From the NCBI GenBank assembly GCA_964603725.1, contig CAZRWW010000010.1, positions 34,935-98,934 on the forward strand: a stretch of 64,000 bases of DNA, read 5' to 3'. The notes under the pieces were generated by a model. It searched no databases, had not been told where the DNA came from, and was given only the letters and a program-made list of their open reading frames with translations. Of this stretch, positions 1-64,000 are shown piece by piece (positions within the stretch are counted from its first letter, which is position 1; the number at the start of each line of letters is the position of its first letter). A program made the position numbers and the translations under genes. The stretch is from an uncultured bacterium (GTDB lineage: Bacteria; Eisenbacteria; RBG-16-71-46; CAIMUX01; WJJG01).

Positions 1-1041
1 CAGGAAGCGGGCGCCTTCCGGGTCGGCTTGCGCCATGGCCAGACCGCGCTCCGCCGCTTCCTCCGCCTCGGAGAGATTCACGTCTTGTCTCAGGCACCAG
101 TCGGCGAAGGACAGCATCTCCAGGTAGTTCTCGCGCCAGTTGTCGCTCAAGGTCGCCCGCCGGCAGGCGAGGGCCTGCTCGCGGTCCTTGAGCACGTATA
201 GCGCGTAGTCGACCAGCAGGCCCTGGCGGCCCCAGCTCGCGCAGGCCTCTTCGTCCTGCGCGGTCGCGATGATGACGGCATCGATGTACGACGCCGCCAG
301 GGTCGTGTCGCTGACCGGCGGATAGACGAGCGCCGCCATCGAGCGTCCCAGCTCGATCAGATTGGCGGAGGAGCGGCGCGGGGAAGCGATGACCGCGTCG
401 GCGGCCGCTGCCAGATCCGCCCGCGTGAAGGCCGAGTCGGCGCCGGGACTGAAGACGGCGCCCAGCAGGGTCTCGAAGATGTCCATCAGGTAGTCACGGC
501 CTGCGTCGGTGTTGAGCCGCTGGGCTTCTCGGTAGTACCGCACCGCTTCTGCATACGCGGATCGCGCGACATGATAGCGGGCGAGCCTCACGGCCAGATC
601 GGTGGTCGGCTGGGCCGCGAAGCGGGCGGTCTTGTCCTCGATGGTGGTGGGATCAGCCAGGGCCTCGGCCAGCGATCCGAGGAACCCGGCCTTCTCGTAC
701 CCCACCCAGCTTTCGATCGGGGCGCCTTCGGGAGTGAGCAGGGCAAAGGTCGGATAGGCCCGCACCCGGTGCTCCTGGCTCAGCAGCTTGCCTTCCTCCT
801 GCGCCAGGTCGGCGGTGAACAGGACGACCGCCGCCAACGCCCTGCGCACCTCGGAGTCCGACTTCGCCTCACGGACGAAGACGTCGCAGGCGTGTCACCC
901 GCGGGAGTAGAAGTCGATCAGCAGCGGCCGCCGCAGACTCTGAGCCCGCGCCCGCGCCTCCGCGAGCGTGGTCGGGGCCACGTCACGGGAACAGGACGAC
1001 GTTGTCGCGATGAAAAGCACGAGTGCCAATGGAGCGATCAT
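1..1041 (-). CDS. Thioredoxin-fold protein with signal peptide; 3' end is off-window. In-frame TGA at 895..897 falls at the first Cys of the redox motif (U-H-A-C), so this is a candidate selenoprotein.
   Basis: My own minus-strand translation gives MIAPLALVLFIATTSSCS..LLIDFYSRG[TGA]HACDVFVRE..RVRAYPTFALLTPEGAPIESWVGY, followed by an alpha-helical/TPR-like region that stays open to position 1. The DFYS..xxC..AYPTF pattern is typical of thioredoxin-fold/TlpA-like proteins. TGA is an ordinary stop elsewhere in the window (8112, 8804). Confidence 0.5.
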
Positions 1042-1067
1042 TGCATGGCGCACGCTCACCTCCTGCA

Positions 1068-2300
1068 CTACAGCCGCTCGAGCGGCCGAAACAGCCAGGC
1101 CCACCGGCCGGGCACCAGATCGATCGCTTGCACGGGACAGAACTCGTGGCAGCAGTAGCAGCGTATGCACGTCGCGTCGTCGACGCCACCGCCTTCTTTG
1201 CGCCGAGGATCGACGACCGCAGGGCTGGCGGCAGAGGGATCGACGACCACGGGGTCGTCGGCTGCGGGACCGACTGCGGCAGGATCGATCGCGGCGGGAT
1301 CGACCGGGCACCCCTGCGCGCAGGCGTAACAGCGGATGCAGGCCTCGGCGCGGATTCGCGGGCGGGGTTGCCACTGGCGGCGAATCCATTGCTGGGCGCG
1401 TTCGGGCAGCGGGAGGATGTTCAACAGACTGGTGATCTCGCTCACGCGCTCGAAGTCGTCCAGCCGCAAGGCGGCGAGGTCCGCCCCGCGCACCTCGATC
1501 TCCTCCAGCCGGGTGGTCCCGAAGCCGACCTCGGCCGCGGCGGTCAGGGTGGGGACATTGCGCGCATCGATGCCCACCAGGTGGCAGGCGACAACATCCA
1601 CCGCGGAAAGGTCGGCTCCCGCGATCAGCGCGCCCACTTCCCGCGGGCGGCCGCCGCTCGGCCCCGGCCCCTCCATGCCGACGATGCCGTCCATCACCGC
1701 CAGCACGGGCTGCACGATGCGGTTGATGTCCACGATCAGTCGCGCCAGCCAGATGCGAGTTTGCAGCCGGTAGTGGTAGCGGGCCTTGCGCGTGCCGGGC
1801 ACGAGACCGAACTGGTTCTTGACGGCGCCCGTGAAGGTGAGCTGGCCGTGCGTCTTCAGCTTGGGCAACGTGATCACGGCGTCGACCCCCGCGAGAGCAC
1901 TGGGCAGCTCGATGCGGCGCGCGACGCGATTCTCCGGGGCCTCGAAGACGCGAGTCTGCGTGAGGTCAACCCACTCGGCGCCGCCGTCCGCGATCGCGGC
2001 GAGCAGCCCCGCCTTGCGCGCCAACGCCAGCGGGTCGCCGACGCCCGGGTTGTCGCCCACCCATACGCGCGCGCCGGCCTCGCGGCACAGCTCGATCATG
2101 GCGCGCACGACCGCCGGGTGCGTGGTGATCGCCTTCTCGGGCGCGGCGCCCTGCAACAGGTTCGGCTTGAGCAGGACGGTCTGCCCGGCCCGCACGAAGG
2201 CGCCGATCCCGCCCAGCGGCTCCAGGCAGGCCCGCACCGCGGCGGTCACGCGTCCGCGGTCGTACGTGCGGATCTCGTGAAGCGCGACGACGGCAGCCAT
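1068..2300 (-). CDS. DUF362-domain protein with two C-terminal 4Fe-4S ferredoxin-type cluster motifs
   Basis: Complete 410-aa ORF. C-terminus carries CIRCYACAQGCP and CIRCYCCHEFCP (CxxCxxCxxxCP twice). N-terminal two-thirds matches the DUF362 family commonly fused to ferredoxin domains. Confidence 0.8.
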   Translation of the reverse strand: MAAVVALHEIRTYDRGRVTAAVRACLEPLGGIGAFVRAGQTVLLKPNLLQGAAPEKAITTHPAVVRAMIELCREAGARVWVGDNPGVGDPLALARKAGLLAAIADGGAEWVDLTQTRVFEAPENRVARRIELPSALAGVDAVITLPKLKTHGQLTFTGAVKNQFGLVPGTRKARYHYRLQTRIWLARLIVDINRIVQPVLAVMDGIVGMEGPGPSGGRPREVGALIAGADLSAVDVVACHLVGIDARNVPTLTAAAEVGFGTTRLEEIEVRGADLAALRLDDFERVSEITSLLNILPLPERAQQWIRRQWQPRPRIRAEACIRCYACAQGCPVDPAAIDPAAVGPAADDPVVVDPSAASPAVVDPRRKEGGGVDDATCIRCYCCHEFCPVQAIDLVPGRWAWLFRPLERL

Positions 2301-2320
2301 GTCAGGCGCCGGCCGTCATG

Positions 2321-3442
2321 TCACCGGGTGATCAGCAGCCGCTGCGTCTGCTGCTCGGTGCCGGTCTCCAGGCGGCAGAAGTAGACACCGGACGGGACGT
2401 CTGTACCCGTGTCGGTCCGGCCGGTCCAGGTCACGGCATGGCGGCCCGGAGCGCGGCGGCCCTCCAGCAGCGTGGCGATCCGACGGCCGGCCGAATCGTA
2501 GACCTCCAGACACACGTCGCAGCTCGCGCGCAGCTCGAAGGCGATCTCGGTCTCCGGGCGACCGGGGCTGGGCTGCGCCGGATAAAGGACCGGCGCCAGG
2601 TCGGACGCAACGCGGCTGCCCGGCTGTTCCTGAACGGCGGCCATGTTCATGAGCTCGGGAATCGAGACCTTGGCGCCTTGCCAGATCTCCAACGTGTTGT
2701 CGGCCTGGAAGACGGTGTCCTGGAAGAAGCAGATGACCTCGCACTCTCCCTCGACCCACGTGCCTTGGAGCTGGAAGGGCAGCGTGACGGAAGCGTACCC
2801 GTTTGCGGCGAGCGACACCGGCGTGCCGGTCTCCGTGGGAACCATGTCGCGCATGACGTGGTGGTGCCAATCGAGCTGATTGGGAGCCACATAGTACAGC
2901 TCCGACTCGGTGAGCACGCAATGCAGCTTGCCCGAGAGGCTGCTCGTGCCGGCGTTGTGGAGCATCACGGTCACGAAGCCCGTGCGCGTGCCCGCGTCAT
3001 AGTCGCCGCTCAGATCGAGGGTCACGTTGGACTGAACGGGCAGCCTGTTCAGCAGGTGGTTCTCCCAGCCCGAGTAGATGTATCCAGGGGTCGGGCAGCC
3101 GTCCAGCCACAACCACGGCCAGGCATAGTAGTAGCTGCCCCCGTAGTAGTAGGGCGGCGGATAGGTGTGCCAGCGGCTGTAGCCCTCGGTGGTGTAGTAG
3201 GGAGCGGCGGTGTTGGTGTAGTAGGCGATCGCCGCCACGCGCGTGTTGTACACGTCGGCCAGTCTGTCCAGCTCACGGCTGGCTTGCAGGCAGGACCCTC
3301 AGGTGGTGCTGGTGAAGTATTCCAGGACCGCCATGCGCTCGACGGCGCCGGCCGCGCCCGACCCGATCGCGATGATCAGGGCGGGGACCAGCGTCAGCCC
3401 GAACGCCATCCGCGTCAGGACCCGGCTCCGAGAATCGTGCAT
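2321..3442 (-). CDS. Secreted thioredoxin-like protein (WCGYC-type family) with a C-terminal FlgD-Ig/T9SS-like sorting domain. In-frame TGA at 3299..3301 replaces the first Cys of CxxC (T-U-G-S-C), so this is a candidate selenoprotein.
   Basis: The track ORF 2321..3253 continues upstream in frame through one TGA. The translation is MHDSRSRVLTRMAFGLTLVPALIIAIGSGAAGAVERMAVLEYFTSTT[TGA]GSCLQASRELDRLADVYNTRVAAIAYY.., a signal peptide followed by an EEFTATWCGYCP-like motif. The C-terminus VYDSAGRRIATLLEG..GVYFCRLETGTEQQTQRLLITR matches the FlgD-Ig-like sorting tail also seen at 23350..23607 and 25450..25693. The start could instead be the ATG at 3409. Confidence 0.55.
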
Positions 3443-3445
3443 GAC

Positions 3446-5413
3446 CTACCTCCATGGTTGTGGATGCCCAGGAATTGTACCATGTCGCGGTTGCGCCCGC
3501 GTATAGACGGCCCACCCGCCGCCCTCGAAGGCCGCGCTGAAGCCGCCCGCCGCCAAAACCTCCCCGAGGCGCCGCGCCAGGAGCTCGTCCGGAACGGGCG
3601 CGGGGCAGTAGGGATCCCACACGATCGCCTCGAAGCGCTCGAGCGGACGCCGAGGGGGCCAGCCACGCCAGTCCCGCTCGAAATCGACCGGCCGCAGCAG
3701 GGGGAACGGCTCGAAGCGCGCGTAGAGCGTGCGCCGCGGATCAAGGGCAGCGAGCGCGGCGCGGAGCCGGGGATCCGGCGGATCGGGGCGCGCGCTCTGC
3801 TGGAAGGCGGCCGCGAGCTCGGAGGCGTCCGCCCGGCCGCCCGCCACGGCGTCCGCCGAACCGGGCGGGCGCCAGTCGCGTCGGGCCAGCACGATCAAGG
3901 CCTCGGGCGATGCGCTGACCCGCGCATTGACGTCCGGAAAGCGGGGCGGCGTGTAGCTGGCCGCGAGGATCTCATCGCGCGTGTGCAAGCGCAGGAAGTA
4001 GGCCAGCTCCCAGTCCGAGATCACCTCGCGATGACCCTGCGCCAGCAGCTCGCGGGCCAACAGCGGGCGCAGCGAGGCCTGCGGCAGAACCCAGGCGGCC
4101 GTGGCGGAAAGAGCGGTGATCGCGCCCAGGATCGCCAGGCACACCGCGATCGGCGCGACGTGGCGCGCGGGCCAGACGCCCAGGCCGCGCGCCGCGGACA
4201 GCACGAGGAACGGGGTCAGGGGCAGCGTGTAGCGGAACCACTGGGGGTCGTTCCGGAACTCGGGCGTCACGAGCAGAACGGCCAGGCCCCCCGCGCCCAG
4301 GTACGCCGCCAGCGCCAGCCCGGGGTCGACCGCGCCGAGCCACGCCCGCCGCCGGCGCGCGGCGCGGATCCAGTCGATGACGCCCAGGGCCGAGACGACG
4401 AGATACACGAGCGTGAACAGAGCGAGCGCCACCGCGGCTTCGTTGCTCGACCACGTGCCGGTGGTGAGCGCGGCGGGGAAGGCGCGGGCGAGATCGGCCA
4501 GGAGCGCGGGGCGCAGGATCGACGCAAGCTCCGGCGCCCAGCCGGTGCCCTCCGTGCCGGGAGGACCGAGCGCCGCCGGAACCAGGCGCGGCAACCAGAG
4601 CGGAAGATAGCCGGCGAGGAAGCCCAGCGCGGCGACGCCCAGCGACAGAACGCCCGCCGGCCGCGGCCTCCAGCGCGCCGCAACCTGTCCCACGAGCAGC
4701 GCCAGGGCCGCGGGCACGAACAGCAGCGCCTGATCGTGGGTCCAGACTGCCAGCCCGAGCAGGACTCCGCCCAGGAGCGAGTCGCGGAGGCAACGCGATC
4801 CGGACTCGCGCCTCGCCGGCCAGAGCAGGAGCGTGCCCAGCAGCCCGAGCACGAGCGACTCGAGATACCCGCCGCGCGCCTTGACGCCGGCCAGGAAGAG
4901 GACCGCGGGCGGAAGCAGCCAGACCAATGCCAACCGGAGCGCAGGGCGGCGCGACGCGTCTTCCGTTGCCCGCCTCTGCCAGGCGCGCAGAACCCAGAGA
5001 CCGAGCGGCACCCAGAGCAGCGGCGACAGCCGCACGGCCGTGGCCGAGGGTCCGAACAGAGCCACCCAAGGCGCGGCGATGAGACTCTGCAGCGCACCCA
5101 TGTAACTCTGCCCGGGGAGGAAGAGCGAGAAGCGACCCGCGAGGATCTCACGGGCGTGCAGGCCTACCAGAGCCTCATCGGCGTCGAAGTTGGCGGGCCA
5201 CTGCGCGAGAAACCCGATTCGCGTGGCCACGGCCAGCAGCAGCAGCGCGGGCCAGGCGAGTCGGATCGCGAGGCGCCGCGCGCGCGAACGGCGCGGGACT
5301 TGTCCGGCCTCCTCCGGGTGCAGGCTCATGCGGGCGAGCATACCCCAGCCGGCCGGAGGCTGATAGCCCGTCCGGCGGGACCCGGCCCAGTGGCCGGGGT
5401 ATTCCCGGCGCAC
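3446..5413 (-). CDS. GT-C fold membrane glycosyltransferase (ArnT/PMT, GT39/GT83-like) with a C-terminal soluble domain
   Basis: About 12 predicted TM helices. A FDADE motif sits in the first extracytoplasmic loop, as in ArnT/PMT. The GTG start abuts the radical-SAM stop; alternative ATG starts are at 5341 and 5329. Confidence 0.6.
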   Translation of the reverse strand: MRREYPGHWAGSRRTGYQPPAGWGMLARMSLHPEEAGQVPRRSRARRLAIRLAWPALLLLAVATRIGFLAQWPANFDADEALVGLHAREILAGRFSLFLPGQSYMGALQSLIAAPWVALFGPSATAVRLSPLLWVPLGLWVLRAWQRRATEDASRRPALRLALVWLLPPAVLFLAGVKARGGYLESLVLGLLGTLLLWPARRESGSRCLRDSLLGGVLLGLAVWTHDQALLFVPAALALLVGQVAARWRPRPAGVLSLGVAALGFLAGYLPLWLPRLVPAALGPPGTEGTGWAPELASILRPALLADLARAFPAALTTGTWSSNEAAVALALFTLVYLVVSALGVIDWIRAARRRRAWLGAVDPGLALAAYLGAGGLAVLLVTPEFRNDPQWFRYTLPLTPFLVLSAARGLGVWPARHVAPIAVCLAILGAITALSATAAWVLPQASLRPLLARELLAQGHREVISDWELAYFLRLHTRDEILAASYTPPRFPDVNARVSASPEALIVLARRDWRPPGSADAVAGGRADASELAAAFQQSARPDPPDPRLRAALAALDPRRTLYARFEPFPLLRPVDFERDWRGWPPRRPLERFEAIVWDPYCPAPVPDELLARRLGEVLAAGGFSAAFEGGGWAVYTRAQPRHGTIPGHPQPWR

Positions 5414-6580
5414 TCAGACGGTGACTTCCTCGGTGTGCTCCGGCTCCAGTCGCGGCGCGCGACGACCCGGGCGGGTGCGCCTGTAGATCCGCAGATTCTG
5501 GGCGGCCTTGTTGCAGGTCGTGAAGCACTCCTTGCAGATGGGCCGGCCCGTGCGAGGCATGGCGAGCGAGTTCCGGCGGTACTGGCGGTAGCGCGACCCG
5601 TACCAGATCTCCGCGAAGCTCTGCTCGTGGATATTGCCCAGCACCTCCTCCTCGCAGTAGCAGCACGGGACCACCACGCCGTCGGGTCCGATGACGCAGA
5701 AGACCCATCCTTCGTAGCAGGGGATCTTGCGCTGCAGGGGATTGCTCTGGACTCTGCCCTGTCCGGACCGGAGAGGCAGATGCGTCGTGAACTCGGCGAA
5801 GTTGTGGATGATGCCCGCCCGATCGAGACGGCTTTGCCACTGCGGCACGCCGGCGAGCAGGCGGGCCATGTCCTCGGGCGTCAGGCGCAGATGGGCCGTC
5901 TCGGGCAGCTCGCCCATGACGTTCCAGACGATCTCGTCGACGCCGAGGTCCAGGCAGGTCTGGGCCATGCCGTCGAAGTCGTCCAGATTGTCGCGGCAGA
6001 CGACGTGACTCGCGCGCACCCATGGACGCTGCTGGCCCGCGGCGCGCCGCCGCTCGAGGACATCCTTGAGAAACGCGATGGCCTTGTCCCACAGATCGGA
6101 GCCGTTGATGAGCCGGTAGGTCTCGCGCGTGCCCGCATTGAGCGAGACCGTCAGTCGGTCCAGCTTCGTTTCCACCAGGGTGGGCGCGAAATCGGACCCG
6201 GCCAGAGTGGCATTGGTGACCATGGCGCACGCCATCCCCGTCCCCTTGATCGCCCTCACGATCTCGCTCGGATTGGGGTGCGCGATCGGGTCCCCCTTGC
6301 CGGACAGCTCGACCAGATCGACCCCGGCCTGGGCGAGCTCGCGCGCCAGCCGGCGGATCGTGGGCAGATCCATGGTCTTGCGGCCGCCGGCGTAGGTGCG
6401 CCACGCGGTGACCGGGGCGGGTTGGAGCCTGCCGTGCGATTCGCAGAAGACGCAGCGGAGGTTGCAGTGGTGCGTGACCTCCAGGCTGACCACCTGCGGT
6501 CCGACCAGGGGACGGCCCAGGGCGGCGCCGAGCATCCGTCGCGCCTGGCGAGAGCGGGATGTGAACTTGAACCGATCCAT
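5414..6580 (-). CDS. Radical SAM enzyme with a C-terminal SPASM domain (peptide/protein-modifying maturase family)
   Basis: CNLRCVFC is the CxxxCxxC radical-SAM cluster motif. The C-terminal Cys-rich SPASM region reads CYEGWVFCVIGPDGVVVPCCYCEE...ICKECFTTC. Confidence 0.85.
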   Translation of the reverse strand: MDRFKFTSRSRQARRMLGAALGRPLVGPQVVSLEVTHHCNLRCVFCESHGRLQPAPVTAWRTYAGGRKTMDLPTIRRLARELAQAGVDLVELSGKGDPIAHPNPSEIVRAIKGTGMACAMVTNATLAGSDFAPTLVETKLDRLTVSLNAGTRETYRLINGSDLWDKAIAFLKDVLERRRAAGQQRPWVRASHVVCRDNLDDFDGMAQTCLDLGVDEIVWNVMGELPETAHLRLTPEDMARLLAGVPQWQSRLDRAGIIHNFAEFTTHLPLRSGQGRVQSNPLQRKIPCYEGWVFCVIGPDGVVVPCCYCEEEVLGNIHEQSFAEIWYGSRYRQYRRNSLAMPRTGRPICKECFTTCNKAAQNLRIYRRTRPGRRAPRLEPEHTEEVTV

Positions 6581-6804
6581 GCGCAGTCCCTCCGGACACG
6601 ACCTTCACGGTGAATCTGACCAAGTGTACCACGGGCCTCGGATGGAGACCCAGGCCAAGCCGGGCCGTGGGCCGCGCGCCCGCCGACGCAGCCGGCGAGC
6701 GTCCGGAACCGCACACCCGCCGTCCGCCAGCGAACGATCCGTCGGGGGCGCGACCGACGTAACATGCTCCCTCGCAATCAGTTGCGTTCTGGCCCGGCTG
6801 TTGC

Positions 6805-8108
6805 ATGCCGGTCGGGCGTAGCCCAGCTGATCTCGGAGCCTCACCGGAGGGCATCGACGTGGACCCGATGGATCGCGCCATTGCGCCGCACGAGCTCCGC
6901 CGGCGTCGCGCCCGGCGCCTCCTGACCAGCGCCGCTTGCCTCGCGCTGGCGTTGATCGCGGTGCGCGTGGCCGTCGGCCTGGCGCGGCCGACCGTGGATC
7001 GCTCGCGCCTGCGCACCGCCATCGTCGACCGCGGCCCGATCGAGGCGAGCGTCTCGGCGCGTGGCACGGTCGTCCCCGTGTACGAGCGCATCATCACCAG
7101 CCCGATCGACACCCGCGTGACGGACATCCTGAAGCTGCCCGGGTCCGCGCTGCAGGCCGGCGAGCCGATCCTCGCGCTCGATGTGACCGCCGCGCGGCTG
7201 GCGCTCGAGAAGTCGCAGGACCGGGTCGCGCTCAAGCAGAACGAGCGCGAGCGGGTCGGCGTGGAGCTCGAGCGCGCGCTCAGCGATCTGCGCGGCCGGC
7301 GCTCCGTGCAGGAACTGGAGGTCGAGACGTGCCACCGCCGCGCGGACCGCGATCGGCGTCTCGTGGAGCTGGGGGTGTGCAGCGAGGAGCAGGCCCGCGC
7401 GTCCGAGGCGGACGCGGCGCGGGCGGCCATCGAGCTCGCGCAGCTCGAGGAGAGCATCGCCAACGCGCAGCGCGCCCGCGACGTGCAGATGCGCGGCTTC
7501 GATCTCGAGGTGGGCATCCTGGGCAAGGAACGCGACGAGGCGGCTCGCCTGTTGCGGCTCGCGGTGCCGGCGGCCGATCGCCCCGGTGTGCTGACCTGGG
7601 TCGTCCCCAGCGAGGGCGCGGCCGTGCGTCAGGGGGAGGCGATCGCGCGCATTGCCGATCTGAGCGCCTTCAGCGTCGAGGCCGTCGTGGCCGACGTGCA
7701 CGCGGGCCGGCTGATGCGCGGGCAGGCGGCCGAGATTGTCGCCGGCGAGACCCGCCTGCGCGGGCAAGTCGCCAACGTCCGGCCCACGGTCGAGAACGGC
7801 ATGGTGACCTGCGAAGTGACGCTCGACGAGCCGGACCACGCCATCCTGCGGCACAACCTGCGCGTCGACGTCTATGTCATCACCGAGCGCAGGGACGACA
7901 CCCTACGGGTCAAGCGCGGCGCCTACGTCGCCCTCGACGGCGGCGATGCGGTGTTCGTCGTGCGCGGCAACGTCGCCGAACGAACGCCGGTGACCTTCGG
8001 CATCAGCAACCACGAGACGAGCGAGATCCTGGCGGGCCTGGCGCCGGGCGACGAAGTCGTCATCTCGGACATGAAGAGGTATGCGCGTGTGAAGGAGGTG
8101 AAGCTGCG

Positions 8109-8112
<4 letters not shown>
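6805..8112 (+). CDS. HlyD/MacA-family periplasmic adaptor (membrane fusion protein)
   Basis: N-terminal TM anchor, coiled-coil segment, then beta-barrel/lipoyl-like regions typical of the HlyD_3/MacA family. It is immediately followed by an ABC ATPase and FtsX permeases. The start may be the internal ATG near 6868. Confidence 0.8.
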
Positions 8113-8804
<692 letters not shown>

Positions 8805-8818
8805 TCGGGGAGGGTCGT

Positions 8819-10063
8819 ATGCTCAAGAACCACGTGAGTATCGCAGGGAAGGTCCTGGCGCGCCGTAAGTTCTTCACCTTCATCAGCCTCTTCGGCATCG
8901 GCTTCACGCTGATGGTGCTGACGATCGGAGCCGGCGTGCTCGACGTGGCGGTGACTCCGGGAGCGCCCGAGGTCAACCTCGGCCGCACCCTCTTCTTCAA
9001 TCGCGCAATCATGAAGGGCACCAAATCCGAGTGGTGGAGCTCGCCCGGCTACCGCCTGCTCGATCGTTACCTGCATGACATCCCGGGGCTAGAGCAGTTC
9101 TCGATCACATCGGACCCCGTCATCGCGGCCGCGTTCCTGGGCGACCGGAAGATCGAGATCCACACGCGCTTCACCGACGCGGCCTTCTGGGAGATCCACC
9201 GCTTCGACTTTCTCGAAGGTGAGCCCTACAGCGAGGAGGACGACCGCAACGGGAACCACGTGGCCGTCATCAGTGCCGACACGCGCAAGCGCTACTTCGG
9301 GGGGCGCCCCGCCCTCGGGCGGACGATCGAGCTCAACCAACTCAGCTTCCGTGTCGTCGGCGTGGTGGCGGACGTGGCCTACCATCGCGCCGGCGCCTTC
9401 TCTGGAGTGTGGGCTCCCCTGGGCACCTACCCCAATCGTGAGGTCATGGACAACCTGATGGGCGGCTTCAACGCCATCCTGCTGGCGCGCGGCCGGGCCG
9501 ATTTCCCGCGCATCCGCGAGGAGTTCCAGGCCCGCCTCACTCGGGTGGAGTTCTCCCAACCGGAACGCTTCGATCGCATGATCGGACGGCTGACCACGCG
9601 TTGGGACGACTACCTCTCGCCGATCAGCGACGTCGACGACAGCGGCGAGCTGCGCATCCGGCACCAGTTCCACGCGGTTCTAGGGATCGCCGCGGCGTTC
9701 ATGCTGCTGCCGTTGTTCAACCTGATCAGCATCAACATGAGTCGCATCTACGAGCGCGCCTCCGAGATCGGCGTGCGCAAAGCTTTCGGCGCCTCTGCGC
9801 TCGATCTGGTCGGGCAATTCGTGGTGGAGAACATTGTGCTCTGCCTCATCGGCGGCATGCTGGCCCTGGTGGGCGTCTTTGCCGTGCTGGCCGTCGTCAA
9901 TGCCAGCGGGGTCATCCCGCAGGCCGGCTTCCGCTTCAACTACCGCGTCTTCATCTACGCCATGCTGCTGGCGAGCGCCTTCGGCGTCCTGTCGGGGGCC
10001 TATCCTGCCTGGCGGATGTCCCGCATCCATCCGGTCGCGGCCCTGAGGGGAGGACTCCGATGA
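8819..10063 (+). CDS. ABC transporter permease, FtsX/MacB-type
   Basis: N-terminal TM helix, large periplasmic domain, then three C-terminal TM helices. The architecture is the FtsX fold. Confidence 0.8.
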   Translation: MLKNHVSIAGKVLARRKFFTFISLFGIGFTLMVLTIGAGVLDVAVTPGAPEVNLGRTLFFNRAIMKGTKSEWWSSPGYRLLDRYLHDIPGLEQFSITSDPVIAAAFLGDRKIEIHTRFTDAAFWEIHRFDFLEGEPYSEEDDRNGNHVAVISADTRKRYFGGRPALGRTIELNQLSFRVVGVVADVAYHRAGAFSGVWAPLGTYPNREVMDNLMGGFNAILLARGRADFPRIREEFQARLTRVEFSQPERFDRMIGRLTTRWDDYLSPISDVDDSGELRIRHQFHAVLGIAAAFMLLPLFNLISINMSRIYERASEIGVRKAFGASALDLVGQFVVENIVLCLIGGMLALVGVFAVLAVVNASGVIPQAGFRFNYRVFIYAMLLASAFGVLSGAYPAWRMSRIHPVAALRGGLR

Positions 10064-11301
10064 TCCGCCACTGTTTCAAGCTGGCCTGGAACCGCCGCCG
10101 GGCGAATGGACTCATCTTGGTGGAGCTGATCGGCTCCTTCCTGGTCCTCTGCGGCGTGCTGGCCGCCGTAGTGTACAACCTCGACCAGTGGCGGCGGCCG
10201 ATGGGATTCGAGCACGACGATGTCTGGAGCCTGGCGATCGACTCGGGAACCTACTCGACCTTGAGTGACGAGGGCAAGCTGGCCGCGCACGAGCGGGCGA
10301 CTCGGCTGGCGCAAGAAGTGCGTGCCCGGCCGGAGATAGAGCACGTGAGCGCTTGCGGCTACAACGTGCCCTTCGCGCGCAGCACCGCCCAGACCCTCAA
10401 CTACATCCAGGGCGTGCGCGAGGAGGTGGAGGTGAGTGAGGTTGACCCGGAGCTCCAAGAGGTGCTGGATCTGGAAGTCGTGGCCGGCCGCTGGCTGGAG
10501 CCGGGCGAGGGCGATCTCAACTGGCGGCCGGTCGTGATCTCCCGGAACTACGCCGAGCTGCTCTTCGGGAACGACGACCCGATCGGGCAACCCCTCGTCG
10601 AGCGCGACGAGAAGGGCGCGATCGAACAGCCCGAGGAGGGACGCGGCGAGAAGCGCGTGGTGGGCGTCATCCAGAGCATGCGCCGCCGGGGATCCTGCGC
10701 GCCGGCGCCCCTCAGCGAGTTTCAAGTCCGTCCCAGTGTGGCCGGGGATCCCGGCCGAACCGAGCCCCCGGTCGCGCTCCTGCTCAAGCTCAGACCGGGC
10801 GTCACGGCGGCCTTCGAGGAGCGGCTGCTGCGCCTGGCCCACGACATCGCCCCCGATTGGAAGTTCGAGGTCATTGCGCTGGAGGACGCGCGCCGGGACC
10901 TGCTGCGCGACACGTGGCTCCCGGTGCTCATGGGCGGGTCGGTGGCCGGGTTCCTGGTGATCATGGTGGGGATGGGGCTGGTGGGCGTCCTGTGGCAGAC
11001 GGTCGCGCGCCGCACGCGCGAGCTCGGGCTGCGGCGGGCGTTGGGGGCGACCGCGACGGCCGTGCGCTGGCAGGTGCTCGGCGAGCTGCTGGCTCTGACC
11101 ACGGGGGCCGTGGTGGTCGGAGCCCTCATCTTCCTTCAGTTGCCGATCCTGCACGTCTTCAGTCAGGCCGGGTATCATATCTATCTGATAGCGCTTGCCA
11201 TCGGGGTGGCGGTGATCTATCCCTTCGTCGTGCTCTGCGGCCTCTACCCGAGCTGGCTGGCCACGCGCGTGCACCCTGTGCAAGCGCTGCAGCACGAGTA
11301 G
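10060..11301 (+). CDS. Second ABC transporter permease, FtsX/MacB-type
   Basis: Same architecture as the 8819 gene. ATGA overlap. The real start is MIRHCFKLAWNRR at 10060; the track ORF from 9601 is an artefact extension. Confidence 0.8.
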   Translation: MIRHCFKLAWNRRRANGLILVELIGSFLVLCGVLAAVVYNLDQWRRPMGFEHDDVWSLAIDSGTYSTLSDEGKLAAHERATRLAQEVRARPEIEHVSACGYNVPFARSTAQTLNYIQGVREEVEVSEVDPELQEVLDLEVVAGRWLEPGEGDLNWRPVVISRNYAELLFGNDDPIGQPLVERDEKGAIEQPEEGRGEKRVVGVIQSMRRRGSCAPAPLSEFQVRPSVAGDPGRTEPPVALLLKLRPGVTAAFEERLLRLAHDIAPDWKFEVIALEDARRDLLRDTWLPVLMGGSVAGFLVIMVGMGLVGVLWQTVARRTRELGLRRALGATATAVRWQVLGELLALTTGAVVVGALIFLQLPILHVFSQAGYHIYLIALAIGVAVIYPFVVLCGLYPSWLATRVHPVQALQHE

Positions 11302-11333
11302 GCCCCCGGGTCCCGCAGGTCGTGAGGGGATTG

Positions 11334-12722
11334 ATGTCGGGCGACGCCACGATCCTGATCATCGACGACGATGACTCCGTCACGGCGTCACTGAGCCTCT
11401 TGCTCAAGCAGGCGGGCTATCGCTCGGTGGCGGCGGCGGCCCCCGAGGACGCGGTCGCGCAGCTCGAGCGCCATCCGATCACCCTGGTGCTCCAGGACAT
11501 GAACTTCTCCCGGGCGACGACCGGTGAGGAAGGCCTGGCGCTGCTGCGGCGGATCAAGGCGCTGCGCCCCGAGTTGCCGGTCGTGCTCATCACCGCCTGG
11601 GGGTCGATCGAGCTGGCCGTGGCGGGGATGAAGGCCGGCGCCGCGGACTTCGTCACCAAGCCCTGGAACAACCAACACCTGCTGCAGGCGATCGAGACCG
11701 CCCTGGGGCTCGCAGCCACGCGCGCGGGGGCGGAGGCGGGCGGACGACCAACCCGGAGCGATCTCGATGAGCGCTACGACCTGGCCGACGTGATCGGCGA
11801 GGACCCGCGCTTCCTCGAGGTGCTGGAGCTGGCCTGCCGCGTGAGCGCGACGGACGCCTCGGTGCTCATTACCGGCGACAGCGGCACCGGCAAGGAGGTC
11901 GTCGCGGCGGCCATCCACCGCAACAGCCGGCGTCGCGATGGGCCGTTCGTCAAGGTGAACCTGAGCGCGATCCCCACGTCGCTCTTCGAGAGCGAGATGT
12001 TCGGGCATGTGCGCGGGGCCTTCACCGACGCAGTGCGTGATCGCGAGGGGCGTTTCGCGGCGGCGGACGGCGGCACGATTCTGCTCGACGAGATCGGCGA
12101 CCTCGATCTGCGCTCCCAGGTCAAGCTGTTGCGCGTGCTCCAGGATCGCACGTTCGAGATCCTCGGCTCGAGCCGCGCTCGGCGGATCGAGGTGCGCGTG
12201 ATCTCCTCGACCAACCGCGATTTGCAGGCGGCCGTCGCGCGCGGCGAGTTCCGCGAGGACCTCTTCTACCGCATCAACCTGATCTCGCTGCGCCTGCCGC
12301 CCCTGGCCGAGCGGCGCGGCGACATCGCGCTCCTCGCCCGGCGTTTCCTGGCGGCGTTGGCGGTCAAGCACGACCGGCCGCCGGCAACGCTGAGCGCCGG
12401 CGCGCTCGCCTGGCTGCAGCGGCGGGAGTGGCCGGGCAACGTCCGCCAGCTCATGCACCTGATCGAGCGGACGCTCCTGCTCAGCGCGACGGCGCAGCTC
12501 GAGGCGGGCGACTTTGAGCGGGTTGCCCGCATGGAAGGGCCCGAGACCGAGGAGGACGGCCTGCCCGCGGTCGGCGGCATGACCCTGACCGAGCTGGAGA
12601 GGGCGATGATCGTCAAGAGCCTGGCGTATCACGGCGGCAACCTGAGTCGGGTGGCCGAGTCGCTCGGCATGAGCCGGGCCGCGCTCTACCGCCGCCTCGA
12701 GAAGTACGGGATCAAGCCGTGA
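11334..12722 (+). CDS. Sigma-54-dependent response regulator (NtrC family)
   Basis: Receiver domain with DDDD..K. AAA+ sigma54-activation domain with GDSGTGKE, the GAFTGA-like loop GHVRGAFTDA, and ESEMFGH. C-terminal Fis-type HTH. Confidence 0.9.
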   Translation: MSGDATILIIDDDDSVTASLSLLLKQAGYRSVAAAAPEDAVAQLERHPITLVLQDMNFSRATTGEEGLALLRRIKALRPELPVVLITAWGSIELAVAGMKAGAADFVTKPWNNQHLLQAIETALGLAATRAGAEAGGRPTRSDLDERYDLADVIGEDPRFLEVLELACRVSATDASVLITGDSGTGKEVVAAAIHRNSRRRDGPFVKVNLSAIPTSLFESEMFGHVRGAFTDAVRDREGRFAAADGGTILLDEIGDLDLRSQVKLLRVLQDRTFEILGSSRARRIEVRVISSTNRDLQAAVARGEFREDLFYRINLISLRLPPLAERRGDIALLARRFLAALAVKHDRPPATLSAGALAWLQRREWPGNVRQLMHLIERTLLLSATAQLEAGDFERVARMEGPETEEDGLPAVGGMTLTELERAMIVKSLAYHGGNLSRVAESLGMSRAALYRRLEKYGIKP

Positions 12723-14071
12723 GCCTGAGCTTGCGCCGCCGGTTCTACCTCTACCTGATCGCGGTGCACCTACTGATCGCGGTCGTGGCCGGGCTGGTCC
12801 TGCGGACGACCACGGTCTGGCTGGTCGCGGCGGAGGGGATCTTCGGGCTGTCGCTGGTGATCGGCCTGCTGCTCGTGCGCTCGCTCTTTGCGCCCGTCGA
12901 CCTCATTCGCGCCGGCGCCGAGTTCATCCGCGAACAGGACTTTACCACACGCTTCACCGAGACCGGTCCGCCGGAGCTGGTCGATTTGATCCGGGTGTAC
13001 AACCGCATGATGGACCAGCTTCGCCAGGAACGCATTCACAACCGCGAGCAGGAGCATTTCGTGCGCGAGGTGCTCGCGAATTCGCCCCTGGGCGTGGTGA
13101 CCCTCGACCTCGACGGCCGCATCGCGTCGGCGAATCCCGGCTCCGAGCAGCTTCTGGGCCGGACGCGGGCCGAGCTGATCGGGCAAACGCTGGGAGAGGT
13201 GGGCACGCCCTTCGCCGCCCAGCTCGATCGGATCGGACCCGGCGAGACCCGGGTCCTGCGGCTGCAAGGGCGGCGGCGAGTGAAGTGCCAGAGACTGTCT
13301 TACCTGGAGCGAGGGTTTCACAGGCCCTTCTTGCTCCTGGAAGAGCTGACGGAGGAGCTGCATCGCAGCGAGAAGGCGGCGTACGGCAAACTCATCCGCA
13401 TGATGTCCCACGAGGTGAACAATACCGTGGGCGCGGTCAACTCGCTGCTGCAGTCCTGCCAGGGGTACCGGGGCCAGCTACGGGCGGCCGACGCGGAGGA
13501 CTACGGTCGCGCGCTCGAGGTTGCCATCGCACGCAACAACCGCATGAACGAGTTCATGCGGGGCTTCGCGGAGGTGGTGCGCCTGCCGGCCCCGCGGCGC
13601 GAGCCCTGCGACGTGACGGGGCTGCTGCGCGATGTGGCGCGGCTGCTGCACGCGCAGTGCGAGCGGCGGGGGATCGCCTGGCGGTGGGAGATCCTGGACG
13701 AGCCCGGTCGCATCGACATGGATCCGGCGCAGATGGAGCAGGCGTTCCTCAACATCGTTCAGAACGCGATCGAGGCGATCGCGCCGGTCACGGAGGCAGC
13801 GGCCACGGAGGCAGCACCCGCGGCGGCGAAGGGGGTCATCACCGTGCGGATCGCGCGGGAGCGCGGGCGCGTGTCGGTGGCAGTGCATGACACGGGGCCC
13901 GGCATTCGCCCCGAGGCGCGCGAGCACCTCTTCACGCCGTTCTTCACCACCAAGGCCGGCGGCCGGGGGATCGGGCTCACGCTGGTGCAGGAGATCCTGC
14001 TGGCGCATGGCTTCGAATTCGCCCTGCATGATGCGCCGGGGGGCGGGACGGAATTCGTCATCACCTTCTAG
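12719..14071 (+). CDS. Sensor histidine kinase (TM, HAMP, PAS, HisKA, HATPase)
   Basis: Two N-terminal TM helices. H-box MMSHEVNNTVGAV. G-boxes DTGPGI and GGRGIGL. GTGA overlap with the upstream regulator. Confidence 0.85.
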   Translation: MSLSLRRRFYLYLIAVHLLIAVVAGLVLRTTTVWLVAAEGIFGLSLVIGLLLVRSLFAPVDLIRAGAEFIREQDFTTRFTETGPPELVDLIRVYNRMMDQLRQERIHNREQEHFVREVLANSPLGVVTLDLDGRIASANPGSEQLLGRTRAELIGQTLGEVGTPFAAQLDRIGPGETRVLRLQGRRRVKCQRLSYLERGFHRPFLLLEELTEELHRSEKAAYGKLIRMMSHEVNNTVGAVNSLLQSCQGYRGQLRAADAEDYGRALEVAIARNNRMNEFMRGFAEVVRLPAPRREPCDVTGLLRDVARLLHAQCERRGIAWRWEILDEPGRIDMDPAQMEQAFLNIVQNAIEAIAPVTEAAATEAAPAAAKGVITVRIARERGRVSVAVHDTGPGIRPEAREHLFTPFFTTKAGGRGIGLTLVQEILLAHGFEFALHDAPGGGTEFVITF

Positions 14072-14271
14072 CGGGCGACACCGCGGAGACCGCGAGGAAG
14101 CAGCCGCGGGCGGCGGGCCGCAACGGCTTGCTCGATAACGGATTACGCCTGTCGACGCGGCCTCGGGTGTTCAGCTGGCCCCTCAAGCCTGCCAGGACGC
14201 GTGCCGATAAACGAACCAAGGCGCACGGGCAGCCAACGCTCTTCAGCAGCTAATGTTGCCGGCCAGTCCCG

Positions 14272-17200
14272 TTGGCGCATCCCCCTCTGGACGGGATGCG
14301 GACGGACCGATTTGTGCGCCGTTGCACCCAGGGGCACAGCACCGTGGCCAGGACACCTGTGGCAACAGCGCGTGGGCGCGCGGGCGCGTGGGTCGGCCTC
14401 TGCCTGGCGAGCGGGCTGCTGTCCCCGGGCCAGATCCGGGCCGCGGCGATCGCGCTCCTCCTGCTGGCTGTCCTCGGCCACCCGGCGCTGGCCGTCGACC
14501 GGGTCTGGGACGGCGAGGGGCTGACCACCGCCTGGTCTAACAACCTCAACTGGTCGGGCGACACCGTGCCGGGCGCGGCCGACGTCGCCATCTTCGACGC
14601 GACGAGCTCCAAGGACGCGGTCATCACCGCCAACATCAACGTGGCCGGCGTCTCCATCCGCGCCGGCTACGGCGGCACGATCACGCAGAACGCGGGCCGG
14701 TCCATCACGGTCGGAGCAGCAGGTTTCGATCAGGCCGCCGGGACCTTCGCCGGCGGCACGAGCACGATCGACATCAACGGGCCGTGGACGCTCTCGGGCG
14801 GCAGCTTCACCGCGACCAGCGGCACGCTGGCGGTCAGCGGCAACCTCACCGTGAGCGGCGGGAGCTTCTCGCCCGGCGCCGGCACCGCGCAGTTCGACGG
14901 CACCCAGACGATCGCTGCCGACGGCGTGGTCTTCAACAAGGTCACCATCACCTCGGCCAGCACCCACACGATCACCCCGGGCACCACGATCACGGCCGCG
15001 GGCACGCTCACGCTGAGCAACGGCTACATCTCCGGCGGAACCCTGGCGGCGCAGGCGGCGATTTCCCAGGTTTCAGGCTTTGACGGCGGGACCGGCACCC
15101 TGCTCATCAACGGCGCCGGGGACCAGACCTTCACGGGCGCCAGCACCACCACGACCGGAACCCTGCCCGACGTCGTGATCGACAAGCCCGGGGGCGTCCT
15201 CACCCTGGCGGGGACAATCCGCACGACCAACGACTGGACCTACGTCGGGGGCGCACTGGATCCCGGCACCAGCCTGCTCGTCTTCGGCGGCACGCTGGCC
15301 GTCAGCGGCTCGCACACGCTCAAGCTGGTCCAGATCCGCGGCGCCACCACCGTGGCCGCGGGCACGACGCTCACGGTCGACAGCACGCTGACCATGCCCT
15401 CGGCGGTCGCCTTTGCCGTGAACGGCGGCGTCATCGTCAACCGCACCCTCACCCTGACGGACGGCTCGATCGCCGGCAGCGGCGCCGTGGAGGCGCGGGC
15501 CGATATCGCCCACGCCGCCACCTTTGACGGGGGCCTGGGGACCCTGCTCATCAACGGCCCGGGCGACCAGCTCTTCACGAGCGCGAGCACGACGACGACC
15601 GGCGACTTGCCGCATATCCGGATCGACAAACCGGGCGGCACGCTCAGCCTGGCGGGAACGCTGCGCCTCGTGACCGCCGACTGGACCTATATGGCCGGCA
15701 ACCTGGCGACGGCCGGCAGCGCCCTCGTCTTCGAGGGAACGGTGAACATCAGCGGCTCGCATGCTCTGGATCTGGTGACATTCCGGGGAACGGGGGCGAA
15801 GACCCTGGCGGCCGGCACGAACCTCACCGTGACCGGGGACCTGACCTTGACGGACGGCTCGATCGCCGGGGAGGGTGAAGTGGCGGCGCAGGCGAACATC
15901 GCCCAGGCCGCCGCCTTCGATGGCGGCGACGGGACGCTGCGTATCTGTGGCGCCGGTGATCAAACGCTCACCGGGGCGTGCACGGCCACGACGGGCGCCC
16001 TGCCCGATGTCGTGATCGACAAGCCCGGGGGCACCCTCACCCTGGCGGGGACGATCCGCACCATCAACGACTGGAGCTATCTCGCGGGGACGCTGGATGC
16101 CGGCGCCAGCACGATAGTCTTCGGCGGCACGCTGGCGGTGACCGGCTCGCACGAGCTGACCCTGGTCGAGATCCGGGGCGCCGCCACGGTGGCCGCGGGC
16201 ACAACGCTGACCGTCAAGAACACGCTCACCATGCCCTCCGCGGTGGCCTTCACCGTGGACGGCAGCGTCATCGCCACCAGCACGCTCATCCTGACCGACG
16301 GTTCGATCGCCGGCGTCGGCGCCGTGGAGGCGCGGGCCGACATCACCCACGCCGCCACCTTCGACGGCGGCCTGGGGACGCTGCTCATCAACGGCACGGG
16401 CGACCAGACCTTCACGAGCGCGAGCACCACCACAACCGGCGACTTGCCGCACATCCGGATCGACAAGCCGGCGGGCACGCTCAGCTTGGTGGGGACGCTG
16501 CGCATCGTTGCCGCCGACTGGACCTACGTGGCCGGAGGTCTGGCGCCGGGCGCCAGCCGCGTCATCTTCGACGGCACGGTCAACATCAGCGGATCGCAGA
16601 CCTTGAACCTGGTGACGTTACAGGGGATCGGCGCGAAGACCCTGGGCCCGGGAACGATCCTCACCGTGCCGAACACGCTGACCCTGACCGGTGGCTCGAT
16701 TGACGGAGAGGGCGAAGTCCGCGCCCAGGCGGGCATCACCCAGGCCGCCGCCTTCGACGGGGGCGCCGGCACGTTGCGCATCTGCGGCGCCGGCGACCAA
16801 ACCCTCACGGGCGCCAGCACGAGCACGACCGGATCGCTCTGCGACCTGGTGATCGAGAAGCCATCCGGCACGCTCACCCTGGCGGGGACGATCCGCACGA
16901 CCAACGACTGGACCTACAGCGCCGGCGCGGTGGCCTTGGGGACGTCGGCGGTGATCTTCGCCGGGAACGCGGTCGTCACCGGAACGCAGACGCTGCGGGC
17001 GGTGCAGGTCCGCGGCGATGTGACCGTCCCGGCGGGCACGACGCTCACGGTGAACAACGGCCTGACGGTGAACACGGCCGGCGCGTTGACGGTCGATGGG
17101 GTGGCGATCTCGACCAGCACCCTCACCCTGACGAACGGCGCGATCAACGGCCCCGGCCGGGTCGAGGCCCGCGCCAACATCACCCAGTCCGCCGATTTCG

Positions 17201-20200
17201 ACGGTGGCGCGGGGACCCTGCGAATCAACGGCACCGGCGATCAAACCTTCACCGGCAGCGCCACCCTCACTGAGGGGAGCCTGCCGGTTGTCGAAATCGC
17301 CAAGCCATCCAACACCCTCACACTGGCAGGCACGATTCGCGTGCAGGGATCCGCCTGGCGGCGCCTGTCGGGGACCGTCGCGTCCGGAACAAGCAGGCTT
17401 GTGCTGTCAAGCGGCGCGACAGTATCCGGATCCCATCAGCTGTACAACCTCGACCTCGAGGGCGACGGGGTCAAGACCGTCGAGGCGGGGACGACGCTGA
17501 CCGCGACGCGAACCCTGACCCTCGGCGGCGGAACCATCGATGGCGGCGCGCTGGTGGCCACCGGCGACGTGGTCCAGCTCCCGGCCTTTCTCGGGGGCAC
17601 GACCCTCCTCACCATCTCAGGCGCCGCGGCGCAGACCTTGACCGGGGGCGGCAGTCTGACCGAGGGCTCGTTGCCGTCCCTCACGATTCTCAAGACCGGC
17701 GGCGCACTGACCCTGAGCGGGATCATCCGCACCGAGCGCGACTGGACCTATGGCTCGGGCGCGGTGAACGCCGACACCAGCCTGGTCGTTCTGGGAGGGA
17801 CCGTCAATCTCGCAGCCGCCGGCATGGCCTTCAACGACCTGCGCCTGGATGCAACGGCGGTGACGCTCGCCACGGCGCTCGACGTCGACGACGACTTCGC
17901 CCTGTGCGACGGGGTGTTGGTCACGGCCGGGAATGCCGTGATGATCGGCGGGGACTGGTCCCAGACGGGCGGCACGCTCGTCCCGGGCGCCGCGGCCGTC
18001 ACCTTCAACGGCGGTCTCGATGCCGAGATCGCCTCGGCCGGTCTCGGGGCGGGGGCTCGATTCTCCGATCTGATCATCCAGAAGTCGGGTGGGGCCGCCG
18101 TCAGAGCGCTCGACGACCTCTGCGTGGGCGGGGACCTGCGCCTGACGACCGGGCGGCTCGACGGGGCGGACCGCAGGATCGTCCTGGCGGGAGACTGGCT
18201 CAACGATGCCGGGCCGAGCGCGTTCGCGGCCGGGACGGGCGCGGTCGAGCTGAACGGCGGGGGCCAGCTGATTGGCGGCGCGCACCCGACGACGTTTCAC
18301 GCCCTCGCGCTCGGCGGCAGCGGCGCCAAGAGCGCCGCGCGGGATCTTGCCGTCGTCGATCTGACCCTGGACCAGGACTTGCTCATTGCGCCCCACCTGC
18401 TGCGCATTTCCGGCGAGACGGCCGGCTCCGCCGACGTGGTCGGCACGGTCCGCCGGACCGTCAGCGGCGACGGCCCGTTCAGCCTCGGCAGTGCCCACAC
18501 GACGATCACGTTTGACGGTGTGGGGACGAACCCCGACTCGCTCGATGTGACCTTGACGCGCGGTGTCCCCCCGGTCGGTCTGCCCGATGCGGTCCGGCGC
18601 TACTACGATATCGCCGCTGCCGGCGGCGAGGGCTGGACGGCGACGCTGCGGCTGCATTACCGTCCCGACGAGCTGAACGGCAATGCCGAGGACGGCCTGG
18701 CGGTCTGGAGGCTGGCCGGAGTCTGGGAGCGCCTCGGCCGATCGGGACACCACTACGACCAGAACTGGATCGAGCGCTCGGGCGTCGCCCAATTCTCACG
18801 CTGGGCGCTGGCCTGCGGCTATCCGGATCACTTCGAGATCGATCCCATTCCCAGCCCGCAGACGGCCGGCGTGCCCTTCCCGCTCACCGTGACGGCCGTC
18901 GACTCATCCGGCGTCCGGCTGGCGGAGTACACGGGCGACCTGTCCCTCGCCACGACGGCCGGCAGCATCACTCCGGCGATGATCACGATGACCGCCGCGG
19001 ACAGCGGGCGCATCTCGCACTCGGTGCGGGTCACCGAGGCGGGCGCCGACCAGATCATCCGCGCCGACGACGGCGAGGGGCACCTGGGGCAGAGCAATCC
19101 CTTCACGGTCGCGCCGAGTCCGCTCAGACACTTCTCGATCCGCCCCATCGCCAGCCCACAGACCGCCGGCGTCCCGTTCGGGGTCACGATCGCGGCCCTG
19201 GACTCCTTCGCGAACCGGATCACCACATTCGTGGGTACCCTGACCTTGACGGCATCGGCCGGCGGCGTCAGCGGCGGGCGCATCGACATGACAGCGGCCG
19301 ACAGCGGGCTCGTCACCCGGCAGATCATGGTGGGGCGAGCCGAGCACGACCTCGTGCTGACCGCCAGCGACGGCCACGGTCACGCCGGCGTCACCAATGC
19401 CTTCACGGTTCTGCCGGCGATCACCAGGCGCTTCGCGATCAGATCAATCCCCAGCCCGCAGACGGCTGGCGAGTTCTTCGATCTGGAGATCACAGCGGAG
19501 GATGCTTACGGCAACGTCACGCCCGACTTCACCGGCGGCGTGGATCTCGCCACGAGCGCGGGATCGATCACGCCCAGGCGGGTGATCTTCAGCGTCACCG
19601 ACTGGGGCCGACACATCGAACCCGCCTGCGTGACCCTGGCCGGGCTCGGTCACACGGTCAGCGCCTCCGACACGAGCGGCCATCGCGGCACAAGCCGGCC
19701 GTTCGATGTCGCCGGCGCCCCACTTCATCACTATGACCTGGCCCCGATCGACAGCCCACAGACGGCCGGCGTCCCGTTCGAGATCGCCATCCGGGCGCTC
19801 GACCGCTTCGGGAACCTCTCGCCGGAAATCCCGGGGACGCTCGCCCTGGCCACCACGGCCGGGACGATCATCCCCGCGACCGCGAGGTTCAGCGCAGCCG
19901 ACAGCGGCCGGCATCGCGAAGGCGTCACGGTCACGGCGGCCGGCACCGGGCGCACGATCGAGCTCGTCGACAGCCTCGGGCGGGCGGCGACGAGCAACGC
20001 CTTCGACGTCCAGGCTGGCGGCGTGACACGGTTCGCCGTGAGGGCGATCCCGAGTCCGCAGACGGCGGGCGTGGCCTTCGACATCGCCCTGGAGGCGCTC
20101 GACGCCCAGGGCAATCTCGCCGTCGGCTTCGCCGGCGAGGTCGCGCTGGCGACCACGGCGGGGACGATCACGCCCGCCGCGGTAGTCTTCGCCCCGTCCG

Positions 20201-23200
20201 ATCGCGGCACGCGCGCGCTGTCCGTTCAGGTCACCCAGGCCGGAATGGGGCACGTCATCGCGGCGACGGACGCTGCTGGTCACAGCGGAGTGAGTGGACC
20301 CTTCAGCGTCACGCCCGGCGTTCTGGCGCGCTTCGCGCTCGCCGATGTGGCTAGCCCGCAGGTCGCCGGCGCGGCCTTCGATCTCGTGCTCACGGCCGAG
20401 GATTCCTGGGGCAACCGCGTGACGTCGTTTGCGGGCGATGTGGCCCTGGTCACCACCGCCGGGACCATCACCCCGGCGCTCGCTACCTTCGCCGGCGCCG
20501 ACAGCGGGCGGCACAGCGCGGCGGTCTGGGTGACCCTGGCGGCCGATGGGCGGACGATCACCGCCAGCGACGGCGCCGGGCACTCGGGCGCGAGCGCGCC
20601 CTTCACGGTGACGGCCGGTCCGCCCGCTCGTCTCGCCTTCGTCCAACAGCCGGGGAACGGCCGCAGCGGCGCGCCGCTGAGCCCACAGCCGGTGGTCGCG
20701 CTCGAGGATCTCTTCGGCAACCGCACCAGCCAGGTGGTCGCTATCGTGACGATGGCCCTGGCCGGCGGGGCCGCGGGTCTGCCCGGCGGCACGGCCACCG
20801 TGGTCACCGAAGACGGTGTGGCCGCCTTCCGTGACTTGCAGATCGATCGCGCGGGCGCGGGGCAGAGGTTGATCGCCAGCTCGCCCGACCTCGCGCCGGT
20901 TCTGAGCGCCGAGTTCGACGTCGAACCGGGTCCGGCCGCCAGGCTCATCTTCCTTGTACAACCCGGCGCCGGTGAGGGCGGCAGCGCGCTCGATCCCCAG
21001 CCTGTCCTCGCCGTGCACGATGCGGCGGGCAACCTGGCGGCCACCAGCACGGCCGTGATCCGTCTGGCCCTGGCGGACCCGCCGGTGCCGGCCGTCCTGT
21101 CGGGCTCGAGCAGCCGCGCCGCGAACGCCGGGGTGGCCGCCTTCGAGGACCTGAGCATCGACAGGTCCGCTTCCGGATACCGGCTCATGGCATCCTCCGA
21201 GGGACTCGTGGAGGCGGTGAGCGAGCCTTTCACGGTGCGCGTGGGGCCGGAAGTTGCGCTGGTGTTCATCACCCAGCCGGGACCGGCGATCAGCGAACAG
21301 CCCCTCGCGCCGCAGCCCGTGGTCGAGATCCGCGACGCGGGAGGCAACCGCGCCACCGTCACGGTCGCCGTGACGGTGTCACTGGGTGACCATCCCGCGG
21401 GCGCGACCCTGGAAGGATGCACGGTCGTGACCGCGACCGACGGGGTGGCGGCCTTCCCCGGCCTCATCATCGCGCGGGCCGCAGAAGGTTATACGCTGCG
21501 GGCGGCCTCGCCCGGGCTGATGCCGGCGCTCAGCGCGTCCTTCGGCGTCGCCGCCGGCCCACCGGTCGAGTTGGTCTACATTGAGCAGCCCAGTCATGGC
21601 TTCGGCGGTGAGCCGCTGGAGCGTCAACCCGCCATCGGCATCGCCGACGAAGCGGGCAACCCGACGGCCGCTGATGGCGTGGAGGTCAGGCTCGGCCTGG
21701 AGGGCGGCGACCGGGCTGGACGGCTGCTGGGCGCAAGCGCAGCGCGTTCGCGCGTGGGGCTGGTTCGCTTTCACGGCCTGCGCATCGACCGAAAGGGTCG
21801 CGGGTATGTGCTGGCGGCGCGATCGGACGGCCTGCGCGAGACCGCGAGTGCGCCGTTCGAGATCATCCCCGGGCGGCCAGCGGCGATCACGGCGTTCGGA
21901 GGCGAGGATCAGCGCGGGACAGCGGGGCTGCCGCTGGCCGAGCCCCTGCTCGCGCGCCTGGCCGATGCCGGCGACAATCCGCTGGCCGGCGTTCGGGTCA
22001 GGTTCGCGGTGACCTCATCCCCACGCTGGTCGAGCGGGCAGGGACTGAGCGACCCGCTCGTGGCCACCGACTCCGCCGGTGTGGCCGCGGTCCGGCTCAC
22101 GCTCGGGAGCCACGCCGGCGCCTATCAGGTGACGGCCACATCCCCCGACCTGCCCGGCCACGCGGTGGTCTTCTCGGCGAGCGCCCGTGAGCCGGACGGC
22201 ACCGGCGCGGTCACCATCGTGCCCATGGAGGTCTTCGCCGGCGCCGACGTGGACATCGCCTTCACGCTCCAGGCCGACGAGCGCGCCACCAACACGGAGG
22301 TGGCGATCGAATGGCCGATCGCATGGCGCTGGTCGGGTCGAGCCGCGGACCTCGAGCTGAGCGGCGACGGGTTCCTGGGCGCGCAGAGCTCCGTCTCCGG
22401 GAGCGGATCGGCGCACGATCCGTTCGTCCTGACCGTGACCCGCGCGCGCGTGGCGCCGCGGCGATTGGGGACTCTGACGGTGCGCGCCACGACGGCGCCC
22501 GAGGAGACCCGTGGCTTCGACTTCCGGGTCTCGACCGCCTCGCATTCGGGCTGTCTGACGCCGCTGGCGCACCAGCCCTCAGTCCAGGTGGGCCCACTCG
22601 TCGCGGGCGACGCCACCCTGGATGGGTTGGTGGACCTGCTCGATCTGCTGTCGCTGAGCGATTTCATCCAGGGACGGGGCGGCGACCTGGGCACGGCGCA
22701 GCGGCGCGCGGCGGACGTCTTCCCCGCGCATGCGGCCGCGCCGCGCGCGGGGCCGCCCGACGGGCGGCTGGAGCGCGCCGACATCGAGCTGCTCGAGCGC
22801 GCGATCCTGAACCAGGTCTGGGACGATGGGCTGGCGCTCGGCCGCGGCGGAGCACCGGCTCCGCCCGGCGTGAGCGGCGAAGCGATGCGAGCGGGCGGCG
22901 AAGCGATGCGAGCGGGCGGCGAAGCGATGCCAGCGGGCGGCGGCGACTTCTCGGCGGCCGGCGGGGATCTCACCCTGATCGCCGAGGCGGCCGCCGGCGG
23001 CGCGACCGCCCTGCGCATGACCAACGGGGTGCCCGTGCGCGGCATCCAGATCGATCTGCGGCCGCAAGCGGGTGGGCCGCTGGAGCTGCGCTGTCGCGGC
23101 TTCGATCGCGTCGACGGCTTCCGCCTGGTGTCCGCGATCGCTCATGGAGAGCATCGCATCCTGCTGTGGAGCCCCGGTGACGCCCTGATCGCGTCCGGGG

Positions 23201-23610
23201 CGGGCCACGTCCTCTGGGTCGACGCGACCCCGTCGTTGTACAACTTCGCGGCCTCGAGCGCTGTCGGCGCCGCCGCCGACAATCGCCCGCTGAGCCTGAC
23301 GCTCCGCGCCGGGGGCGACGATGACCTGCCCAAGGCCTTCCGCCTCGATCAGGCGCGACCAAACCCGTTCCGGGAGACGGCGACCATCTCGTTCGCCGTG
23401 CCCCGCTTCGCGCCCGTCACGATCGAGATCTTCGATGTGGCCGGCAGACTCGTGCGCCGGCTCCACGCGGGCGAGACGGACCCGGGCTACCACCGCATCG
23501 TCTGGGCCGGAACCGACGACGCCGGCCAGCGGCTGTTCGGCGGCCTCTACTGGTGTCGGCTGACCTCGGGGGGCTTCACCGCCACGCAGAGGATCATGCT
23601 GCTGGACTGA
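14272..23610 (+). CDS. Giant (3112 aa) secreted repeat adhesin. It has beta-helix-type repeats, two classes of Ig-like repeats, a dockerin-like pair and a FlgD-Ig/T9SS-like C-terminal sorting domain.
   Basis: Single uninterrupted ORF with an N-terminal hydrophobic signal. About seven roughly 145-aa repeats of DGG.GTL.I.G.GDQT.TGA.T.TTG.LPD.VIDKPGG.L.LAGTIR...DWTY lie at 14950..18500. Six copies of a roughly 100-aa ..F.I.PI.SPQTAGVPF..T..A.D..GN repeat lie at 18835..20640. Five copies of P.RL.F..QPG......L.PQPV....D..GN lie at 20610..22100. Dockerin-like D.T.DG.VD.LD.L. segments are near 22590..22830. The C-terminus is LDQARPNPFRETATISFAV..IEIFDVAGRLVRRL..GLYWCRL. Confidence 0.85.
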   Translation: MAHPPLDGMRTDRFVRRCTQGHSTVARTPVATARGRAGAWVGLCLASGLLSPGQIRAAAIALLLLAVLGHPALAVDRVWDGEGLTTAWSNNLNWSGDTVPGAADVAIFDATSSKDAVITANINVAGVSIRAGYGGTITQNAGRSITVGAAGFDQAAGTFAGGTSTIDINGPWTLSGGSFTATSGTLAVSGNLTVSGGSFSPGAGTAQFDGTQTIAADGVVFNKVTITSASTHTITPGTTITAAGTLTLSNGYISGGTLAAQAAISQVSGFDGGTGTLLINGAGDQTFTGASTTTTGTLPDVVIDKPGGVLTLAGTIRTTNDWTYVGGALDPGTSLLVFGGTLAVSGSHTLKLVQIRGATTVAAGTTLTVDSTLTMPSAVAFAVNGGVIVNRTLTLTDGSIAGSGAVEARADIAHAATFDGGLGTLLINGPGDQLFTSASTTTTGDLPHIRIDKPGGTLSLAGTLRLVTADWTYMAGNLATAGSALVFEGTVNISGSHALDLVTFRGTGAKTLAAGTNLTVTGDLTLTDGSIAGEGEVAAQANIAQAAAFDGGDGTLRICGAGDQTLTGACTATTGALPDVVIDKPGGTLTLAGTIRTINDWSYLAGTLDAGASTIVFGGTLAVTGSHELTLVEIRGAATVAAGTTLTVKNTLTMPSAVAFTVDGSVIATSTLILTDGSIAGVGAVEARADITHAATFDGGLGTLLINGTGDQTFTSASTTTTGDLPHIRIDKPAGTLSLVGTLRIVAADWTYVAGGLAPGASRVIFDGTVNISGSQTLNLVTLQGIGAKTLGPGTILTVPNTLTLTGGSIDGEGEVRAQAGITQAAAFDGGAGTLRICGAGDQTLTGASTSTTGSLCDLVIEKPSGTLTLAGTIRTTNDWTYSAGAVALGTSAVIFAGNAVVTGTQTLRAVQVRGDVTVPAGTTLTVNNGLTVNTAGALTVDGVAISTSTLTLTNGAINGPGRVEARANITQSADFDGGAGTLRINGTGDQTFTGSATLTEGSLPVVEIAKPSNTLTLAGTIRVQGSAWRRLSGTVASGTSRLVLSSGATVSGSHQLYNLDLEGDGVKTVEAGTTLTATRTLTLGGGTIDGGALVATGDVVQLPAFLGGTTLLTISGAAAQTLTGGGSLTEGSLPSLTILKTGGALTLSGIIRTERDWTYGSGAVNADTSLVVLGGTVNLAAAGMAFNDLRLDATAVTLATALDVDDDFALCDGVLVTAGNAVMIGGDWSQTGGTLVPGAAAVTFNGGLDAEIASAGLGAGARFSDLIIQKSGGAAVRALDDLCVGGDLRLTTGRLDGADRRIVLAGDWLNDAGPSAFAAGTGAVELNGGGQLIGGAHPTTFHALALGGSGAKSAARDLAVVDLTLDQDLLIAPHLLRISGETAGSADVVGTVRRTVSGDGPFSLGSAHTTITFDGVGTNPDSLDVTLTRGVPPVGLPDAVRRYYDIAAAGGEGWTATLRLHYRPDELNGNAEDGLAVWRLAGVWERLGRSGHHYDQNWIERSGVAQFSRWALACGYPDHFEIDPIPSPQTAGVPFPLTVTAVDSSGVRLAEYTGDLSLATTAGSITPAMITMTAADSGRISHSVRVTEAGADQIIRADDGEGHLGQSNPFTVAPSPLRHFSIRPIASPQTAGVPFGVTIAALDSFANRITTFVGTLTLTASAGGVSGGRIDMTAADSGLVTRQIMVGRAEHDLVLTASDGHGHAGVTNAFTVLPAITRRFAIRSIPSPQTAGEFFDLEITAEDAYGNVTPDFTGGVDLATSAGSITPRRVIFSVTDWGRHIEPACVTLAGLGHTVSASDTSGHRGTSRPFDVAGAPLHHYDLAPIDSPQTAGVPFEIAIRALDRFGNLSPEIPGTLALATTAGTIIPATARFSAADSGRHREGVTVTAAGTGRTIELVDSLGRAATSNAFDVQAGGVTRFAVRAIPSPQTAGVAFDIALEALDAQGNLAVGFAGEVALATTAGTITPAAVVFAPSDRGTRALSVQVTQAGMGHVIAATDAAGHSGVSGPFSVTPGVLARFALADVASPQVAGAAFDLVLTAEDSWGNRVTSFAGDVALVTTAGTITPALATFAGADSGRHSAAVWVTLAADGRTITASDGAGHSGASAPFTVTAGPPARLAFVQQPGNGRSGAPLSPQPVVALEDLFGNRTSQVVAIVTMALAGGAAGLPGGTATVVTEDGVAAFRDLQIDRAGAGQRLIASSPDLAPVLSAEFDVEPGPAARLIFLVQPGAGEGGSALDPQPVLAVHDAAGNLAATSTAVIRLALADPPVPAVLSGSSSRAANAGVAAFEDLSIDRSASGYRLMASSEGLVEAVSEPFTVRVGPEVALVFITQPGPAISEQPLAPQPVVEIRDAGGNRATVTVAVTVSLGDHPAGATLEGCTVVTATDGVAAFPGLIIARAAEGYTLRAASPGLMPALSASFGVAAGPPVELVYIEQPSHGFGGEPLERQPAIGIADEAGNPTAADGVEVRLGLEGGDRAGRLLGASAARSRVGLVRFHGLRIDRKGRGYVLAARSDGLRETASAPFEIIPGRPAAITAFGGEDQRGTAGLPLAEPLLARLADAGDNPLAGVRVRFAVTSSPRWSSGQGLSDPLVATDSAGVAAVRLTLGSHAGAYQVTATSPDLPGHAVVFSASAREPDGTGAVTIVPMEVFAGADVDIAFTLQADERATNTEVAIEWPIAWRWSGRAADLELSGDGFLGAQSSVSGSGSAHDPFVLTVTRARVAPRRLGTLTVRATTAPEETRGFDFRVSTASHSGCLTPLAHQPSVQVGPLVAGDATLDGLVDLLDLLSLSDFIQGRGGDLGTAQRRAADVFPAHAAAPRAGPPDGRLERADIELLERAILNQVWDDGLALGRGGAPAPPGVSGEAMRAGGEAMRAGGEAMPAGGGDFSAAGGDLTLIAEAAAGGATALRMTNGVPVRGIQIDLRPQAGGPLELRCRGFDRVDGFRLVSAIAHGEHRILLWSPGDALIASGAGHVLWVDATPSLYNFAASSAVGAAADNRPLSLTLRAGGDDDLPKAFRLDQARPNPFRETATISFAVPRFAPVTIEIFDVAGRLVRRLHAGETDPGYHRIVWAGTDDAGQRLFGGLYWCRLTSGGFTATQRIMLLD
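14950..22100 (+). repeat. Intragenic tandem repeat arrays of three classes inside the giant adhesin gene
   Basis: Class 1: about seven copies with a period of roughly 420 to 445 nt. Class 2: six copies with a period near 300 nt. Class 3: five copies with a period near 310 nt. All were seen directly in the translation and in recurring nucleotide blocks. Confidence 0.8.
22867..22935 (+). repeat. 21-nt perfect tandem repeat x3 inside the giant adhesin gene
   Basis: GGCGAAGCGATGCGAGCGGGC occurs three times, with one substitution in the third copy, encoding GEAMRAG x3. Confidence 0.8.
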
Positions 23611-23836
23611 GGAGCTCGCCGGCCGCCTCGGAGCCCGCCGGCTGCTCGTGGGCTGGCCGGCCGCCCGTTCCCACCGGCCCCTTCGCTCCCGCCGCGGCGC
23701 GAGACGGATCCGAGACGCTCGTGATGCGCCGTTCCGTCAGACTCCCCGCGATGAGCGATATCGGCGTCATCCAGTGACGGCGGCGGCTTGCCGCCGGCCG
23801 ATCGGAGCGCCGCCGGTCAAGGGCTGGCTGCCCGCG

Positions 23837-25693
23837 ATGGAAAGGATGAGAACCATGAGATCGACAATCGCGCTGTGCCTGTCCGCCTGTCTCGGCCTGC
23901 TCTACGCCGTGCCCGTGTCGGGGGAGATGGCTCAACAGACCGATTGGTCGAGGGGTCCCGGCGCCCCCGGCCCGGTGACACAGTGGAACGATCAGTTCGC
24001 CGCCGCGTCCGCGATCGACTGGGCGGATCCGGCGGGATCCCTGACGCTGCTCTCCGCGCTGCCGCATCCGCATGCGGTCACCACCACGTACGGAGAACCG
24101 GCCTGCGTCGACGCGGCCGACCTGGACGGCGACCAAGACATCGATCTTGTGTGCGCGGCCTACCAGGGGCACGAGGTGGCCTGGTGGGAGAACGACGGCA
24201 CGGGCGGCGGCTGGACCCAGCATTCGATCGCCACGGGATTCACCGAGGCCGCCAGTGTGCACGCGGCCGACATCGACCGCGACGGCGACGTGGACGTGGC
24301 GGCCACGTCGGAGGGCGGTCACACGGTCGCCTGGTGGGAGAACGACGGCACGGGCGGCGGGTGGCTCCCCCACGTGGTCGACGCCAATGTCAGCGGGCCC
24401 TTCTGCGTCTGTTCGGCCGACTTCGACGGCGACCAGGACGTGGACCTTTGCGGGGCGGTCTTCTACGCCAGCGACATCGTCTGGTGGGAGAACCTGGATG
24501 GCGTCGGCCACGCCTGGACCAAGCACACGGTCGATCCCAGTTTCTCGTACGCCTGGTGGACGGTCGCCGCCGACATCGACGACGACGGCGACTGCGACAT
24601 CGTGGGCGCGGCCTACAGCGCGGGCGACGTCTGCTGGTGGGAGAACAGCGGCGACGGCTCGGCCTGGACCAAGCGCTTCATCTGCGCGACGTTTCCCCAG
24701 GCGCTCAACGTGCGGGCCGCGGACCTGGACGGCGACGGCGATCTGGACGTCCTGGGCGCCGCCTATGCCGGCAACGTCGCTTGGTGGGAGAACGAGACCC
24801 CGACCGGCGCCTGGCTGGAGCACCCCATCGACAGCGGTCTGGCGAGTCCCTTCAGCTCGCGCGTCATGGACCTCGACGCGGACGGCGACCAGGACGTGAT
24901 CACCAACGAGCGCGACGGCAACCGGGTGCTGTGGTACGAGAACGTCGATGCCGCCGGCACGGTGTGGCTCAAGCGCGTGGTGGATGAGACGTCCGACGGG
25001 CCCAACGACGTGCTGGCGGCCGACGTCAACGGCGACCTCGTTGCGGAGATCATCGCCACCTTCTCCTGGGATGGAAGCATCATGTGGTACGAGCCGGCCG
25101 ACGAGTACGCCTCCGCCGGCACGCTCGAGTCCTCGATCCTCGACGCCGGAGGCCCCGTGCCCGACTGGGGCCCGATCACCTGGAACTGCACAGCGCCCCT
25201 CGGCGCGTCCGTGGGTGTACAAGTGCGGGCGGGGGCTGATCCGGCCGATCTGGGCGCATGGGTCGAGGTGGTCTCCTCGGGGGACGATCTCTCCGACTAC
25301 ATCGCCGGCGACACCCGCTACTTCCAGTACCGCGTCTCCCTGGCCACAGCCGACGCGGCGCTCAGCCCCACGTTCCAGGACATAGGCATCCAGTGGGAGT
25401 ACCTCAGCGGAGTGGGCGAGAGCGATGGCCCTCGAGGGGCGCGGCCGTGGTGCTCCGCGGCGAGCAACCCGGCGCGGCCCGGCGCGGCGGCGATCCGGTT
25501 CGCGGTGCCCCAGGCGGGCGAGGTCGAGGTGGCGCTCTACGACATCGGCGGCCGGAGGATTGCCACGCTCGCCAAGGGTCTCTACCCGGCGGGCACGCAC
25601 CTGGCGCCGGTGGAGGGCTTGAGCAGCGGGATGTACCTCTACGCTCTGCGCGCGGGAGAGCTGCGGGACGTGGGCAAGATCGTGCTGCCGTAA
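23837..25693 (+). CDS. FG-GAP/VCBS-repeat beta-propeller protein with a FlgD-Ig/T9SS-like C-terminal sorting domain; possible lipoprotein
   Basis: Seven copies of D.DGDGD.D..(GA).......WWEN.G.G..W. C-terminal tail ..EVEVALYDIGGRRIATLAKGLYPAGTH..GMYLYALRAGE. N-terminus MERMRTMRSTIALCLSAC has an L-S-A-C lipobox-like motif. GGAAAGG RBS upstream. The track ORF from 23648 is an artefact extension. Confidence 0.8.
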   Translation: MERMRTMRSTIALCLSACLGLLYAVPVSGEMAQQTDWSRGPGAPGPVTQWNDQFAAASAIDWADPAGSLTLLSALPHPHAVTTTYGEPACVDAADLDGDQDIDLVCAAYQGHEVAWWENDGTGGGWTQHSIATGFTEAASVHAADIDRDGDVDVAATSEGGHTVAWWENDGTGGGWLPHVVDANVSGPFCVCSADFDGDQDVDLCGAVFYASDIVWWENLDGVGHAWTKHTVDPSFSYAWWTVAADIDDDGDCDIVGAAYSAGDVCWWENSGDGSAWTKRFICATFPQALNVRAADLDGDGDLDVLGAAYAGNVAWWENETPTGAWLEHPIDSGLASPFSSRVMDLDADGDQDVITNERDGNRVLWYENVDAAGTVWLKRVVDETSDGPNDVLAADVNGDLVAEIIATFSWDGSIMWYEPADEYASAGTLESSILDAGGPVPDWGPITWNCTAPLGASVGVQVRAGADPADLGAWVEVVSSGDDLSDYIAGDTRYFQYRVSLATADAALSPTFQDIGIQWEYLSGVGESDGPRGARPWCSAASNPARPGAAAIRFAVPQAGEVEVALYDIGGRRIATLAKGLYPAGTHLAPVEGLSSGMYLYALRAGELRDVGKIVLP

Positions 25694-25769
25694 AAGGCCG
25701 CGCGCCGGCCCGGACGCGTCAGGCCGCGGCGAACCGGGTCTCAGATGAGCGCGTTCCCAGGCCTTGATC

Positions 25770-28700
25770 CTAGGCCTTGGCCTGCTTGTCCAGCTCCGCC
25801 CGGACGGTCTGGATCCGCGCCATCAGCGGCCCGTGGTGGGCCGCCTGCGCACCTTGCAGGGCCTGCTCCAGCGCCCGCCGGCACGCGGCGTGGTCGGCTC
25901 GCGCCAGGGCCAACCTGGCCGCCAGCAGATCGCGCCACGCCGAGGACCAGACCCGCGGCCAGCGGTCCCGGTCTGGGTCCGCCGCGCCGATCGCCGGCTC
26001 AGGGGGGGCGCCCGTCATGGCGCGCTCAAGGCACCAGCGGGCTTCCTGCGGATCATCCAGGTCCAGGGCGAGGATGCCGCTCAACACGTGCAAGTGGCGC
26101 GACCAGGACGCATGCTGGGTCTCCTCCGCGACCGCGAGCGCCGCCTCGATCAGCGGGCGCGCTTCCGCCGGCGCTCCGGTCAGCAGGTGGATCTGCGCCA
26201 GGCGCGTGCGGGCCAGCGCGATCTTCCCGCGCTGGCCCAGTCGTTGACCAAGGGCCAGCGCTTCCGCGCCGTGCCGGTGGGCGTCCGGCAACGTTCCCGT
26301 GTGCAAGGCCGTCCTCGTGATGCCTTCGAGGCAATCCAGAGCGCCGTCCGGGTCCACGCCGAGCCGGCGTCGCAGCGTCAGGCTCTCCTCGTAGCGGCGG
26401 CGGGCCCCGCGCAGATGCCCGCGTTCCTCGAGCAGCAGACCCAGGACGTACAGCCCCAGCGCGATCGACCAGCGATCGCGGCAGCGGCGTCGCAGCGTCA
26501 GGCTGCGATGCAGCACGCGCAGCGCTTCCTCCGGCCGGCTGGCGCGCAGGTGGTAGGCCAACACCTCCCACAATAGCCCCGCGCACCAGAGGTCATGGGC
26601 GCGCTCGCAGTCACGGGCGCCCTCCCGCAGCACCGACTCGGTGCGCCGGGAAGTGAGACCGAGGATCGCGGCCACTCCCTCGGCGAAGGCGCGCTCATCC
26701 GGCCGGCCGGCGACGCGCAGATCTCGCCGCCCCTGGCGGGCGAGCTGGCGGCACAGCGCTGGGTTCTCGTAGCGCAGAAACCAACCGCGCGCGGTGCGAG
26801 ACAAGGCGAGGAGTCGGATCGCCGCGCCGCTGCGAGCGCGTCTTTGCAGATGGGGCAGCGCGAGTGCCATGGCCTCGGCCCCCTCCACCGCGCGGCTGCT
26901 CATGTCGTAGAAGAGGAAGAGCGGTCTGACGGCCGGCGACATCTCGGTGAGCCAACCGCGCTCGGCCGCATGGGTCCAGGCCTGACGCAGGTTGTGGCGA
27001 TCCTGGGCCAGAGCGTGGAGCGCCCGCTTCTGGCCGGTCCCCTCGAGCGCGGCGCGCGCGGCGACGACCTTGCCCAGGTAGTGACGCGCGGCGCGGTCAC
27101 GGGCCGCGGCCTCCTCGCGCTTGCTCGCGCCGAGCTTCGCGCGACCGAACTGCCGGAGGGCCTCCAGGATCTCGAAGCGCTGGTCGCGCGTGCGCTGCAG
27201 GAACGACTGCTCGATGAGCGCGGTGAAGGTTGCCAGGGTCGTCTGGCCGATGGCCTGGGCCGCTTCGCGATCGAAGACCCCGGTGAGGATGCACAGGTGC
27301 CCGAAGGCCGCGCGCTCCTCGCGCGAGAGCATCGCCCAGGACTGCTCGAACACCGCGCGCAGACTGCGATGGCGCTCCGGGACGTCGGCCTGCGGCGCCG
27401 CCTCCACGTCGAGACTCTGCGCCAATCGGCCGGCGATCTCGGGCACGCTCAGGCTGTGCGCCCACGTGGCCGACAGCTCGAGACCCAGGGGATGTCCCCG
27501 CAGCCGGCGGCTGATCTGCGCGGCGGCCGACAGGTCCGCGGCCGAGGGCTTGAAGGAGGAACGCGCGCGGCGGATCGCCTGAAGCAGCAGGCGGACGGAG
27601 GCGCAGTCCGCGACCTCGCCCGGAGCCACCTTGCGCTCAGGCCAGGGCAGGCCCTCCACCTCCAGGACGTGCTCGCCCGCCAATCGCAGCCGCGACCGTG
27701 AGGTCGCCAGCACGACGCAGCCCCGCGTCCCCGCCAGGATCTCTCGCAGTGGCCCCAGGTCGCGCGCGACCTGTTCGAGATTGTCCAGGATGAGCAGCAT
27801 GCGCTTGCCGCGCAGGAACTCGATCAGGTCCCGGCATGACCCCGACGACGTGGAGCCCGGAGGCGCGGGTTCGCGAGCGCGCGTCCCGAGCGGGAGAGCC
27901 AGGCCTTCGGCCAGAGCGGCGGGGAGCAGATGTCCCGCGTCCACGGAGACCAGGGGGATGAAGACGACGCCGTCCGGGAACAGCCCGCTCAGCCGGCGCC
28001 CGGCCTCGAGCGCCAGGCGCGTCTTGCCGCAGCCGCCAGGGCCGGTCAGGGTGAGGAGTCGCAGGTCCGGCTCGCTGAGCAGTCCCGCGATCGCCTCCAG
28101 CTCCTGCTCGCGCCCGACGAAGGGCGTCGACGGCTCCGGGAGGATGAGCCGCGACGTCGCTGTCGCCGTCGGCGTGGCCATCGGCGGCGAGCTCGGCTGT
28201 CCGGGATCGCGCGCCAGGATCTCGTTGCGCAGCCGCACCGTCTCGCTGCAGGGCGCCACCTCGAGCTCGCGCGCGATCAGCTTCCTGAAGCGGTCGTACA
28301 GGCGCAGCGCCTCGGTGCGCCGGCCCATGCGCGCCAGAAGCGCCATGAGCGTGCGCAGGGCCCGCTCGTCGAGGGGATCGAGGTCCGCGCGCTGGCGAGC
28401 GCACGACAGCGCGCCGTCCAGGTCGCCGCGCCGCTCGCGCAGGCGGATCAAGGCGTCGAGCGCGCTTTCCTGGGCGGCTTTCAGCGCCTCCTCTTCGCGC
28501 AGTTGCCACTCCTCGAAGGGGAAGCTGCCGGCGAGCGTGAATCCGGCCAGGAAGTGTCCCTGGTAGAGAGCTGCCGCTTCGCTGAGGATCGGCTCCGCCC
28601 GGGCGCCCGGCGGAGTGTCGCCGCCGGAACCCAGGCCGGCGGACTTGAGCAACCGGCGATGCTCCCGCACGTCGACCCACAGGCCTTCGCCCGGCCGCAG

Positions 28701-28964
28701 CTCGACCATCTCGCCCTCGACCGCCAACCACGGGTCGAAACCCGACCGGCGGAGCACCCAGAGATGATTGCGCAGTTGGGCCAGAGCGTCTTCCCGGCCG
28801 CTGTCAGGCCAGAACATCGCCGCCAGCGCGTCGCGCGTGTGGGGTGTGCGGGTCGCGGCCAGGTAAGCTGCCAGGGCGAGCGCCCGGCGGCGTCGTATCG
28901 GCAGCGGGCGGCCCGAGGCTTGCACACGGGGGGGACCCAGCAGGCGGACTTCCAGGTGCGGCAC
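25770..28964 (-). CDS. SARP/AfsR-like regulator with a winged-helix DNA-binding domain, a BTAD domain, an NB-ARC/STAND P-loop NTPase and TPR repeats
   Basis: N-terminus ..HLEVRLLGPPRV...RRRALALAAYLA is an OmpR-type wHTH; a BTAD region follows. Walker A TGPGGCGKTRLA. C-terminal helical TPR-like repeats. The start is assigned to a GTG with an AAGGGAG RBS at about 28964, rather than the 29093 track start, which would overlap the upstream gene. Confidence 0.75.
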   Translation of the reverse strand: MPHLEVRLLGPPRVQASGRPLPIRRRRALALAAYLAATRTPHTRDALAAMFWPDSGREDALAQLRNHLWVLRRSGFDPWLAVEGEMVELRPGEGLWVDVREHRRLLKSAGLGSGGDTPPGARAEPILSEAAALYQGHFLAGFTLAGSFPFEEWQLREEEALKAAQESALDALIRLRERRGDLDGALSCARQRADLDPLDERALRTLMALLARMGRRTEALRLYDRFRKLIARELEVAPCSETVRLRNEILARDPGQPSSPPMATPTATATSRLILPEPSTPFVGREQELEAIAGLLSEPDLRLLTLTGPGGCGKTRLALEAGRRLSGLFPDGVVFIPLVSVDAGHLLPAALAEGLALPLGTRAREPAPPGSTSSGSCRDLIEFLRGKRMLLILDNLEQVARDLGPLREILAGTRGCVVLATSRSRLRLAGEHVLEVEGLPWPERKVAPGEVADCASVRLLLQAIRRARSSFKPSAADLSAAAQISRRLRGHPLGLELSATWAHSLSVPEIAGRLAQSLDVEAAPQADVPERHRSLRAVFEQSWAMLSREERAAFGHLCILTGVFDREAAQAIGQTTLATFTALIEQSFLQRTRDQRFEILEALRQFGRAKLGASKREEAAARDRAARHYLGKVVAARAALEGTGQKRALHALAQDRHNLRQAWTHAAERGWLTEMSPAVRPLFLFYDMSSRAVEGAEAMALALPHLQRRARSGAAIRLLALSRTARGWFLRYENPALCRQLARQGRRDLRVAGRPDERAFAEGVAAILGLTSRRTESVLREGARDCERAHDLWCAGLLWEVLAYHLRASRPEEALRVLHRSLTLRRRCRDRWSIALGLYVLGLLLEERGHLRGARRRYEESLTLRRRLGVDPDGALDCLEGITRTALHTGTLPDAHRHGAEALALGQRLGQRGKIALARTRLAQIHLLTGAPAEARPLIEAALAVAEETQHASWSRHLHVLSGILALDLDDPQEARWCLERAMTGAPPEPAIGAADPDRDRWPRVWSSAWRDLLAARLALARADHAACRRALEQALQGAQAAHHGPLMARIQTVRAELDKQAKA

Positions 28965-28986
28965 GGACCGCTCTCCCTTTGGCGGC

Positions 28987-31900
28987 TCAGGCGCCTTGTC
29001 GATCGACGGCCTCACCGACGGAAGCCATGAGATCGAAGTTGCCCGCCAGCACATGGTCGAGCCGGCCGGTGCGCCAGCCGCGCGCGCTGTCACGGACGAT
29101 CGGCGCTGCGCCCAGGCGATAGCTGCGGACGATGCGCAGGTCGGATGGGCCGAGCGCCGCCAGGGCCGCCCGCGCTTGGCCGCGCAGGGCCCGGAGCCGC
29201 GCCGCCCGCGTGTTGCCCGCCGGCGGCTCGATCGGCTGCGGCACCACCGTCACGTGCGCGCGCTCGCGGTCGGTCCCCTTGCCGCCGCCGCGCGGGTATT
29301 CCGCGACGTGCAGCCCGGTCTCACCGGCGAGGAGCCCGTAGGCGCCCAGGCCGGCGACGGCGAGGAGCAGCCGATAGTCTCCGGCGCGGGGATCCTCGCT
29401 CTCATCCAGCACCGTGCAGTTCATGCCGCGCTTCTGCGCCCAGGCCTGGTACATCATTCCCAGCGTCTGGCCCCAGCTTGGCCGCTGATCGCCGCCGGTG
29501 TCACGCGCCGCGCAAGCGACGCACTCCAGGCTCAGAAACGCCTCGCGAGGTCGCCCCGCGTGCACGTCGGCGCAGGCGGCATCGATCAGGTAGAGTTTCT
29601 GCGCGATGTCGCCGATGAGCTTGCGCGGCAAGTGCTCGCGCTGCCCCGCGGCCGAGGAAACCAGCCGCGTGAGCAGGGAGCCCGCGCTCTCCAGGACGCG
29701 CTCGATCCGATCCTGGTACTCAGCGCTGCCCAAGATCTCAAAGCGATCGAGCGAAGTCCAGAAGTCGCGCTCCGCCGTCCGCGCGAGGGCAGCCTGCTTG
29801 GCCGCCCGCCAGGACTCGGCCTCCACCAGGGCGCGCAGGCGATCGTGGTGCAGCTGCAGCGCCTCGGCCTCGGTCGCGGTGCCCCGCGGATCGAGCACGA
29901 TCGCGCCCAATGGCGGTCGCTCCACCGCCCCGCCCGCGTGGCGACCCCCGGCGGCGGCCGGCGCGTGCTCCGGCGCGTCGGGATCGACAAACTCGACCTG
30001 CAATCCCCCGCCGGCGGCGCGCACGAAGAGAAACTGGTCGCCGGCGGGCGCCTGGCACTTGGCGATCACCGTCGCCAGCGGCGCCAGCAGGTGACGTTCG
30101 ATGGCCCGCCGCAGCGGGCGCGCACCCAGGTCCGGTGTGAAACCCTTCTCCAGCAAGAACTCGATGGCGTCATCGTCCCACTCGATTGCCCAATCGCGCC
30201 AGCGCAAGCCCCGCAACCGGCTGATCGCTCGCAGTTCCTTGCGCAGGATGGCGCGCATCGTCTCGCGGCTGAGCGGCCGGAAGATGATCACCTGATCGAT
30301 GCGATTGAGGAACTCCCGGCGAAACGTCTCGCCGATCGCGCGCTCGATGGCCTCCGGGCGAAACTGCTCATCCTCGCGGGTGAATCCCAGGCGGGCCGCG
30401 CCGGACATCGCCGCGCCGATGTTGGCGGTCATGATGATGATCGCGTGCCGCAGGTTGACGGTCAGGCCGCGATCGTCGGTCAAGCGACCGTCGTCGAAGA
30501 CCTGCAGGAACATGTGCCACACCTGCTCGTTGGCCTTCTCGAACTCGTCCAGCAAGACGACCGCGAAGGGCTGCTCGCGAATGCGCTCCACCAGGGAGCC
30601 CTTGGCTTCCCCGGCGGCACGCCCCCCGAACAGGCGGGTCAGGGACCCGGACGTTTGCAGCTCGCTCATGTCGATGCGGATCATCCGCTCCGGCCGGCTG
30701 AACAGGAACTCGGTGAGCACCTTGGCGATTTCGGTCTTGCCCGTGCCGGTCGGGCCGGCGAACAGGAAGACCCCCAGCGGGCGCGTCGGATCGGTGAGTC
30801 CGGCCTTGATCATCGCCACGCGATCCACCAGGCAGTCGATGGCCTCGGGCTGCCCCATGACGCGCGACTCGAAGTGCGATCGCAACCGCGCCAGATCGAG
30901 CTGCTGTCGGTCGTCCAGGACCACGGCGGGCAAGCCCGTCAGCTGACTCACGGTGGTCATGAGGTCGTCGCGGCCGATCGCGGGCACCTCCCGTCTGGGG
31001 CCGATCGCGGGCACCTCCCGTCCGGGGCCGGTCCGGCCTTCGCGTCCTGTTTCGCTGGCGAGCCTCGCGCAGGTGGTCTTGAGCAAGTCGAGCACGTGGC
31101 CGGGCGCGGCGCGATCGGCCAGGAACTGCTCGGCCAAGTGCACGGCCTCGCACACCGTGTCGGGCGAGACTGGCGCGGCGCCGGCGTTCGTGCCCGCAGC
31201 TTGCGCCCACCGGCAGGCGAGGTCGAGCGTGGTCGCGGGGTCCGGCGGCGCGAGGCGCTCGGCTTGCAGCGCGCCACGATACCGCGGCCGCGCGCGCAGA
31301 ATGCGCTCGTAGCCTTCGGGATCGGTCTCCCCGATCACCACCACCTGCCGCGCTTCGAGGTGCGGCAGAAGGAGATCCAGCGCCCCGGTATCGCTCTTGT
31401 CATGTTGCCCGGTCCAGACGAGCTCGTGGATGTTCGGCGCGTACCAGAGCTGGCGCGGCTTGGCTGCCAGCCGCTTGAGCAGCCCTTCGAAGCGTTCTTC
31501 GAACTGGCCGATGTACTTCTGGCCGGCGATGAGGTCCATGTGCTGAGCTTCGATGATCGTCCAGCCCTTCGGCAGCAATCGCCGGCTCAGCAGGCGCATG
31601 ACGGTGGTCTTGCCTGTCCCCGCTTCGCCCACGAGCACGAAAGACGGCGGGGCGTCCCGTTCCAGGGCGGCCTCGATACGGTCGACCGTCTCCATGAGGG
31701 CCGGGTGCTCCACGATCGCGTCGATCCGCGGATCGACCTCCGCGCGCCACGGTTGGCCGACTCCGCCGCTCGCGGGCTGGTCGGGCGGCCTCTCCGGCAC
31801 GGCCAGCTCGGATTCCCGCCTGAGGCGTTCGATGTGGGTGAGCACTTCCTCGCGGAGGGCTCCGATGAGCTGGTCATCCAACTGGAACAAGAGTCGGCGC

Positions 31901-32658
31901 AGGGGTTGAAGCTGCATCTCGTCGAGCGTGTTCAACAGAGGCGCCAGAGTGGGCTTCTCGCCGGCACCGAGGCGCTCGCGGATGAAGTCCTCGACGAAGA
32001 CTTGTGCCGGCGACAGCCACAGCTCGGGGACGCGCGCCAGGACGGTGCCGACGACCTGGTCGCCAGCGGCGGTGTGCCGCGCGATCGCCCGCAGGGCGAA
32101 GTAGGCGATCCAACTGCTGTGGCGATCGAGAGCGCTGAGCAGCGAACGGGTGGGGACCGATCCCGGGTCCCGGCGCGACAACGCTTCCAGCGCCACGAGG
32201 ATCGCCAGGGGGTTGTCGGAGATGAGGAAGCTCAGCAACCCCTCGGTAGTGTCATGCTCGGCCGTCATGCGGGCGACCGCGCGCTCGAAGAGGGCATTCG
32301 TCAGTAGATCGCTCGGACGCAGCGAGACGTTCCAGAGGGGAATGAGCTCCGCCAGGAGCGCGTCGAGGGGCTGCTCGGCTTCGCCGGGCGGGCCGGGCGT
32401 GACGTCGCCGGGCGGGCCGGGCGTGACGTCGCCGGTGCCGGGGGCGGGCGGCGCGGCTCCGGTGGCCGCGCCGGAGGTGGGCGGCGAGCCCGGGGGGCCG
32501 GCGGCAGAGGGCCGGTCATCGGCGAGACGGGTATAGGGCGATAGCGCGCGGCGCGGACGCGCCGTCAGTCGCACGACGACCCCCGCGATGAGCCCGGCAG
32601 CGACCAACAGAAGTAGAGCCGCACCTATGCTGTCCACACCCCCTCCGGGCGACAACAC
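28987..32658 (-). CDS. Membrane-anchored ClpA/ClpB-family double-AAA+ ATPase fused to a C-terminal class-I peptide-chain-release-factor-like module with GGQ altered to GGK
   Basis: N-terminal TM helix, then a Pro/Gly-rich linker with the repeat GDVTPGPP x2. D1 Walker A VLVGEAGTGKTT. D2 is ClpB-D2-like with FLFAGPTGTGKTE, VVLLDEFEKA and a sensor region. The last ~350 aa align to RF1/RF2 domain 1 (ERDFWTS versus DPDFWND), the PCRF domain, a GGQ-region equivalent RGGGKGTDRERAHVTVVP (versus [21 protein letters not shown]), and domain 4 RIVRSYRLGAAPIVRDSARGWRTGRLDHVLAGNFD (versus [33 protein letters not shown]). Confidence 0.75.
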   Translation of the reverse strand: MLSPGGGVDSIGAALLLLVAAGLIAGVVVRLTARPRRALSPYTRLADDRPSAAGPPGSPPTSGAATGAAPPAPGTGDVTPGPPGDVTPGPPGEAEQPLDALLAELIPLWNVSLRPSDLLTNALFERAVARMTAEHDTTEGLLSFLISDNPLAILVALEALSRRDPGSVPTRSLLSALDRHSSWIAYFALRAIARHTAAGDQVVGTVLARVPELWLSPAQVFVEDFIRERLGAGEKPTLAPLLNTLDEMQLQPLRRLLFQLDDQLIGALREEVLTHIERLRRESELAVPERPPDQPASGGVGQPWRAEVDPRIDAIVEHPALMETVDRIEAALERDAPPSFVLVGEAGTGKTTVMRLLSRRLLPKGWTIIEAQHMDLIAGQKYIGQFEERFEGLLKRLAAKPRQLWYAPNIHELVWTGQHDKSDTGALDLLLPHLEARQVVVIGETDPEGYERILRARPRYRGALQAERLAPPDPATTLDLACRWAQAAGTNAGAAPVSPDTVCEAVHLAEQFLADRAAPGHVLDLLKTTCARLASETGREGRTGPGREVPAIGPRREVPAIGRDDLMTTVSQLTGLPAVVLDDRQQLDLARLRSHFESRVMGQPEAIDCLVDRVAMIKAGLTDPTRPLGVFLFAGPTGTGKTEIAKVLTEFLFSRPERMIRIDMSELQTSGSLTRLFGGRAAGEAKGSLVERIREQPFAVVLLDEFEKANEQVWHMFLQVFDDGRLTDDRGLTVNLRHAIIIMTANIGAAMSGAARLGFTREDEQFRPEAIERAIGETFRREFLNRIDQVIIFRPLSRETMRAILRKELRAISRLRGLRWRDWAIEWDDDAIEFLLEKGFTPDLGARPLRRAIERHLLAPLATVIAKCQAPAGDQFLFVRAAGGGLQVEFVDPDAPEHAPAAAGGRHAGGAVERPPLGAIVLDPRGTATEAEALQLHHDRLRALVEAESWRAAKQAALARTAERDFWTSLDRFEILGSAEYQDRIERVLESAGSLLTRLVSSAAGQREHLPRKLIGDIAQKLYLIDAACADVHAGRPREAFLSLECVACAARDTGGDQRPSWGQTLGMMYQAWAQKRGMNCTVLDESEDPRAGDYRLLLAVAGLGAYGLLAGETGLHVAEYPRGGGKGTDRERAHVTVVPQPIEPPAGNTRAARLRALRGQARAALAALGPSDLRIVRSYRLGAAPIVRDSARGWRTGRLDHVLAGNFDLMASVGEAVDRQGA

Positions 32659-33165
32659 GTGCCCTCGATCGGCATCGCAGTCCGCTCAGAGGGGAGCATA
32701 CGCCAAAGCTACCCGAGCCGTCATGGAGTTGTCGGACCTGCAAGCCCATGATCGAATGCAGTTCTGCCGCTAGCAGGGTGCTTCGGGGCCAAGTTCGAGT
32801 GTCTGGATCGCTTCTTTCCAATCTGAGAGTGGCCAGACCGTGCTGCGTAACGACAGACATGCGTTGGCCTTGCAGCCAGATCCGCCCCTTCTCGCGAAGG
32901 AACGAAGATACGTGGTCGCCGCCTCCGTCAGCGACGAGATTGTGCGGAACACATGGTTGGTCGGATCTCGTGTGCCCAACGGCATCTCGCGCTGACTCCC
33001 GCACCGGGGGCGCCCATTGCCATCGGCCCGCGGACTGCGCGCGCGCACCATGGGTCGTGAGGGAAACGCTCACTCAGATTCCTGGCCGACCTGCGGCTCG
33101 AAAGTCAGGCTGATCACACCCTTGCCGGCCGAGTGAACCATCGCGCTATCCGCTTCACGTGATCC

Positions 33166-34173
33166 TCAGCGGATGATCGTCCACCCCCCCCGCCCATCGC
33201 GGCAGAAGATGAAGCTGATGTAGTTGGCCTCTTCCTCGGCCTGGTCGGCGAAGTAGACGACCGACCTGTTGGTGACGGAGTCGATCGGCTGGTAGAGACG
33301 GCCACCGCCAAAGGGCCTGAACTCGAGGTCGGAGGTGTCGAGATCGGCCAGGTGCCACTCGTCGTCTTCCCACAGATACTTGAACTGCCCCAGGGTCTCC
33401 TGCTCAAAGGCCTGCGGGGTCATGTAGTGCGCCCGCTGCAGATCCGCGTTCCGTGCTGCTAGCGACCGCTTCAGGGCATCCATGTCTTCGCTCTGCAGGA
33501 CATTCCAGAATCTCTTGACCTCTCCGGTCAACGCCACGCGATCGGCGTCGGTGATGGGCTCAGGTGGCAGAGCCATCCAGGACCAGGGTGGGAGAGGCAT
33601 GCTGGCGGGGAAGCTCTGCCTCCCGAGCAGCGTGTGCTCGCCCTCGACTTCGAAGCTAAGTGCGCCACCTGGCGTGGGTACTTCAGGCCCGCCGGAGGAG
33701 GGGGACGGAGAACCTGGCGGCGGGGGGGATCCCGGCGGCGGCGTCTTGACTTGCATGCGCAGGAGGCTCGTCTTTGTGTCCGGCGGCAGGGCGTGCTCGC
33801 GGACAAACACCTCCAGCCGGACTTCTCCCGGGGTGGGGCCGTCCCCGAGCGTCAGGCGGACGGAGATCTCGTTCAGTCCATCGGCAAGCCAGCGATTGAT
33901 CGGCATCTCGGTCGAGACGGTGCCGCGGCCAATGTCGTCGGCCAGAACCGGTCCGTCATTGACCCGAATGTCCCACGGGCGGCCGCCCGCCGTGATACTC
34001 AGCGTGTAATACGGTTCTCGCAGATCCATGGGCATCCTTTCCAAGGTCGCCTGGCTTGCCAGGCCTGCTGCTGCCGCAAGTATGAGCACAGCGGCGGCTC
34101 GGACACTACCCCTTCTGCAGAACAGGCTGCTTACGGAATGGGAACTTCTTCCCTTCCACGATCTTGACCTCAT
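33166..34173 (-). CDS. Hypothetical secreted protein with signal peptide and a Pro-rich linker
   Basis: Hydrophobic AAAVLILAAAAGLASQA with an AxA cleavage site. Low-complexity PPPGSPPPPGSPSPSSGGP segment. No recognisable domain. Start is uncertain, between 34104 and 34197. Confidence 0.45.
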   Translation of the reverse strand: MRSRSWKGRSSHSVSSLFCRRGSVRAAAVLILAAAAGLASQATLERMPMDLREPYYTLSITAGGRPWDIRVNDGPVLADDIGRGTVSTEMPINRWLADGLNEISVRLTLGDGPTPGEVRLEVFVREHALPPDTKTSLLRMQVKTPPPGSPPPPGSPSPSSGGPEVPTPGGALSFEVEGEHTLLGRQSFPASMPLPPWSWMALPPEPITDADRVALTGEVKRFWNVLQSEDMDALKRSLAARNADLQRAHYMTPQAFEQETLGQFKYLWEDDEWHLADLDTSDLEFRPFGGGRLYQPIDSVTNRSVVYFADQAEEEANYISFIFCRDGRGGWTIIR

Positions 34174-35965
34174 TCCCGTACTCTTCTCCGCCCTCAAGAG
34201 CTCCAGTTCGTTCGGTCTTCCCCTTGCCCTTCTTCCGCAGTCCCTCGTGTTGGATCTCCGCTCCTACGTGGTAGTAAGCGCGCCAGCCGAGCACAATGCC
34301 CGACCAGGCGAACTCGCCGTCGATATAGAGCCCCTTCTCTTCGAACGCGCCGGTCAACTCGCCGCTCAGCACCGTCTTTGCATATCCCTCAATGCCCGCG
34401 CAGAAGTTGATGATGACAATGTGGAGCTCGACAGAAACCTCGGGCTTGATCATCAGCTCGAGTTCTCCGCCAATCTTCCCCTCGACCGGTTCGCGCTTCA
34501 TGTCGACACCCGTCACCGAAAGCGTTCCCTCGATTGTGGCTTCGGCAGAAAGCCAGATGGCCATGACCCCCTTGGCGCCGATCACCTCGTTGCCGATTCC
34601 CTTGGCGATGCGCCGCTTGACCTTGGCAATAAAGGTTCCGAGGGCAGGCACAATGTGGCAGAGAATGTCCAGGATGTCGACGCGCCCCATGATGCCGATC
34701 AGCGGTGAGAAGCCGACTGTCACATCATACTTGTACTCAACAAGGGGGCCATCGTCCTGTTCTTCGTACCCCCAGCTCCCCTTCAGCACGAACGTGGGCC
34801 AGGTGAACTCCAGCTCGACGCCGCCGATGTAGTCAATGCAATCGGCGACGTATTCCACCATGCCCTTGGTGTCATTCAAGAGCTGGAGCGCGGTGTTGAT
34901 TTCTTGCTCGTAGCTTGCCTTAAGGCTTTTCTTGTGTTGGTCGCTCTCGACGGAGATCTCCCCTTCGACAGTGAAACTGGAATCCACCTTGGTCTTGCGC
35001 CGCTGGCCCGCCTTGCGCTCCGCCTGAGTCGAATACCCCGCGCTGATGCCGGCCTCCCAATGCAGGTCGGGGAAGACCTCGATCGTGACCTCGGCCGGCT
35101 TGGTGGTCTGGCAGGCGGAGAGCTTGACGCGAGATTCCTTAGGCTTAGCCTTATAAGGCCAGATGATCTTGCGGATGTTCTGCTCAAGAGCGTAGTCCTT
35201 GTGGCATGGGAGATGGAAGGACCCACCCGCATCGGGCAGCGCGGGTTCGAGACCGGGCACGGAGATGAGACGGTTGGCGTGCCTTTCGCACGGTCCGGCC
35301 CCGATCTTGGTCGTGACCTTGATCTCGCCGCCCTTCTTCGCGCCACCGACGACTTGGAACCGGGGCTTCTCCCCGGCAGGGATTTTCCCCGGCACCTCGA
35401 GCTTGTACTCGCGTTCGGGGTCCGCTCCGGAGAGGGTGAAGCCGTCGACGCGGCAGGTGTCGGACTTCTTGCCCTCACCCTCGGTGGCGCCTGCGCCGGC
35501 GCCCGCTTCGGCCTGGTCAGCGGTCGCCGCGCCGGCGGGGGCGCCAGTCGTCGCCCCTGTGTTGGTGTCCGCGCCCTCGCCCTCGGTCGCGCCGAGCCTG
35601 CTGGGATCGGCAACCGTGGCCGTGTCCCCCGCCAGCGCGCTCGAGGAGATGCCGGTCGAGACCATGGCGGCCGTACAGGGCTGGGGGGGTGAAAACAGGA
35701 TGCGCCCGGTCTCGATCCGCGCGATCAGGGCCTCGCGCAGCTCGTACGTGTCGGTGGGAAGGTGAGTGATGTCGCCCTCGGCCAGCTGGAGGACTTCCAA
35801 GAGGCTCCGGACCAGCGACCGATTCTCGGGGGCACGCAAGTAGGGAGCCAGCGTCTCCGTAAGCTGGGTCCGCACCGGTCCCGAAAGACGCCGGTCGGGG
35901 TTGCCCGGGTCGGGGGAGAGCTGCAGCTCAATTTCCAGGTCGATCTTGCGGAGGATGGTTTTCAT
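34106..35965 (-). CDS. Hypothetical 619-aa lysine-rich protein of unknown function with atypical composition for this genome
   Basis: Complete ORF. It is K/E/I-rich and lower in GC than block 1, and sits at the edge of the T6SS island. No recognisable motifs. Confidence 0.45.
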   Translation of the reverse strand: MKTILRKIDLEIELQLSPDPGNPDRRLSGPVRTQLTETLAPYLRAPENRSLVRSLLEVLQLAEGDITHLPTDTYELREALIARIETGRILFSPPQPCTAAMVSTGISSSALAGDTATVADPSRLGATEGEGADTNTGATTGAPAGAATADQAEAGAGAGATEGEGKKSDTCRVDGFTLSGADPEREYKLEVPGKIPAGEKPRFQVVGGAKKGGEIKVTTKIGAGPCERHANRLISVPGLEPALPDAGGSFHLPCHKDYALEQNIRKIIWPYKAKPKESRVKLSACQTTKPAEVTIEVFPDLHWEAGISAGYSTQAERKAGQRRKTKVDSSFTVEGEISVESDQHKKSLKASYEQEINTALQLLNDTKGMVEYVADCIDYIGGVELEFTWPTFVLKGSWGYEEQDDGPLVEYKYDVTVGFSPLIGIMGRVDILDILCHIVPALGTFIAKVKRRIAKGIGNEVIGAKGVMAIWLSAEATIEGTLSVTGVDMKREPVEGKIGGELELMIKPEVSVELHIVIINFCAGIEGYAKTVLSGELTGAFEEKGLYIDGEFAWSGIVLGWRAYYHVGAEIQHEGLRKKGKGKTERTGALEGGEEYGNEVKIVEGKKFPFRKQPVLQKG

Positions 35966-36154
35966 GGGTGCACCTTCTCGCCTGACCGAGGGCGGGTGGA
36001 ACTGCGTCCGTCCCTTCCGATGGCTTCACGAAGGTCCGTAGACGGTCATCAACCTTGCGCTGGACCCGGCAGGGGGACCAGGCCGCAGTCTTACTAGCTA
36101 TCAGGGTAGCACCCTGTCGCGGGGGGCGGCAACGGGAGAGCGGTGCCTAGAATC

Positions 36155-37450
36155 CAGCGCCTCCGATTCGAGCGATGTCGGAGGGTGCTCACCGAAGGGC
36201 TGTTTTCTGCAGACCTCCCATGAGCAGCAGCTCTCCGAGGCTCTATCGCCCAAGTTCACACCCCACGGGCAATTGGAGCGCCCCGGCGAATGCACCTCGC
36301 CCGAGGTCGCTACTCGCGAACTTGTGGTCGTCTCCGCAGTACCCTCCCGGGACACTCCGCTCAGCCCGGTCAACTGCGCGCCAGCAGACCTATGCGCTCC
36401 CGGGCGGCCAACACGAGTTCCATCGAGGGGTGGCCAGCGCTGAGCCGCAGCCACCAACACCGCGCGTGACGCACTACCCGCCCCGGCAGGTGGCTGATGG
36501 CGTAACGGATCGCCTTCAGCCGCTTCGTCACCCACTCGCCCCCCAAGACCAACCGCTTTAGCGCCGTGTTCAAGTTCAGCGCCAACACCATGATCGCCCA
36601 CCAGGCCGCGTTGGCACCGAACGACCCCGAGGGCAGTTTGCCGCCGGCCAAGCCATGCTTCATCTCCCTGTGGATGCCTTCGCTCGTCCCGCACCGCTCG
36701 CGATACCACCCAATCAACTCCTCACCATCGATCGCGCGGTTCGTCGCGATCCCGAACACCTTGTAGCGCCCCCTGTGCACCAAACTCCTTGACCGGAAAC
36801 GGCAGATCCTGCTGGACGCGGTAGCGCAACAACCGGTGGTTGTAACCAACCTTATCCGATTGCAGATACACGCGCCGCACACCCTGCGGCAATCCCGCCA
36901 ACGCCTCGGCGAGCACCCGCAGGATCTCATAGCCGGCCGACGCGTTGCCGTCCCGGAACTCCGAGTGCATGACCAAACCCTGCTCGACCCAATACACGTT
37001 CAGCGGTTGATACCCCTTGAAGCCCCGGTAACAACACAGCGCCTCCCGCTTCTCGCCCGCCACCAAGGTGGCATCGGCGTCCAGCGTGGCCTGTTCCTGT
37101 GCCGCACACCGCTGCACGAACCCCACCATCTCCCGGTTCACCGCCGCCAACCCTTGCAAGGTCGGCTTCGGCGTCGGAATGAGGGCCTTGTGCGCCTCGC
37201 GCAACTTCTTCTGCTCCGGATAGTGAAACTCCGTCAAGTAGCAAAACGTCGCGGTGGGCGACGGCACACTCCGGTGCCGGCTCTTGCGCCACCGCCGCTC
37301 CCGCGCCCGGCGCTCCCGCCGGAAAACGCCGTGACACTCCACTTGGCGCAGCAACCGACCGAGGCCCTCGTCGTCCTGCCGCACGCGCAGATCGTCCACA
37401 CTCTCCCCACCAGCCAACTGCGTCAGCATCAGCAACAACACGATCCAAGT
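36155..37450 (-). mobile_element. IS1380/IS4-like insertion-sequence remnant. The transposase is split across two frames and 5'-truncated by the IS630 insertion.
   Basis: The track ORFs 36370..36930 and 36722..37903 together encode a DDE transposase C-terminal region (..YRGFKGYQPL..EFRDGN.. and GKLPSGSFGANAAWWAIMVLALNLNTALKRL), but the two frames differ. The 3' 340 bp (36155..36494) recurs at 46360..46700. Confidence 0.5.
36370..37450 (-). pseudogene. Frameshifted, N-terminally truncated IS1380/IS4-family transposase gene
   Basis: Two overlapping reading frames (36370..36930 and 36722..37450) each carry part of the transposase. The upstream part of the 36722..37903 ORF is antisense to the IS630 transposase and so is not real. 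Confidence 0.5.
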
Positions 37451-37513
37451 AGCTTCGCCTGATTCGGAATAACCGCGCTTTGATAGATCTTCCTTGACGG
37501 GCCGCCGGAATAG

Positions 37514-37576
37514 AAAGAGACCTCCCTTGTCAACACAACCCTCCCCAGACGGGGAGAGCAATAGGGAGGTCTCTTT
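37514..37576 (+). promoter_or_regulatory. Perfect 13-bp inverted repeat that sequesters the GGGAGG Shine-Dalgarno of the IS630 transposase
   Basis: AAAGAGACCTCCC (37514..37526) pairs with GGGAGGTCTCTTT (37564..37576), which ends 1 nt before the GTG start at 37577. A nested CTCCCC/GGGGAG repeat sits in the loop. Confidence 0.5.
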
Positions 37577-38620
37577 GTGCGCGCTCGTCTGTTGCCACTC
37601 GGCCGCGCCGCCCAGCGGCGCATCCTGGGCCTCGATCGTAAGACCCGCAACGCGGATGTCCGCATCCGCTGTCGCATTGTCCTGAAGGTCAGCCAAGGCC
37701 AAAGCTGTCGGGCCGCAGCACTTCAGCTGGGCTGCGTCCCCTCCACCGGCTGGCGCATCGTACAGCGATTCCGCTGCCTGGGGGAAGCAGGTTTGCTCGA
37801 CGGACGCTGCGACAACGGCACGCCCAAGCTGGACGACGACTTGCGCCAAGCCATTGAAGCGATCCTCTACAACTCCCAGCCAGACTACGGCTGCCAGCGC
37901 CAAAGCTGGACCCTGGAGATCCTGGCCCGCGTCATTGCCGACGCCCTACAGGTTCAGCTCTCTGTCGGCCACCTCTGGAAGATTCTGAAGACCATGGGCG
38001 TACGCTGGGGTCTGCCCAGGCCCGTCGTGGCCTGCCCCTGGAAGGCCGCCCGCCGCAAGCGCCGGCTGCGCAAGCTGCACCGCTTGGCCCGACATCCCGC
38101 CGCCCGCGAGGTCGTCGTCTATGCCGACGAAGTCGATATCCATCTGAACGCCCGCATCGGTCGCGACTGGATGCCGCGTGGCTACCAGCGCCGCCTGCTC
38201 ACCCCCGGCCAGAACGCCAAACACTACGTCGCGGGAGCCTATGATCCCTTGCGTCAGCGGATGGTCTGCGTCTCGGGTGATCGCAAGGTCAGTTGGCTGT
38301 TCCTCAACCTCTTGCGCGCGCTCCTCCAAGCCTACCCGTGGGTCCGCCGGATCCACGTGATCCTCGACAACTACGTGATCCACAAGAGTCGACTGGTCCT
38401 GACTGCGCTGCGCGCCATGCCCAAGACCCAGCTGCCCTTCTTGCTGCCCTACTGCCCGGACCACAACAAGATCGAGAGGGTCTGGAGAGACCTGCACGCC
38501 AGCGTCACTCGTAATCATCGCTCCCCCGACCTCAAAGCCCTGATGAACAACGTCTACAAGTACCTCAGCGCTCACTTCCAGGTGTTCTATGGTTCCTGCT
38601 TCACGCCGATCAGGACTTGA
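37577..38620 (+). CDS. IS630-family (Tc1/mariner-like) DDE transposase
   Basis: N-terminal HTH, then a DDE region (..VVYADEVDIHLN.. ..ILDNYVIHKS..) typical of IS630 transposases. GTG start. Confidence 0.8.
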   Translation: MRARLLPLGRAAQRRILGLDRKTRNADVRIRCRIVLKVSQGQSCRAAALQLGCVPSTGWRIVQRFRCLGEAGLLDGRCDNGTPKLDDDLRQAIEAILYNSQPDYGCQRQSWTLEILARVIADALQVQLSVGHLWKILKTMGVRWGLPRPVVACPWKAARRKRRLRKLHRLARHPAAREVVVYADEVDIHLNARIGRDWMPRGYQRRLLTPGQNAKHYVAGAYDPLRQRMVCVSGDRKVSWLFLNLLRALLQAYPWVRRIHVILDNYVIHKSRLVLTALRAMPKTQLPFLLPYCPDHNKIERVWRDLHASVTRNHRSPDLKALMNNVYKYLSAHFQVFYGSCFTPIRT

Positions 38621-38757
38621 TGCAGAATCAGGCGAAGCTATTCAGTCATCGGTTCATCATTGGCGCCTGCGACGAGCATGAACATGCTTGTCGATCGAGT
38701 CGCGCAGGCGGACCACGTGGGCCAACTCCAGGTACAGCGGCAGGCCGCCCAGGGCGG

Positions 38758-39318
38758 TCAGACCCGGCAGGGAGGCGCCGGAAACCATCCGGAACGGAAG
38801 CACCTTCTGTGGCACCATGGATTCTGCTCGTTGGTGATGGTAGGTCTTGCTATCACCTTCCTATCTACCTGATCTCTTAGGACCCAACGAGGCTTTTCCT
38901 TCTTCAGGCGGTGGATCCGGGCCGAGGCAGCTCTATGACCGCTTGGGCTGTCCAGATCTTCGCCGCCCTTCTGCGAGCTCTTCCCCACCAGTGGATCACG
39001 TTGTGGCGAGGGACACCCGTTCTTGGCGAGCTCGACCTGAACGTAGGCCTTGTCGCCCATCTCCAGGCCCTCGGGCAGGTCGAGCACGTCGTCGTGGCGG
39101 TTCTGCCGAATCACGTCCGAGACTTGGTCGAGATCCTTCCCGCCCTCGGTACGCCTGTGATCTTGATGGGCGCGCCGTTGCTCACGAACTCGGTCAGGAT
39201 CTGGAGGGACGCCTGCCAACAACCCACTCGCCGGGACAGGTCCGAGGGCCGCGATCAGGCGCGACGTGAGCTTGACCTCGTGCTTCGAGTCGGTGCTCTT
39301 GCTGTGGCGCTGCGGCAT
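38758..39318 (-). CDS. Orphan member of the PAAR C-terminal domain family, possibly degraded
   Basis: MPQRHSKSTDSKHEVKLTSRLI.. aligns with the start of the 48888..49772 protein (MDLKFTKDTDTKHTVKLEARLV..) and with internal segments of both PAAR C-terminal extensions. The longer track ORF 38758..39774 fuses it with out-of-frame sequence. Confidence 0.4.
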   Translation of the reverse strand: MPQRHSKSTDSKHEVKLTSRLIAALGPVPASGLLAGVPPDPDRVREQRRAHQDHRRTEGGKDLDQVSDVIRQNRHDDVLDLPEGLEMGDKAYVQVELAKNGCPSPQRDPLVGKSSQKGGEDLDSPSGHRAASARIHRLKKEKPRWVLRDQVDRKVIARPTITNEQNPWCHRRCFRSGWFPAPPCRV

Positions 39319-39332
39319 GGCCGGCCCTCGTC

Positions 39333-39765
39333 TCAGGTCCGGGGTCGGGGCGCGAGGCTGGCGATCATCCCGTCCACCGCGGCGCCCAGGGTCTCCATGG
39401 TCTGCTTCGAGAAGGCGGCGCTGAAGTTGCAGGTCGTGCCCTCGTGCATCACGAAGACGAGCTTCTGGAACACCACCTTGCCCTCGGCCGGCGCCCACTC
39501 GTACACGGCCCCGCAGACGGAGGCACCGTCGGGCCGCTGCCTCGTTCTGCGGCTCAGCAGCTCGGCGCCGGGATGGCTGTCCAGGGAATGCGCGATGCGC
39601 CCCTCGGCATAGTCCTCGATGTCCGTGCTGTTGGGCCGCGCGTTGACCTGGATGAAGAGGATGTGCTGGTGCCCGCCCGCCTCCGGACCCAGGATGAAGT
39701 GGACCAACTGGTCCTTTCAAGCGTCCGGGAGCGCGATCCTGAAGGTGCCGTTGAACCTGTTCATA
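39333..39765 (-). pseudogene. DUF1795/Eag-family chaperone pseudogene; TGA replaces the conserved Trp of the LPDGW motif
   Basis: Minus-strand translation MNRFNGTFRIALPDA[TGA]KDQLVHFILGPEAGG.. aligns with the intact paralog at 50014..50460 (..FKLLLPDGWEDRTVHCFVGPEDVG..). The TGA lies at about 39718..39720. The downstream body is conserved. Confidence 0.5.
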
Positions 39766-39811
39766 TTGCTGCAAACATTTCGGTTAGGAGATCTGCCCTC
39801 ACCAAGGCACT

Positions 39812-41050
39812 CTATTCGAGGCAGTGAATGCCGTCAATGCCCCCGTAGTATATCCTGCCGTCTTCGTCCATGATCATCCTGGTCAAGATGGCCGATTCCA
39901 GCCACTTCGTCAGGATCTCCTGGCCGTCCGCCGAGACGTGCACCAAGACGTGGCCGCACCCCGCGAGGACCGAGCCGTCGGCCAGGACGCTGACGGCGAC
40001 GTCGGGGACGCTGCCGGGGAGCGTGTAGGACCAGACCGCGGCGCCGCTGCGCACCTGCTGGAGCCTGTTGCCGACGACCACGTAGACCGTACCGTCCGGC
40101 GTCGAGGCCGGCGGCTGGGCCGAGGCATCGCCCTTGCCGAGGTCCAGTTCCCAGGCCACGTTGCCGTCTGCAGCGAACTGGCTCAGGCGGGGTGTCTTCT
40201 GCTCGGCGTCCACCAGCAGCGCCTGCCCGTCGGGGGTCATGGCCAGCGAGACGACGGCCGGAGTGACCACCTCGACCACGCCCTTCTCCTCCGTCTCTTC
40301 CCCCCGGAAGAGAAAGAGCCGATCCTCCGTCGCGACGGCGGCCCGCCCCCCGTCGTCGGACAGGGCGACGCCCCGCAGCCGGACCGGGAAGCGAAGCGCC
40401 GACAAGGTCTTCATGCGGTCGGGCAGGTAGCGGATGAAGCGGGAGACCGCGGGGACGGGGTTGTCCTCCGGCGTGCTCACCGGCTCCTCCCGCTCCTCCA
40501 GGCAGTAGACGACCAGCTTGTCCTGCCGCAGGTAGGCGTGCAGAACCACGTCCGGGGAGACGGACGCCAGGTGCACCTTCTGCGCGGCCTGGCCCGCATC
40601 GTCCAGCATGACGCAGTAGCCGGCGTGGTCGAGGGTCAGGATGCCGTCCTCCTCCAGCGCGAAGAGGTGGTTGCCGTACAGAGGATGGGTCCAGCGCACA
40701 TCCCCGCCCGCACGGTCTACGGCGACCAACAGGTCGCCGTAGCAGACCACCAGGAGGTCCCCGCGTAGGCCCAGACAGCGCGGCCGCCGACCCGCGGCCG
40801 CGGGGGCCGATGCGCTCCAGACGACGTCTCCCGCCGGGTGGCCGGCCACCGGCAGGAAGGAGCTGTGGCGCTGGTCGGCGTACATGCGACCGTTGAGGAT
40901 CGTCGGACCAGTCATCATATCCTCCGCATTCTCCAACGTTCTCCGATCTCTTTCGGATCCGCCCCGGCATCCGCTCAGGAGGGGCCAGGACGCCAGGAGC
41001 AGGACCGCCAGGGACAGGATTCGCGCGCCTCTCATGGATTTCTCCTGCAT
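39812..41050 (-). CDS. Lipoprotein with PQQ-like beta-propeller repeats; candidate immunity protein for the upstream metalloprotease-like effector
   Basis: Signal peptide with lipobox LLSGC. Repeated ..DG.V(W/Y).. segments consistent with a beta-propeller. It lies immediately downstream of the 1338-aa effector in the PAAR operon. Confidence 0.6.
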   Translation of the reverse strand: MQEKSMRGARILSLAVLLLASWPLLSGCRGGSERDRRTLENAEDMMTGPTILNGRMYADQRHSSFLPVAGHPAGDVVWSASAPAAAGRRPRCLGLRGDLLVVCYGDLLVAVDRAGGDVRWTHPLYGNHLFALEEDGILTLDHAGYCVMLDDAGQAAQKVHLASVSPDVVLHAYLRQDKLVVYCLEEREEPVSTPEDNPVPAVSRFIRYLPDRMKTLSALRFPVRLRGVALSDDGGRAAVATEDRLFLFRGEETEEKGVVEVVTPAVVSLAMTPDGQALLVDAEQKTPRLSQFAADGNVAWELDLGKGDASAQPPASTPDGTVYVVVGNRLQQVRSGAAVWSYTLPGSVPDVAVSVLADGSVLAGCGHVLVHVSADGQEILTKWLESAILTRMIMDEDGRIYYGGIDGIHCLE

Positions 41051-41117
41051 TTCTGCGCCGCTCCGGACCGCGCGCGGTCCGCCCCGGCCGCCTCTGGGCG
41101 TCCCGGGCCTGCCCAGG

Positions 41118-44100
41118 CTACGGCGTGATCCTCTGCAGGCTGTAGGTCGCCGGCGTGGTGCCGTCGGATCGCATCTTGTCGTTGACCCAAATCTCCAGGA
41201 ACTTCAGCGCCGCTTCCTCGCTGACCCCGGCGTCCATGTTCAGGAAGTGGGCCTTCAGTTCGTCGGCCCTGACGGACTCGGCGACGTCGAGCCGCCCGTC
41301 CGCGCTGATCAGGAGCGTCTTATCGCAGAGCTCGTCCATCGCCCGCTTGTCCGCGGCGCCGGTGAACAGGCCGCGCAGCTCATTCCGGTGGGCGTCGCTC
41401 AGGGCGCCCGTGCCCGTGTACGACACCTTCCGAGACGCGTTGTTGTAGCTGATGTCCGCCTGCAGGCCGACGGACAGAGTGGTCAAGTCCGGCGCCGTCG
41501 ACACGGTCACCGCGTAGTCGGTGATGAAGCTCAGAGCGTGGTTCCAATCGCCGCCGCCGTGGCCCTCCTGGAATCCGGACAGGAAGTGGACGTACAGGTC
41601 GTCCATCCCGGCCGGTCCGCCGACGAGGCGATACTTCTGACCGAGGTCGTCCCAGAACTTCCGGATCAGGCCCAGCCGGTCGTGGGCGTCGGCCGCGGCC
41701 ATGGCCGGCGCACCCATTGCGGCGCCGATCATCACGCGCACGAGCAGGACTCCGTGGTGGCGGTGCGTGGGCTGGTTCTTCGTGAAGCAGCCCTTCGAGC
41801 CCGCCTCGCCGTGGGACGATTCGTCCTCGGCCGTGTCGTAGAGCGCCAGGTGGAGCCGGCGCTGGGAGCGCGACTTCCGCTGCAGCCGGTTGACCGCGCT
41901 CTTGTCGGCCGCCCCGGCGAAGAGGTCGCGCAGGTCGTCGCGCTCGTCGTCGGTCATCGCGCCGCTGTCGGTCCAGAACAGGAACCGATCCGTCGCTTCG
42001 TGGCGCACCTTGGCCCGCAGCGCGGCGTCCAGGGTGGTCAGATCCGGGGTCGTGGACACGGTCACCCAGTTTGGCAGCCGGTACTGGGCATCCCGCACCA
42101 TCGGCTCGCGAAGATCGCCCTGGATCTGCGGCGTGCCCGCGGGCGCCGCGGCGCCCGTCCAGGGCGTCCAGCCAGTGGCGCGCTTGAAGGTCTGGTCCTT
42201 TCCGCCCCGCACGAAGCGGATGATGAACTTCTTCCCCTTCAGCGGGTGGTCCCCCGCGGCCGTGGGCGGCGGGCACTGGGCGTTCAGGTAGTGCAGGTGA
42301 TACCAGCAGTGGCGGCTCCGCGTGACGCCGTTGTGGAACATGATGGCTGCTTCGTTGTTCGGGTCCATGCTGTACTGCGCCAGGTGCGTGGAGAAGGCGT
42401 TGTAGTTACGCTTGTCTCCGCCGAGGTCGACGCCTCCCTTCTTGATGTACTCGTCCTGCAGGCTGGTGGCATGGCCCAGCTCGTGGGCCATGACGAAGCA
42501 GTCGTAGCTGTCGCCGTCCTCCGAATAGCCACCTCCCGTCTCGTATTTCCAGCCGGCATTGGCGGCCTGGTAGGTCGACTTGCGCAGCAACATGGCCGAA
42601 TGGGCCGTCGCGCCGTCCCGCACCGACCAGGCCCACGAGCCCGTCGCCTCGGGAACCAGAAAACACACCCAGCGCACAGACCCGCCGAAGGCACTCTCCT
42701 GGGCAGTCCGGAACTTCCCGTCGTTGTAGACCTGCTGCAGATGCACCAGCCTTTGCGCCGTCGAGAGAGTACTGCTGACGAAGTCCTTGTTCTTGGGATG
42801 GTCCGCCAGCGGGATCTCGAAGGTCTCACGCTCGTCGAAGAAGTAGAATGGCTTGATGCGCAGGGAGTCGTCCGCGGCCGGATCGATGTCCTCGTCGTAG
42901 TGGAAGCGCTTTGAGTTCCAACGCGCCATGGCGTTGTAGGGCGCCTGGTTGACGAAGTTCGAGATGTCGTCCAGGTCCGGGTTGGCGGCGACGGCGGACC
43001 AGGCCGTCCGATCCTGCGCCCCGCGCGTGTCGAGCATCACGTTCCAGGCAACCTCGATCACCAGGAAGGACAAGGGGTGGGTCCCCTCGATGTCCAGATG
43101 GTGGAAGTAGCGCAGCCCGTAGTCGCCGGTGTAGCCGTACTCGTTGTCCGAGACGTTCCGGTCCCAGGTGAAGGCGGCGTCCAGCTTCACCGCCTTCCGC
43201 GCCCCCACCACCGGCCGGTGCGCCAGGTCCATCCAGTTGGCCGGCTGGTCGGTGGTCCGCTCCCGGCCGATGACGAAGAAGTCGTTGCGGAAGTGGATGA
43301 TCCGCGCGTTGGGCGCCATGCCGCTGACCAGGTTCCGCTCGAAACGGATGCGCTCGTCGCGGGCTGTCGTGATGTTGGCGCCGCGGGACGGCGAGGCCGG
43401 AGCCGCCAGCCGCGGCGTCCGCAGCGAGGTGTTGTCCTCGGAGGGCTTGGTCCACAGGCGGAGGGTGTGGTTCGCGGTGTCGACGACAAGCACCTTGACC
43501 CGCGAGCCGGGATTCGCCCGGCCGTCGCAGAGCGCCTTGGCGATGCCCCGCTGGTTCGCGTCCTGGATGTTCTGGTCGTGCGAGGCGGCTGTCTCGAAGA
43601 TGACGACGTCGTCGAGAGAAAACTCCAGCGGCTCGCTGCGCGTCGTCGTGTTGGCGCCAAAGGGCTTCAGCTGGCGTTTGTCCGCGAGGTGCTCGTGGAA
43701 GGCGCAGTCGTGGCTGTGATCTCTGTCGTGGCGGGTGTGGTAGTTATGCGCACTCCACTTCATCGGCAGGTCGTAGTAGTGGAACTTCTGGGCGAAGGTC
43801 AGTTTAGCCCAGTTGTCGGGGCGGTTCACGATGCAGGGCGTCGCGTCGGCGTTCCGCGTGTGGATCATCCGCACGACGGGCGTGCCCTCGTGCTCGGGCG
43901 CCTCGAAGGCGAAGTAGAAGTACCTGTCCATGAAGTCCGGGTTCGGATCCTCGCTGTCGAAGCGGACGCGGACGGAGTGAATGCCCTCCTGGTACTGCGT
44001 AACGCAGGGGATCTCCTCCGGGGCGCTGCCGGCCGTCCGGAGTCGCTTGAAGGCCCTGACGTTCACGCGGCCGGGGATGTCCCGGAATTCCTCCTTGATC

Positions 44101-45134
44101 ACGTCGTAGTAGCGGAACTTGAGGTGGTAGACCACCGCGAAGCGGTCGCCCGGCCCCACGTAGTAGCGGTTGAAGTGCCGCTCGTACCACATCGGACAGT
44201 CGTGCGCCAGATCGTGCACCGCGCTCGTCGGGAGGGTGGGGCAGGCTGCCAGGGCGCCCGACTCGGCGGTGCCGGCCTGGTAGATTAGGACCTCGATGCG
44301 GCTGTCCGTCTCGGAGCGGATCTTCTCGTCGCCTCGCTCGCCGTCGGGCACGGGAAAGGAGTGGGCGCAGCCGACCATCTTGACGGTGCCGTTGATCCAG
44401 TGCAGGCCGCCGCGCAGGGCCGCCAGCTCGGCCCGGGTCTTGCCGAGGAAGTCGCCGACCATCAGCTCGTAGACGTGATAGATCGCACGCCAGTGCGAGG
44501 TCGCGAGCAGGTTTCCCTCCGCCCCGCTCACCACCTCGCCCAGGTTGGGCGGCAGGTCGGCAATCTCCTTCATGTGGGCGGCCACGTCGCTGTTAAAGTG
44601 GGCGGCGAAGTTGTCCAGGGCCGTCTGCGTGGCCTCGTCGAAGGAGTTGTTCACCTCGCCGGGGTCGCACTCCCAGTCGCCGTTCTTCCAGCCGCCGGAC
44701 TCATCGTACTCGTGGACGTGCTTCAGGATCTGCTTGTAATCCCCGACGGTGTGCCGACCACGGCAGGTCAGAGCCCAGCGCTCCGCGTTGCCGGCGATCA
44801 GCTGCAGGATCCCGTCGGCCCGCTCGCGCGAGAGGCGGAAGCTCTCCGGGATGTCGTCCTGCGCCGCCGTGTGGCCGGTGACGAGCAGGCCGCGCTCCGG
44901 ATAGAGCCGCGCCAGGACGAGGGCCAGGCCCACGGCCCTCAAGCCGGTCGCGGGAGGGTCGTCGGCATCGGGATCGACGTCCGGCGACTCGGGCATCATG
45001 ACCGCGCTGTTTTCCCGGAAGAGGACGTCCTCGAACTCGACGATGTCGACGGGGATGCGATCGACCCGGGCCTCGACGGTGGTGCCGGTCACACCGGTGG
45101 CGCCGACCCCGCCGCTGCCGCCGTTCATTGCCAT
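41118..45134 (-). CDS. Giant (1338 aa) T6SS cargo effector candidate with an OmpA/MotB-like N-terminal domain, a central zincin HExxH metallopeptidase-like domain and a duplicated C-terminal ~65-aa module
   Basis: N-terminal LLVTGHTAAQDDIPESFRLSRERADGILQLIAG resembles the OmpA_C peptidoglycan-binding motif. CFVMAHELGHATSLQDEY is an HExxH motif. The C-terminus has two homologous segments (VTVSTTPDLTTLDAALRAKV..LRDLFAGAADKSAV and VTVSTAPDLTTLSVGLQADI..LRGLFTGAADKRAM). It lies directly downstream of a PAAR gene. Confidence 0.65.
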   Translation of the reverse strand: MAMNGGSGGVGATGVTGTTVEARVDRIPVDIVEFEDVLFRENSAVMMPESPDVDPDADDPPATGLRAVGLALVLARLYPERGLLVTGHTAAQDDIPESFRLSRERADGILQLIAGNAERWALTCRGRHTVGDYKQILKHVHEYDESGGWKNGDWECDPGEVNNSFDEATQTALDNFAAHFNSDVAAHMKEIADLPPNLGEVVSGAEGNLLATSHWRAIYHVYELMVGDFLGKTRAELAALRGGLHWINGTVKMVGCAHSFPVPDGERGDEKIRSETDSRIEVLIYQAGTAESGALAACPTLPTSAVHDLAHDCPMWYERHFNRYYVGPGDRFAVVYHLKFRYYDVIKEEFRDIPGRVNVRAFKRLRTAGSAPEEIPCVTQYQEGIHSVRVRFDSEDPNPDFMDRYFYFAFEAPEHEGTPVVRMIHTRNADATPCIVNRPDNWAKLTFAQKFHYYDLPMKWSAHNYHTRHDRDHSHDCAFHEHLADKRQLKPFGANTTTRSEPLEFSLDDVVIFETAASHDQNIQDANQRGIAKALCDGRANPGSRVKVLVVDTANHTLRLWTKPSEDNTSLRTPRLAAPASPSRGANITTARDERIRFERNLVSGMAPNARIIHFRNDFFVIGRERTTDQPANWMDLAHRPVVGARKAVKLDAAFTWDRNVSDNEYGYTGDYGLRYFHHLDIEGTHPLSFLVIEVAWNVMLDTRGAQDRTAWSAVAANPDLDDISNFVNQAPYNAMARWNSKRFHYDEDIDPAADDSLRIKPFYFFDERETFEIPLADHPKNKDFVSSTLSTAQRLVHLQQVYNDGKFRTAQESAFGGSVRWVCFLVPEATGSWAWSVRDGATAHSAMLLRKSTYQAANAGWKYETGGGYSEDGDSYDCFVMAHELGHATSLQDEYIKKGGVDLGGDKRNYNAFSTHLAQYSMDPNNEAAIMFHNGVTRSRHCWYHLHYLNAQCPPPTAAGDHPLKGKKFIIRFVRGGKDQTFKRATGWTPWTGAAAPAGTPQIQGDLREPMVRDAQYRLPNWVTVSTTPDLTTLDAALRAKVRHEATDRFLFWTDSGAMTDDERDDLRDLFAGAADKSAVNRLQRKSRSQRRLHLALYDTAEDESSHGEAGSKGCFTKNQPTHRHHGVLLVRVMIGAAMGAPAMAAADAHDRLGLIRKFWDDLGQKYRLVGGPAGMDDLYVHFLSGFQEGHGGGDWNHALSFITDYAVTVSTAPDLTTLSVGLQADISYNNASRKVSYTGTGALSDAHRNELRGLFTGAADKRAMDELCDKTLLISADGRLDVAESVRADELKAHFLNMDAGVSEEAALKFLEIWVNDKMRSDGTTPATYSLQRITP

Positions 45135-45146
45135 AACCAGAGCCTC

Positions 45147-46229
45147 TCAGGATCGATTCTGATCCCGCACGTTGACGGTGACCCGTATTCGCCCGGGCGA
45201 AATGTCCTCCACCTTGCCGCAGCCGTTCTCGTCGAGGGTGCCCTCGATCACCTGGCCGTTGGCGCAGACCACGCAGTAGGGTTCGTAACCCACCTCGTTG
45301 CCCTCCTCGTCCCACAGCTGCAGCTCGATCCAGTCCTTGAAGATCCGCGATCCGGAGCGCGCCGCGCAGATGCTGGCCTCGGCGATGCAGTGGAAGGTCG
45401 GCGCCGAGTTCCCCTGCCAGACGCTGCGCTCCTCCTGGACCGGCAGCAGGTCCTCGGCCACGTCGAGGGTCCACTCTCCCTCGATCCGGTCGCCGTCGAC
45501 CTGGGTCTCGATCATCCGGAGCTCGCGCTCGGGGGCGTTGAGGTCGCGCATGAAGATCGGCAACCGCGCCGGGGTTCCCGACTCGAGCGCCGAGCACTTG
45601 CCCTGCGGCCGGACGACTTCGCCCAAGCCCGCCCCGCCGACAGACCAGGCGGCCCGGGAGGTGACGCACACCTCGATGTCGTAGCTGCCGGACTCGAGGT
45701 CCGTCTTGCACAGGGTGCCGTCAAAGGTGCCGACTTCCTTGACCGTGCCGCGACCGCAGAGGGCGCAGCCAATTCCCGTGACCGGGAAGCCGCCCTCGTC
45801 CACGAAATCGACGTGCAGAAAGTGGTCGTCGGCCTCCTCGGTCTGGGAATCGATGCCGGCCTCGCTCTCACAGGCCGAGCTGCCGGCCCCCCCGGCGGTC
45901 GCGCAACCGGCTGCGGTGCCGGTCCCCATCAGAACGGTCGGGCAGCCAGGTGGCGCAATGGTGTCGAGCGGTCCGACGCAGGTGGCCATGTCGCCGGCGC
46001 AGGCCGCCGGGAGGCCGCCGGTCAGCACGGTCGCCACTTCGGGCGGCATTACGGGCCCGCCGACGTGGGCGATGGGTGGGGTCCCTGGCGTCCGCATGGG
46101 GCAGGTGCGCATGTCGCCGACGCGGGCCGCCGGAACTCCCCCGATGAGCACAGTCGGCGCGCCAGCGACGACCTTTCCGCCATGGGCGGTGGTGTCACCC
46201 AATCGCGCGTCCGGTTTGGACATACCCAA
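45147..46229 (-). CDS. PAAR-repeat spike-tip protein with a ~200-aa C-terminal extension domain of unknown function
   Basis: N-terminus RLGDTTAHGGKVVAGAPTVLIGGVPAARVGDMRTCPM..TVLTGGLPAACAGDMATCVG carries the PAAR motifs. The C-terminal half is homologous to the 50507 PAAR C-terminus and to the standalone ORFs at 48888 and 38758. Confidence 0.85.
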   Translation of the reverse strand: MGMSKPDARLGDTTAHGGKVVAGAPTVLIGGVPAARVGDMRTCPMRTPGTPPIAHVGGPVMPPEVATVLTGGLPAACAGDMATCVGPLDTIAPPGCPTVLMGTGTAAGCATAGGAGSSACESEAGIDSQTEEADDHFLHVDFVDEGGFPVTGIGCALCGRGTVKEVGTFDGTLCKTDLESGSYDIEVCVTSRAAWSVGGAGLGEVVRPQGKCSALESGTPARLPIFMRDLNAPERELRMIETQVDGDRIEGEWTLDVAEDLLPVQEERSVWQGNSAPTFHCIAEASICAARSGSRIFKDWIELQLWDEEGNEVGYEPYCVVCANGQVIEGTLDENGCGKVEDISPGRIRVTVNVRDQNRS

Positions 46230-46359
46230 GCCCCAGGAACGTCGGTAGGATTCCTCAGTTCCCGAAGATCATACCAGCAGCAAGCCCCAGTGTCATCTGT
46301 TGGCAATCAGCACTCACTCGACGGTAATGACTGGGGTGGGGAGAAGTCAACGGAGCCCC

Positions 46360-46700
46360 GGGAATCCACCGCCTCCGATTCTGGCGATGTCGGAGGGTGC
46401 TCATCGAAGGGCTGTTTTTGCAGGCCTCCCATGAGCCGCAGCTTTCCCAGGCTCTATCGCCCAACTTCGCACCCCAAGGGCAATTGGAGCGCCCCTGCGA
46501 ATGCACCTCGCCCGCGGTCGCTACTCGCGATCTTGCGGTCTTGCTCGCAGTACCTCACGGGACACTCCGCCCAGCTCGGTGACCCGCGCGCCAGCAGGCC
46601 GATGCGCTGCCGAGCGGCCAACACGACGTCCGTCGAGGGGTGGCTGGCGCTGAGCCGCAACCACCAACACCGCGCGTGACGCACCACCCGCCCCGGCAGG
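46360..46700 (-). repeat. 340-bp partial copy (about 88% identity) of the 3' end of the IS1380/IS4-like element at 36155..36494
   Basis: Directly alignable nucleotide blocks, for example GATGTCGGAGGGTGCTCA.CGAAGGGCTGTTTT and CACCAACACCGCGCGTGACGCAC.ACCCGCCCCGGCAG. The copy lacks the stop codon, producing the chimeric ORF 46454..46975. Confidence 0.8.
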
Positions 46701-46975
46701 GAGTAAGAGGAATCTTGTGTCCTTGACCGCTGGGATCTAAGGGGCTTGCGAGACTGGCACGACCGTCGTCGCCCTAGGCGCCGGTGGCCGGGGTGGGGGA
46801 GTATGCTCTGCGCCTGTGCCTGGGCCGGTGGCCACCCCCGGGAGTCTGCATGCCGCGCGTACCGGCGGATCGCCTTGCCATCCACGCCCGTGTGACGTGC
46901 GATCTCCCGCTGGCTGAACCCGTAGCTTATTAGAGTCTTGATCGCTATCCGTAGATGGCTCTTCAAACTGTTCAC
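46454..46975 (-). pseudogene. Chimeric IS remnant ORF: an N-terminal IS-type HTH fused to the C-terminal tail of the IS1380/IS4-like transposase
   Basis: N-terminus MNSLKSHLRIAIKTLISYGFSQREIARHTGVDGKAIRRYARH is an HTH. C-terminus ..LPGRVVRHARCWWLRLSASHP.. equals the end of the 36370..36930 ORF. There is no DDE core. Confidence 0.5.
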
Positions 46976-47170
46976 TCCTTCCCCCCTTCCCTGTGGTGAA
47001 GGGGGTAGGGTAACGTCCCGCCGCTGAGCCGGCGATCAGGTGATGCTCAGCTCACTGCCAGGTGGGGAGTTTGAGGTGGCCATCGCTGGCGGAGCTTGGG
47101 TGGCCACCGGGGCTTTGTGGAAGGAAGGACTCCATCTCATCACTTACAGCCCAACATTGCTGGGGGCGCT

Positions 47171-48181
47171 CTACCCTCCTGCACCATCCGCACACCAGAT
47201 GTGTTTCCACGTGATCCGGAGGGTCTTGCCCTCGGTGCTGACGTCGATCCAGTAGCCGTTGTCCATATTCCAGTTCTTGACCACGGATCGGAACTGGTTC
47301 TGCTGATCCTCGCTGCTTGGATTGCCCTGATAGAGAGTGATCAAAGCCTCGCAGAGCTTCTCCGCCAACCCCACAGCGCGTGTCCGCAGAAGGTCGGGAT
47401 AGTACTTCGTCTTCGACTTGATCCGGTCGTGTTCGACCAAGGACATATGCGGTTTCGTGGGCACGGGACTTCCAACAACGCCCCAGATGATCCGAGACTT
47501 GTCATACGCCTCGTCCAGAACCACGTCATAGTAGTTCTCGTAGCAGTTCTTCAGGTAGGCGAAGCCCGGGGACTGGCCGTGCGTGTTCTGGAAGGCGAGT
47601 TCTATGTCGCGTAGAACATCTTTGGTCTCGGCATGGAGCTGCGTATAGCCCGGCATGGCAGGCAAAGTAACCTGAGTGCAGGGAGGGACTAAGTGGACCC
47701 AGGAGGAACCCGTGTGGATGTCTTTGCGTCCGTAGAATTCCTTCGCGAGGTATGAGTCCTGGTGACACTCAGAGGTCTTGTGAATGTCCTTGATGACCTG
47801 GGAGTGGTAAGCACCCGCGTAGCAGTTTACGTAAGGGTGAACCATCGCATCCGCCGCAACGTGCGTGGCATGCCCGAGCGCGTAGGCCAGCGTCCGTTCC
47901 CGGCGGTCCTTGTCCTTCGTGGTCTTTGCCACGAGGACCAGCTGCAGTAGGAACTCTCCCTGCTTGTTGTAGTGGAATAGGTCCGCATAGACGCTGTGGC
48001 CGGACTTCTCCCGGCAGTATGGCAGATCGGGTCCATTCGCGCCGAAGTAGACGTACTTGGAGATGCCCTCGTTCTGATCGTCCGCACGACCCTTGAAGAG
48101 CTCGTAGCCCTGCTTTTTGCCGTTGATGAAGCGCCAGGCGACATCCTTGGCAACAGCCCAATGCGCCAGAATAGCAGGCAT
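47171..48181 (-). CDS. Zinc-dependent phospholipase C / S1-P1 nuclease-fold protein; candidate T6SS lipase effector
   Basis: N-terminal MPAILAHWAVAKD and LAYALGHATHVAADAMVHPYVN match the H/D zinc-ligand pattern of the Zn-dependent PLC family. It is the last gene of the PAAR2/Eag operon. Confidence 0.55.
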   Translation of the reverse strand: MPAILAHWAVAKDVAWRFINGKKQGYELFKGRADDQNEGISKYVYFGANGPDLPYCREKSGHSVYADLFHYNKQGEFLLQLVLVAKTTKDKDRRERTLAYALGHATHVAADAMVHPYVNCYAGAYHSQVIKDIHKTSECHQDSYLAKEFYGRKDIHTGSSWVHLVPPCTQVTLPAMPGYTQLHAETKDVLRDIELAFQNTHGQSPGFAYLKNCYENYYDVVLDEAYDKSRIIWGVVGSPVPTKPHMSLVEHDRIKSKTKYYPDLLRTRAVGLAEKLCEALITLYQGNPSSEDQQNQFRSVVKNWNMDNGYWIDVSTEGKTLRITWKHIWCADGAGG

Positions 48182-48253
48182 CGCAGACCCTCTTGATCAA
48201 CTCTGCCTGAGCCTACGGCGCTAGGCCACTAGCATCAGGCAGTAGTAATAGCA

Positions 48254-48859
48254 TTAGACAGTGGTGACGACTTGCTTGCCGTTTTTCCAGTAGATGACCC
48301 CGTCAATCAGGCAATCGAGAATCTTGGCCTCCTCCTTCTTGTCGAGACGGATCAGGATCCGGTTGATGCCTGCATCCGACTTCTGCAGATCCTTGGCAAG
48401 CTCATCGAACGTCTTGGTCTCTCCGGTCAGACAGAAGTCACCGCGGAACAGGATGATCTGCGCCCGTAGAGAGGCTGTTGGATATACGTCCGCATCCTCC
48501 CGGAAGACCGTCTTCCCGCTGTCCTTGTCGTACGTCTTCAGAAGACCGCCTTTCTGCGGTTTCAGGGTGACACACAGGTTTTCAAGAGAATTGTTGACGC
48601 AGTCCACATCTCGCAGAGTGATGGAATGGCGATTGCCCTTGGTGACGACTCCGCGATCGCTCACCTTCCGAAGCCGTCCCTCGTGCATTTCCATCAAGAG
48701 CCGGCCGCTTCTGTCTCCCAGCTCAAGATCAGCTTTGGTCTTCAGGCCAGCCGTGGGATCGATCTCGATGGCGAGTTCGATGTTCACTTGCGACAGGACG
48801 AGGGGATGGCTCTCACCGGTCTTCAACTTGCTATCGGTCTGCTCGGGGTCACCCATCAC
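48254..48859 (-). CDS. Hypothetical 201-aa protein; candidate immunity or adaptor within the PAAR2 effector operon
   Basis: Complete ORF with plausible composition and no recognisable motif. It lies between the PAAR C-terminal-domain-family ORF and the PLC-like gene. Confidence 0.4.
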   Translation of the reverse strand: MMGDPEQTDSKLKTGESHPLVLSQVNIELAIEIDPTAGLKTKADLELGDRSGRLLMEMHEGRLRKVSDRGVVTKGNRHSITLRDVDCVNNSLENLCVTLKPQKGGLLKTYDKDSGKTVFREDADVYPTASLRAQIILFRGDFCLTGETKTFDELAKDLQKSDAGINRILIRLDKKEEAKILDCLIDGVIYWKNGKQVVTTV

Positions 48860-48887
48860 GTCTCTCCTGTACAGGCATGCCTACCCG

Positions 48888-49772
48888 TCACTCTCCGGCT
48901 TGCTCAGGCAGGATGGTAACGGTGCAGGTTCCGGGAGGGATGTTATCGAGACGGATGAGACCCTCCTCGTTGATCTGCTCCTCGCGTTCACTACCGTCGG
49001 GAAGCGTAATCCGTGCCCTTCGGTTGGCGGCAGGTTGGCCGTCGACCCCGGCGCAATGGACTTCCATCCAATCCTTGAATCTCAGAAGCTCCGATTCCTG
49101 TTCCGTCCCAAACTCCTTCTCCCCGACCTTCACCGTAAAGAAGTACTCTGGCGGGTTGTAGCCTCCTCCGTACTTCTCCATCTCTTCCTGGGTAGGAATC
49201 TCGTCCGTGTCCTCGTAGTACTCGTACTCCCACTGTACGTCGATCCGCTCGTCGACTACCTGCGCAGGCAGCTCCACGATCTTGTCCGGTGCCCCATTTT
49301 GGTCATACTCGTAGACGGTGACAACAGCCTCTGTCCCGGGTGGCGCCCCCTGCACTCTGGCGGTCATCTTCAGGAGATCCCCCCGGCGAGCCTCCGTCGC
49401 ACTCCACTTGAGGTTGGAGACCTTGATGGGTGGGTAGGCCTGTATCCGATCCGACTCCCCCCGAATCGAGTGCTTGGGCAGTTCCACCATGAAGTAGACT
49501 TCATCCCCGACCTCGATGTCCTCCGGTATGCTGAGTGCTGTGCACAGGACGTTTCGTGAGATCTTCTCTTTGACCTTGCCCAGCTTCTTGCCTCTGACGC
49601 TGCGCCCCTCGATGGTCACCGGCGCGCCCAGGCCGACCATCTCCGTGCGCACCTCGAGTCTGACCTTCTGGCCGCCGAATGCGCATGGGGACAGCCACTG
49701 CGCTCGCACGAGACGCGCCTCGAGCTTGACGGTGTGCTTCGTATCCGTGTCTTTGGTGAACTTGAGATCCAC
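48888..49772 (-). CDS. Standalone member of the PAAR C-terminal domain family (294 aa)
   Basis: Aligns with the C-terminal extensions of both PAAR proteins, for example ..YFFTVKVGEKEF..LLRFKDWMEVHC.. versus ..YYFIVMAGDCMAQSGVLKYKDWIEIKL... It has no PAAR motifs. Confidence 0.5.
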   Translation of the reverse strand: MDLKFTKDTDTKHTVKLEARLVRAQWLSPCAFGGQKVRLEVRTEMVGLGAPVTIEGRSVRGKKLGKVKEKISRNVLCTALSIPEDIEVGDEVYFMVELPKHSIRGESDRIQAYPPIKVSNLKWSATEARRGDLLKMTARVQGAPPGTEAVVTVYEYDQNGAPDKIVELPAQVVDERIDVQWEYEYYEDTDEIPTQEEMEKYGGGYNPPEYFFTVKVGEKEFGTEQESELLRFKDWMEVHCAGVDGQPAANRRARITLPDGSEREEQINEEGLIRLDNIPPGTCTVTILPEQAGE

Positions 49773-50013
49773 TCTATTCCCCTAATGAACTTGGCCCGGG
49801 GGCTGTCGGGAACATCCCAGAACCGAACACGCTGAGCCGGTAGCCCGACGGTTGGCGGCCGGCAGCACACCCTTAGGGCCATGCCGCCCCCAGCTCAACG
49901 AAGCACCCCAACAGCCGCCTACGTCATTCCCGCCACTGAGGACTACGTCACCCCGCGACACCGGTCTACGTCACCGCTGCGATCGCCGCTTACGTCACCG
50001 CCGCGACCGCCGC

Positions 50014-50460
50014 CTACGTCCCCCCCGCGATCGTATCCACCATGCTCGTGATCTGCGGAACCAGCATCTTATTCGCCCGCTTCGAGAGATCCACCCAGCA
50101 AGTGTACCCCGTCCCATCGAGCATCAAGTAAAAGTGCCTGCGGATCAGGGTCCGTCCGTCGGGGTGCGCCCAGCGGCACACCAAGCTGTAGCACTTCTTA
50201 CCGCTCGGGAGCGCCTCCTCGCCTTCGCTGGTGACCTCTGCCCCCGCCAGGGCGTCCAGGGCCGCATCTCGACGCAGGCGTGCATACGCCTCCAGGGCTG
50301 CCGACTCGGGTTTCGGATCAATGTTAATCAGTAACGTGGGTTGTTCGCCCACGTCTTCCGGGCCAACGAAGCAGTGGACCGTGCGGTCTTCCCACCCGTC
50401 GGGTAGGAGCAGCTTGAACTGATGATTCGTCCGATCCGTCACGATGGCCTCACGACCCAC
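50014..50460 (-). CDS. DUF1795/Eag-family effector-associated chaperone
   Basis: 148 aa with the F.LLLPDGWEDRT motif characteristic of DUF1795 (EagR/EagT) adaptors. It lies immediately downstream of a PAAR gene. Confidence 0.65.
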   Translation of the reverse strand: MGREAIVTDRTNHQFKLLLPDGWEDRTVHCFVGPEDVGEQPTLLINIDPKPESAALEAYARLRRDAALDALAGAEVTSEGEEALPSGKKCYSLVCRWAHPDGRTLIRRHFYLMLDGTGYTCWVDLSKRANKMLVPQITSMVDTIAGGT

Positions 50461-50506
50461 CGGCGGCGGGCAGCGTCCGCAAGGACTCCCCGGCCCTCAG
50501 TGCCGC

Positions 50507-51634
50507 CTAGCTGCCTTGGCTCCGAAGATCGAATGACACCTCAACCTTCCCCGGAGCAATCTTCTCGACCCTGGCCTGGCCCTGCGAGTCCAGCTGGCCT
50601 TCCCTTATCTCACCGTTCGGCATGCGCAGCTTGTACTTGGCGTTGCCGATCGGCTGATCCTTTTCATCAACCAGCTTGATCTCGATCCAATCCTTGTACT
50701 TCAGCACGCCCGATTGCGCCATGCAGTCGCCCGCCATGACGATGAAGTAGTACGATGGGGTTGAATAGGCGCGTTTTGGAGCGCTTTCGTCGTCTTCCGG
50801 GATGGCATTCTCGACCTTGAACTCCCATTCGGCTTCGATCTTATCGCCACTGACCTGGGAATCCAAGGTGTACAAGATCCGGTCGGGGCGCTTGTTGTCG
50901 CGGGCGAAGATGCGCAGGGTCGCCGGTGTGCCGCCGTCGATGCCGGAGGTCTCGGCGGTCAGCTTGACCTTGTCGCCGACCGCAGCCTCCGCGACGGACC
51001 AGTTCGCGTGATGAATCACCCGTAGCTGGATCTCGTAGCTGCCTTCCTCGACCCCTGTACACTTGAGATGTCCCGCTAGCATTCCTTGGGTCACCTTGCC
51101 GGAGGGGTACTTGAGTTCGTACTTGAGATCCGACACCGGGAACCCGCCTTGATCGACGAACTTGACGTCGAGGAAATGGGTCTCTTCCTCAGCTTCAGCC
51201 TCACCCTCACCGGCGGCCTGGCCCTCAGCGCTGCGATCAGCAAGCGCGAGCTCGGCGGCCACCTGCGCGCCGCCCTTAACGCCCGCACCCCGGCCCGAGC
51301 CCGTACGGCCGGCGCCGCCTCCACCTCCGCCTCCGCTCTGGCCGATCAGGACGGTGAAGCATCCCATGGCGATCGTATCCGGCGGTCCCGCGCATTGGCA
51401 CATGTCGCCCACGCGAGCTGCCGGCATGCCGCAGATCAGGACATTGGGGGATCCCATCGAAATCGGACCGCCGACGTGAGGGGAGGGACCGGGGTTCATC
51501 ATGGGGCAGACGTGCATGTCGCCGACGCGAGCCGCCGGGGCTCCCCCGATGAGCACAGTCGGCGCCCCGGCGACGACCTTCCCGCCATGGACGGTGGTGT
51601 CACCCAATCGCGCAGCCGGCTTAGACATGAGCAA
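50507..51634 (-). CDS. PAAR-repeat spike-tip protein with a Gly-rich linker and the same ~200-aa C-terminal extension domain
   Basis: N-terminal PAAR motifs (AARLGDTTVHGGKVVAGAPTVLIGGAPAARVGDMHVCPM..). A poly-Gly linker is followed by a C-terminal domain homologous to the 45147 PAAR C-terminus. Confidence 0.85.
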   Translation of the reverse strand: MLMSKPAARLGDTTVHGGKVVAGAPTVLIGGAPAARVGDMHVCPMMNPGPSPHVGGPISMGSPNVLICGMPAARVGDMCQCAGPPDTIAMGCFTVLIGQSGGGGGGGAGRTGSGRGAGVKGGAQVAAELALADRSAEGQAAGEGEAEAEEETHFLDVKFVDQGGFPVSDLKYELKYPSGKVTQGMLAGHLKCTGVEEGSYEIQLRVIHHANWSVAEAAVGDKVKLTAETSGIDGGTPATLRIFARDNKRPDRILYTLDSQVSGDKIEAEWEFKVENAIPEDDESAPKRAYSTPSYYFIVMAGDCMAQSGVLKYKDWIEIKLVDEKDQPIGNAKYKLRMPNGEIREGQLDSQGQARVEKIAPGKVEVSFDLRSQGS

Positions 51635-51980
51635 GCCTCAGTGACGCTAGCGAAATCCCACGATTCGTCACGATCATACAAGCGGCCGGACTTGCTGTCA
51701 CCTGGTTGTCAGCGGAGCTTGTCTTTGCGTAGGCACCTGACTCAGCTTCTTGGTTATCGGACGGATCGCCCCAGCCCCGCCCGGGAGGTTAAGACGCAAC
51801 AGGAGATACAGATGTAAGCATTCCTGGCGCTGTAGCGACCCGCCGGTCACGCGCCTGCCTTGCACCCCCTGCGTCTGGCCCATAACCTCGCCACAGAATC
51901 GCACAATCCCGATTGACGGTCGCCCCCCGAACTCACTACTATCGACGTGTTCGGCAGCGCGTAGATGGCGCGGAAGGTCA
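51635..51980. promoter_or_regulatory. Divergent intergenic region between the PAAR2 effector operon (minus strand) and the ClpV-TssBC-Hcp-VgrG-TssEFG operon (plus strand)
   Basis: About 350 bp of non-coding sequence sits between two divergently oriented T6SS gene sets. No specific promoter motif could be assigned by eye. Confidence 0.3.
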
Positions 51981-54725
51981 ATGCCCAACTTGGGTTGGGC
52001 CTCAGGTTCGGTACGCAGATGGCTTCCTGCGGAGTACGTGCCCGTGGAAGTAGCGAAGCTTGAGGCCGGGGTGCTGCGACTGCTGGAGCTGGCTAACAGC
52101 TTCGCGCGGGAGCGGCGCCACCGCTATGTGATGCCCGAGCACGTCCTCTTCGTGCTGGTCGGGGAGGAAGCCGGGCTGATTCCCTTGCTCCTCGATAAGT
52201 TACGTACGACGCGCAACCGCATCCGCAGCCATCTCGAAGACGTGCTCCGCTTCGCCGTGCAGCAGGCCTACCTTCCCGATGCGCTCCCTCTGGCCAAGAA
52301 GACGCACGGCCTCTTCGATCACGCCGTGAAACTTGCCGCTGCGAACGGGCACCCCAAGGCCGGTCCGGGCGACCTGTTCCTGGCGCTCATCTCTCAAGAA
52401 GGCTTCCTGGCGCAGGAAACCATCGCCAAGATCGGCATTTCGGCAGAGAAGGTGCGCCAGGCGCTCGCCGAGCTGGCCAGCATTGAGGACATGGTCGCGT
52501 CCGAGTCCGGCGAAGAAGAGGCCGACGAGTTTGGCGTCGAACACGCGTCCGATAAGCCCCGCGCCCAGGGCTCGGCGCTGCGCTTCTGTGCCGACGTGAC
52601 CGTCGCGGCCGAGGAGGGCCGGCTGCCGCCGCTCATCGGCCGCAAGACGGAGCTGTCCCAGATCGTCGAGATCCTGAGCTGCCGGGAGTCCCGCAATCCC
52701 CTGCTGGTCGGGGACGCCGGGGTGGGCAAATCCGCCCTGATCGAGGGACTCGCCCAGAGGATCATTGCTGGGGAGGTCCCTGACAGCCTCAAGGGCAAGC
52801 GCATCCTGTCGCTCGATGTGGGAGCCCTCGTTGCCGGCGCCTCGTACCGGGGCGAGTTCGAGGAGCGGTTCAAGAACGCTCTGGCCGAGCTGGAGCGCCG
52901 CAAGGGGATGGTGATCCTGTTCGTCGACGAGATCCACACCCTGATGGGCGCGGGTGGGCAGCGGGGCGGGACGGACGCGGGCAACCTGCTCAAGCCCGCC
53001 CTGGCCCGCGGTGAGGTGCAGGTTATCGGCGCGACGACCTACGACGAGTACCGGCAGCACATCGAGAAGGACAAGGCCTTCTCGCGCCGCTTCGCCAAGG
53101 TCGACATCGCCGAGCCCGATCCGTGCGAATGCCTCGAGATCCTCAAGGGCGCGGCGGCGCGTTTCGAGGCACACCATCGCGTTCATTACACCGAGGCCGC
53201 CCTCGACCAGGCGGTGAAGATGAGCATCCGCTACCTGCGTGACCGCGCGAACCCGGCCAAGGCCGTCGGGCTGATTGACCGCGCTGCAGGGACGCTGCGG
53301 GTGGCGCTGGAGAACTGCGCGAAGGAGCTCGAGCTGCTGCAGGGCATGGCGAGCCTTGCAGCAGAAGCGTCCACGGAAGCGGTCGCGCCGGGTGAGCTTC
53401 AGGCCGTGCCAGGGGATCCTCAAGTCGCGTCGGGCTCGCCAGGGGCGGAGGCGAGACCGCTCGGACCGCGGGGCGACGGCGATGAGGACGTCGACTGGCC
53501 GACCACCCAGGCGCGTTTGATCCGGCTGCTGCCGGAACGCCAGCATCCGCCGGGCCTCGCCGGCGCCGCAGCGGGGATTGCCGGCAGCGCACCGGAGCCT
53601 CCCGCTGGCGCGCAGCTCCAGGCGATGCGCGAGTACTTGGCCACGTTGGTTCCCGATGTGGGCCCGGCCGCCATTGCCGAGGCCATAGCGTCGCAGACCG
53701 GCATCCCGGTGTCCAAGGTCACCCAGGATGAGAAGGAGAAACTGCTGCGGCTCGAGGAGGCGCTCGGCACGCACGTGATCGGCCAGGACGAGGCGATTCG
53801 CGAAGTGGCCCGCGCCATCCGCCAGGCGCGGATGGGTGTGAAAGATCCGCGCCGGCCGGTCGGGTCGTTCCTCTTTCTGGGGCCGACCGGCGTGGGCAAG
53901 ACCTGGCTCCCGAAGGTGCTGGCGGAGCAGCTGTTCAACGATCGGGACGCGTTGCTGCGTTTCGACATGAGCGAGTTCGGCACATCCGAGCAGGTGTCGC
54001 GTCTGAAGGGCACTTCGCCCGGCTATGTTGGCTACGAACAGGGCGGGGAATTGACGGAGGCGGTGCGTCGCAACCCCTACAGCGTGGTCCTCTTTGACGA
54101 AGTCGACAAGGCGCACGTCGAGTTGTACAAGATCTTCCTCAACATCCTGGAAGAGGGCGAACTCACCGACGGTCAGGGCCGCAAGGCGGACTTCCGCAAT
54201 GCCGTGGTCATCATGACCGCCAACTGGGGCGCTCAGGAGCTGCTGACCGCCGGTGAGAAGGGTCGCAAGCTGTCGAACGACGAAGTCCGCGCCATCGTCC
54301 GCAAGGGGAGCGCCATTGTCCCCGGTCGGCAGGTGGGGGTGGGATTCACACCGGAGCAGATGAATCGCTTCGATGCGCTCGTTCCCTTCTATCCGCTCGG
54401 GCGCGACCACATCTACCGCATCATCGACCTTGAGTTCGAGGCCGTTGCCGCCCGTTTGCGCGATCGGCACATCAGCATCGCGCTCACTGAGGAAGTCCGG
54501 CAGTTTCTCCTCGCAGGTGGGCACGATCCCCAGTACGGCGCCCGCCCCCTGCGCAATTTCATGACGCGCACGCTGGTGGATCAACTCGCCACAAGCCTGC
54601 TCGAAGGGGACGTGGTTGACGGGGGTGATTACCGCGCCGTCGTTCAAGACGGGGCGATCAAGATCGTTCGCATGTCCGATGAGCCCAACCAAGGTCCGGG
54701 CGAAGCGGACATGACGGATGGATAA
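51981..54725 (+). CDS. tssH: ClpV/TssH-type AAA+ ATPase (Clp_N domain plus two AAA+ modules)
   Basis: Clp_N-like N-terminus ..[29 protein letters not shown]... D1 [13 protein letters not shown] and [11 protein letters not shown]2 [25 protein letters not shown] and a sensor-2 region. The start is uncertain, either ATG 51981 or GTG near 52039; the track start 51750 is an upstream extension. Confidence 0.8.
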
Positions 54726-54769
54726 TGGGAGACCCTTGGCGGGCTCCGAGACCATGAGCAGAAGGTGAG

Positions 54770-55237
54770 GTGCAAATGGCGGAGAAGTACCAGCGGCTGA
54801 TTGACGCTCTCCCCGCTGAGCTCAAGGAGAATGTTCAGGCCATGGACCTGAGCAACACGATCATCGTGGGGGAGTTCGGTGAGCACAAGCAGAACGAACT
54901 GGTTCCCGTGCCGACCATCAAGAAGGCCTTCGAGACCTACGAGCCGTCCGTCGAAATCTCGGTTGAGACGGTGGATGGCGACACTGCCAGCGAGGTGCTT
55001 CGCTTCCGCGAACTGAAGGACTTCGAGGTCGAACGGGTCGTGCCGCAGTCCAAGGCGTTGTCGGAGCTGAGTGCGGCCGTTGACGTGTATGCCGATCTGA
55101 AGGGCACGCTCGGCAAGTCCCCCAAGTGGAAAAAGCTGTTCGAGGACCCCAAGCTGCGGGCGGGTCTGGTGGAACTGCTCGATCAGATGCTGAAGGTCAT
55201 TGATCCGGAAGACAAGACCAAGGTGGCAGAGAAGTAA
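54770..55237 (+). CDS. tssB: T6SS small sheath subunit TssB (VipA-like)
   Basis: 155 aa. The motif TIIVGEFGEH matches the conserved TLVVGDFKGH segment of VipA. It lies immediately upstream of a ~460-aa TssC-sized gene. Confidence 0.6.
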   Translation: MQMAEKYQRLIDALPAELKENVQAMDLSNTIIVGEFGEHKQNELVPVPTIKKAFETYEPSVEISVETVDGDTASEVLRFRELKDFEVERVVPQSKALSELSAAVDVYADLKGTLGKSPKWKKLFEDPKLRAGLVELLDQMLKVIDPEDKTKVAEK

Positions 55238-55255
55238 GGAAGCGGGGGAGCAGTC

Positions 55256-56638
55256 ATGGCAGATGCAGAACAGAAAGAAACGCGTGAAAAGGTCAAGCTT
55301 GAAGAGAAGGAGCTTGAGAAGATCAAGGAACAGCTTCTCCCGATGCTCCCGGCGCTCTTTCCCCGAGGAGGCACATTCGTCGGGGAGATGTTGCCCAGTG
55401 CTGGCTTGTTCGACCCCGAAGATCCCGGCGCCACCAAGGAAGCGGTTGAAGCACTCACCCCCTACCAGTGGCTAGCGCTGGCGATGCGCCTGCGCCTGGC
55501 CCGCCGGATGCTCGACGAGGCCGCCACCCTGACAGATGCTGTTCAAGCGGCTGAGAAGCAACACACCCGGCACCAGGAAGCCCTGGACAAGAATCTTCGC
55601 TCGGTCTACGAGCAAATGCGTCCGCTGGAGATCCAGTACCGCACGCTGAACCAGTTCTTCGACAACGCTGCGGCATCCCCGGGGGCAAATGTCTCGGTGG
55701 AGATTTACAACACCCCACCAGCGTCGTTGTTCGAGGACGCGAGCGAGTCGCTGGCCGTGCTCACGAAAGAGATCCAGGGAACCAATGCCGAGGCATTTCA
55801 CCAGAGCAAAGCCAAGTCCTTGCTCGTGATTCCCGGGCACTGGGCTGAGAACAAGTATCTCAATCGCCTCGAAGCTCTGCTGGCGGACAACCGTGTCAGC
55901 TTGTTCACAGACATTTTCGCCGGTCAAAAGCGCATGGACAACTACGACGCCGTACAGGACAAGCTGGAGCTCGAGACCTACAAGGGGCTCAAGCAGGGTT
56001 CTGAGGGTCGGGCGCACATGTCCGTCTGCGTAAATGAGATCTGCGGGCGCCAGAAGTACGCCTGGGAAGATGATCACATCTGGATTCCTGCCTCCACAAC
56101 TGTGGCCGGGCGTGTGTACAATGTGGACCAGGCATGGGAGGCCATCAAGGAGGGTGCGGCTGGCTACAAGCGCGGGAAAGCCCTGGTCTCCTCCCCGATG
56201 GTGCGCATCAAGCTCAACAACGCCAGCACGGGCGCTCTGGCCAACACGTACAATTTGATTCCCATGATCGAGTCGAAGGGCGACGTGTTTATCATGGGTG
56301 TCGGTTCGCTCTGTACCGACGAGACGATGAAGCAGTACCCCACCGTGCGGATCTACGATTTCATCCAGAAGTCGATGCTGGATTACAGTCGCACACTCCT
56401 GTTCGAGCGGTTCAGCGAGAAGTCGAAGGAAACCGTCAAGGCAGGCCTGCGGCGGTTCTTCGATGGCCTGGTGAAAGAGGGTGTGATCGAGTCCTACTCA
56501 GATTTGACCGTGGAACGGGATGGGAAGCCCGGGGAAAAGGGGAAAGCGCGAGTCTTGGTGAATGTCAAATTCTACGACATCGTGACACAAGTCCGAACGG
56601 GCGTGAAATTCGACGAAGAGGGCAACGTCGAGAAGTAG
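55256..56638 (+). CDS. tssC: T6SS large sheath subunit TssC (VipB-like)
   Basis: 460 aa. Position and size fit the TssB-TssC pair. The assignment rests on context and on homology to the downstream paralog; no signature motif was verified by eye. Confidence 0.55.
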   Translation: MADAEQKETREKVKLEEKELEKIKEQLLPMLPALFPRGGTFVGEMLPSAGLFDPEDPGATKEAVEALTPYQWLALAMRLRLARRMLDEAATLTDAVQAAEKQHTRHQEALDKNLRSVYEQMRPLEIQYRTLNQFFDNAAASPGANVSVEIYNTPPASLFEDASESLAVLTKEIQGTNAEAFHQSKAKSLLVIPGHWAENKYLNRLEALLADNRVSLFTDIFAGQKRMDNYDAVQDKLELETYKGLKQGSEGRAHMSVCVNEICGRQKYAWEDDHIWIPASTTVAGRVYNVDQAWEAIKEGAAGYKRGKALVSSPMVRIKLNNASTGALANTYNLIPMIESKGDVFIMGVGSLCTDETMKQYPTVRIYDFIQKSMLDYSRTLLFERFSEKSKETVKAGLRRFFDGLVKEGVIESYSDLTVERDGKPGEKGKARVLVNVKFYDIVTQVRTGVKFDEEGNVEK

Positions 56639-56642
56639 GCAA

Positions 56643-58184
56643 TTGAATCGAGGGGCGGCGAGCCATGACCCAGCAGCCTGGAAAGGCAAGCTGGAACGGC
56701 AACCGGAAAGGCAAGCCGGCAAGGGCACGGCGGGATGGGTGGGATGGATGGCGGGGCAGGGCTACAGCGAATTCCTAGCGGGCTTCAATCTGAGCTGTGG
56801 CATGCGAATGCCGAGCAGCGGGTCGGTGTTTGCAGAACACGCCGACGGTTCGCTGGAGCTGGCCGCGGACGCGTCGAATCTTGACCGGAGGCTACTGAGA
56901 CGCCGGCTGCGGTGCCTGCGGGAGATCCTGGAAGACGGACAGGACATCGAGGCGGCGCGAGCGCAAGCTGAGGCCCGCCATGGGGCTCTGACGCAGCGAC
57001 TCGAGGGAGCGCTGCGAGCCGTCTACAGACAGACGCGGCCGATCGAGGCGGTCTGGCGAGGTCTGGGGGTCTTTTACGAGGAGGCGGCGCCTGAGGGCAA
57101 GGAGATCCCGGTTTGGGTCTGGAATGGCAACTCCCCGAAATGGGTCACTGTAATGCGCGACCTGGATCCAACATTCGTCCTCGCCCCGGGGTGTCAGGAG
57201 CCGCCGCCGCAGTTGGACGAATGGAACGGCACCTACCCGCAGCCGATTCTGTTCGGTGACCGGGAGCTGCCTGCCTACGACGAGCCTGTGGGATCTCACG
57301 ACCATCGGGAGGAGACCAGCCCCGGACCCGGCCGGCAGGACGGTCCGGAGACCCTGCCATCACGCTATGCCGCGTGCGTGAACGAAGTGGAAGGCCGCGC
57401 TGCCTACCCCTGGGAGGACGAGCCGCTCTGGGTTCGGCCGAGTTTCGCGGTAGCTGGCGTGCACGTTCGGCACTGGCGGGGAGGGTACTGGCGGAGCACC
57501 GGGGCAGGGCACTGGACTGGACGGCTGCAGCGTGCCCGCAAGACGAGGGTGCGCATGCAGGTGACCCAGGCCGTCACCTTGCATGAGGCGGGCTACGCCG
57601 CCATCACGGAGGACGGCCGAGGAGTGATGGCCATCGGCGATCGGACATTCCCGTTGCCGGGGCATCATCCGGCGGGACTCGGGGCCCTCAAGCTGGAAGC
57701 GGCCGTCACCCGGATCGTCTGCCAGCGCTTTGCAGCGCGCGCCCGCAAAGCCACGCCGGGTCCTGGCCCGGGGCTTGACCCCCGACAGGAAGCCGAGGCC
57801 GTCCTGCACGATTTCAAGGTGCACCGCGTGCTTGATGACTACAGCGTCAGGCGGCAGTTGGGCGCGGGTCCGGAAGCCCCCATGGAGATGACGCTCACTG
57901 TGGACGGGGTCTCTGCCAGTTCATGGCTGATCCGCCGCACGCGCGAGGAAGTCGTCTCGCGGTCGCGGGCGGACAAGCTGCCGATGCCCGAGCGGTTGGA
58001 GGCCGCCGTCCGGAGACGGGAAGCAAAGCCTGAGCCGGTCGCGGTCGGCGTGTCTGTGAACGCGCCGGACGCCAAACCACAGGAGGGGCTGGAGCCGATC
58101 CCCGCCAGAGAGAGGGGTGGAATTGGGGAGTTCATCAGCTCCCTGTTCGGACAGATGTTCCGCGGACGGGACCGGAAGCGCTGA
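56643..58184 (+). CDS. Diverged TssC-like paralog (513 aa) with markedly higher GC and Arg content than the neighbouring genes
   Basis: Alignable with the 55256 protein (LRSVYEQMRPLEIQYRTLNQFFDNAA..VSVEIYN versus LRAVYRQTRPIEAVWRGLGVFYEEAA..IPVWVWN, and MSVCVNEICGRQKYAWEDDHIWIPASTTVAGRVYNV versus YAACVNEVEGRAAYPWEDEPLWVRPSFAVAGVHVRH). Confidence 0.5.
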   Translation: MNRGAASHDPAAWKGKLERQPERQAGKGTAGWVGWMAGQGYSEFLAGFNLSCGMRMPSSGSVFAEHADGSLELAADASNLDRRLLRRRLRCLREILEDGQDIEAARAQAEARHGALTQRLEGALRAVYRQTRPIEAVWRGLGVFYEEAAPEGKEIPVWVWNGNSPKWVTVMRDLDPTFVLAPGCQEPPPQLDEWNGTYPQPILFGDRELPAYDEPVGSHDHREETSPGPGRQDGPETLPSRYAACVNEVEGRAAYPWEDEPLWVRPSFAVAGVHVRHWRGGYWRSTGAGHWTGRLQRARKTRVRMQVTQAVTLHEAGYAAITEDGRGVMAIGDRTFPLPGHHPAGLGALKLEAAVTRIVCQRFAARARKATPGPGPGLDPRQEAEAVLHDFKVHRVLDDYSVRRQLGAGPEAPMEMTLTVDGVSASSWLIRRTREEVVSRSRADKLPMPERLEAAVRRREAKPEPVAVGVSVNAPDAKPQEGLEPIPARERGGIGEFISSLFGQMFRGRDRKR

Positions 58185-58240
58185 CCGATGCGTTCCAGAC
58201 CGTTCTAGGCACGACGTAACAGCCAACGGAGGACAAAGCC

Positions 58241-58672
58241 ATGGCAGAGAGACTCGGTCGGGTCGAAGTGATGATCGAGGGGCAGCCCGAGCAGGAGGTA
58301 CTCACTTTCGTGCTCGAGGCCGAGACACCCGTCGACTACAAAGGCGCGCCGCAGGGGCAACCCGTCTTCAGGCGGCTGACATTCACGACGCGTGTGATGC
58401 AGGGGATGCACGATGCAGTGGGCTGGTGCCTCAACGAGCCGCGCACCGCACACAACCTTCGCAACGGGACTGTCAAGTTCTACGACAAGAATGGCGAAAA
58501 CTACCAGACGCTCGAGTGGACCAATGGATTCATCGAAGATGCATCGTGGGTCCTACCCGATGCGGAGAAGGACGAGCAGCAGAGAGTCTACATGAAGTAC
58601 CAGGTAGTTGCACAGCGGATCAACATCGGCGGCACGGAACTTGCGAACCCGTGGCCCAACATCTACGGGTAG
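58241..58672 (+). CDS. Hcp-like tube protein paralog 1
   Basis: 143 aa. Size, position between sheath and VgrG, and similarity to the next ORF (VKFYDKNGENYQTLEWTNGFIEDAS versus VIEFYDQAQVVLKAEFTNALVADYR). Confidence 0.5.
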   Translation: MAERLGRVEVMIEGQPEQEVLTFVLEAETPVDYKGAPQGQPVFRRLTFTTRVMQGMHDAVGWCLNEPRTAHNLRNGTVKFYDKNGENYQTLEWTNGFIEDASWVLPDAEKDEQQRVYMKYQVVAQRINIGGTELANPWPNIYG

Positions 58673-58713
58673 AGACCCTATTCCAGAAGCTGAAATGAAG
58701 GAGGATCGCAGTC

Positions 58714-59136
58714 ATGGCATTTGACGGAAGAGTCGTCATCGACGGTAACGAGATCGACAAGATCCGCAATGTGCAGTTCGGTGTCCGGAACAAGGTCGAC
58801 GATATCACCACCAACCCCTCCGGAAGCACCCGTAACAACCTGATCATCATCGAGCGCGAGCACGACCAGTCGAACTTCCTCTGGGAGTGGGCGGTGAGCG
58901 CCAAGAAGGAGAATCGCAAGAACGGCGTCATCGAGTTCTACGATCAGGCTCAGGTGGTTCTCAAGGCAGAATTCACCAACGCGCTCGTTGCCGACTACCG
59001 CATCATGCTGGGCGAAACGCAGTACGAGCGCACGGCCATGCAGATCCGTGAGCGTGTCGAGATCTCCACAGAGCAGTTGGCGCTCGAAACCCTCGGTGGA
59101 AGGGTTGAGCACAGCGATCAGTGGGATATTCGTTAG
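58714..59136 (+). CDS. hcp: Hcp (TssD) tube protein paralog 2
   Basis: 140 aa. Typical Hcp size and context immediately upstream of vgrG. Sequence pattern is consistent with the Hcp family. Confidence 0.6.
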   Translation: MAFDGRVVIDGNEIDKIRNVQFGVRNKVDDITTNPSGSTRNNLIIIEREHDQSNFLWEWAVSAKKENRKNGVIEFYDQAQVVLKAEFTNALVADYRIMLGETQYERTAMQIRERVEISTEQLALETLGGRVEHSDQWDIR

Positions 59137-59227
59137 CAGGGCGGCCTCCTGATCAGGATATCGTCGGCCGGCCGGAGGCTGCTGATTCCGGCCGGCCCGC
59201 CAGCCTGTGCTAGCCGGAGGTGCCCTC

Positions 59228-61201
59228 ATGCATGTCGTGACAGAGATCAAGATTGGCGGCGCCTCGTTGCCATTCAATGTCAGGAGCATCCGCTGGCTCC
59301 AGTCGCTCTACGACTACGACCGATTCACGATCACGTTGGCAGACCCCAATCTGGTGGACGGTTCGGGTCCTGTAGCTGACATCACTCAACGCCTGGCCGC
59401 GCAACTCGGTCAGCCGGTCATCGTTGATCTGCAGTCAGGCGGTGAGGAGTGGCGCGAGCACCTGGCGGGATTCGTCACGGGGGTTCGCGGGCGGTACGTC
59501 CAGCGAGGGGTGGAGGTCGTGTTGGAGGGAGCTGGGGCCGCGCACACGCTGGACAAGGCCGTTCACACGCGGGTCTTTCAGCAGTTGACCTGGAAGGAGA
59601 TTGTCGAGCAGATTCTCGCGCCCGCTTCTAGCCAACTGAAGGGCTCTACTGTGAAGCTGGGGCCCTTCGAATCCGTCAAGGTCCCTTTCTGCTGCCAGTA
59701 TCAGGAGACGGACTTTGCTTTCCTACGGCGTGTGTGCGGCCGGCTCGGGCTCGTGCTGTGTGCTGGCGGGAATGGTCTCGTGCTGGTGCCGGCCAAAGAC
59801 TTCAAGGGCATTCCCGGGTGTGATGTCCGGAGGGAGCTCATTCCCGGGGCCAACTGCCGCTACGTGGAATCGCGTGTCCAGGCGGTTCCGGCAATGACAG
59901 AAACGGCAGGCTACCAACACTACGGCGAGCGCGGTCTCCAGGATGGCAACTACGGCGATGAAGAGACGCGCACGTGGTCGTCGACTCCCGAAGCTGCCGG
60001 CGGTGGGCTGACCGCCACGGGCCTGGATTCTGGCCGCACGCTGTATACGTCTCCGGGGTCGGTCCATGAGAGCGGCGTGCACTGGTCCCAGGAGGAGTTC
60101 GACAACCGAGTTGCCCGGTGGGGGATGCACGCTGCAGGTGCGGTCGTGCGTTTCGAAGGAAGGACCTGGGTCCCCGACCTCAGGCTGGGACATCAGGCAG
60201 TGGTGAAGCCGGAGAGCGCCCTGGCTGTCGACTGGGTCAGCAGTGAGAGCATCCTGGTGACCTCTGTGGAGCACACGATCGAAGCTGGCGACTACACCAA
60301 CCTGTTTGTAGGCTGTTCGGTGCCAGCCCCACCGCTGCTGAACCCGAATGACTTTCCGCCGCGGCAGCGCTTCGTAACCTTGCCGGCCCGGGTCGTGCAG
60401 AGTGATGATCCGAGCCGAGTGGGGCGCGTGCGGGTGCAGCCGCTCGTGCTGGAGAGCAGCTGGCTTCCCGAGACGATCCACGTCCGTGTGGCAGCCCGAT
60501 CGGCCGGGCCCGATCATGGCGAGTTGATGCTTCCGGAAGTGGGAGACGAGGTTCTACTGGCGTTTCATCCGGACGCTTGCGAGGAGCCGTACGTCACGGC
60601 CATCTTCTACAATGGCACGCACAAGACGCTTCCGGACAAGCTTCCGGCGCACACCGAGCTGGAGCAAGCGCAAGTCGATAAGAACGACCTCAAGTGGGTA
60701 CTGACTCGCGGCGGAAACGCACTCATCTTCGATGATACCCAGGGCAAAGAACGTCTCCTGGCAGTGACCAAAACCGGATCCTTGGAGCTCAGCGAAGTCG
60801 CCGCCGGTCCGCACATGGCGCTGACGGTGCGGGATGGCAGCGAACCGATGTGCATTCTCACGTTCGACAAGAAGGGCCAAGTCACGTTGAAGGCCACCAA
60901 TGTGCTCTTCGACATCAAGGAGTCGATGGAGATCAAAACGGGCGAGCACTTCACGCTGGATGCGAAGGGGAAGATCACCCTCAAGGCGGGTGAAGACTAT
61001 GATCTGAAGGCCCAGGGCAAGGTCCAGACGAAATCGGGAACTGACACGATGCTCGACGCGGGGACCAAGGCCACGGTCAAGTCCGGAACGGACACCAGTG
61101 TCCAGGCGGGGATGAACCTGAAGCTCCAGGGGGCTGCTCAGGGTGAGCTCAAATCCGGAGCCATCATGACGATCAAGTCTGGCCTAGTGAAGATCAACTG
61201 A
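59228..61201 (+). CDS. vgrG: VgrG (TssI) spike protein: gp27-like hub, gp5 OB-fold and a C-terminal beta-helix
   Basis: gp5-OB/Phage_base_V-like segment ..HVRVAARSAGPDHGELMLPEVGDEVLLAFHPDACEEPYVTAIFYN... C-terminal repetitive K/T/G-rich beta-helix (..LKAGEDYDLKAQGKVQTKSGTDTMLDAGTKATVKSGTD..). Confidence 0.85.
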   Translation: MHVVTEIKIGGASLPFNVRSIRWLQSLYDYDRFTITLADPNLVDGSGPVADITQRLAAQLGQPVIVDLQSGGEEWREHLAGFVTGVRGRYVQRGVEVVLEGAGAAHTLDKAVHTRVFQQLTWKEIVEQILAPASSQLKGSTVKLGPFESVKVPFCCQYQETDFAFLRRVCGRLGLVLCAGGNGLVLVPAKDFKGIPGCDVRRELIPGANCRYVESRVQAVPAMTETAGYQHYGERGLQDGNYGDEETRTWSSTPEAAGGGLTATGLDSGRTLYTSPGSVHESGVHWSQEEFDNRVARWGMHAAGAVVRFEGRTWVPDLRLGHQAVVKPESALAVDWVSSESILVTSVEHTIEAGDYTNLFVGCSVPAPPLLNPNDFPPRQRFVTLPARVVQSDDPSRVGRVRVQPLVLESSWLPETIHVRVAARSAGPDHGELMLPEVGDEVLLAFHPDACEEPYVTAIFYNGTHKTLPDKLPAHTELEQAQVDKNDLKWVLTRGGNALIFDDTQGKERLLAVTKTGSLELSEVAAGPHMALTVRDGSEPMCILTFDKKGQVTLKATNVLFDIKESMEIKTGEHFTLDAKGKITLKAGEDYDLKAQGKVQTKSGTDTMLDAGTKATVKSGTDTSVQAGMNLKLQGAAQGELKSGAIMTIKSGLVKIN

Positions 61202-61203
61202 GC

Positions 61204-61593
61204 ATGGGTGGCACCATGAGCAGAGTGGATGCGAGGTCTGGGCCGGGACGCATCATTGCGCTGCCCGTGCGGATGCGCGATGGGAGATTCCAGGTGCAAG
61301 AGGCGGCGGATGCGCTCGCGCGCTTCGCCCGCTGTTTCTTTAGCGAGTACCAGGGGGCAGTGCCTGATGACCCCGCGTTCGGAGGACGCGGGATTCCGTG
61401 GGGGACGAAGGCCGCTCCCTTGCTGCCCCTGGAACCGGTGATTCAGGAATTCAGGAACCGCTACGGAGCGGACTTCGCGATCACTGTGTTGTTGGAGGAG
61501 CGGCCTCATGGTTCAGGTGGGCGACAACGGATACGTGTGATCCGCATCACCTTGAGGGCTTTCCCTGAGCTCAAGATCGAGATAGAAATCTGA
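61204..61593 (+). CDS. gp25/TssE-like baseplate wedge protein (tentative)
   Basis: 129 aa, located directly between vgrG and tssF as in many T6SS and contractile-injection-system loci. The call rests on size and context only. Confidence 0.4.
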   Translation: MGGTMSRVDARSGPGRIIALPVRMRDGRFQVQEAADALARFARCFFSEYQGAVPDDPAFGGRGIPWGTKAAPLLPLEPVIQEFRNRYGADFAITVLLEERPHGSGGRQRIRVIRITLRAFPELKIEIEI

Positions 61594-63368
61594 TGTCTGT
61601 CAGCCAACGGCCAGTACCCAGTCGAGCCGATGTTGCCGCAGTGTACGCGCGGCTGAAGAGCGAGGCCGTGCGCTGCGGCCTGCTAGGACCAGCGGGTCGC
61701 CCCGATCCAATCCTGGAGACGCTGCTGCAGGGTTTCGCCCGCGAGATCGCTGCCCTGCAGCTCGAACTCGAAAGGTCGCTCGACGACAACCGGCGCAACC
61801 TGCTCGCGCATTTCCTGGGGCTTGGCTACCGGCGTCAGCCTGCGCAGGCTCTGGTGGCGTTCTGCATGGATCGCCCCCAGGGTGTGGACTGCCTGCTCAA
61901 ACTCGCGGGCACGCCGGCTGCCGAGGGGCGATCCGACAAGATCCGCCTCTCCATTCCGGGGTCATTCCGGCTACCGGCGCTCAAGCTGTCGGCGGCGGCC
62001 TACACGGGTCCGGGAGGTTTGGTTCTGTGGGAGTCGGACGCCAAGCAGTCTGTCAGAACGGTGGATGCACCGCGAGCGTGCGGAGCATTCGGCGAACCGG
62101 GTCCCCCGACGATTCACCTTGGGCTGGCCGGGACACCGCCGGGCGCCGGGGAGATCTTGTCGATCGCCGTAGTACCTCCGGAGGAGACCACGTCGATCCT
62201 CGCTCGCGACGGCGCCGAACTGGTCTCATATCGCCGCTGGCTGATGCGCGGCCGTTTCCTGTCAGGGGCGGGCCCTCTGGGGCCACCAAGGCGGCCTGAT
62301 GAGGTCACGCGGCAAACATCGGTTCGTGATGCCGTCAGCAGCCAGCTCCCCACAAAAGGAGCGGCCATGCGGCTGGCCCTCGAGCGCCACATCTACGGCG
62401 AGCTCCTGTTCATTTGGGAGGGCCCGCTCGTAGAGTCCTTGGCGGTCGGAGAACCGCCGGAGACGCTGAGACGCGCCGCGGCTGATCTGGCGCCCGATGA
62501 TCTCGAAGAGTGGGGGGGCGAACTGCGTTGGCTTTCGATCGAGTTGCCGAACCTGCCCCGGGGTGACCCCCTGCGCCTCTTCAAAACGCTCGCGGTCAAC
62601 GCGTTGCCCGTGATCGCCTACCGCGAGCTGCGCCCCGATCGCAACAACATCAGCTACGATGAAATCGTCGCGCAGACCGGTGTGGTGTCCTACCCCTTGT
62701 CCAATGAGCTGCACCAGGCGCTCCAGCGAGATGACTGGGTCGTTGACCGGGTTGAATGCTCCGGGGAGGAATTCCCTCACGTTCAGGAACACCCCGATCC
62801 TGAGAAGGGATGGTACGCCTTGGTTTCAGATTCGCGCAGTTCAACGATCTATTTCCATGTGCCGGAAGACAGACCGGTACACATGGGGACGTTGGATCTC
62901 TACATTGGACAGCTTGTAGGAGAAGAAGGCAATGGGGCGCTGATCGAACCCAACCCGTACAATCGAGCCAGCTACTCCGGCCTCCGCAGTGTGACTGCTG
63001 TCACTGAGACCGTGGGGGGCACTGGCGAGTACGAGGGTGACCACGAGCTGCCCTGGGAAGCGGTAGGGTCTTTTCTGCGGACGCGGGACCGCCTCATCAC
63101 GCGTTGGGACTATGACGGGTTCATCCGGAGATTCGACCCGCGCATTGCGGCCTGCAGCTTCCGGAATGTGGCCCTACAACGCGAAGACGCCTTCTTGCCC
63201 GGTGTCGCCATAACTGTCCACTTCGATCAGGAGCTCAACGTGCCGCGGGCGGATTGCCAAGTGGCCATCGCTCTGCTGGCACGGGAACTCGAACGCCGGG
63301 CAGCTCTGGGTACGCAATTGGAGGTGAGATTGGGAGAGCCGCGGGCTCGGATGGCGGAGGCGCTGTGA
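61593..63368 (+). CDS. tssF: T6SS baseplate subunit TssF
   Basis: 591 aa. N-terminal DPILETLLQGFAREIAALQLELERSLDDNRRNLLAHFLGLGYRRQPAQA matches the conserved TssF N-terminal segment (DP.VERLLEGFAFL.ARI..KLDDEFPE.T..LL..LYPHYLRPIPS). Confidence 0.75.
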   Translation: MSVSQRPVPSRADVAAVYARLKSEAVRCGLLGPAGRPDPILETLLQGFAREIAALQLELERSLDDNRRNLLAHFLGLGYRRQPAQALVAFCMDRPQGVDCLLKLAGTPAAEGRSDKIRLSIPGSFRLPALKLSAAAYTGPGGLVLWESDAKQSVRTVDAPRACGAFGEPGPPTIHLGLAGTPPGAGEILSIAVVPPEETTSILARDGAELVSYRRWLMRGRFLSGAGPLGPPRRPDEVTRQTSVRDAVSSQLPTKGAAMRLALERHIYGELLFIWEGPLVESLAVGEPPETLRRAAADLAPDDLEEWGGELRWLSIELPNLPRGDPLRLFKTLAVNALPVIAYRELRPDRNNISYDEIVAQTGVVSYPLSNELHQALQRDDWVVDRVECSGEEFPHVQEHPDPEKGWYALVSDSRSSTIYFHVPEDRPVHMGTLDLYIGQLVGEEGNGALIEPNPYNRASYSGLRSVTAVTETVGGTGEYEGDHELPWEAVGSFLRTRDRLITRWDYDGFIRRFDPRIAACSFRNVALQREDAFLPGVAITVHFDQELNVPRADCQVAIALLARELERRAALGTQLEVRLGEPRARMAEAL

Positions 63369-64000
63369 TTTCCGCAGAGGCCAGCAGTGCCCCGCGGGGC
63401 AGGCCTGTAGCTGCAGCAACGGGACGTGTTCCCGAAGTGCGCTTCCGACGAAAGCACTGGCTTAGCTTCACCTGCGAGGAGGCGATCACTCTGGCGCTCG
63501 ATGCGATCGGCCGTGGCGAAGAGGGCCTGGAGCAGATCCGCGTGTTCATGGAGGGCTCCCATCGAGCACCGCTGCCGGACTTCTCGGAGAAGACGGGAAG
63601 CATTGTTCCTTCCTCCCGCACCAGCATCACACTTGGGCAGCAGATTGAGCTCCACGTGCGACGCGCGGGTCTTTTCGAACGCTTCCCGAGCGTGCTCTTC
63701 TCCGATTCGGCGGCCTACGTCAATGCCAGGGGTGATGCGGCGTCGGTTCAGCACGTGGACCAGAGCGAAGAAGAGGCCCGCCGCTATCTTCAGCCTTTCG
63801 ATCGCGAGTCGATGTTCGTACGGGCGCGCAACCGTTTCTGGACCAGCATGATCGCTGGAGCGCGGCCCGGTGAGCTCTACCGCGACTTCGTGTGGAGGCT
63901 CTTTGGGCTTCCGGAGGCATGCCGGGCGCTTGTCCGCCAGATGCTACCGGAACGCGATCAAACCGTCCTCACGTTCCTCCTGCCGCATCTGGGTCAGATT
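63365..64000 (+). CDS. tssG: TssG-like baseplate subunit; partial, continues beyond the window
   Basis: The frame is open from the GTG at 63365 (GTGA overlap with the tssF stop) to the window end. Its position immediately after tssF is the conserved tssF-tssG order. No signature motif was verified by eye. Confidence 0.45.
   Translation, partial: MISAEASSAPRGRPVAAATGRVPEVRFRRKHWLSFTCEEAITLALDAIGRGEEGLEQIRVFMEGSHRAPLPDFSEKTGSIVPSSRTSITLGQQIELHVRRAGLFERFPSVLFSDSAAYVNARGDAASVQHVDQSEEEARRYLQPFDRESMFVRARNRFWTSMIAGARPGELYRDFVWRLFGLPEACRALVRQMLPERDQTVLTFLLPHLGQI

Follow-up and report, generated by a model that had tools for sequence, protein, structure and literature searches.

Type VI secretion systems (T6SSs) are built from a TssB/TssC sheath that surrounds an Hcp tube, and ClpV recycles the sheath. 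The subtype T6SSiii is reportedly the form described from Bacteroidota by Russell et al. in 2014. A different arrangement is represented by Afp2/3/4 and Pvc2/3/4, in which each system has several single-chain sheath paralogues; a TssB partner and ClpV are not known from these systems. T6SSiii has been found in no genome outside Bacteroidota, has a TssN-Q-O-P-R membrane complex and tssG-tssK-tssN synteny, and frequently has its genes spread over several loci (Bongiovanni et al. 2024, PMC10781749). DO-GTPase and GAP1-N2 proteins form membrane-proximal conflict systems, in an account whose main text contains no occurrence of T6SS (Kaur et al. 2020, PMC7159879).

We analyzed a 64,000-nt stretch of DNA from an uncultured bacterium (hereafter, the window; Table 1). 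Between 52.0 and 64.0 kb, the genes clpV-tssB-tssC-tssC2-hcp1-hcp2-vgrG-tssE-tssF-tssG are tightly packed in one orientation and probably make up a T6SS module for the cytoplasmic tail and the baseplate. This assignment is part of a broader explanation, to which we give a probability of about 0.72: the tail and baseplate of a rare-subtype T6SS, accompanied by IS-reshuffled PAAR cassettes, were acquired from a lower-GC relative.

Table 1. Features of the window, with coordinates counted from its first nucleotide.
Feature	Coordinates	Strand	Evidence or remarks
Left compositional break	32660..33165	.	GC ~0.75-0.79 to ~0.60-0.65
343-aa protein, N-terminal hydrophobic segment	33166..34197	-	GC3 0.78, T6SS-block-like
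619-aa protein	34106..35965	-	GC3 0.81
IS1380-family element, decayed	36150..39020	-	NF033539 fragments E 1.9e-25, 1.6e-14; PF13701; high-coordinate end approximate
IS630-family element, intact	37450..38640	+	NF033545 187.7 bits (cutoff 100); DDE_3 transposase 37577-38620
Fragment like N-terminus of PAAR2-cassette 294-aa protein	39022..39309	-	tblastn 33% identity, E 2.5e-8
Second DUF1795/DcrB (Eag-type chaperone) copy	39333..39761	-	31% identical to first; in-frame stop near 39708
412-aa lipoprotein-like PQQ/BamB-type beta-propeller	39812..41050	-	PF13360 E 6.8e-10; GC3 0.90
Putative effector, 1338 aa	41118..45134	-	HELGH zinc-peptidase motif; GC3 0.92
PAAR1	45147..46229	-	PF05488 E 3e-20; GC3 0.88
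Sigma-70-like promoter match upstream of PAAR1	46268..46296	-	Predicted
Solo 341-nt IS1380 3'-end fragment	46362..46700	-	89% identical to 36150-36490, same orientation
336-aa zinc-dependent phospholipase C-like protein	47171..48181	-	PF00882 E 2.3e-8
201-aa protein, PAAR2 cassette	48254..48859	-	Position
294-aa protein, PAAR2 cassette	48888..49772	-	C-terminal ~170 aa homologous to PAAR1/PAAR2 C-terminal domains
DUF1795/DcrB (Eag-type effector chaperone)	50014..50460	-	PF08786 E 1.5e-11
PAAR2	50507..51634	-	PF05488 E 4.8e-25
Sigma-70-like promoter match upstream of PAAR2	51673..51701	-	Paralogue of 46268-46296 site; predicted
ClpV/TssH	52044..54725	+	Clp_N + two AAA+ modules; likely start GTG 52044, by alignment to relatives
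TssB, small sheath subunit	54770..55237	+	PF05591 26.2 bits (cutoff 24)
TssC, large sheath subunit	55256..56638	+	PF17541 (Bacteroidota-type) 133 bits, E 1.6e-38, cutoff 25
TssC2, divergent TssC paralogue	56643..58184	+	hhalign 99.3% probability, E 2e-20, 351 columns; start codon tentative
Hcp1 (TssD)	58241..58672	+	PF17642
Hcp2 (TssD)	58714..59136	+	PF17642
VgrG spike	59207..61201	+	gp27-like + gp5 OB domain; PF05954 + PF04717
Probable TssE (gp25-like)	61204..61593	+	Position, size, conserved G-x-x-P-x-D-P-x-F-G motif only
TssF	61593..63368	+	Weak PF05947 matches
TssG, N-terminal ~210 aa, cut by window end	63365..64000	+	Position, relatives

The two-component TssB and TssC sheath, Hcp tube, VgrG spike, and PAAR tip were all found. 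ClpV matched TIGR03345 over its full length with 649 bits, without reaching the equivalog cutoff of 885; in every relative with a locus extending that far, its gene heads the conserved cluster. TssB is 57-67% identical to its counterparts in the relatives, Hcp2 shares ~24% identity with Hcp1, and VgrG matches solved VgrG chains (E 2e-16). The best solved-structure match of Hcp was 6bdc, which we take to be Flavobacterium johnsoniae Hcp1. Domain and family matches thereby confirmed the ClpV, TssB (weakly), TssC, Hcp (in two copies), VgrG, and two PAAR proteins listed in the preliminary description, and its "T6SS with effector arsenal" is borne out by the gene content.

Profile searches place this machinery far from the well-studied subtypes. 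Against PF17541, TssC scored 133 bits, compared with 470-510 in three tested core-family representatives. None of the T6SSi-type NCBIfam equivalogs for TssC, TssE, TssF, TssG, and Hcp1 was matched; within NCBIfam, Hcp2 reached only a phage-tail model, below threshold, and TssB fell far below its cutoff. HMM typing of the subtype thus returned T6SSiii families for TssC and Hcp, at a distance, but neither the T6SSi equivalogs nor TssN-R. By these scores, sheath and tube belong only distantly to the Bacteroidota (T6SSiii) families. In favor of a phage-tail-like particle or an extracellular contractile injection system, both lie far from the canonical T6SSi models, Hcp2 weakly matches T4 gp19, the TssC profile weakly matches pyocin and Afp2 sheaths, and a membrane complex was not found. 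However, the ClpV-type double-AAA+ unfoldase with Clp_N, the split TssB/TssC sheath, and the VgrG fusion spike, together with TssF/TssG, PAAR proteins, and DUF1795 chaperones, make such a particle extremely improbable, and tape-measure, tail-fibre, and terminator genes are absent from the cluster.

Among the baseplate proteins, TssE gave no HMM, homology, or structural match, and its single-sequence model (pLDDT 46) was unusable. For TssF, all five family members examined matched PF05947 weakly (best E 2.6e-4, and 9.6e-5 in another search), and the TssF profile aligned in register with EAEC TssF 6giy (E 0.016). The GTG start of tssG overlaps the tssF stop codon, and TssG is 43-50% identical to the products of the relatives' post-TssF genes. 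PF06996 gave a single weak match in the clade (one relative, E 0.0095), and the post-TssF gene of the outgroup locus L014 has a strong-class precomputed match to it. Among the baseplate proteins proposed earlier, TssF is upheld by weak but consistent matches and TssG by a weak match, the outgroup, and position, whereas TssE is assigned from position, size, and motif only.

TssC2 lies between tssC and hcp, a position kept in all four relatives whose loci cover it, and is absent from L014, an outgroup Eisenbacteria locus. Judged by its profile alignment, TssC2 clearly arose by duplication of TssC itself and not from an Afp-type sheath. We propose that it may serve as a specialised sheath subunit, for example in a baseplate-proximal or terminal layer as in Afp/PVC.

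The full clpV-to-tssG order recurred in four independent contigs, with TssC identities of 48-65%; a fifth contig has the stretch from hcp to tssG. Close homologues numbered seven among 5.8e9 clusters. A further search gave 144 matches among 1.84e9 representatives, in which the clade's own cluster scored 608 bits and the next 186 bits. Among the organisms that carry the closest and next-closest TssC proteins, those with a name are Candidatus Eisenbacteria / Eiseniibacteriota, and the same gene order was seen in a handful of metagenome contigs, the sole named one being a Candidatus Eisenbacteria MAG (L001). Under the explanation given above, the locus would be a rare, undescribed T6SS variant known only from Eisenbacteria-like metagenome genomes.

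Window-wide domain searches found no TssK, TssA, TssJ, TssL, TssM, or TssN-R in the 64-kb window, in line with the preliminary description. No TssJLM or TssN-R was found in the relatives' loci, and neither TssN-R nor tssG-tssK-tssN synteny was detected in the window or in the 10-kb flanks of five relatives, in searches run without dedicated TXSScan profiles. The earlier suggestion that these genes may lie just beyond 64 kb is unsupported: in the relatives, tssG is followed by genes for an outer-membrane protein resembling PorV and for a giant surface protein, and the only TssK candidate sits beside clpV. There, in L005, L007, L009, and L014, a separate operon encodes a TssK-like protein, a tail-anchored protein of 310-314 aa, and a P-loop NTPase of ~800 aa. 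The N-terminus of the first resembles TssK (hhalign E 3.9e-4, probability 36%), and the 311-314-aa tail-anchored protein showed no similarity to DotU/TssL. At the corresponding place, the window carries PAAR cassettes and IS elements instead. Furthermore, the 101-kb source contig yielded no homologue of the relatives' post-tssG gene, so the T6SS could be incomplete. Together with the degradation of one DUF1795 copy and one cassette gene, these features would suit a decaying remnant, from which IS rearrangement removed TssK and the membrane-anchor operon so that the firing apparatus cannot assemble. We consider this unlikely. The ten genes for tail and baseplate all have intact reading frames of orthologue length and are tightly spaced, down to the overlap of tssG with tssF. 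In L001, the operon is likewise missing beside clpV, which indicates that splitting of the locus is normal. In T6SSiii, too, split loci are common (PMC10781749). The remnant reading and our preferred explanation overlap and are compatible.

Two paralogous PAAR cassettes run divergently from clpV, and their 5' regions are near-identical and promoter-like; the promoter match of PAAR1 falls inside a ~70-nt stretch duplicated upstream of PAAR2. Besides its PAAR gene, the PAAR2 cassette comprises genes for the DUF1795 chaperone and for the small proteins of 294, 201, and 336 aa, and the PAAR1 cassette those for the 1338-aa HExxH protein and the beta-propeller lipoprotein, together with the degraded DUF1795 copy. 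PAAR2 shares 43% identity with PAAR1 and 52% with a PAAR protein of the relative L013, and the C-terminal domain of PAAR1 is common to PAAR2 and the 294-aa protein. The 1338-aa protein weakly matches Peptidase_M64 at residues 818-903. Its N-terminal ~180 aa recur in a protein encoded 3' of a PAAR gene in L013, which likewise pairs PAAR with a large effector. The 412-aa beta-propeller is a candidate for an immunity or accessory role in the PAAR1 cassette, and in the PAAR2 cassette the 336-aa phospholipase C-like protein is a candidate lipase effector. Both DUF1795 chaperones noted previously are present, but the in-frame stop in the second (also delimited as 39351-39761) indicates that this copy is probably degraded or shortened. 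The adjacent fragment resembling the 294-aa protein is cut off by the IS1380 element.

The nested IS630/IS1380-like elements and the IS fragment repeat of the preliminary description were both recovered. An intact IS630, with 16-bp perfect inverted repeats (TAGCTTCGCCTGATTC) at its ends and TA on its flanks, lies within the IS1380 transposase gene, which is frameshifted and split by it. The resulting NF033539 scores were 89 and 53 bits against a cutoff of 180. Terminal inverted repeats of the IS1380 element were looked for and none was found; the element is an IS1380-family remnant. Its 36150-36490 stretch is repeated in the solo fragment, such that the PAAR1 cassette is bracketed by IS1380 sequences. 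This layout raises the question of whether the mosaic is a metagenome-assembly chimera, in which contigs of two related organisms were joined at shared IS copies. The source is indeed a MAG contig (NCBI, 101,425 bp), and two of the three composition switches (~39-39.8 kb and ~46.3 kb) coincide with IS1380 sequence. Nevertheless, a chimera is highly improbable: it requires three switches, of which the one at 32.7 kb is repeat-free, the two IS1380 stretches are just 89% identical over 341 nt, and the two PAAR cassettes are genuine paralogues that have a 5' region in common.

The GC content falls from 0.706 over positions 1-33165 to 0.640 over 33166-64000, which verifies the drop reported from about 33 kb; the 500-nt-window medians are 0.708 and 0.642, and the 1-kb-window minimum is 0.563. 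The values for tssB (0.588) and tssC (0.580) correct the earlier figure of near 50%. GC3 is 0.879 +/- 0.024 in 13 flank genes versus 0.765 +/- 0.033 in 15 genes at 47-64 kb (Mann-Whitney p=1.2e-5), and every 4-kb window right of 32 kb lies at a dinucleotide signature distance of 90-115 from the flank, compared with 26-84 within the flank. The K/E/I richness ascribed to the right-half proteins was correct in direction (K+E+I fraction 0.13-0.27 versus 0.06-0.15 in flank proteins). Composition and codon usage deviate at 32.7-36.1 kb and 46.3-64 kb but not at 39.8-46.3 kb, where the three genes of the PAAR1 operon are flank-like (GC3 0.88-0.92). The right half is thus a compositional mosaic, and the claim of a composition distinct from the flank holds in windowed GC and codon-usage analysis, but not for this operon. 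Nor is the region "bounded by IS debris": the IS elements are internal, and the break at ~32.7 kb showed no IS, tRNA, integrase, or repeat. Across the window, no tRNA or integrase was found; the region has no classical island border (tRNA/att, direct repeats) on the left, and the right border lies beyond the window. Of the two genes that follow the break, the one for the 619-aa protein gave no match in a family search.

Codon usage is alike in the T6SS core, the PAAR2 cassette, and the gene pair at 33-36 kb: it departs from that of the 70%-GC flank and is similar to that of the relatives' T6SS loci. For the core, the codon-usage distance B is 0.14-0.16 to T6SS loci of other organisms and 0.24 to its own flank, with 33 kb of flank as the host-genome reference; in L001, the distance between T6SS and flank is 0.13, which amounts to no difference. 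The core is therefore nearer to the relatives' T6SS loci than to its surroundings, which favors acquisition from a lower-GC relative. Alternatively, the T6SS might be native and vertically inherited, its low GC reflecting amino-acid make-up and gene-specific codon choice. The structural proteins contain much K, E, and I (GC2 is 0.30-0.38 in tssB, tssC, and hcp), the total GC of tssB and tssC is also below that of their neighbors in L001, and the nearest named T6SS lineages all belong to one phylum. However, the shift holds at synonymous sites, the codon-usage distances point away from the flank, and non-structural genes (33-36 kb and the PAAR2 cassette) deviate too, which makes vertical inheritance distinctly unlikely. 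On codon usage, the T6SS core was most likely acquired from a relative of ~64-66% GC, along with the PAAR2 cassette and the 33-36 kb genes. Horizontal acquisition is hence plausible for 46.3-64 kb and 32.7-36.1 kb, but the proposal does not extend to the flank-like PAAR1 operon, and no classical island boundary was found.

According to our preferred explanation, TssB and TssC would polymerise as a contractile sheath around the Hcp tube on a TssEFG baseplate, contraction would expel the VgrG/PAAR spike, and ClpV would recycle the contracted sheath. The PAAR cassettes would provide toxins and spike-tip adaptors. Insertion of IS1380 and IS630 would have rearranged the effector zone, in which the PAAR1 cassette between IS1380 sequences carries the host's composition.

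Likeness to the DO-GTPase/GAP1-N2 conflict systems is confined to the relatives, where the ~800-aa P-loop protein matches DO-GTPase2 and a 289-aa protein encoded beside clpV matches GAP1-N2 and GAP1-M. Unlike the described systems, the relatives embed this pair with the TssK-like gene in T6SS loci, in two divergent lineages; none is present in the window. The tandem sheath-family genes tssC and tssC2 within one contractile-tail locus recall Afp2/3/4 and Pvc2/3/4, but here a TssB partner and ClpV accompany them, and TssC2 is clearly duplicated from TssC itself.

With T6SSi, the locus shares ClpV, a VgrG with gp27/gp5 domains, PAAR proteins, DUF1795/Eag chaperones, and TssF/TssG weakly related to PF05947/PF06996, and the TssK-like N-terminus occurs in the relatives only; no TssA, TssJ, TssL, or TssM was found. 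It differs from T6SSiii in that TssC is 24-27% identical to core T6SSiii-type representatives, an extra TssC paralogue is present, no TssN/Q/O/P/R was detected, tssG in the relatives is followed by a PorV-like gene and not by tssK-tssN, and the relatives' named hosts are Eisenbacteria rather than Bacteroidota. Nevertheless, the locus resembles T6SSiii in having no recognisable TssJLM, several hcp copies, and adjacent tssB-tssC and tssE-tssF pairs, and its TssC and both Hcp proteins exceed the gathering scores of the Bacteroidota-derived families PF17541 and PF17642, respectively.

Gene calling relied on GC3 frame bias, and the encoded proteins were scanned against Pfam and NCBIfam, which largely upheld the gene list of the preliminary description. 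The NCBIfam equivalog models of T6SSi, the canonical Proteobacterial type, were not satisfied by the system in the window. By profile alignment, the 513-aa protein encoded after TssC is a genuine TssC paralogue, TssC2 (hhalign probability 99.3%, E = 2e-20, 351 aligned columns over TssC positions 41-440). TssC2 is absent from the outgroup Eisenbacteria locus L014, which otherwise contains the same parts (28% TssC identity), and is therefore a duplication specific to the clade; it might act as a specialised sheath subunit. The tail as a whole would operate as expected from established T6SS biology.

Profile comparisons identify the 591-aa protein as TssF: all five family members match PF05947 weakly (best 9.6e-5 and 2.6e-4 in two scans), and the family profile matches the N-terminus of the solved EAEC TssF in register (E = 0.016). 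TssG was named from its position and one weak PF06996 match in a relative, and a precomputed, strong-class PF06996 match of the gene after TssF in L014 supports this naming. The 129-aa protein is probably TssE by position, size and a conserved G-x-x-P-x-D-P-x-F-G motif, which we take to be gp25-like; profile searches and a single-sequence structure model (pLDDT 46) yielded no support. In L014, HerA_C-like and PDZ-domain genes (L014:14282-16092) occupy the slot between vgrG and tssF that holds tssE in the window clade. Sequence or profile searches of the PDB with TssG, TssE and TssC2 gave no significant match.

Features of the window and of related loci (L-numbers precede positions on related loci)
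Feature	Position	Strand	Remarks
IS1380-family element, frameshifted	~36150-39020		NF033539 fragments only
Intact IS630-family element	37450-38640		NF033545 187.7 bits (cutoff 100); 16-bp perfect inverted repeats, TA flanks
294-aa-like gene fragment	39022-39309	-	PAAR1 cassette
Second DUF1795 copy	39333-39761	-	In-frame stop
Beta-propeller lipoprotein	39812-41050	-	PAAR1 cassette
1338-aa protein	41118-45134	-	HELGH motif, weak Peptidase_M64 match
PAAR1	45147-46229	-	PAAR1 cassette
Sigma-70-like promoter match	46268-46296	-	[G/A]TGACA-17-TATGAT, upstream of PAAR1; near-identical to that of PAAR2
Zinc phospholipase C-like protein	47171-48181	-	PAAR2 cassette
DUF1795/DcrB	50014-50460	-	PAAR2 cassette
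PAAR2	50507-51634	-	PAAR2 cassette
Sigma-70-like promoter match	51673-51701	-	[G/A]TGACA-17-TATGAT, upstream of PAAR2
Separate sigma-70-like match	51913-51942	+	Upstream of clpV, in ~400-nt divergent intergenic region
ClpV	52044-54725	+	Clp_N plus two AAA+ modules
TssB	54770-55237	+	PF05591, 26 bits
TssC	55256-56638	+	PF17541, 133 bits
TssC2, 513 aa	56643-58184	+	hhalign vs TssC
Hcp1	58241-58672	+	PF17642
Hcp2	58714-59136	+	PF17642
VgrG	59207-61201	+	PF05954 + PF04717
Probable TssE, 129 aa	61204-61593	+	Position, size, motif only
TssF, 591 aa	61593-63368	+	Weak PF05947 matches, profile match to EAEC TssF
TssG, start only	63365 to window end	+	GTG overlaps tssF stop codon
PorV/FadL-like 14-strand barrel + giant secreted protein pair	L011:10001-19037, L013:7105-16324, L012:10001-18215, L001:19312-21395		
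clpV-side operon	L005:410-6228, L007:522-6475, L014:104-4894	- (all)	

The preliminary description had placed these genes in a lower-GC T6SS island bounded by IS debris, with tssB and tssC near 50% GC. The island is real, and it was overstated in its numbers and borders: tssB and tssC have GC contents of 0.588 and 0.580, the lowest 1-kb window of the region reaches 0.563, and the left 33 kb (the flank) and right 31 kb average 0.706 and 0.640, respectively. The shift is real at synonymous sites, with GC3 values of 0.879 ± 0.024 in 13 flank genes versus 0.765 ± 0.033 in 15 genes at 47-64 kb (Mann-Whitney p = 1.2e-5). By dinucleotide signature, all 4-kb windows right of 32 kb lie at a distance of 90-115 from the flank, versus 26-84 within the flank. 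The right-hand region is nevertheless a compositional mosaic: low GC3 (0.69-0.83) is common to 32.7-36.1, 46.3-51.7 and 51.7-64 kb, whereas three genes at 39.8-46.2 kb are flank-like (0.88-0.92). The break at ~32.7 kb contained no tRNA, integrase, IS or repeat, and no Rfam family or tRNA was detected across the 64-kb window. A chimeric assembly behind this mosaic is unlikely, as three switches would be required and one of them coincides with no repeat.

The IS elements lie inside the region, not at its borders. The IS630 element is nested within the IS1380 transposase gene, and 341 nt of the IS1380 3' end are repeated in the same orientation at 46362-46700 (89% identity). These two IS1380 stretches bracket the PAAR1 cassette, one of two toxin cassettes and host-like in composition, which fits an IS-mediated insertion or rearrangement inside a foreign segment. 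An ORF at 46454-46975 overlaps the IS1380 fragment, which explains it better than its weak TnsD match does.

Codon usage places the T6SS core (clpV to tssG, 52.0-64.0 kb) closer to related loci than to its own flank. Its Karlin B distance is 0.24 to the flank, 0.14-0.16 to the T6SS loci of the relatives L007, L009 and L001, and 0.15 to the PAAR2 cassette. For the PAAR1 cassette, the distances are 0.17 (flank) and 0.33 (core), and in L001, a Candidatus Eisenbacteria MAG, T6SS and flank differ by only 0.13. The relatives' loci have an overall GC content of 64-67%, versus 63% for the window core. Because of these distances and the relatives' GC, the data favour acquisition of the core from a lower-GC relative within the same phylum, the host being represented by the 33-kb flank only.

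The flank carries genes of ordinary chromosomal function, and a C-terminal FlgD_ig domain is present in two of its products (310 and 3,112 aa), which fits an FCB-group organism such as a ~70%-GC Eisenbacteria member. The larger (14272-23610, +), probably a giant surface protein, contains long internal repeats (~840-nt units of 73-77% identity at 15.0-17.3 kb), shows no homology to the giant proteins beside the relatives' T6SS loci, and is followed by a 681-aa FG-GAP repeat protein (23648-25693, +). Genes for a DUF362/4Fe-4S protein, a radical SAM/SPASM enzyme, and HlyD-like and MacB/FtsX-like proteins at 1068-10063 look like a peptide-maturation and export cluster, followed by a sigma-54 activator and a histidine kinase (10857-14071). 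Directly left of the compositional break, and of flank composition, lies a 1223-aa ClpB/ClpV-like double-AAA+ protein (28987-32658, -) with an unusual architecture, ending in a peptide-chain-release-factor (PCRF) domain (PF03462, E 1e-8; TIGR00020, E 1e-10); it shares ~30% identity with the T6SS ClpV, and its ORF overlaps the end of a BTAD/NB-ARC/TPR regulator (25770-29093).

The two PAAR cassettes are paralogous and lie on the minus strand, with transcription pointing away from clpV. PAAR1 and PAAR2 share 43% identity and ~70 nt of upstream sequence containing the sigma-70-like promoter match. The PAAR2 cassette also encodes a 294-aa and a 201-aa protein, and the C-terminal domain of PAAR1/PAAR2 recurs in the former. 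A 24-nt tandem repeat (3.8 copies, 49944-50033) extends from the 294-aa/DUF1795 intergenic gap into the DUF1795 3' end. The 1338-aa protein found no significant match in PDB sequence or profile searches. The ~180 N-terminal residues of the 1338-aa protein recur in the related contig L013, in a protein encoded after a PAAR2-like gene (52% identity); the cassettes therefore belong to this T6SS type. For the host, the locus would represent an interbacterial weapon with putative lipase-like and peptidase-like toxins, moved and remodelled by IS elements.

The system is rare. Only 7 close homologues of TssC were found among 5.8 billion clusters (one of the seven identical, from a 101,425-bp NCBI contig), and a full HMMER search with TssC over 1.84 billion representatives gave 144 matches, in which its own clade cluster scored 608 bits and the next 186 bits; the next-best matches bearing names are again Eisenbacteria/Eiseniibacteriota. 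Of the core PF17541 representatives tested, three scored 470-510 bits against the model, versus 133 bits for the window TssC, which is 24-27% identical to them. The full clpV-tssB-tssC-tssC2-hcp-hcp-vgrG-tssE-tssF-tssG order was found in four other contigs (TssC identity 48-65%), one of them from a Candidatus Eisenbacteria MAG (GCA_017991665.1), and the hcp-to-tssG part is visible in a fifth, L013. The single 294-aa Hcp1-Hcp2 ORF of L013 (847-1731) has junction residues that look out of frame, and is probably an assembly indel rather than a real fusion. Searching genome contigs with the TssF alignment recovered the L005 contig only; genome contigs searched with TssF alone and metagenome contigs searched with the alignment gave no match. 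A 50-nt exact match to the window end and exact-protein look-ups of TssC and its identical homologue likewise gave no hit.

TssK, TssA, TssJLM and TssN-R were not found in the window. The gene after tssG in the relatives encodes a ~365-aa protein with a signal peptide. The closest structures to its model (pLDDT 75) are chain F of the T9SS translocon entries 8gl6 and 6h3i, which we take to be PorV, followed by FadL/TodX barrels. Downstream are a 2,000-2,700-aa secreted protein and PAAR/DUF4123 modules. In locus L012, the PorV-like/giant-protein pair adjoins a canonical T6SSi locus (TssJ/TssK/DotU) with its own TssK; the pair is therefore accessory, and may form a T6SS-associated surface module. 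The barrel fold and the separate TssK of L012 also led us to reject the ~365-aa protein as TssK. A search with the PorV-like protein returned no member from the window's source contig.

A conserved operon adjoins clpV in L005, L007 and L014, and the L009 contig ends after its first gene. In L001, the operon proteins were not found next to clpV, and the window contains no homologues of them. The 480-aa protein has a TssK-like N-terminus (hhalign versus canonical TssK E 3.9e-4, probability 36%, in register), and its family gave no significant match in PDB sequence or profile searches. The 311-314-aa protein is tail-anchored; it is unrelated to DotU and was rejected as TssL/DotU. The ~800-aa protein combines an N-terminal P-loop, a transmembrane segment, DO-GTPase2 matches and a faint IcmF_N match. 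A 289-aa protein is present in L005 and L007 (the L014 locus ends earlier), and the L005 copy matches GAP1-N2 and GAP1-M. Two divergent Eisenbacteria T6SS lineages thus carry the gene of a DO-GTPase2-like membrane NTPase in one operon with a TssK-like gene, and this operon might provide the envelope anchor. The DO-GTPase/GAP1 pair has been described only as a conflict system, and "T6SS" is absent from the main text of that paper (Kaur et al. 2020, PMC7159879).

Taken by itself, a T6SS island of lower GC with IS elements is an ordinary finding; the point of interest is the subtype rather than the GC drop. The sheath and tube families place the system nearest to T6SSiii, a type whose defining features are the TssNQOPR membrane complex and tssG-K-N synteny; a survey recorded it in 443 genomes of Bacteroidota and, among >20,000 complete genomes from outside that phylum, in none (PMC10781749). 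Unlike T6SSiii, the window system shows neither TssNQOPR nor tssG-K-N synteny, and its named hosts lie outside Bacteroidota; unlike T6SSi, it fails the equivalog models. Our literature search found no paper linking Eisenbacteria with T6SS. We tentatively propose, with a probability of roughly 0.4, an undescribed subtype that combines a T6SSiii-related sheath and tube outside Bacteroidota, a new, conserved structural component (TssC2) and, in relatives, an envelope anchor that is unrelated to TssJLM and TssNQOPR and consists of a TssK-like protein, a tail-anchored protein and a P-loop membrane NTPase (DO-GTPase/GAP1-N2 type). Whether the ancestral membrane complex was that of T6SSi or T6SSiii was left open by the survey (PMC10781749). 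The proposed subtype, if true, would represent a third, independent way of anchoring a T6SS and an outgroup for tracing the origins of the Proteobacterial and Bacteroidota membrane complexes. With its T6SSiii-like sheath and tube in another phylum, neither known membrane complex nearby and an extra sheath paralogue, the locus offers a concrete outgroup as well as new candidate components that can be tested.

Follow-up and report, generated by a model that had tools for sequence, protein, structure and literature searches.

A C-terminal module of about 170 amino acids is common to two PAAR proteins, PAAR1 and PAAR2, and to the product of a 294-aa ORF, O294, all encoded next to the core genes of a type VI secretion system (T6SS) in a 64,000-nucleotide stretch of DNA from an uncultured bacterium (hereafter, the window). 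Judged from gene context, the most likely role of this module is that of a non-toxic handle for loading toxins on the spike. With moderate confidence we interpret it, from sequence comparisons, as a non-catalytic carrier or adaptor, with O294 and its Eag-like chaperone forming a putative second cargo unit.

Homology between the three proteins was detected by BLASTP with E-values from 2e-11 to 2e-25: residues 118-287 of O294 align with residues 207-368 of PAAR2 (30% identity, E 2e-25) and residues 119-287 with residues 191-352 of PAAR1 (23% identity, E 2e-11). Comparison of the family profiles with hhalign matched PAAR2 199-370 to O294 116-290 with an E-value of 1.9e-51 and a probability of 100%. 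The initial annotation had described a single domain of about 200 residues in four mutually alignable proteins, at the C-terminus of both PAAR proteins and as two standalone ORFs. The sharing is real and the module does lie at the C-terminus of PAAR1 and PAAR2, but it spans about 170 residues in two sub-domains, and only one of the two standalone ORFs, O294, carries it, the 187-aa ORF having no module. Regarding the sequence blocks then proposed, YFF(T/I)V...LL(R/K)(F/Y)KDW(M/I)E(V/I) is found in O294 and PAAR2 but is degenerate in PAAR1 (TFHCIA...SRIFKDWIEL), while KDTDTKH.VKLE.RL is indeed shared by O294 and the 187-aa ORF but belongs to O294-type proteins only and is absent from the PAAR proteins. 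PAAR1 keeps all 12 of the 12 invariant columns of the module alignment. W, G, P, S, D and A make up the invariant residues, as is usual for the core of a beta-sandwich, and the conserved columns of the alignment contain no catalytic motif. A profile search with the module retrieved 4,891 cluster representatives at E<=1e-3, of which 260 remain at E<=1e-30.

PAAR1 and PAAR2 are paralogues over their full length (43% identity, E 1e-91) and score 72.7 and 88 bits, respectively, against PF05488 (cut-off 27); the PAAR part of PAAR2 also matches the PDB PAAR proteins 9rce_c, 8gra_J and 4jiw_D. In PAAR2 this part is followed by a disordered Gly/acidic linker (residues 99-147), by a small domain, Da, and by the two sub-domains of the module, Db and Dc. 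Da is a repeat of the last sub-domain, as indicated by hhalign E-values of 1.6e-12 against Dc and 3.3e-12 against D3 of O294. The corresponding module of O294 consists of D2 and D3, preceded by a conserved N-terminal peptide and D1. The latter domain matches Db of the PAAR proteins with an hhalign E-value of 2.6e-4 at a probability of only 42%, and its match to D2 is marginal (hhalign E 0.059), so an internal duplication of O294 is not claimed. Coordinates are given in Table 1.

Table 1. Features of the window, in order of position.
Feature	Coordinates	Strand	Evidence or remark
DDE_3 transposase (IS element)	37577-38620		
187-aa ORF	38758-39321	-	pseudogene
Remnant of second O294 gene, D1 only (within 187-aa ORF)	39022..39321	-	pseudogene
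Second DUF1795 pseudogene	39336..39764	-	DcrB-family HMM E 1.2e-42
412-aa PQQ/BamB-like beta-propeller, candidate immunity protein	39812..41050	-	PF13360 E 6.8e-10
1,338-aa HExxH protein (family c6), candidate PAAR1 cargo	41118..45134	-	weak M64/M6 peptidase matches
PAAR1 gene, PAAR2 paralogue	45147-46229 (gene, 45147..46223)	-	PF05488 E 3e-20
PAAR1 shared module	45162-45677	-	
PAAR1 Da	45678-45824	-	
336-aa Zn-dependent phospholipase-C-like ORF, candidate cargo downstream of O294	47171-48181	-	PF00882 E 2.3e-8
201-aa ORF, candidate cargo downstream of O294	48254-48859	-	
O294 gene (conserved N-terminal peptide, D1, D2, D3)	48888..49772	-	family search; AF2
O294 shared module (D2 with conserved acidic loop, D3)	48903..49427	-	BLASTP, profiles, alignment
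O294 N-terminal peptide (KDTDTKHTVKLEARL) and D1 beta-sandwich	49428..49772	-	part matched by 187-aa ORF
DUF1795/DcrB (Eag-like chaperone) gene	50014..50460	-	PF08786 44.9 bits (cut-off 27.2)
PAAR2 gene, PAAR-ext family	50507-51634 (from ATG, 50507..51628)	-	373 aa; PF05488 E 4.8e-25
PAAR2 shared module (Db macroglobulin/Ig-like sandwich, Dc small beta domain)	50519..51034	-	BLASTP, profiles, alignment
PAAR2 Da, small transthyretin/CarboxypepD_reg-like beta domain	51035..51187	-	hhalign
PAAR2 PAAR domain	51335..51628	-	Pfam and AF2 model
T6SS core, divergently transcribed	51750..61201	+	
ClpV	51750-54725	+	
TssB	54770-55237	+	
TssC	55256-56638	+	
TssC-like	56643-58184	+	
VgrG	59207-61201	+	

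Both parts of the module are beta domains: the first is a macroglobulin/Ig-like sandwich and the second, a smaller one, is CarboxypepD_reg/transthyretin-like. The AF2 models of O294 and PAAR2 are all-beta (mean pLDDT of 87 and 82, respectively), and the Foldseek comparison that the initial annotation had recommended returned tandem macroglobulin domains as top matches. Scans of Pfam, NCBIfam and PHROGs gave no match for O294 or the 187-aa ORF, and only sub-threshold matches for the PAAR extensions. In the PAAR2 module these are weak matches to SpaA and CarboxypepD_reg, its small sub-domain scoring 14.4 bits with PF13620 (CarboxypepD_reg; cut-off 32.3) and 20.1 bits with PF17802 (SpaA prealbumin-like; cut-off 23.1), neither of which matched O294. 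Some module-bearing relatives do exceed the Pfam cut-off for CarboxypepD_reg, namely P0250 (58.3 bits), P0241 (97.8 bits) and P0242 (113.7 bits). A profile search of PDB sequences with the module found no relative, and the sole match of the O294 family profile among all PDB sequences was an unrelated biofilm protein (E 0.0035).

The 187-aa ORF aligns by BLASTP with residues 4-101 of O294 (33% identity, E 8e-11), which correspond to D1 only, a domain absent from the PAAR proteins; the same search gave no match to PAAR1 and only chance-level ones to PAAR2 (E 1.5 or worse). Two frame changes interrupt the ORF, positions 2-32 and 63-103 of the O294-family profile lying in one frame and positions 33-62 in another, and homology ends at about position 103 of 298. 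It is preceded by a second DUF1795 pseudogene, where a single in-frame stop (39717-39719) replaces a conserved Trp, and followed by an IS element. The ORF is a frameshifted and truncated pseudogene and not an intact standalone gene; what had been taken for a possible orphan copy is the decayed remainder of a second DUF1795-O294 pair.

The families of O294 and of the extended PAAR proteins (PAAR-ext) are conserved among uncultured Ignavibacteria, Zixibacteria and relatives. O294 has at least 496 homologues, the best 120 being 49-73% identical over the full length and devoid of Pfam domains, and PAAR2 has more than 1,347, the best 120 being 43-77% identical over the full length. The usual order in 81 O294-centred loci is PAAR-ext, variable effector-like genes, DUF1795, O294, variable effector-like genes and ClpV-TssB-TssC-TssD-VgrG. 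PAAR-ext lies upstream of O294 in 47 of 59 loci and T6SS core genes flank O294 in 45 of 56; co-occurrence with DUF1795, which had been singled out as worth surveying, is borne out by a DUF1795 gene directly upstream of O294 in 67 of 77 loci. Among 28 independently TssC-anchored metagenome loci, 26 contain O294 and 27 contain DUF1795. The three genes PAAR-ext, DUF1795 and O294 are also found as an orphan island (L087), and pairs of O294 followed by a large, putative effector protein occur away from T6SS clusters, far from PAAR or core genes. Compared with homologues from the FCB group, O294 and PAAR-ext of the window are 44-49% identical, whereas the T6SS core reaches only about 25%. As regards the Bacteroidota-type T6SS (subtype iii), the window TssC matches PF17541 with an E-value of 1.6e-38 and is only about 25% identical to FCB-type TssC. 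A Zixibacteria locus combines a PF17541 TssC with a PF17642 TssD, both Pfam models being derived from Bacteroidota. A literature search on T6SS in Zixibacteria or Ignavibacteria returned nothing relevant.

The genes that follow each carrier include the candidate cargo. In the window, the phospholipase-C-like ORF resembles family c66, which in two loci (L051 and L071) is the second gene after O294, with c65 in between. The HExxH protein next to PAAR1 belongs to family c6; of the 36 loci whose PAAR-downstream gene is from a recurrent family, 25 have c6 in that place. A PQQ/BamB-like beta-propeller comes after the c6 protein in many loci, and that of the window carries a lipoprotein-type signal (…LLSGC). 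Two downstream families, c31 and c46, are found after both carrier types. Most of the downstream proteins lack a Pfam match, so they are considered here as putative effectors. They were compared for a shared basic N-terminal signal that could pair with the acidic loop and tails: the mean net charge of their first 40 residues is +1.6 and +2.0 after the two carrier types, against -0.6 for other genes; the effect is heterogeneous and rests on our own start-codon calls, and the split between genes after PAAR-ext and after O294 relies in part on an imperfect classification.

In relatives, toxin domains are fused C-terminally to the module. The fusion partners in O294-type proteins are an AHH nuclease (E 2e-15), a phage lysozyme, PG_binding_1, OmpA-like domains and a metallo-beta-lactamase fold; those in PAAR-ext proteins are Tlde1, PG_binding_1 and OmpA-like domains. 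Relatives of O294 with 470 residues had been candidates for DUF1795-O294 fusions, but their extra part is a C-terminal AHH nuclease. The whole module is also found at the C-terminus of Rhs, Hcp, VgrG-like and phage Dit-like (P0274) proteins, one Rhs protein bearing the entire extension in the post-DPxGL slot that the toxin normally occupies. It occurs in many unrelated architectures, including tandem repeats in the giant proteins P0241, P0242 and P0250, with arrays of 5-6 modules, and almost all of the contexts found are T6SS. The sub-domain D3 of O294 is 9.9 percentage points more identical in pairs sharing a downstream family when D1-D2 identity is controlled (32 sequences, 7 families; permutation p ~5e-4), a co-variation that could also reflect cassette recombination. 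The equivalent effect for Dc of PAAR-ext is +2.0 points and not significant (p ~0.09).

These comparisons suggest the following mechanism. VgrG would be capped by PAAR-ext, which would display its module on the flexible linker, and O294, aided by the DUF1795 protein, may enter that spike as well, in the role of a second carrier. Each carrier would bring along the effector whose gene lies directly downstream, the toxin being fused in other genomes to the carrier's C-terminus, and effector specificity may be contributed by the last, TTR-like sub-domain. If loading proceeds as proposed, the module would be a handle or carrier and not a toxin. The idea of an adaptor or cargo-docking module, already raised in the initial annotation, is favored by comparative evidence, namely gene order, toxin fusions, orphan pairs, fusions to VgrG-like, Hcp and Rhs proteins and D3 co-variation. 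Several observations weigh against it: the tandem arrays fit a generic spacer, the Rhs extension occupies a toxin slot, the D3 co-variation is not reproduced for Dc, and known Eag chaperones bind transmembrane helices, which are missing from O294 and PAAR-ext. Moreover, O294 remains 49-59% identical among loci whose downstream genes are unrelated, which speaks against most of the protein binding varied cargo directly and specifically. The acidic loop at residues 182-207 (low-confidence in the AF2 model) is conserved at 74%, more than any other segment of O294, and points to a constant rather than a variable partner.

Such uniform conservation, which extends to the N-terminal peptide, would also be expected if O294 and the DUF1795 protein were non-secreted accessories of spike assembly and the module an assembly interface instead of a cargo handle, a reading we consider unlikely. 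The two proteins could then stabilize or size the VgrG-PAAR-ext tip, or fill the baseplate cavity, as has been proposed for Tvp/DUF2169 complexes, and multi-protein accessory complexes around PAAR are on record (PMC13373197; PMC11883445). Their near-constant presence in one T6SS lineage and the joint movement of the trio in L087 agree with this reading. On the other hand, O294 proteins ending in AHH nuclease, lysozyme or peptidoglycan-binding domains make sense only if the O294 part is exported, and the orphan pairs far from PAAR and core genes also speak against an assembly role.

It is rather improbable that the module helps the tip of the projectile to bind or penetrate the target envelope, through prey peptidoglycan, glycans or the outer membrane, as Ig-like or carbohydrate-binding decorations of phage tail proteins do. 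It shares its fold class with adhesins, macroglobulin domains and CarboxypepD_reg domains, PG_binding_1 and OmpA-like domains often accompany it, and its fusion to a Dit-like tail protein, its tandem arrays and its place in the payload slot of an Rhs protein are all compatible with such a function; a conserved external ligand would also fit the higher identity of O294 and PAAR-ext relative to the core. However, no carbohydrate- or peptidoglycan-binding motif was identified, and this reading explains neither why the pairing with a cytoplasmic Eag-type chaperone is strict nor why variable gene cassettes follow each carrier. There is still less to recommend a generic structural spacer that extends or links parts of secreted proteins and has no specific partner. 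The tandem repeats, the many unrelated architectures and the structural nature of the invariant residues are in line with it, but the conserved acidic loop and N-terminal peptide, the co-variation of D3 with the downstream family and the retention in 26 of 28 clusters of a free-standing O294 made of little else are not. Finally, a new toxin family with orphan copies, the other option of the initial annotation, is highly improbable: the module is unannotated and sits in the usual toxin position of PAAR, Hcp and Rhs proteins, but none of its conserved residues is of a catalytic type, it precedes genuine toxins in fusion proteins, its strong conservation and near-universal presence are not those of a variable payload, no small, dedicated immunity-like gene follows O294 consistently across loci, and its supposed orphan in the window is a pseudogene.

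The carrier reading can be compared with known systems, the closest being the TTR C-terminal adaptor domains of VgrG and PAAR proteins, such as EAEC VgrG1-Tle1 and P. aeruginosa VgrG2a/2b (PMC7376260). These are likewise beta-sandwiches on spike proteins, implicated in the delivery of a separately encoded, adjacent effector (PMC7376260), and they too are found between spike and fused toxin; the last sub-domain of the module is itself TTR/CarboxypepD_reg-like. In contrast, the module is a fixed unit of two domains, one macroglobulin-like and one small and TTR-like, to which PAAR-ext adds a further small domain. It also exists free-standing as O294, a protein that has an N-terminal domain of its own and is paired with an Eag-type chaperone; in the window proteins the module has no above-threshold match to curated families. 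The BtpeA-BtaeB-BtapC complex on VgrG of the B. fragilis T6SS(iii), which is reported to co-deliver two cargoes (PDB 9jg8, 9jdh; Li et al. 2025, Cell Host Microbe, cited in PMC13402684), is similar in that a protein with a PAAR domain is joined by a small adaptor and by another protein whose N-terminal beta-sandwich domains lie in the spike complex. BtpeA and BtaeB carry toxins in cis, whereas O294, PAAR1 and PAAR2 carry none. The search of all PDB sequences with the O294 family profile gave no homology to the BtaeB N-terminal domain, and the structural score of BtaeB for the O294 fold barely exceeds generic Ig-like matches.

The DUF1795 gene of the window scores above the Pfam cut-off for PF08786 and its family profile matches the solved Eag chaperone EagT6/PA0094 (6xrf_A/1tu1_A; E 1.2e-4). 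As in the Eag/DUF1795 systems with prePAAR effectors (EagT6-Tse6, SciW-Rhs; PDB 1tu1, 6xrf, 6xrb), it stands immediately upstream of the presumed client within a PAAR-containing module. Known clients, however, are PAAR or Rhs effectors with N-terminal transmembrane helices (prePAAR class), and no hydrophobic N-terminal segment was found in the sequences or all-beta models of PAAR1, PAAR2 and O294. The client and its binding mode must therefore differ. Membrane-active downstream effectors are another candidate for the client; TM-like glycine-zipper segments occur in some of the downstream proteins and only there. O294 also resembles the N-terminal trafficking or marker domains of polymorphic T6SS toxins (MIX, FIX, RIX, PAAR and Rhs; PMC11925235) in its non-toxic, conserved N-terminal region (D1-D2-D3), to which some relatives add interchangeable C-terminal toxins (AHH, lysozyme and others). 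It differs in that it most commonly occurs without a toxin, a form that nearly all members of its T6SS lineage possess, and in sharing a module with the PAAR tip. The Ig-like and carbohydrate-binding decorations of phage tails ('evolved' Dit) have the same fold class, and P0274 is a Dit-like relative with the module at its C-terminus, but module contexts are otherwise almost all T6SS.

Going further, we tentatively propose that PAAR-ext, the Eag-type chaperone and O294 make up a portable 'dual-cargo spike kit' of three genes that has not been described before. Each spike would possess two carriers with the same module, the DUF1795 chaperone would load the second of them and recognize the soluble beta-sandwich protein O294 rather than transmembrane helices, the kit would have moved between very different T6SS lineages, and the module would be a common cargo handle on PAAR, VgrG, Hcp and Rhs proteins. 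How T6SS spikes recognize and load diverse effectors is partly understood, and has been studied almost wholly in Proteobacteria and a few Bacteroides. The module is the mark of a large unannotated family and suggests a new type of client for Eag/DUF1795 chaperones. It draws attention to dozens of candidate effector families that lack annotation in uncultured Ignavibacteria, Zixibacteria and relatives, and would be a practical genomic marker for effector discovery, comparable to MIX and DUF4123. If firing depends on O294, this would add to the cases in which a cargo carrier also serves as a structural component of the machine.

The two PAAR proteins of the window, PAAR1 and PAAR2, are paralogous over their full length (43% identity, E 1e-91), and the C-terminal ~170 residues of each align with residues ~118-287 of the 294-aa protein O294 (30% identity, E 2e-25 for PAAR2; 23% identity, E 2e-11 for PAAR1). 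Profile-profile comparison of the family alignments upholds the homology of this module (probability 100%, E 1.9e-51), in agreement with the initial annotation, whose YFF...KDWxE block is real. The 187-aa ORF, previously listed as a further standalone copy, does not contain the shared region: BLASTP gave no alignment to PAAR1 and a chance-level one to PAAR2, and the sole alignment is to residues 4-101 of O294 (E 8e-11). Positions 2-32 and 63-103 of the O294-family HMM match this ORF in one frame and 33-62 in another, with no match beyond position ~103 of 298. These frame changes and the loss of the remainder mark the ORF as a pseudogene, frameshifted and cut short, of a second O294 copy. Immediately upstream lies a second gene of the DUF1795 (DcrB/Eag-like chaperone) family, intact apart from a single in-frame stop codon at 39717-39719, which replaces the invariant Trp of the family (LPDGWeD to LPDA*KD); its inactivation appears recent. 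Of the two DUF1795-O294 pairs in the window, one is thus intact and the other decayed, and the decayed pair follows the HExxH protein and the beta-propeller, as is canonical elsewhere.

Features of the T6SS island and its surroundings, in window positions
Feature	Position	Strand	Remarks
ClpB-like AAA+ protein, 1,223 aa, and adjacent BTAD/NB-ARC/TPR regulator-like ORF	25770-32658	-	Outside the island; PCRF-domain match in the ClpB-like protein
DDE_Tnp_1_4 ORF	36722-37903	-	Weak; adjoins O294 pseudogene
DDE_3 transposase	37577-38620	+	
187-aa ORF	38758-39321	-	
Second DUF1795 gene	39336-39764	-	HMM E 1.2e-42
PQQ/BamB-like lipoprotein	39812-41050	-	
HExxH protein, 1,338 aa	41118-45134	-	
PAAR1	45147-46229	-	
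Promoter-like site	46268-46296	-	
HTH/TnsD-like fragment	46454-46975		Between PLC-like gene and PAAR1
Zn-phospholipase-C-like (PLC-like) ORF	47171-48181	-	PF00882, E 2.3e-8
201-aa ORF	48254-48859	-	
O294	48888-49772	-	
DUF1795/DcrB gene	50014-50460	-	
PAAR2	50507-51634	-	
Promoter-like site	51673-51701	-	
ClpV	51750-54725	+	
TssB	54770-55237	+	
TssC	55256-56638	+	PF17541, E 1.6e-38
Second TssC-like gene, 513 aa	56643-58184	+	Weak TssC match, E 1.1e-3
Tandem ~140-aa ORF	58241-58672	+	
Tandem ~140-aa ORF	58714-59136	+	
VgrG	59207-61201	+	

The genes of interest lie on the minus strand, divergent from the plus-strand T6SS core, in the order PAAR2, DUF1795, O294, 201-aa ORF, PLC-like ORF, IS-like fragment and PAAR1, followed by the HExxH protein, the lipoprotein and the 187-aa ORF. 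At 59-69% over 34-64 kb, the island has a lower G+C content than the left part of the window (66-73%). The IS material on both flanks (36722-38620 and 46454-46975) suggests a rearrangement or insertion of the PAAR1 block. Promoter-like sites of almost the same sequence (GTGACA or ATGACA, 17 nt, TATGAT) are located ~45 nt 5' of the two PAAR start codons, and ~75 nt of upstream DNA can be aligned between the PAAR genes, indicating that the PAAR duplication took in the promoter region. Two sheath-like genes follow one another in the core, where FCB-type loci have one TssC and then TssD; the two tandem ~140-aa ORFs between the sheath genes and VgrG, in the TssD/Hcp slot of related clusters, are probably duplicated tube proteins.

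Using AlphaFold2 with the family alignments, we obtained confident models for O294 and PAAR2 (mean pLDDT 87 and 82, respectively). O294 consists of a conserved N-terminal peptide, two sandwich domains (D1, residues 19-112; D2, 116-231) and the small, five-stranded D3 (234-286). In the PAAR-ext family, to which PAAR2 belongs, the PAAR domain is followed by a linker, disordered and Gly/acidic in the PAAR2 model (residues 99-147), and by domains Da, Db and Dc; Db-Dc is equivalent to D2-D3, the all-beta module, and the small domain Da repeats Dc/D3 (E ~1e-12). The small domain is of the CarboxypepD_reg/prealbumin type, with matches that stay below threshold in the window proteins and reach significance in their relatives. 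The columns invariant between the O294 and PAAR-ext families (W, S, A, G, P and D) contain no catalytic signature. D2 is broken by an acidic loop (182-207), which has low model confidence and is the best conserved part of O294 (74% identity), the rest being uniformly conserved; such conservation points to a constant partner, whether the chaperone, the spike, PAAR-ext or a target structure.

Both families are large. The O294 family (~295 aa) gave at least 496 matches, the best 120 being full-length, 49-73% identical and without annotation, and the PAAR-ext family (~360 aa) at least 1,347. In one-genome-per-species data, the O294 hosts are uncultured Ignavibacteria, Zixibacteria, Krumholzibacteriota, GN15 and related bins, and the loci yielded no host in culture. 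The usual order in 81 O294-centred loci (80 from that scan plus L002, a reference locus) is PAAR-ext, variable genes, DUF1795, O294, variable genes, ClpV, TssB, TssC, TssD, VgrG, TssE and TssF. DUF1795 is the immediate upstream neighbour of O294 in 67 of 77 loci, PAAR-ext lies upstream in 47 of 59, and T6SS core genes flank 45 of 56. The reverse test, on 28 metagenome loci fetched with TssC of the FCB-type lineage, found an O294-type gene upstream in 26/28 and DUF1795 in 27/28, which makes both near-universal companions of that T6SS lineage. This near-universality agrees with a Tvp-like, non-secreted role of O294 and DUF1795 in spike assembly, for which there is a precedent (PMC13373197); we consider it rather unlikely, as it leaves the toxin fusions described below unaccounted for.

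The window TssC and VgrG are only ~25% identical to those of the Ignavibacteria/Zixibacteria lineage (core proteins overall ~23-35%, L002-L086), whereas the FCB-type TssC proteins share 74-82% identity with the L002 TssC. Yet O294 and PAAR-ext of the window share 49% and 44% identity with their FCB counterparts, and the trio thus appears portable between divergent T6SSs. Judging from these sequences, PAAR-ext, DUF1795 and O294 seem to move between, or be common to, very different T6SS lineages. In L087, whose genes are the most closely related to those of the window, PAAR-ext, DUF1795 and O294 precede a 405-aa gene and no core of a T6SS is present within 17 kb; pairs of O294 and a large protein stand alone in several loci. 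In L002 (4104-5282, +) and similar Zixibacteria loci, the Da-Db-Dc extension follows a divergent PAAR-type N-terminus (PF05488, E 1.8e-7) with a PIPHPF-like motif that recalls PIPY/DUF4150 domains; the extension therefore pairs with tip domains of different kinds. Upstream of PAAR-ext in L019, L026, L030, L051, L072 and others, a conserved block beside many of these T6SS clusters combines a Ser/Thr protein kinase gene (PF00069) with genes for two proteins that lack annotation and for one of 620 aa that bears a C-terminal sorting domain for type IX secretion; the block may represent regulation of the PpkA type.

An exhaustive search of 1.84 billion cluster representatives with the module profile returned 4,891 matches at E<=1e-3, 1,386 at E<=1e-10 and 260 at E<=1e-30. 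Among the strong matches, O294-type N-termini carry C-terminal phage lysozyme, PG_binding_1, OmpA-like, metallo-beta-lactamase-fold or AHH nuclease domains, and PAAR-ext carries Tlde1, PG_binding_1 or OmpA-like domains. The whole module also forms the C-terminus of an Hcp, of one VgrG-like and one phage Dit-like protein, and of an Rhs protein whose DPxGL motif is followed by the full Da-Db-Dc extension. The module is a mobile, non-catalytic unit on every kind of T6SS projectile component and lies N-terminal to toxins where these are fused; carrier or adaptor domains behave in this way. Envelope binding would agree with the fold, with the occurrence on Dit-like and Rhs proteins and with the link to peptidoglycan-binding domains, but it is unlikely given that the chaperone pairing is left unexplained. 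A plain spacer, which large proteins with tandem arrays of 3-6 modules would suit, is quite improbable, since it accounts neither for the conserved loop nor for O294 being kept as a free-standing protein. The residue pattern, the place N-terminal to toxins and the distribution all contradict the new toxin family raised in the initial annotation, which is highly improbable.

The immediate 3' neighbours of PAAR-ext and O294 are highly variable. PAAR-ext is mostly followed by a ~1,000-1,300-aa HExxH family and a beta-propeller lipoprotein, and elsewhere by HExxH proteins with a peptidoglycan-binding domain, among others; among the ~40 families after O294 are HExxH proteins as well as proteins of 700-1,000 aa that have membrane-like segments of the glycine-zipper type. 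Families c31 and c46 are seen behind PAAR-ext and also behind O294, and the window fits the pattern, with the PLC-like gene downstream of O294 and the HExxH protein and lipoprotein downstream of PAAR1. Most of these genes have no Pfam match, and that they encode effectors is what we infer from position, variability and motifs. O294 proteins that share a downstream family are ~10 points more similar in D3 when D1-D2 identity is controlled (permutation p ~5e-4; a small sample of 32 sequences and 7 families), with no such effect in D1-D2 of the same set; the analogous test on PAAR-ext was negative. The D3 co-variation bears on cargo specificity, and cassette recombination would yield the same signal. 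The first 40 residues of the proteins after PAAR-ext and O294 tend to be basic, with mean net charges of +1.6 and +2.0 in the two groups (other genes -0.6; L002-L086), figures that are heterogeneous and start-codon-call dependent, the two-group split arising partly from imperfect classification. Some downstream N-termini are strikingly Lys/Arg-rich, and many O294 and PAAR-ext relatives finish in long acidic tails. Electrostatic docking between basic N-termini and the acidic O294 loop or tails is possible.

Spike-extension/adaptor domains, polymorphic-toxin carriers and Eag-type chaperones are already known in kind. The module, the O294 family and the trio have no significant match or entry in Pfam, NCBIfam, PHROGs or PDB sequences, and were not found in the searchable literature. 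In its behaviour the module resembles VgrG TTR domains, which have a documented carrier/adaptor role (PMC7376260). The O294 arrangement also parallels a B. fragilis cargo complex, described as uniting a PAAR effector with an adaptor and with a second effector whose N-terminal domain is a beta-sandwich, and as required for T6SS function (PMC13402684). The DUF1795 partner family matches EagT6 at the profile level (E 1.2e-4); known Eag clients are defined by transmembrane helices, whereas the presumed client here lacks them. From the carrier-like behaviour and these two parallels we infer the functions of the module, O294 and DUF1795, and propose that O294 with its Eag-type partner would act as a second carrier on the PAAR-ext-capped spike.

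Follow-up and report, generated by a model that had tools for sequence, protein, structure and literature searches.

A PAAR-linked protein family with an OmpA-like domain and a metzincin-like motif is a candidate T6SS effector family paired with a beta-propeller lipoprotein

Organization of the locus

We analysed a 64,000-nucleotide stretch of DNA from an uncultured bacterium, referred to here as the window. This report concerns a large gene on its minus strand and the genes on either side. The upstream gene (45147..46229, minus strand) encodes PAAR1, a spike-tip protein of 360 residues that matches PAAR_motif (PF05488) with E = 3e-20. It ends 12 nt before a much longer ORF (41118..45134, minus strand), which has an ATG start and encodes a 1338-residue candidate effector that we call BIG. 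The gene that follows (39812..41050, minus strand) encodes a 412-residue beta-propeller lipoprotein, the candidate immunity protein, recognised by a PQQ_2 match (E = 6.8e-10) and a lipobox. The T6SS core genes of the window, comprising ClpV, TssB, TssC, two Hcp genes, and VgrG, are located at 51750-61201.

PAAR1 consists of a PAAR domain followed by a TTR-like C-terminal extension of about 230 residues. It shares homology with the C-terminal portion of a 294/298-residue TTR-like protein, the gene for which is found in related loci. A paralogue, PAAR2, gives weak SpaA (prealbumin-like) and CorA-like matches.

Beyond the propeller gene lies a DUF1795/Eag-like gene (39333..39764, minus strand) that is 41-50% identical to the 143-residue DcrB/DUF1795 genes of related loci and has a premature stop. 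The stop is an in-frame TGA at 39717-39719, where homologues have Trp. An IS transposase gene (DDE_3 with HTH domains; 37577..38620, plus strand; Pfam DDE_3, E = 6.7e-24) sits where related loci have the gene for the 298-residue protein. The window cassette adjoins IS genes, and on either side of it is a copy of a direct repeat (about 345 bp; repeat families D2-D4). The left copy spans 46362..46700, and the right copy, which is 89-93% identical to it, spans 36150..36490 at a spacing of 10.2 kb.

BIG belongs to a large unannotated protein family

A scan of the whole BIG sequence found neither a signal peptide nor a transmembrane segment, and the highest 19-residue Kyte-Doolittle hydropathy is 1.8, at residue 1129. 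The ORF has a GC3 of 0.92. Close relatives number only 10, all of them full-length and 44-75% identical. The wider family, found with a profile of the HExxH region (profile A4, residues 590-1010), comprises at least 173 cluster representatives at 50% identity. Its members are collinear and about 1100-1400 residues long, and all of the source names that we saw for them were 'hypothetical protein'. An N-terminal hydrophobic segment is present in no more than 1 of the 111 full-length members. By itself, BIG matches no Pfam family at threshold. More distant relatives carry extra LysM-like, PG_binding_1, and CBM_5_12 modules.

Between the N-terminal domain and the HExxH region is an all-beta region (residues about 333-465; 43740..44138, minus strand) defined by predicted strands with pLDDT 53-73. 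It is preceded by a Cys/His cluster (C298, H307, C313, and H320), all four residues of which are invariant in close homologues. Closer to the C-terminus, self-alignment picks out two copies of a repeat module. Module 1 (VTVSTTPDLTTL...) covers residues about 1024-1090 (41865..42065, minus strand), and module 2 (VTVSTAPDLTTL...) covers residues about 1209-1275 (41310..41510, minus strand). The two align with a local score of 152, against 28.8 +/- 4.9 (maximum 46) for 300 shuffles. Module 1 forms a confident small beta/alpha unit in the AlphaFold2 model and is missing from relatives of roughly 1170 residues. The original prediction had named this C-terminal duplication together with an OmpA-like segment, an AHELGH motif, and a downstream LSGC propeller; all of these sequence features are real and beyond chance.

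The N-terminal domain is OmpA-like but divergent

The OmpA-like domain occupies residues about 29-290 of BIG (44265..45050, minus strand) and was assigned using AlphaFold2, Foldseek, and profile matches. AlphaFold2 models residues 30-250 with confidence (pLDDT mostly 70-96), and the model resembles the beta-alpha-beta-alpha-beta-beta C-terminal domains of OmpA, Pal, and OprF. Its top Foldseek matches in the PDB are TagL (5m38), OprF (5u1h), OmpA (5wtp), and YiaD, with probabilities of 0.97-0.99 and E-values of 0.07-0.3. A helical insertion of about 130 residues (residues about 117-250) splits the domain.

Pfam OmpA (PF00691) does not match BIG even at E <= 10, yet the same model is matched by 17 of 29 relatives at E <= 0.01 (best E = 3.9e-10). 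Profile comparison with PDB OmpA domains gives E = 0.018 for the subfamily and E = 5.8e-7 for the wider family, the latter covering OmpA, Pal, and OprF. The domain is therefore homologous but divergent. The Foldseek matches and the Pfam OmpA matches in relatives bear out the earlier description of this segment as OmpA_C-like, for which peptidoglycan binding is predicted.

Residues 87-110 of BIG read GHTAAQDDIPESFRLSRERADGIL. The OmpA-like segment aligns to the canonical GHTDTSG...LSxxRA...NRRVE of a collinear relative, P0012. In OmpA-like domains the Asp of GHTD contacts diaminopimelate, and this Asp and the Arg of LSxxRA are the ligand-contacting residues. The Arg is kept here, with R105-A106 invariant in close homologues. 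Where the wider family has GHTDTSG, BIG has Ala90 (GHTA) in place of the Asp, and 9 of 10 close homologues have Ala or Ser there. Because the GHTD Asp is Ala in the subfamily, peptidoglycan binding is not assured and may be altered.

A conserved HExxH motif lies in a zincin-like region

Residues 590-1010 of BIG (42105..43367, minus strand) form a zincin-like region, defined by profile A4 and by sub-threshold peptidase matches. The AHELGH sequence at residues 883-888 is part of a putative catalytic motif, H884-E885-L-G-H888-ATSLQ-D894-E895-Y896 (42447..42485, minus strand), that stands out by its conservation. H884, E885, H888, D894, E895, and Y896 are invariant in all 10 close homologues. Across 158 family representatives, HExxHxx[G/S]xxDEY is found in 151, of which 132 have the standard form and 19 have a one-residue insertion; the remaining representatives are without the motif, and several of them are short fragments. 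As in metzincins (HExxHxxGxxH/D), the HExxH is followed a few residues on by a conserved candidate third ligand. M932 (42339..42341, minus strand), located 44 residues after H888, is invariant in the subfamily, and a Met is also invariant at the equivalent column of a 29-member wider alignment. This residue may serve as the methionine of a Met-turn.

No Pfam or NCBIfam model covers residues 590-1010 at threshold. Below threshold, the NCBIfam M6 domain (TIGR03296) matches 10 of 10 members, with a best E of 2.2e-5 and 19.6-21.8 bits against a cut-off of 110.8. Pfam Peptidase_M64 (PF09471) matches 6 of 10 (13.5-15.8 bits against a cut-off of 26), and Reprolysin_5 matches 4 of 10. Membership of M6 or M64 is ruled out by the families' own curated cut-offs, far below which these scores fall. 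When the wider-family profile was compared with the PDB, only zincins (snapalysin, MMP-2, ADAM8, and serralysin) matched the zincin region, at E 0.1-0.4. AlphaFold2 is unconfident here, with pLDDT below 50 over most of residues 590-985, and the best structural matches are metzincins at non-significant scores. The invariant motif argues for the zincin core that had been predicted, and the weak M6, M64, and reprolysin matches are consistent with it. None of the HMM matches to peptidase families reaches a curated threshold.

A propeller lipoprotein and a conserved gene module accompany BIG

The propeller ORF starts with MQEKSMRGARILSLAVLLLASWPLLSGC and has a lipobox at L25-S26-G27-C28. A lipobox is also present in the propeller of a related locus, L002, and a signal-like or anchor-like N-terminal segment is found in 14 of the 15 propeller homologues for which the N-terminus was recovered.

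Gene order was surveyed in 80 metagenome loci, and the counts given here use evaluable loci only. The propeller gene is directly downstream of the BIG gene in 31 of 32 loci. As expected for an effector-immunity pair, the adjacent gene has an export-type N-terminus that would take its product to the presumed site of action. A PAAR gene is directly upstream in the window and in 45 of 55 related loci, near T6SS core genes, in keeping with the PAAR linkage originally proposed. DUF1795/Eag follows in 21 of 27 loci and the 298-residue TTR-like protein in 23 of 27. Related loci carry ClpV, TssB, TssC, Hcp, VgrG, and gp25 in the same clusters. BIG is therefore linked to PAAR, VgrG, and the T6SS core and is without a Sec or Tat signal, both of which are properties of PAAR cargo. 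No protein of the module has a transmembrane segment. DUF1795/Eag proteins normally chaperone the transmembrane segments of prePAAR effectors, and the occurrence of Eag in a module that has no transmembrane clients counts against BIG being cargo.

Between clusters, BIG (22-56% identical) and the propeller (24-41%) have diverged much faster than TssC (81-85%), TssB, or the 298-residue protein (57-59%) of those clusters. An arms race would account for this fast co-divergence of BIG and the propeller better than a housekeeping role would. The module also keeps the same position across very divergent clusters and is more conserved than typical strain-variable effectors, which leaves room for an accessory role.

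The behaviour of the module in five contexts, a small sample, is that of a replaceable cassette. In cluster L098 the PAAR...Eag-298-ClpV frame is kept, and BIG and the propeller are swapped for an unrelated pair consisting of a 564-residue protein with a C-terminal HESGH motif and a 233-residue protein (hhalign probability 2.9%). Beside the main T6SS cluster of L097, whose TssC shares 83% identity with the L002 TssC, there is no such module. The module is also absent from L099, the Eisenbacteria cluster closest to the window T6SS (TssC 64% identical). Judged from sequence, BIG and the propeller appear to be a swappable effector-immunity cassette, a variant of the periplasmic T6SS metallopeptidase kind. 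The suggestion that the propeller acts as an immunity protein gains support from its adjacency to BIG, its export-type N-termini, its fast divergence, and its joint replacement with BIG in one cluster. We know of no verified precedent for a beta-propeller immunity protein.

Proposed mechanism and alternative explanations

In our assessment, BIG is probably a T6SS cargo effector, and the propeller lipoprotein that follows it is its immunity protein. A large unannotated family encoded between a PAAR gene and the gene for an exported propeller most likely represents a new family of injected antibacterial toxins with an antidote. BIG, which carries no Sec or Tat signal, would be synthesised in the cytoplasm, where it would find no substrate. 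It would be loaded on the VgrG spike via PAAR1, the TTR-like extension of which is the likely docking site, and the DUF1795/Eag-like and 298-residue TTR-like accessory proteins probably aid loading. By sheath contraction, BIG would then reach the periplasm of an adjacent diderm cell. Once there, the split OmpA-like domain would keep BIG on the cell wall, and the HExxHxxSxxDEY metzincin-like domain would cut an envelope substrate; the peptidoglycan peptide itself is a less likely target than a lipoprotein or a protein associated with the wall. The periplasm-facing propeller lipoprotein would bind and block the effector, so that sister cells are protected.

Computationally, a toxin is hard to tell apart from a spike-mounted accessory enzyme that sits on the PAAR tip and opens or grips the wall locally for the spike and its cargo, like the lysozyme domain of T4 gp5. 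The propeller would then serve only to shield the wall of the producer. Such a role would suit a module that is well kept in position across clusters in which the big proteins are only 22-46% identical, that frequently opens the T6SS cluster as its first operon segment, and in which wall-binding modules are constant across the family; the actual toxins could be encoded by the variable genes between the 298-residue gene and ClpV. However, the fast co-divergence of BIG and the propeller speaks against an accessory enzyme, as do the T6SS clusters that have no module (L097 and L099) or an unrelated pair (L098). Since these three clusters do without BIG, it is not required by the machine. We regard an accessory role as unlikely, and as distinctly unlikely the broader proposal that BIG is a near-universal spike-tip device of T6SSs in Zixibacteria and related FCB-group bacteria that grips and cuts the wall, a functional counterpart of T4 gp5 lysozyme that the spike or other cargo needs to cross a cell wall, and not primarily a toxin. 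If that proposal were true, the PAAR, effector, propeller, Eag, and TTR-protein genes would be a semi-structural five-gene unit of this T6SS type.

It is very improbable that BIG is a structural anchor that, in the manner of TagL or of a TssL with an OmpA extension, attaches a TssJLM-less T6SS to the peptidoglycan of the producer, or that it belongs to a membrane complex of the TssNOPQR type. The structure that best matches its N-terminal domain is the peptidoglycan-binding domain of TagL from the EAEC T6SS, and neither TssJ nor TssL is recognisable by Pfam in the clusters examined. Against this, a signal peptide, lipobox, and transmembrane helix are absent from BIG and from 110 of 111 family members. 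With export signals and membrane segments absent, there is no Sec or Tat route to the producer's periplasm, and the hydrophobic segment expected of a T6SS membrane-complex protein or peptidoglycan anchor is missing. All five proteins of the Bacteroidota TssNOPQR membrane complex are membrane proteins or lipoproteins (PMC10781749). An anchor would also leave the conserved putative catalytic motif unexplained, and related clusters manage without BIG. A phage-tail or eCIS lysin that lies near T6SS genes by chance, or a secreted protease unrelated to T6SS, is just as improbable. Phage tails do contain large proteins with wall-binding and peptidase domains, which is the point in favour of a lysin. 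Nevertheless, no relative was found among 2.9 million viral contigs, the linkage of BIG to PAAR is very tight, and the genes around it are those for ClpV, TssB/C, Hcp, and VgrG instead of the baseplate or terminase genes of a phage or eCIS.

Should BIG indeed be an injected toxin, it would represent a large effector family that numbers at least 173 clusters (50% identity) and whose central 400 residues are covered by neither a Pfam nor an NCBIfam model. Its genes would lie in a five-gene loading module that is conserved in the T6SSs of uncultured FCB-group phyla (Zixibacteria, Ignavibacteriales, Eisenbacteria-like), systems that have been little studied. T6SS metallopeptidases that act in the periplasm are a small class, and the family would enlarge it. 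Three elements would be new: a toxin tethered to the wall, a possible new immunity fold in the form of the beta-propeller lipoprotein, and a DUF1795/Eag protein that has no transmembrane clients. The family would also provide a new marker of T6SS effector islands for metagenome annotation pipelines.

Comparison with known systems

The closest known parallels are the VgrG2b C-terminal domain with PA0261 and the Tpe1/Tpi1 pair, T6SS metallopeptidases whose toxicity is confined to the periplasm, where immunity proteins exposed to that compartment neutralise them (PMC6899460). Common to these systems and the BIG locus are an HExxH zinc metallopeptidase (assigned by motif for BIG) and delivery on the T6SS spike (proposed for BIG). 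In the VgrG2b-type pair the adjacent gene encodes a periplasm-exposed immunity protein, sometimes a lipoprotein, and here the adjacent gene encodes the propeller lipoprotein. The VgrG2b effector is fused to VgrG, whereas BIG is a free-standing candidate cargo beside PAAR. VgrG2b is described as thermolysin-like, its third zinc ligand being a distant Glu, and a crystal structure of its C-terminal domain has been reported (PMC6899460); in contrast, the HExxHxxSxxD and conserved Met of BIG are metzincin-like. The BIG family further differs in its OmpA-like domain, in being three to four times larger, and in having a beta-propeller as candidate immunity protein. Single-sequence and profile searches of PDB chains found no zincin-region match better than E 0.1 that would indicate homology to VgrG2b or Tpe1, and there was no VgrG2b chain among the matches listed.

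The module also resembles PAAR-TTR tips with Eag, such as Tse6-EagT6 and Rhs-EagR, in that PAAR heads the cassette, a DUF1795/PF08786 gene lies inside it, and TTR-like domains are present for docking. In Tse6-EagT6 and Rhs-EagR, PAAR and toxin form a single protein, and the N-terminal transmembrane helices of the toxin are shielded by Eag, whereas the candidate toxin here is a separate protein in a module without transmembrane helices. Over the HExxH region, the nearest HMM matches are M6 (immune inhibitor A) and M64 (IgA peptidase), zincins that share an HExxHxxGxxDEY-type motif. BIG differs from them in domain context and lacks a signal peptide. The OmpA-like domain of BIG shares its fold, the LSxxRA motif, and terminal RIEV/RRVE strand motifs with OmpA, Pal, OprF, YiaD, and TagL of the EAEC T6SS. 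Known OmpA_C-like domains are found on envelope-resident proteins, whereas this one is carried by a signal-less candidate cargo and is set apart by its helical insertion of about 130 residues and the replacement of the GHTD Asp by Ala.

Genomic setting of the 1338-aa protein

We mapped the genes around the 1338-aa candidate effector using a codon-position G+C filter and Pfam scans; the window has a G+C content of ~70%. PAAR1 (45147-46229, -), the 1338-aa protein (41118-45134, -) and the 412-aa PQQ_2 propeller lipoprotein (39812-41050, -) are followed by a DUF1795/Eag-like gene with a premature stop (39333-39764, -) and two transposase genes (37577-38620, +, and 36722-37903, -). On the other side, a helix-turn-helix fragment (46454-46975, -) is overlapped by a direct repeat. 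The T6SS core diverges from PAAR2 and occupies 51750-63368 (+). It encodes ClpV, TssB, TssC and a second TssC-like protein (the two TssC-like genes at 55256-56638 and 56643-58184, +), two Hcp proteins, VgrG and a 591-aa protein.

A second PAAR-led cassette is present at 47171-51634 (-). It comprises PAAR2 (375 aa, 43% identical to PAAR1; 50507-51634, -), a DcrB/DUF1795 gene (50014-50460, -), a TTR-like protein of 294 aa whose homologue in related loci is the '298-aa' gene (48888-49772, -), a 201-aa protein without a match (48254-48859, -), and a 336-aa protein resembling zinc-dependent phospholipase C (Zn_dep_PLPC, E=2.3e-8; 47171-48181, -). We regard the 336-aa protein as a candidate phospholipase effector.

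Elsewhere in the window, a 3112-aa ORF (14272-23610, +) and a 310-aa Omp28-like protein (2321-3253, -) both end in a FlgD_ig-type domain. C-terminal domains of this kind may serve as sorting signals for type IX secretion, which would suit an organism of the FCB group. A 1107-aa BTAD/NB-ARC/TPR regulator sits beside a 1223-aa ClpB-like double AAA+ protein (25770-32658, -) with a PCRF-like C-terminal match (E=1e-8). This pairing is unusual and has no link to the 1338-aa protein.

A conserved module of PAAR, candidate effector and propeller

Loci of close homologues share a gene order of PAAR (~360 aa), the large protein, the propeller, DcrB/DUF1795 (143 aa), a ~298-aa protein and a set of variable genes, followed by ClpV, TssB, TssC, Hcp, VgrG and gp25. 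Neighbours were also scored by tblastn across 80 metagenome loci that encode members of the wider family. PAAR lies directly upstream of the large protein in 45 of 55 evaluable loci, and the propeller directly downstream in 31 of 32. A DUF1795/Eag gene, a member of the chaperone family PF08786, is found within 4.5 kb in 21/27 evaluable loci and the 298-aa protein within 6 kb downstream in 23/27. VgrG is often encoded just upstream of PAAR. A domain of ~170 residues is common to the 298-aa protein and the PAAR protein's C-terminal extension, and the extension of PAAR2 shows weak prealbumin-like (SpaA) matches.

We read the N-termini of propeller homologues directly. Their reading frames begin further upstream than the automatically called starts, and the N-termini are signal-like or lipobox-like. 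In related loci, ORFs of 53-56 aa are called between the large gene and the propeller. They seem to be miscalls in at least one Zixibacteria-type locus, L002, where the propeller frame runs upstream and encodes the signal peptide.

A family with a zincin-like region

Every motif quoted in the original prediction lies where it was placed, and the C-terminal duplication is clear (score 152, against 29 +/- 5 for shuffles). Direct annotation of the protein by Pfam, NCBIfam and PDB sequence searches gave nothing at threshold; the best sub-threshold matches of the sequence alone are M6 (E=6.7e-4), M64 (E=0.039) and YiaD (E=0.76). A word-indexed search recovered only 10 homologues that are full-length (44-75% identity). 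Conservation among these spans the full length, and H884, E885, H888, D894, E895, Y896 and M932 are invariant. An exhaustive search with a profile HMM of residues 590-1012 expanded the family to 173 cluster representatives at E<=0.001, most of which are 1100-1400 aa long and collinear with the window protein. One collinear relative, P0012, aligns at E=5e-131 with 30% identity across 1098 residues. All names seen for these proteins were 'hypothetical protein', and their sources were Zixibacteria, Ignavibacteriales and unclassified metagenome-assembled genomes. Only the 1338-aa subfamily carries the two inserted 65-aa modules. No relative turned up in a scan of 2.9 million viral contigs, and a phage origin was rejected.

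No curated model covers the HExxH region, and its sub-threshold matches are zincins in every case. The NCBIfam M6 domain matches 10/10 members (best E=2.2e-5), and the Pfam families M64, Reprolysin_5 and M66 match 6/10, 4/10 and 1/10. PDB matches of the profile are snapalysin, MMP-2, ADAM8 and serralysin (E 0.1-0.4). Membership of M6 or M64 was rejected, since the curated thresholds of both families were failed. The motif HExxHxx[GSA]xx[DE][DE][YFW] is present in 132 of 158 representatives, and a variant with a one-residue insertion in 19 more; the remainder, several of them short fragments, do not have it. Such conservation points to a predicted enzyme under selection. The motif has a short spacing to its Asp and a conserved Met 44 residues past the second His, features that we take to resemble metzincins such as snapalysin.

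AlphaFold2 was run on two halves of the protein with the 10-sequence alignment. The OmpA-like domain and the C-terminal 330 residues are well modelled, and the zincin region is unconfident, with pLDDT <50 over most of residues 590-985 in a model built from those 10 sequences. The best structural matches of this unconfident model are metzincins, at non-significant levels.

Separately, four Cys and His residues are invariant: C298, H307, C313 and H320 (residues 298-320; window 44175-44243). The wider family has a comparable C-x7-H-x4-C cluster. The cluster may form a small metal site or a disulfide.

The N-terminal OmpA-like domain

Residues 30-250 give a confident AlphaFold2 model, which in the PDB best matches peptidoglycan-binding domains from TagL, OprF, OmpA and YiaD. 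Profile comparisons with OmpA domains agree (E=0.018 for the subfamily and E=5.8e-7 for the wider family), and 17/29 relatives match Pfam OmpA. The domain is split by a helical insertion of ~130 residues. In the alignment with P0012, GHTAAQDD..SFRLSRERA of the window protein pairs with GHTDTSGE..NFELSDLRA, and SRIEVLIY with NRRVELLF. Because the Asp of the OmpA GHTD motif is Ala in the window subfamily, peptidoglycan binding may be altered. LysM-like, PG_binding_1 and CBM_5_12 modules are found in more distant relatives, making wall or glycan binding a theme of the family.

A probably mobile and replaceable module

The unit of PAAR1, the 1338-aa protein, the propeller and Eag adjoins IS transposases. 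Direct repeats of ~345 bp (36150-36490 and 46362-46700), 89-93% identical and 10.2 kb apart, enclose this unit and the two transposase genes, which suggests that the bracketed cassette has moved or been duplicated as a composite unit. The Eag-like gene (39333-39764) has a TGA at 39717-39719 where homologues encode the Trp of an LPDGWED motif, and is a probable pseudogene. At this point IS genes take the place of the 298-aa gene usually located after Eag.

We sampled related T6SS clusters by way of their TssC gene; the Zixibacteria-type TssC has more than 300 homologues. The module is present in two of the sampled clusters, L095 and L096. The large protein of L096 is 22-24% identical to other members; its TssC is 81% identical. 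In L097, a complete genome, the main T6SS cluster has unrelated housekeeping genes at the module's place. Cluster L098 keeps PAAR, Eag, the 298-aa gene and ClpV in order, and the large protein and propeller are replaced by unrelated proteins of 564 and 233 aa. Overall, divergence is much faster in the large protein and propeller than in the core genes or the 298-aa protein. Absence or replacement elsewhere, the repeats and IS elements, and this rapid divergence are features typical of a mobile, exchangeable effector-immunity cassette.

The slot between PAAR and Eag in L098 (L098 824-3246) encodes a 564-aa protein ending ...VVRHESGHATKSF...AGIMYY and a 233-aa protein beginning MAILALIAC. The two may form a second effector-immunity pair, as yet unannotated and with an HExxH motif. 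Despite its C-terminal HESGH, the 564-aa protein is unrelated to the zincin region (hhalign probability 2.9%).

The window core is only ~25% identical to the Zixibacteria-type core. Its closest relative is a syntenic cluster in a Candidatus Eisenbacteria genome (L099; TssC 64-65% identical), in which the PAAR and large-protein module is absent. The window TssC has only 7 homologues in a collection of 5.8 billion sequences, the named one being Candidatus Eisenbacteria; this T6SS lineage is rare and divergent. ClpV is a single 991-aa protein in the window and two adjacent ORFs (~485 and ~365 aa) in the Zixibacteria-type loci L002, L003 and L095-L098 (e.g. L002 16917-19465). The last large gene of the Zixibacteria-type cluster (L096 19215-21431, L098 17873-20074) encodes a ~735-aa protein with weak matches only, to an IcmF-related N-terminal domain and a double GTPase. 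No membrane complex of this T6SS type was identifiable by Pfam.

Effector or component of the secretion machine

The 1338-aa protein is best read as a metallopeptidase that is loaded through PAAR, tethered to the wall and active in the periplasm, and whose immunity partner is a periplasmic lipoprotein. The original prediction of an effector with lipoprotein immunity is supported, and the observation behind it confirmed. The conserved position of the module raises the possibility of a structural role instead. We searched the protein for a hydrophobic segment fit for a signal peptide or membrane anchor and found none, and at most 1 of 111 full-length family members has such a segment at the N-terminus. 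This lack of an export signal in the family argues against a structural role, as do the absence or exchange of the module in TssC-sampled clusters and its absence from the cluster closest to the window core. A place in the membrane complex (TssNOPQR or TagL) was rejected since the protein lacks any membrane or lipoprotein signal and is absent from related clusters; all five membrane-complex proteins of the Bacteroidota T6SS are membrane proteins or lipoproteins (PMC10781749). The main alternative, a spike-mounted accessory that breaches the wall, we consider unlikely.

For the metallopeptidase effector, we favour an envelope protein over a peptidoglycan peptide as the putative substrate. HExxH zincins are protein and peptide hydrolases, and wall peptidases usually belong to other clans. 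This preference also draws on analogy with VgrG2b, which has been suggested to target lipoproteins (PMC6899460).

Comparison with VgrG2b and Tpe1

The closest characterised analogues of the 1338-aa protein and its propeller are the VgrG2b C-terminal domain with PA0261, and Tpe1 with Tpi1 (PMC6899460). PDB chain searches detected no sequence relation between the families among the matches listed, and their zinc-ligand motifs differ. The family described here is most likely a new, unannotated effector family inside a known paradigm. Unlike VgrG2b and Tpe1, its members carry an OmpA-like domain and have a propeller as the candidate partner, and the 1338-aa protein would be a stand-alone cargo three to four times as large as these analogues.
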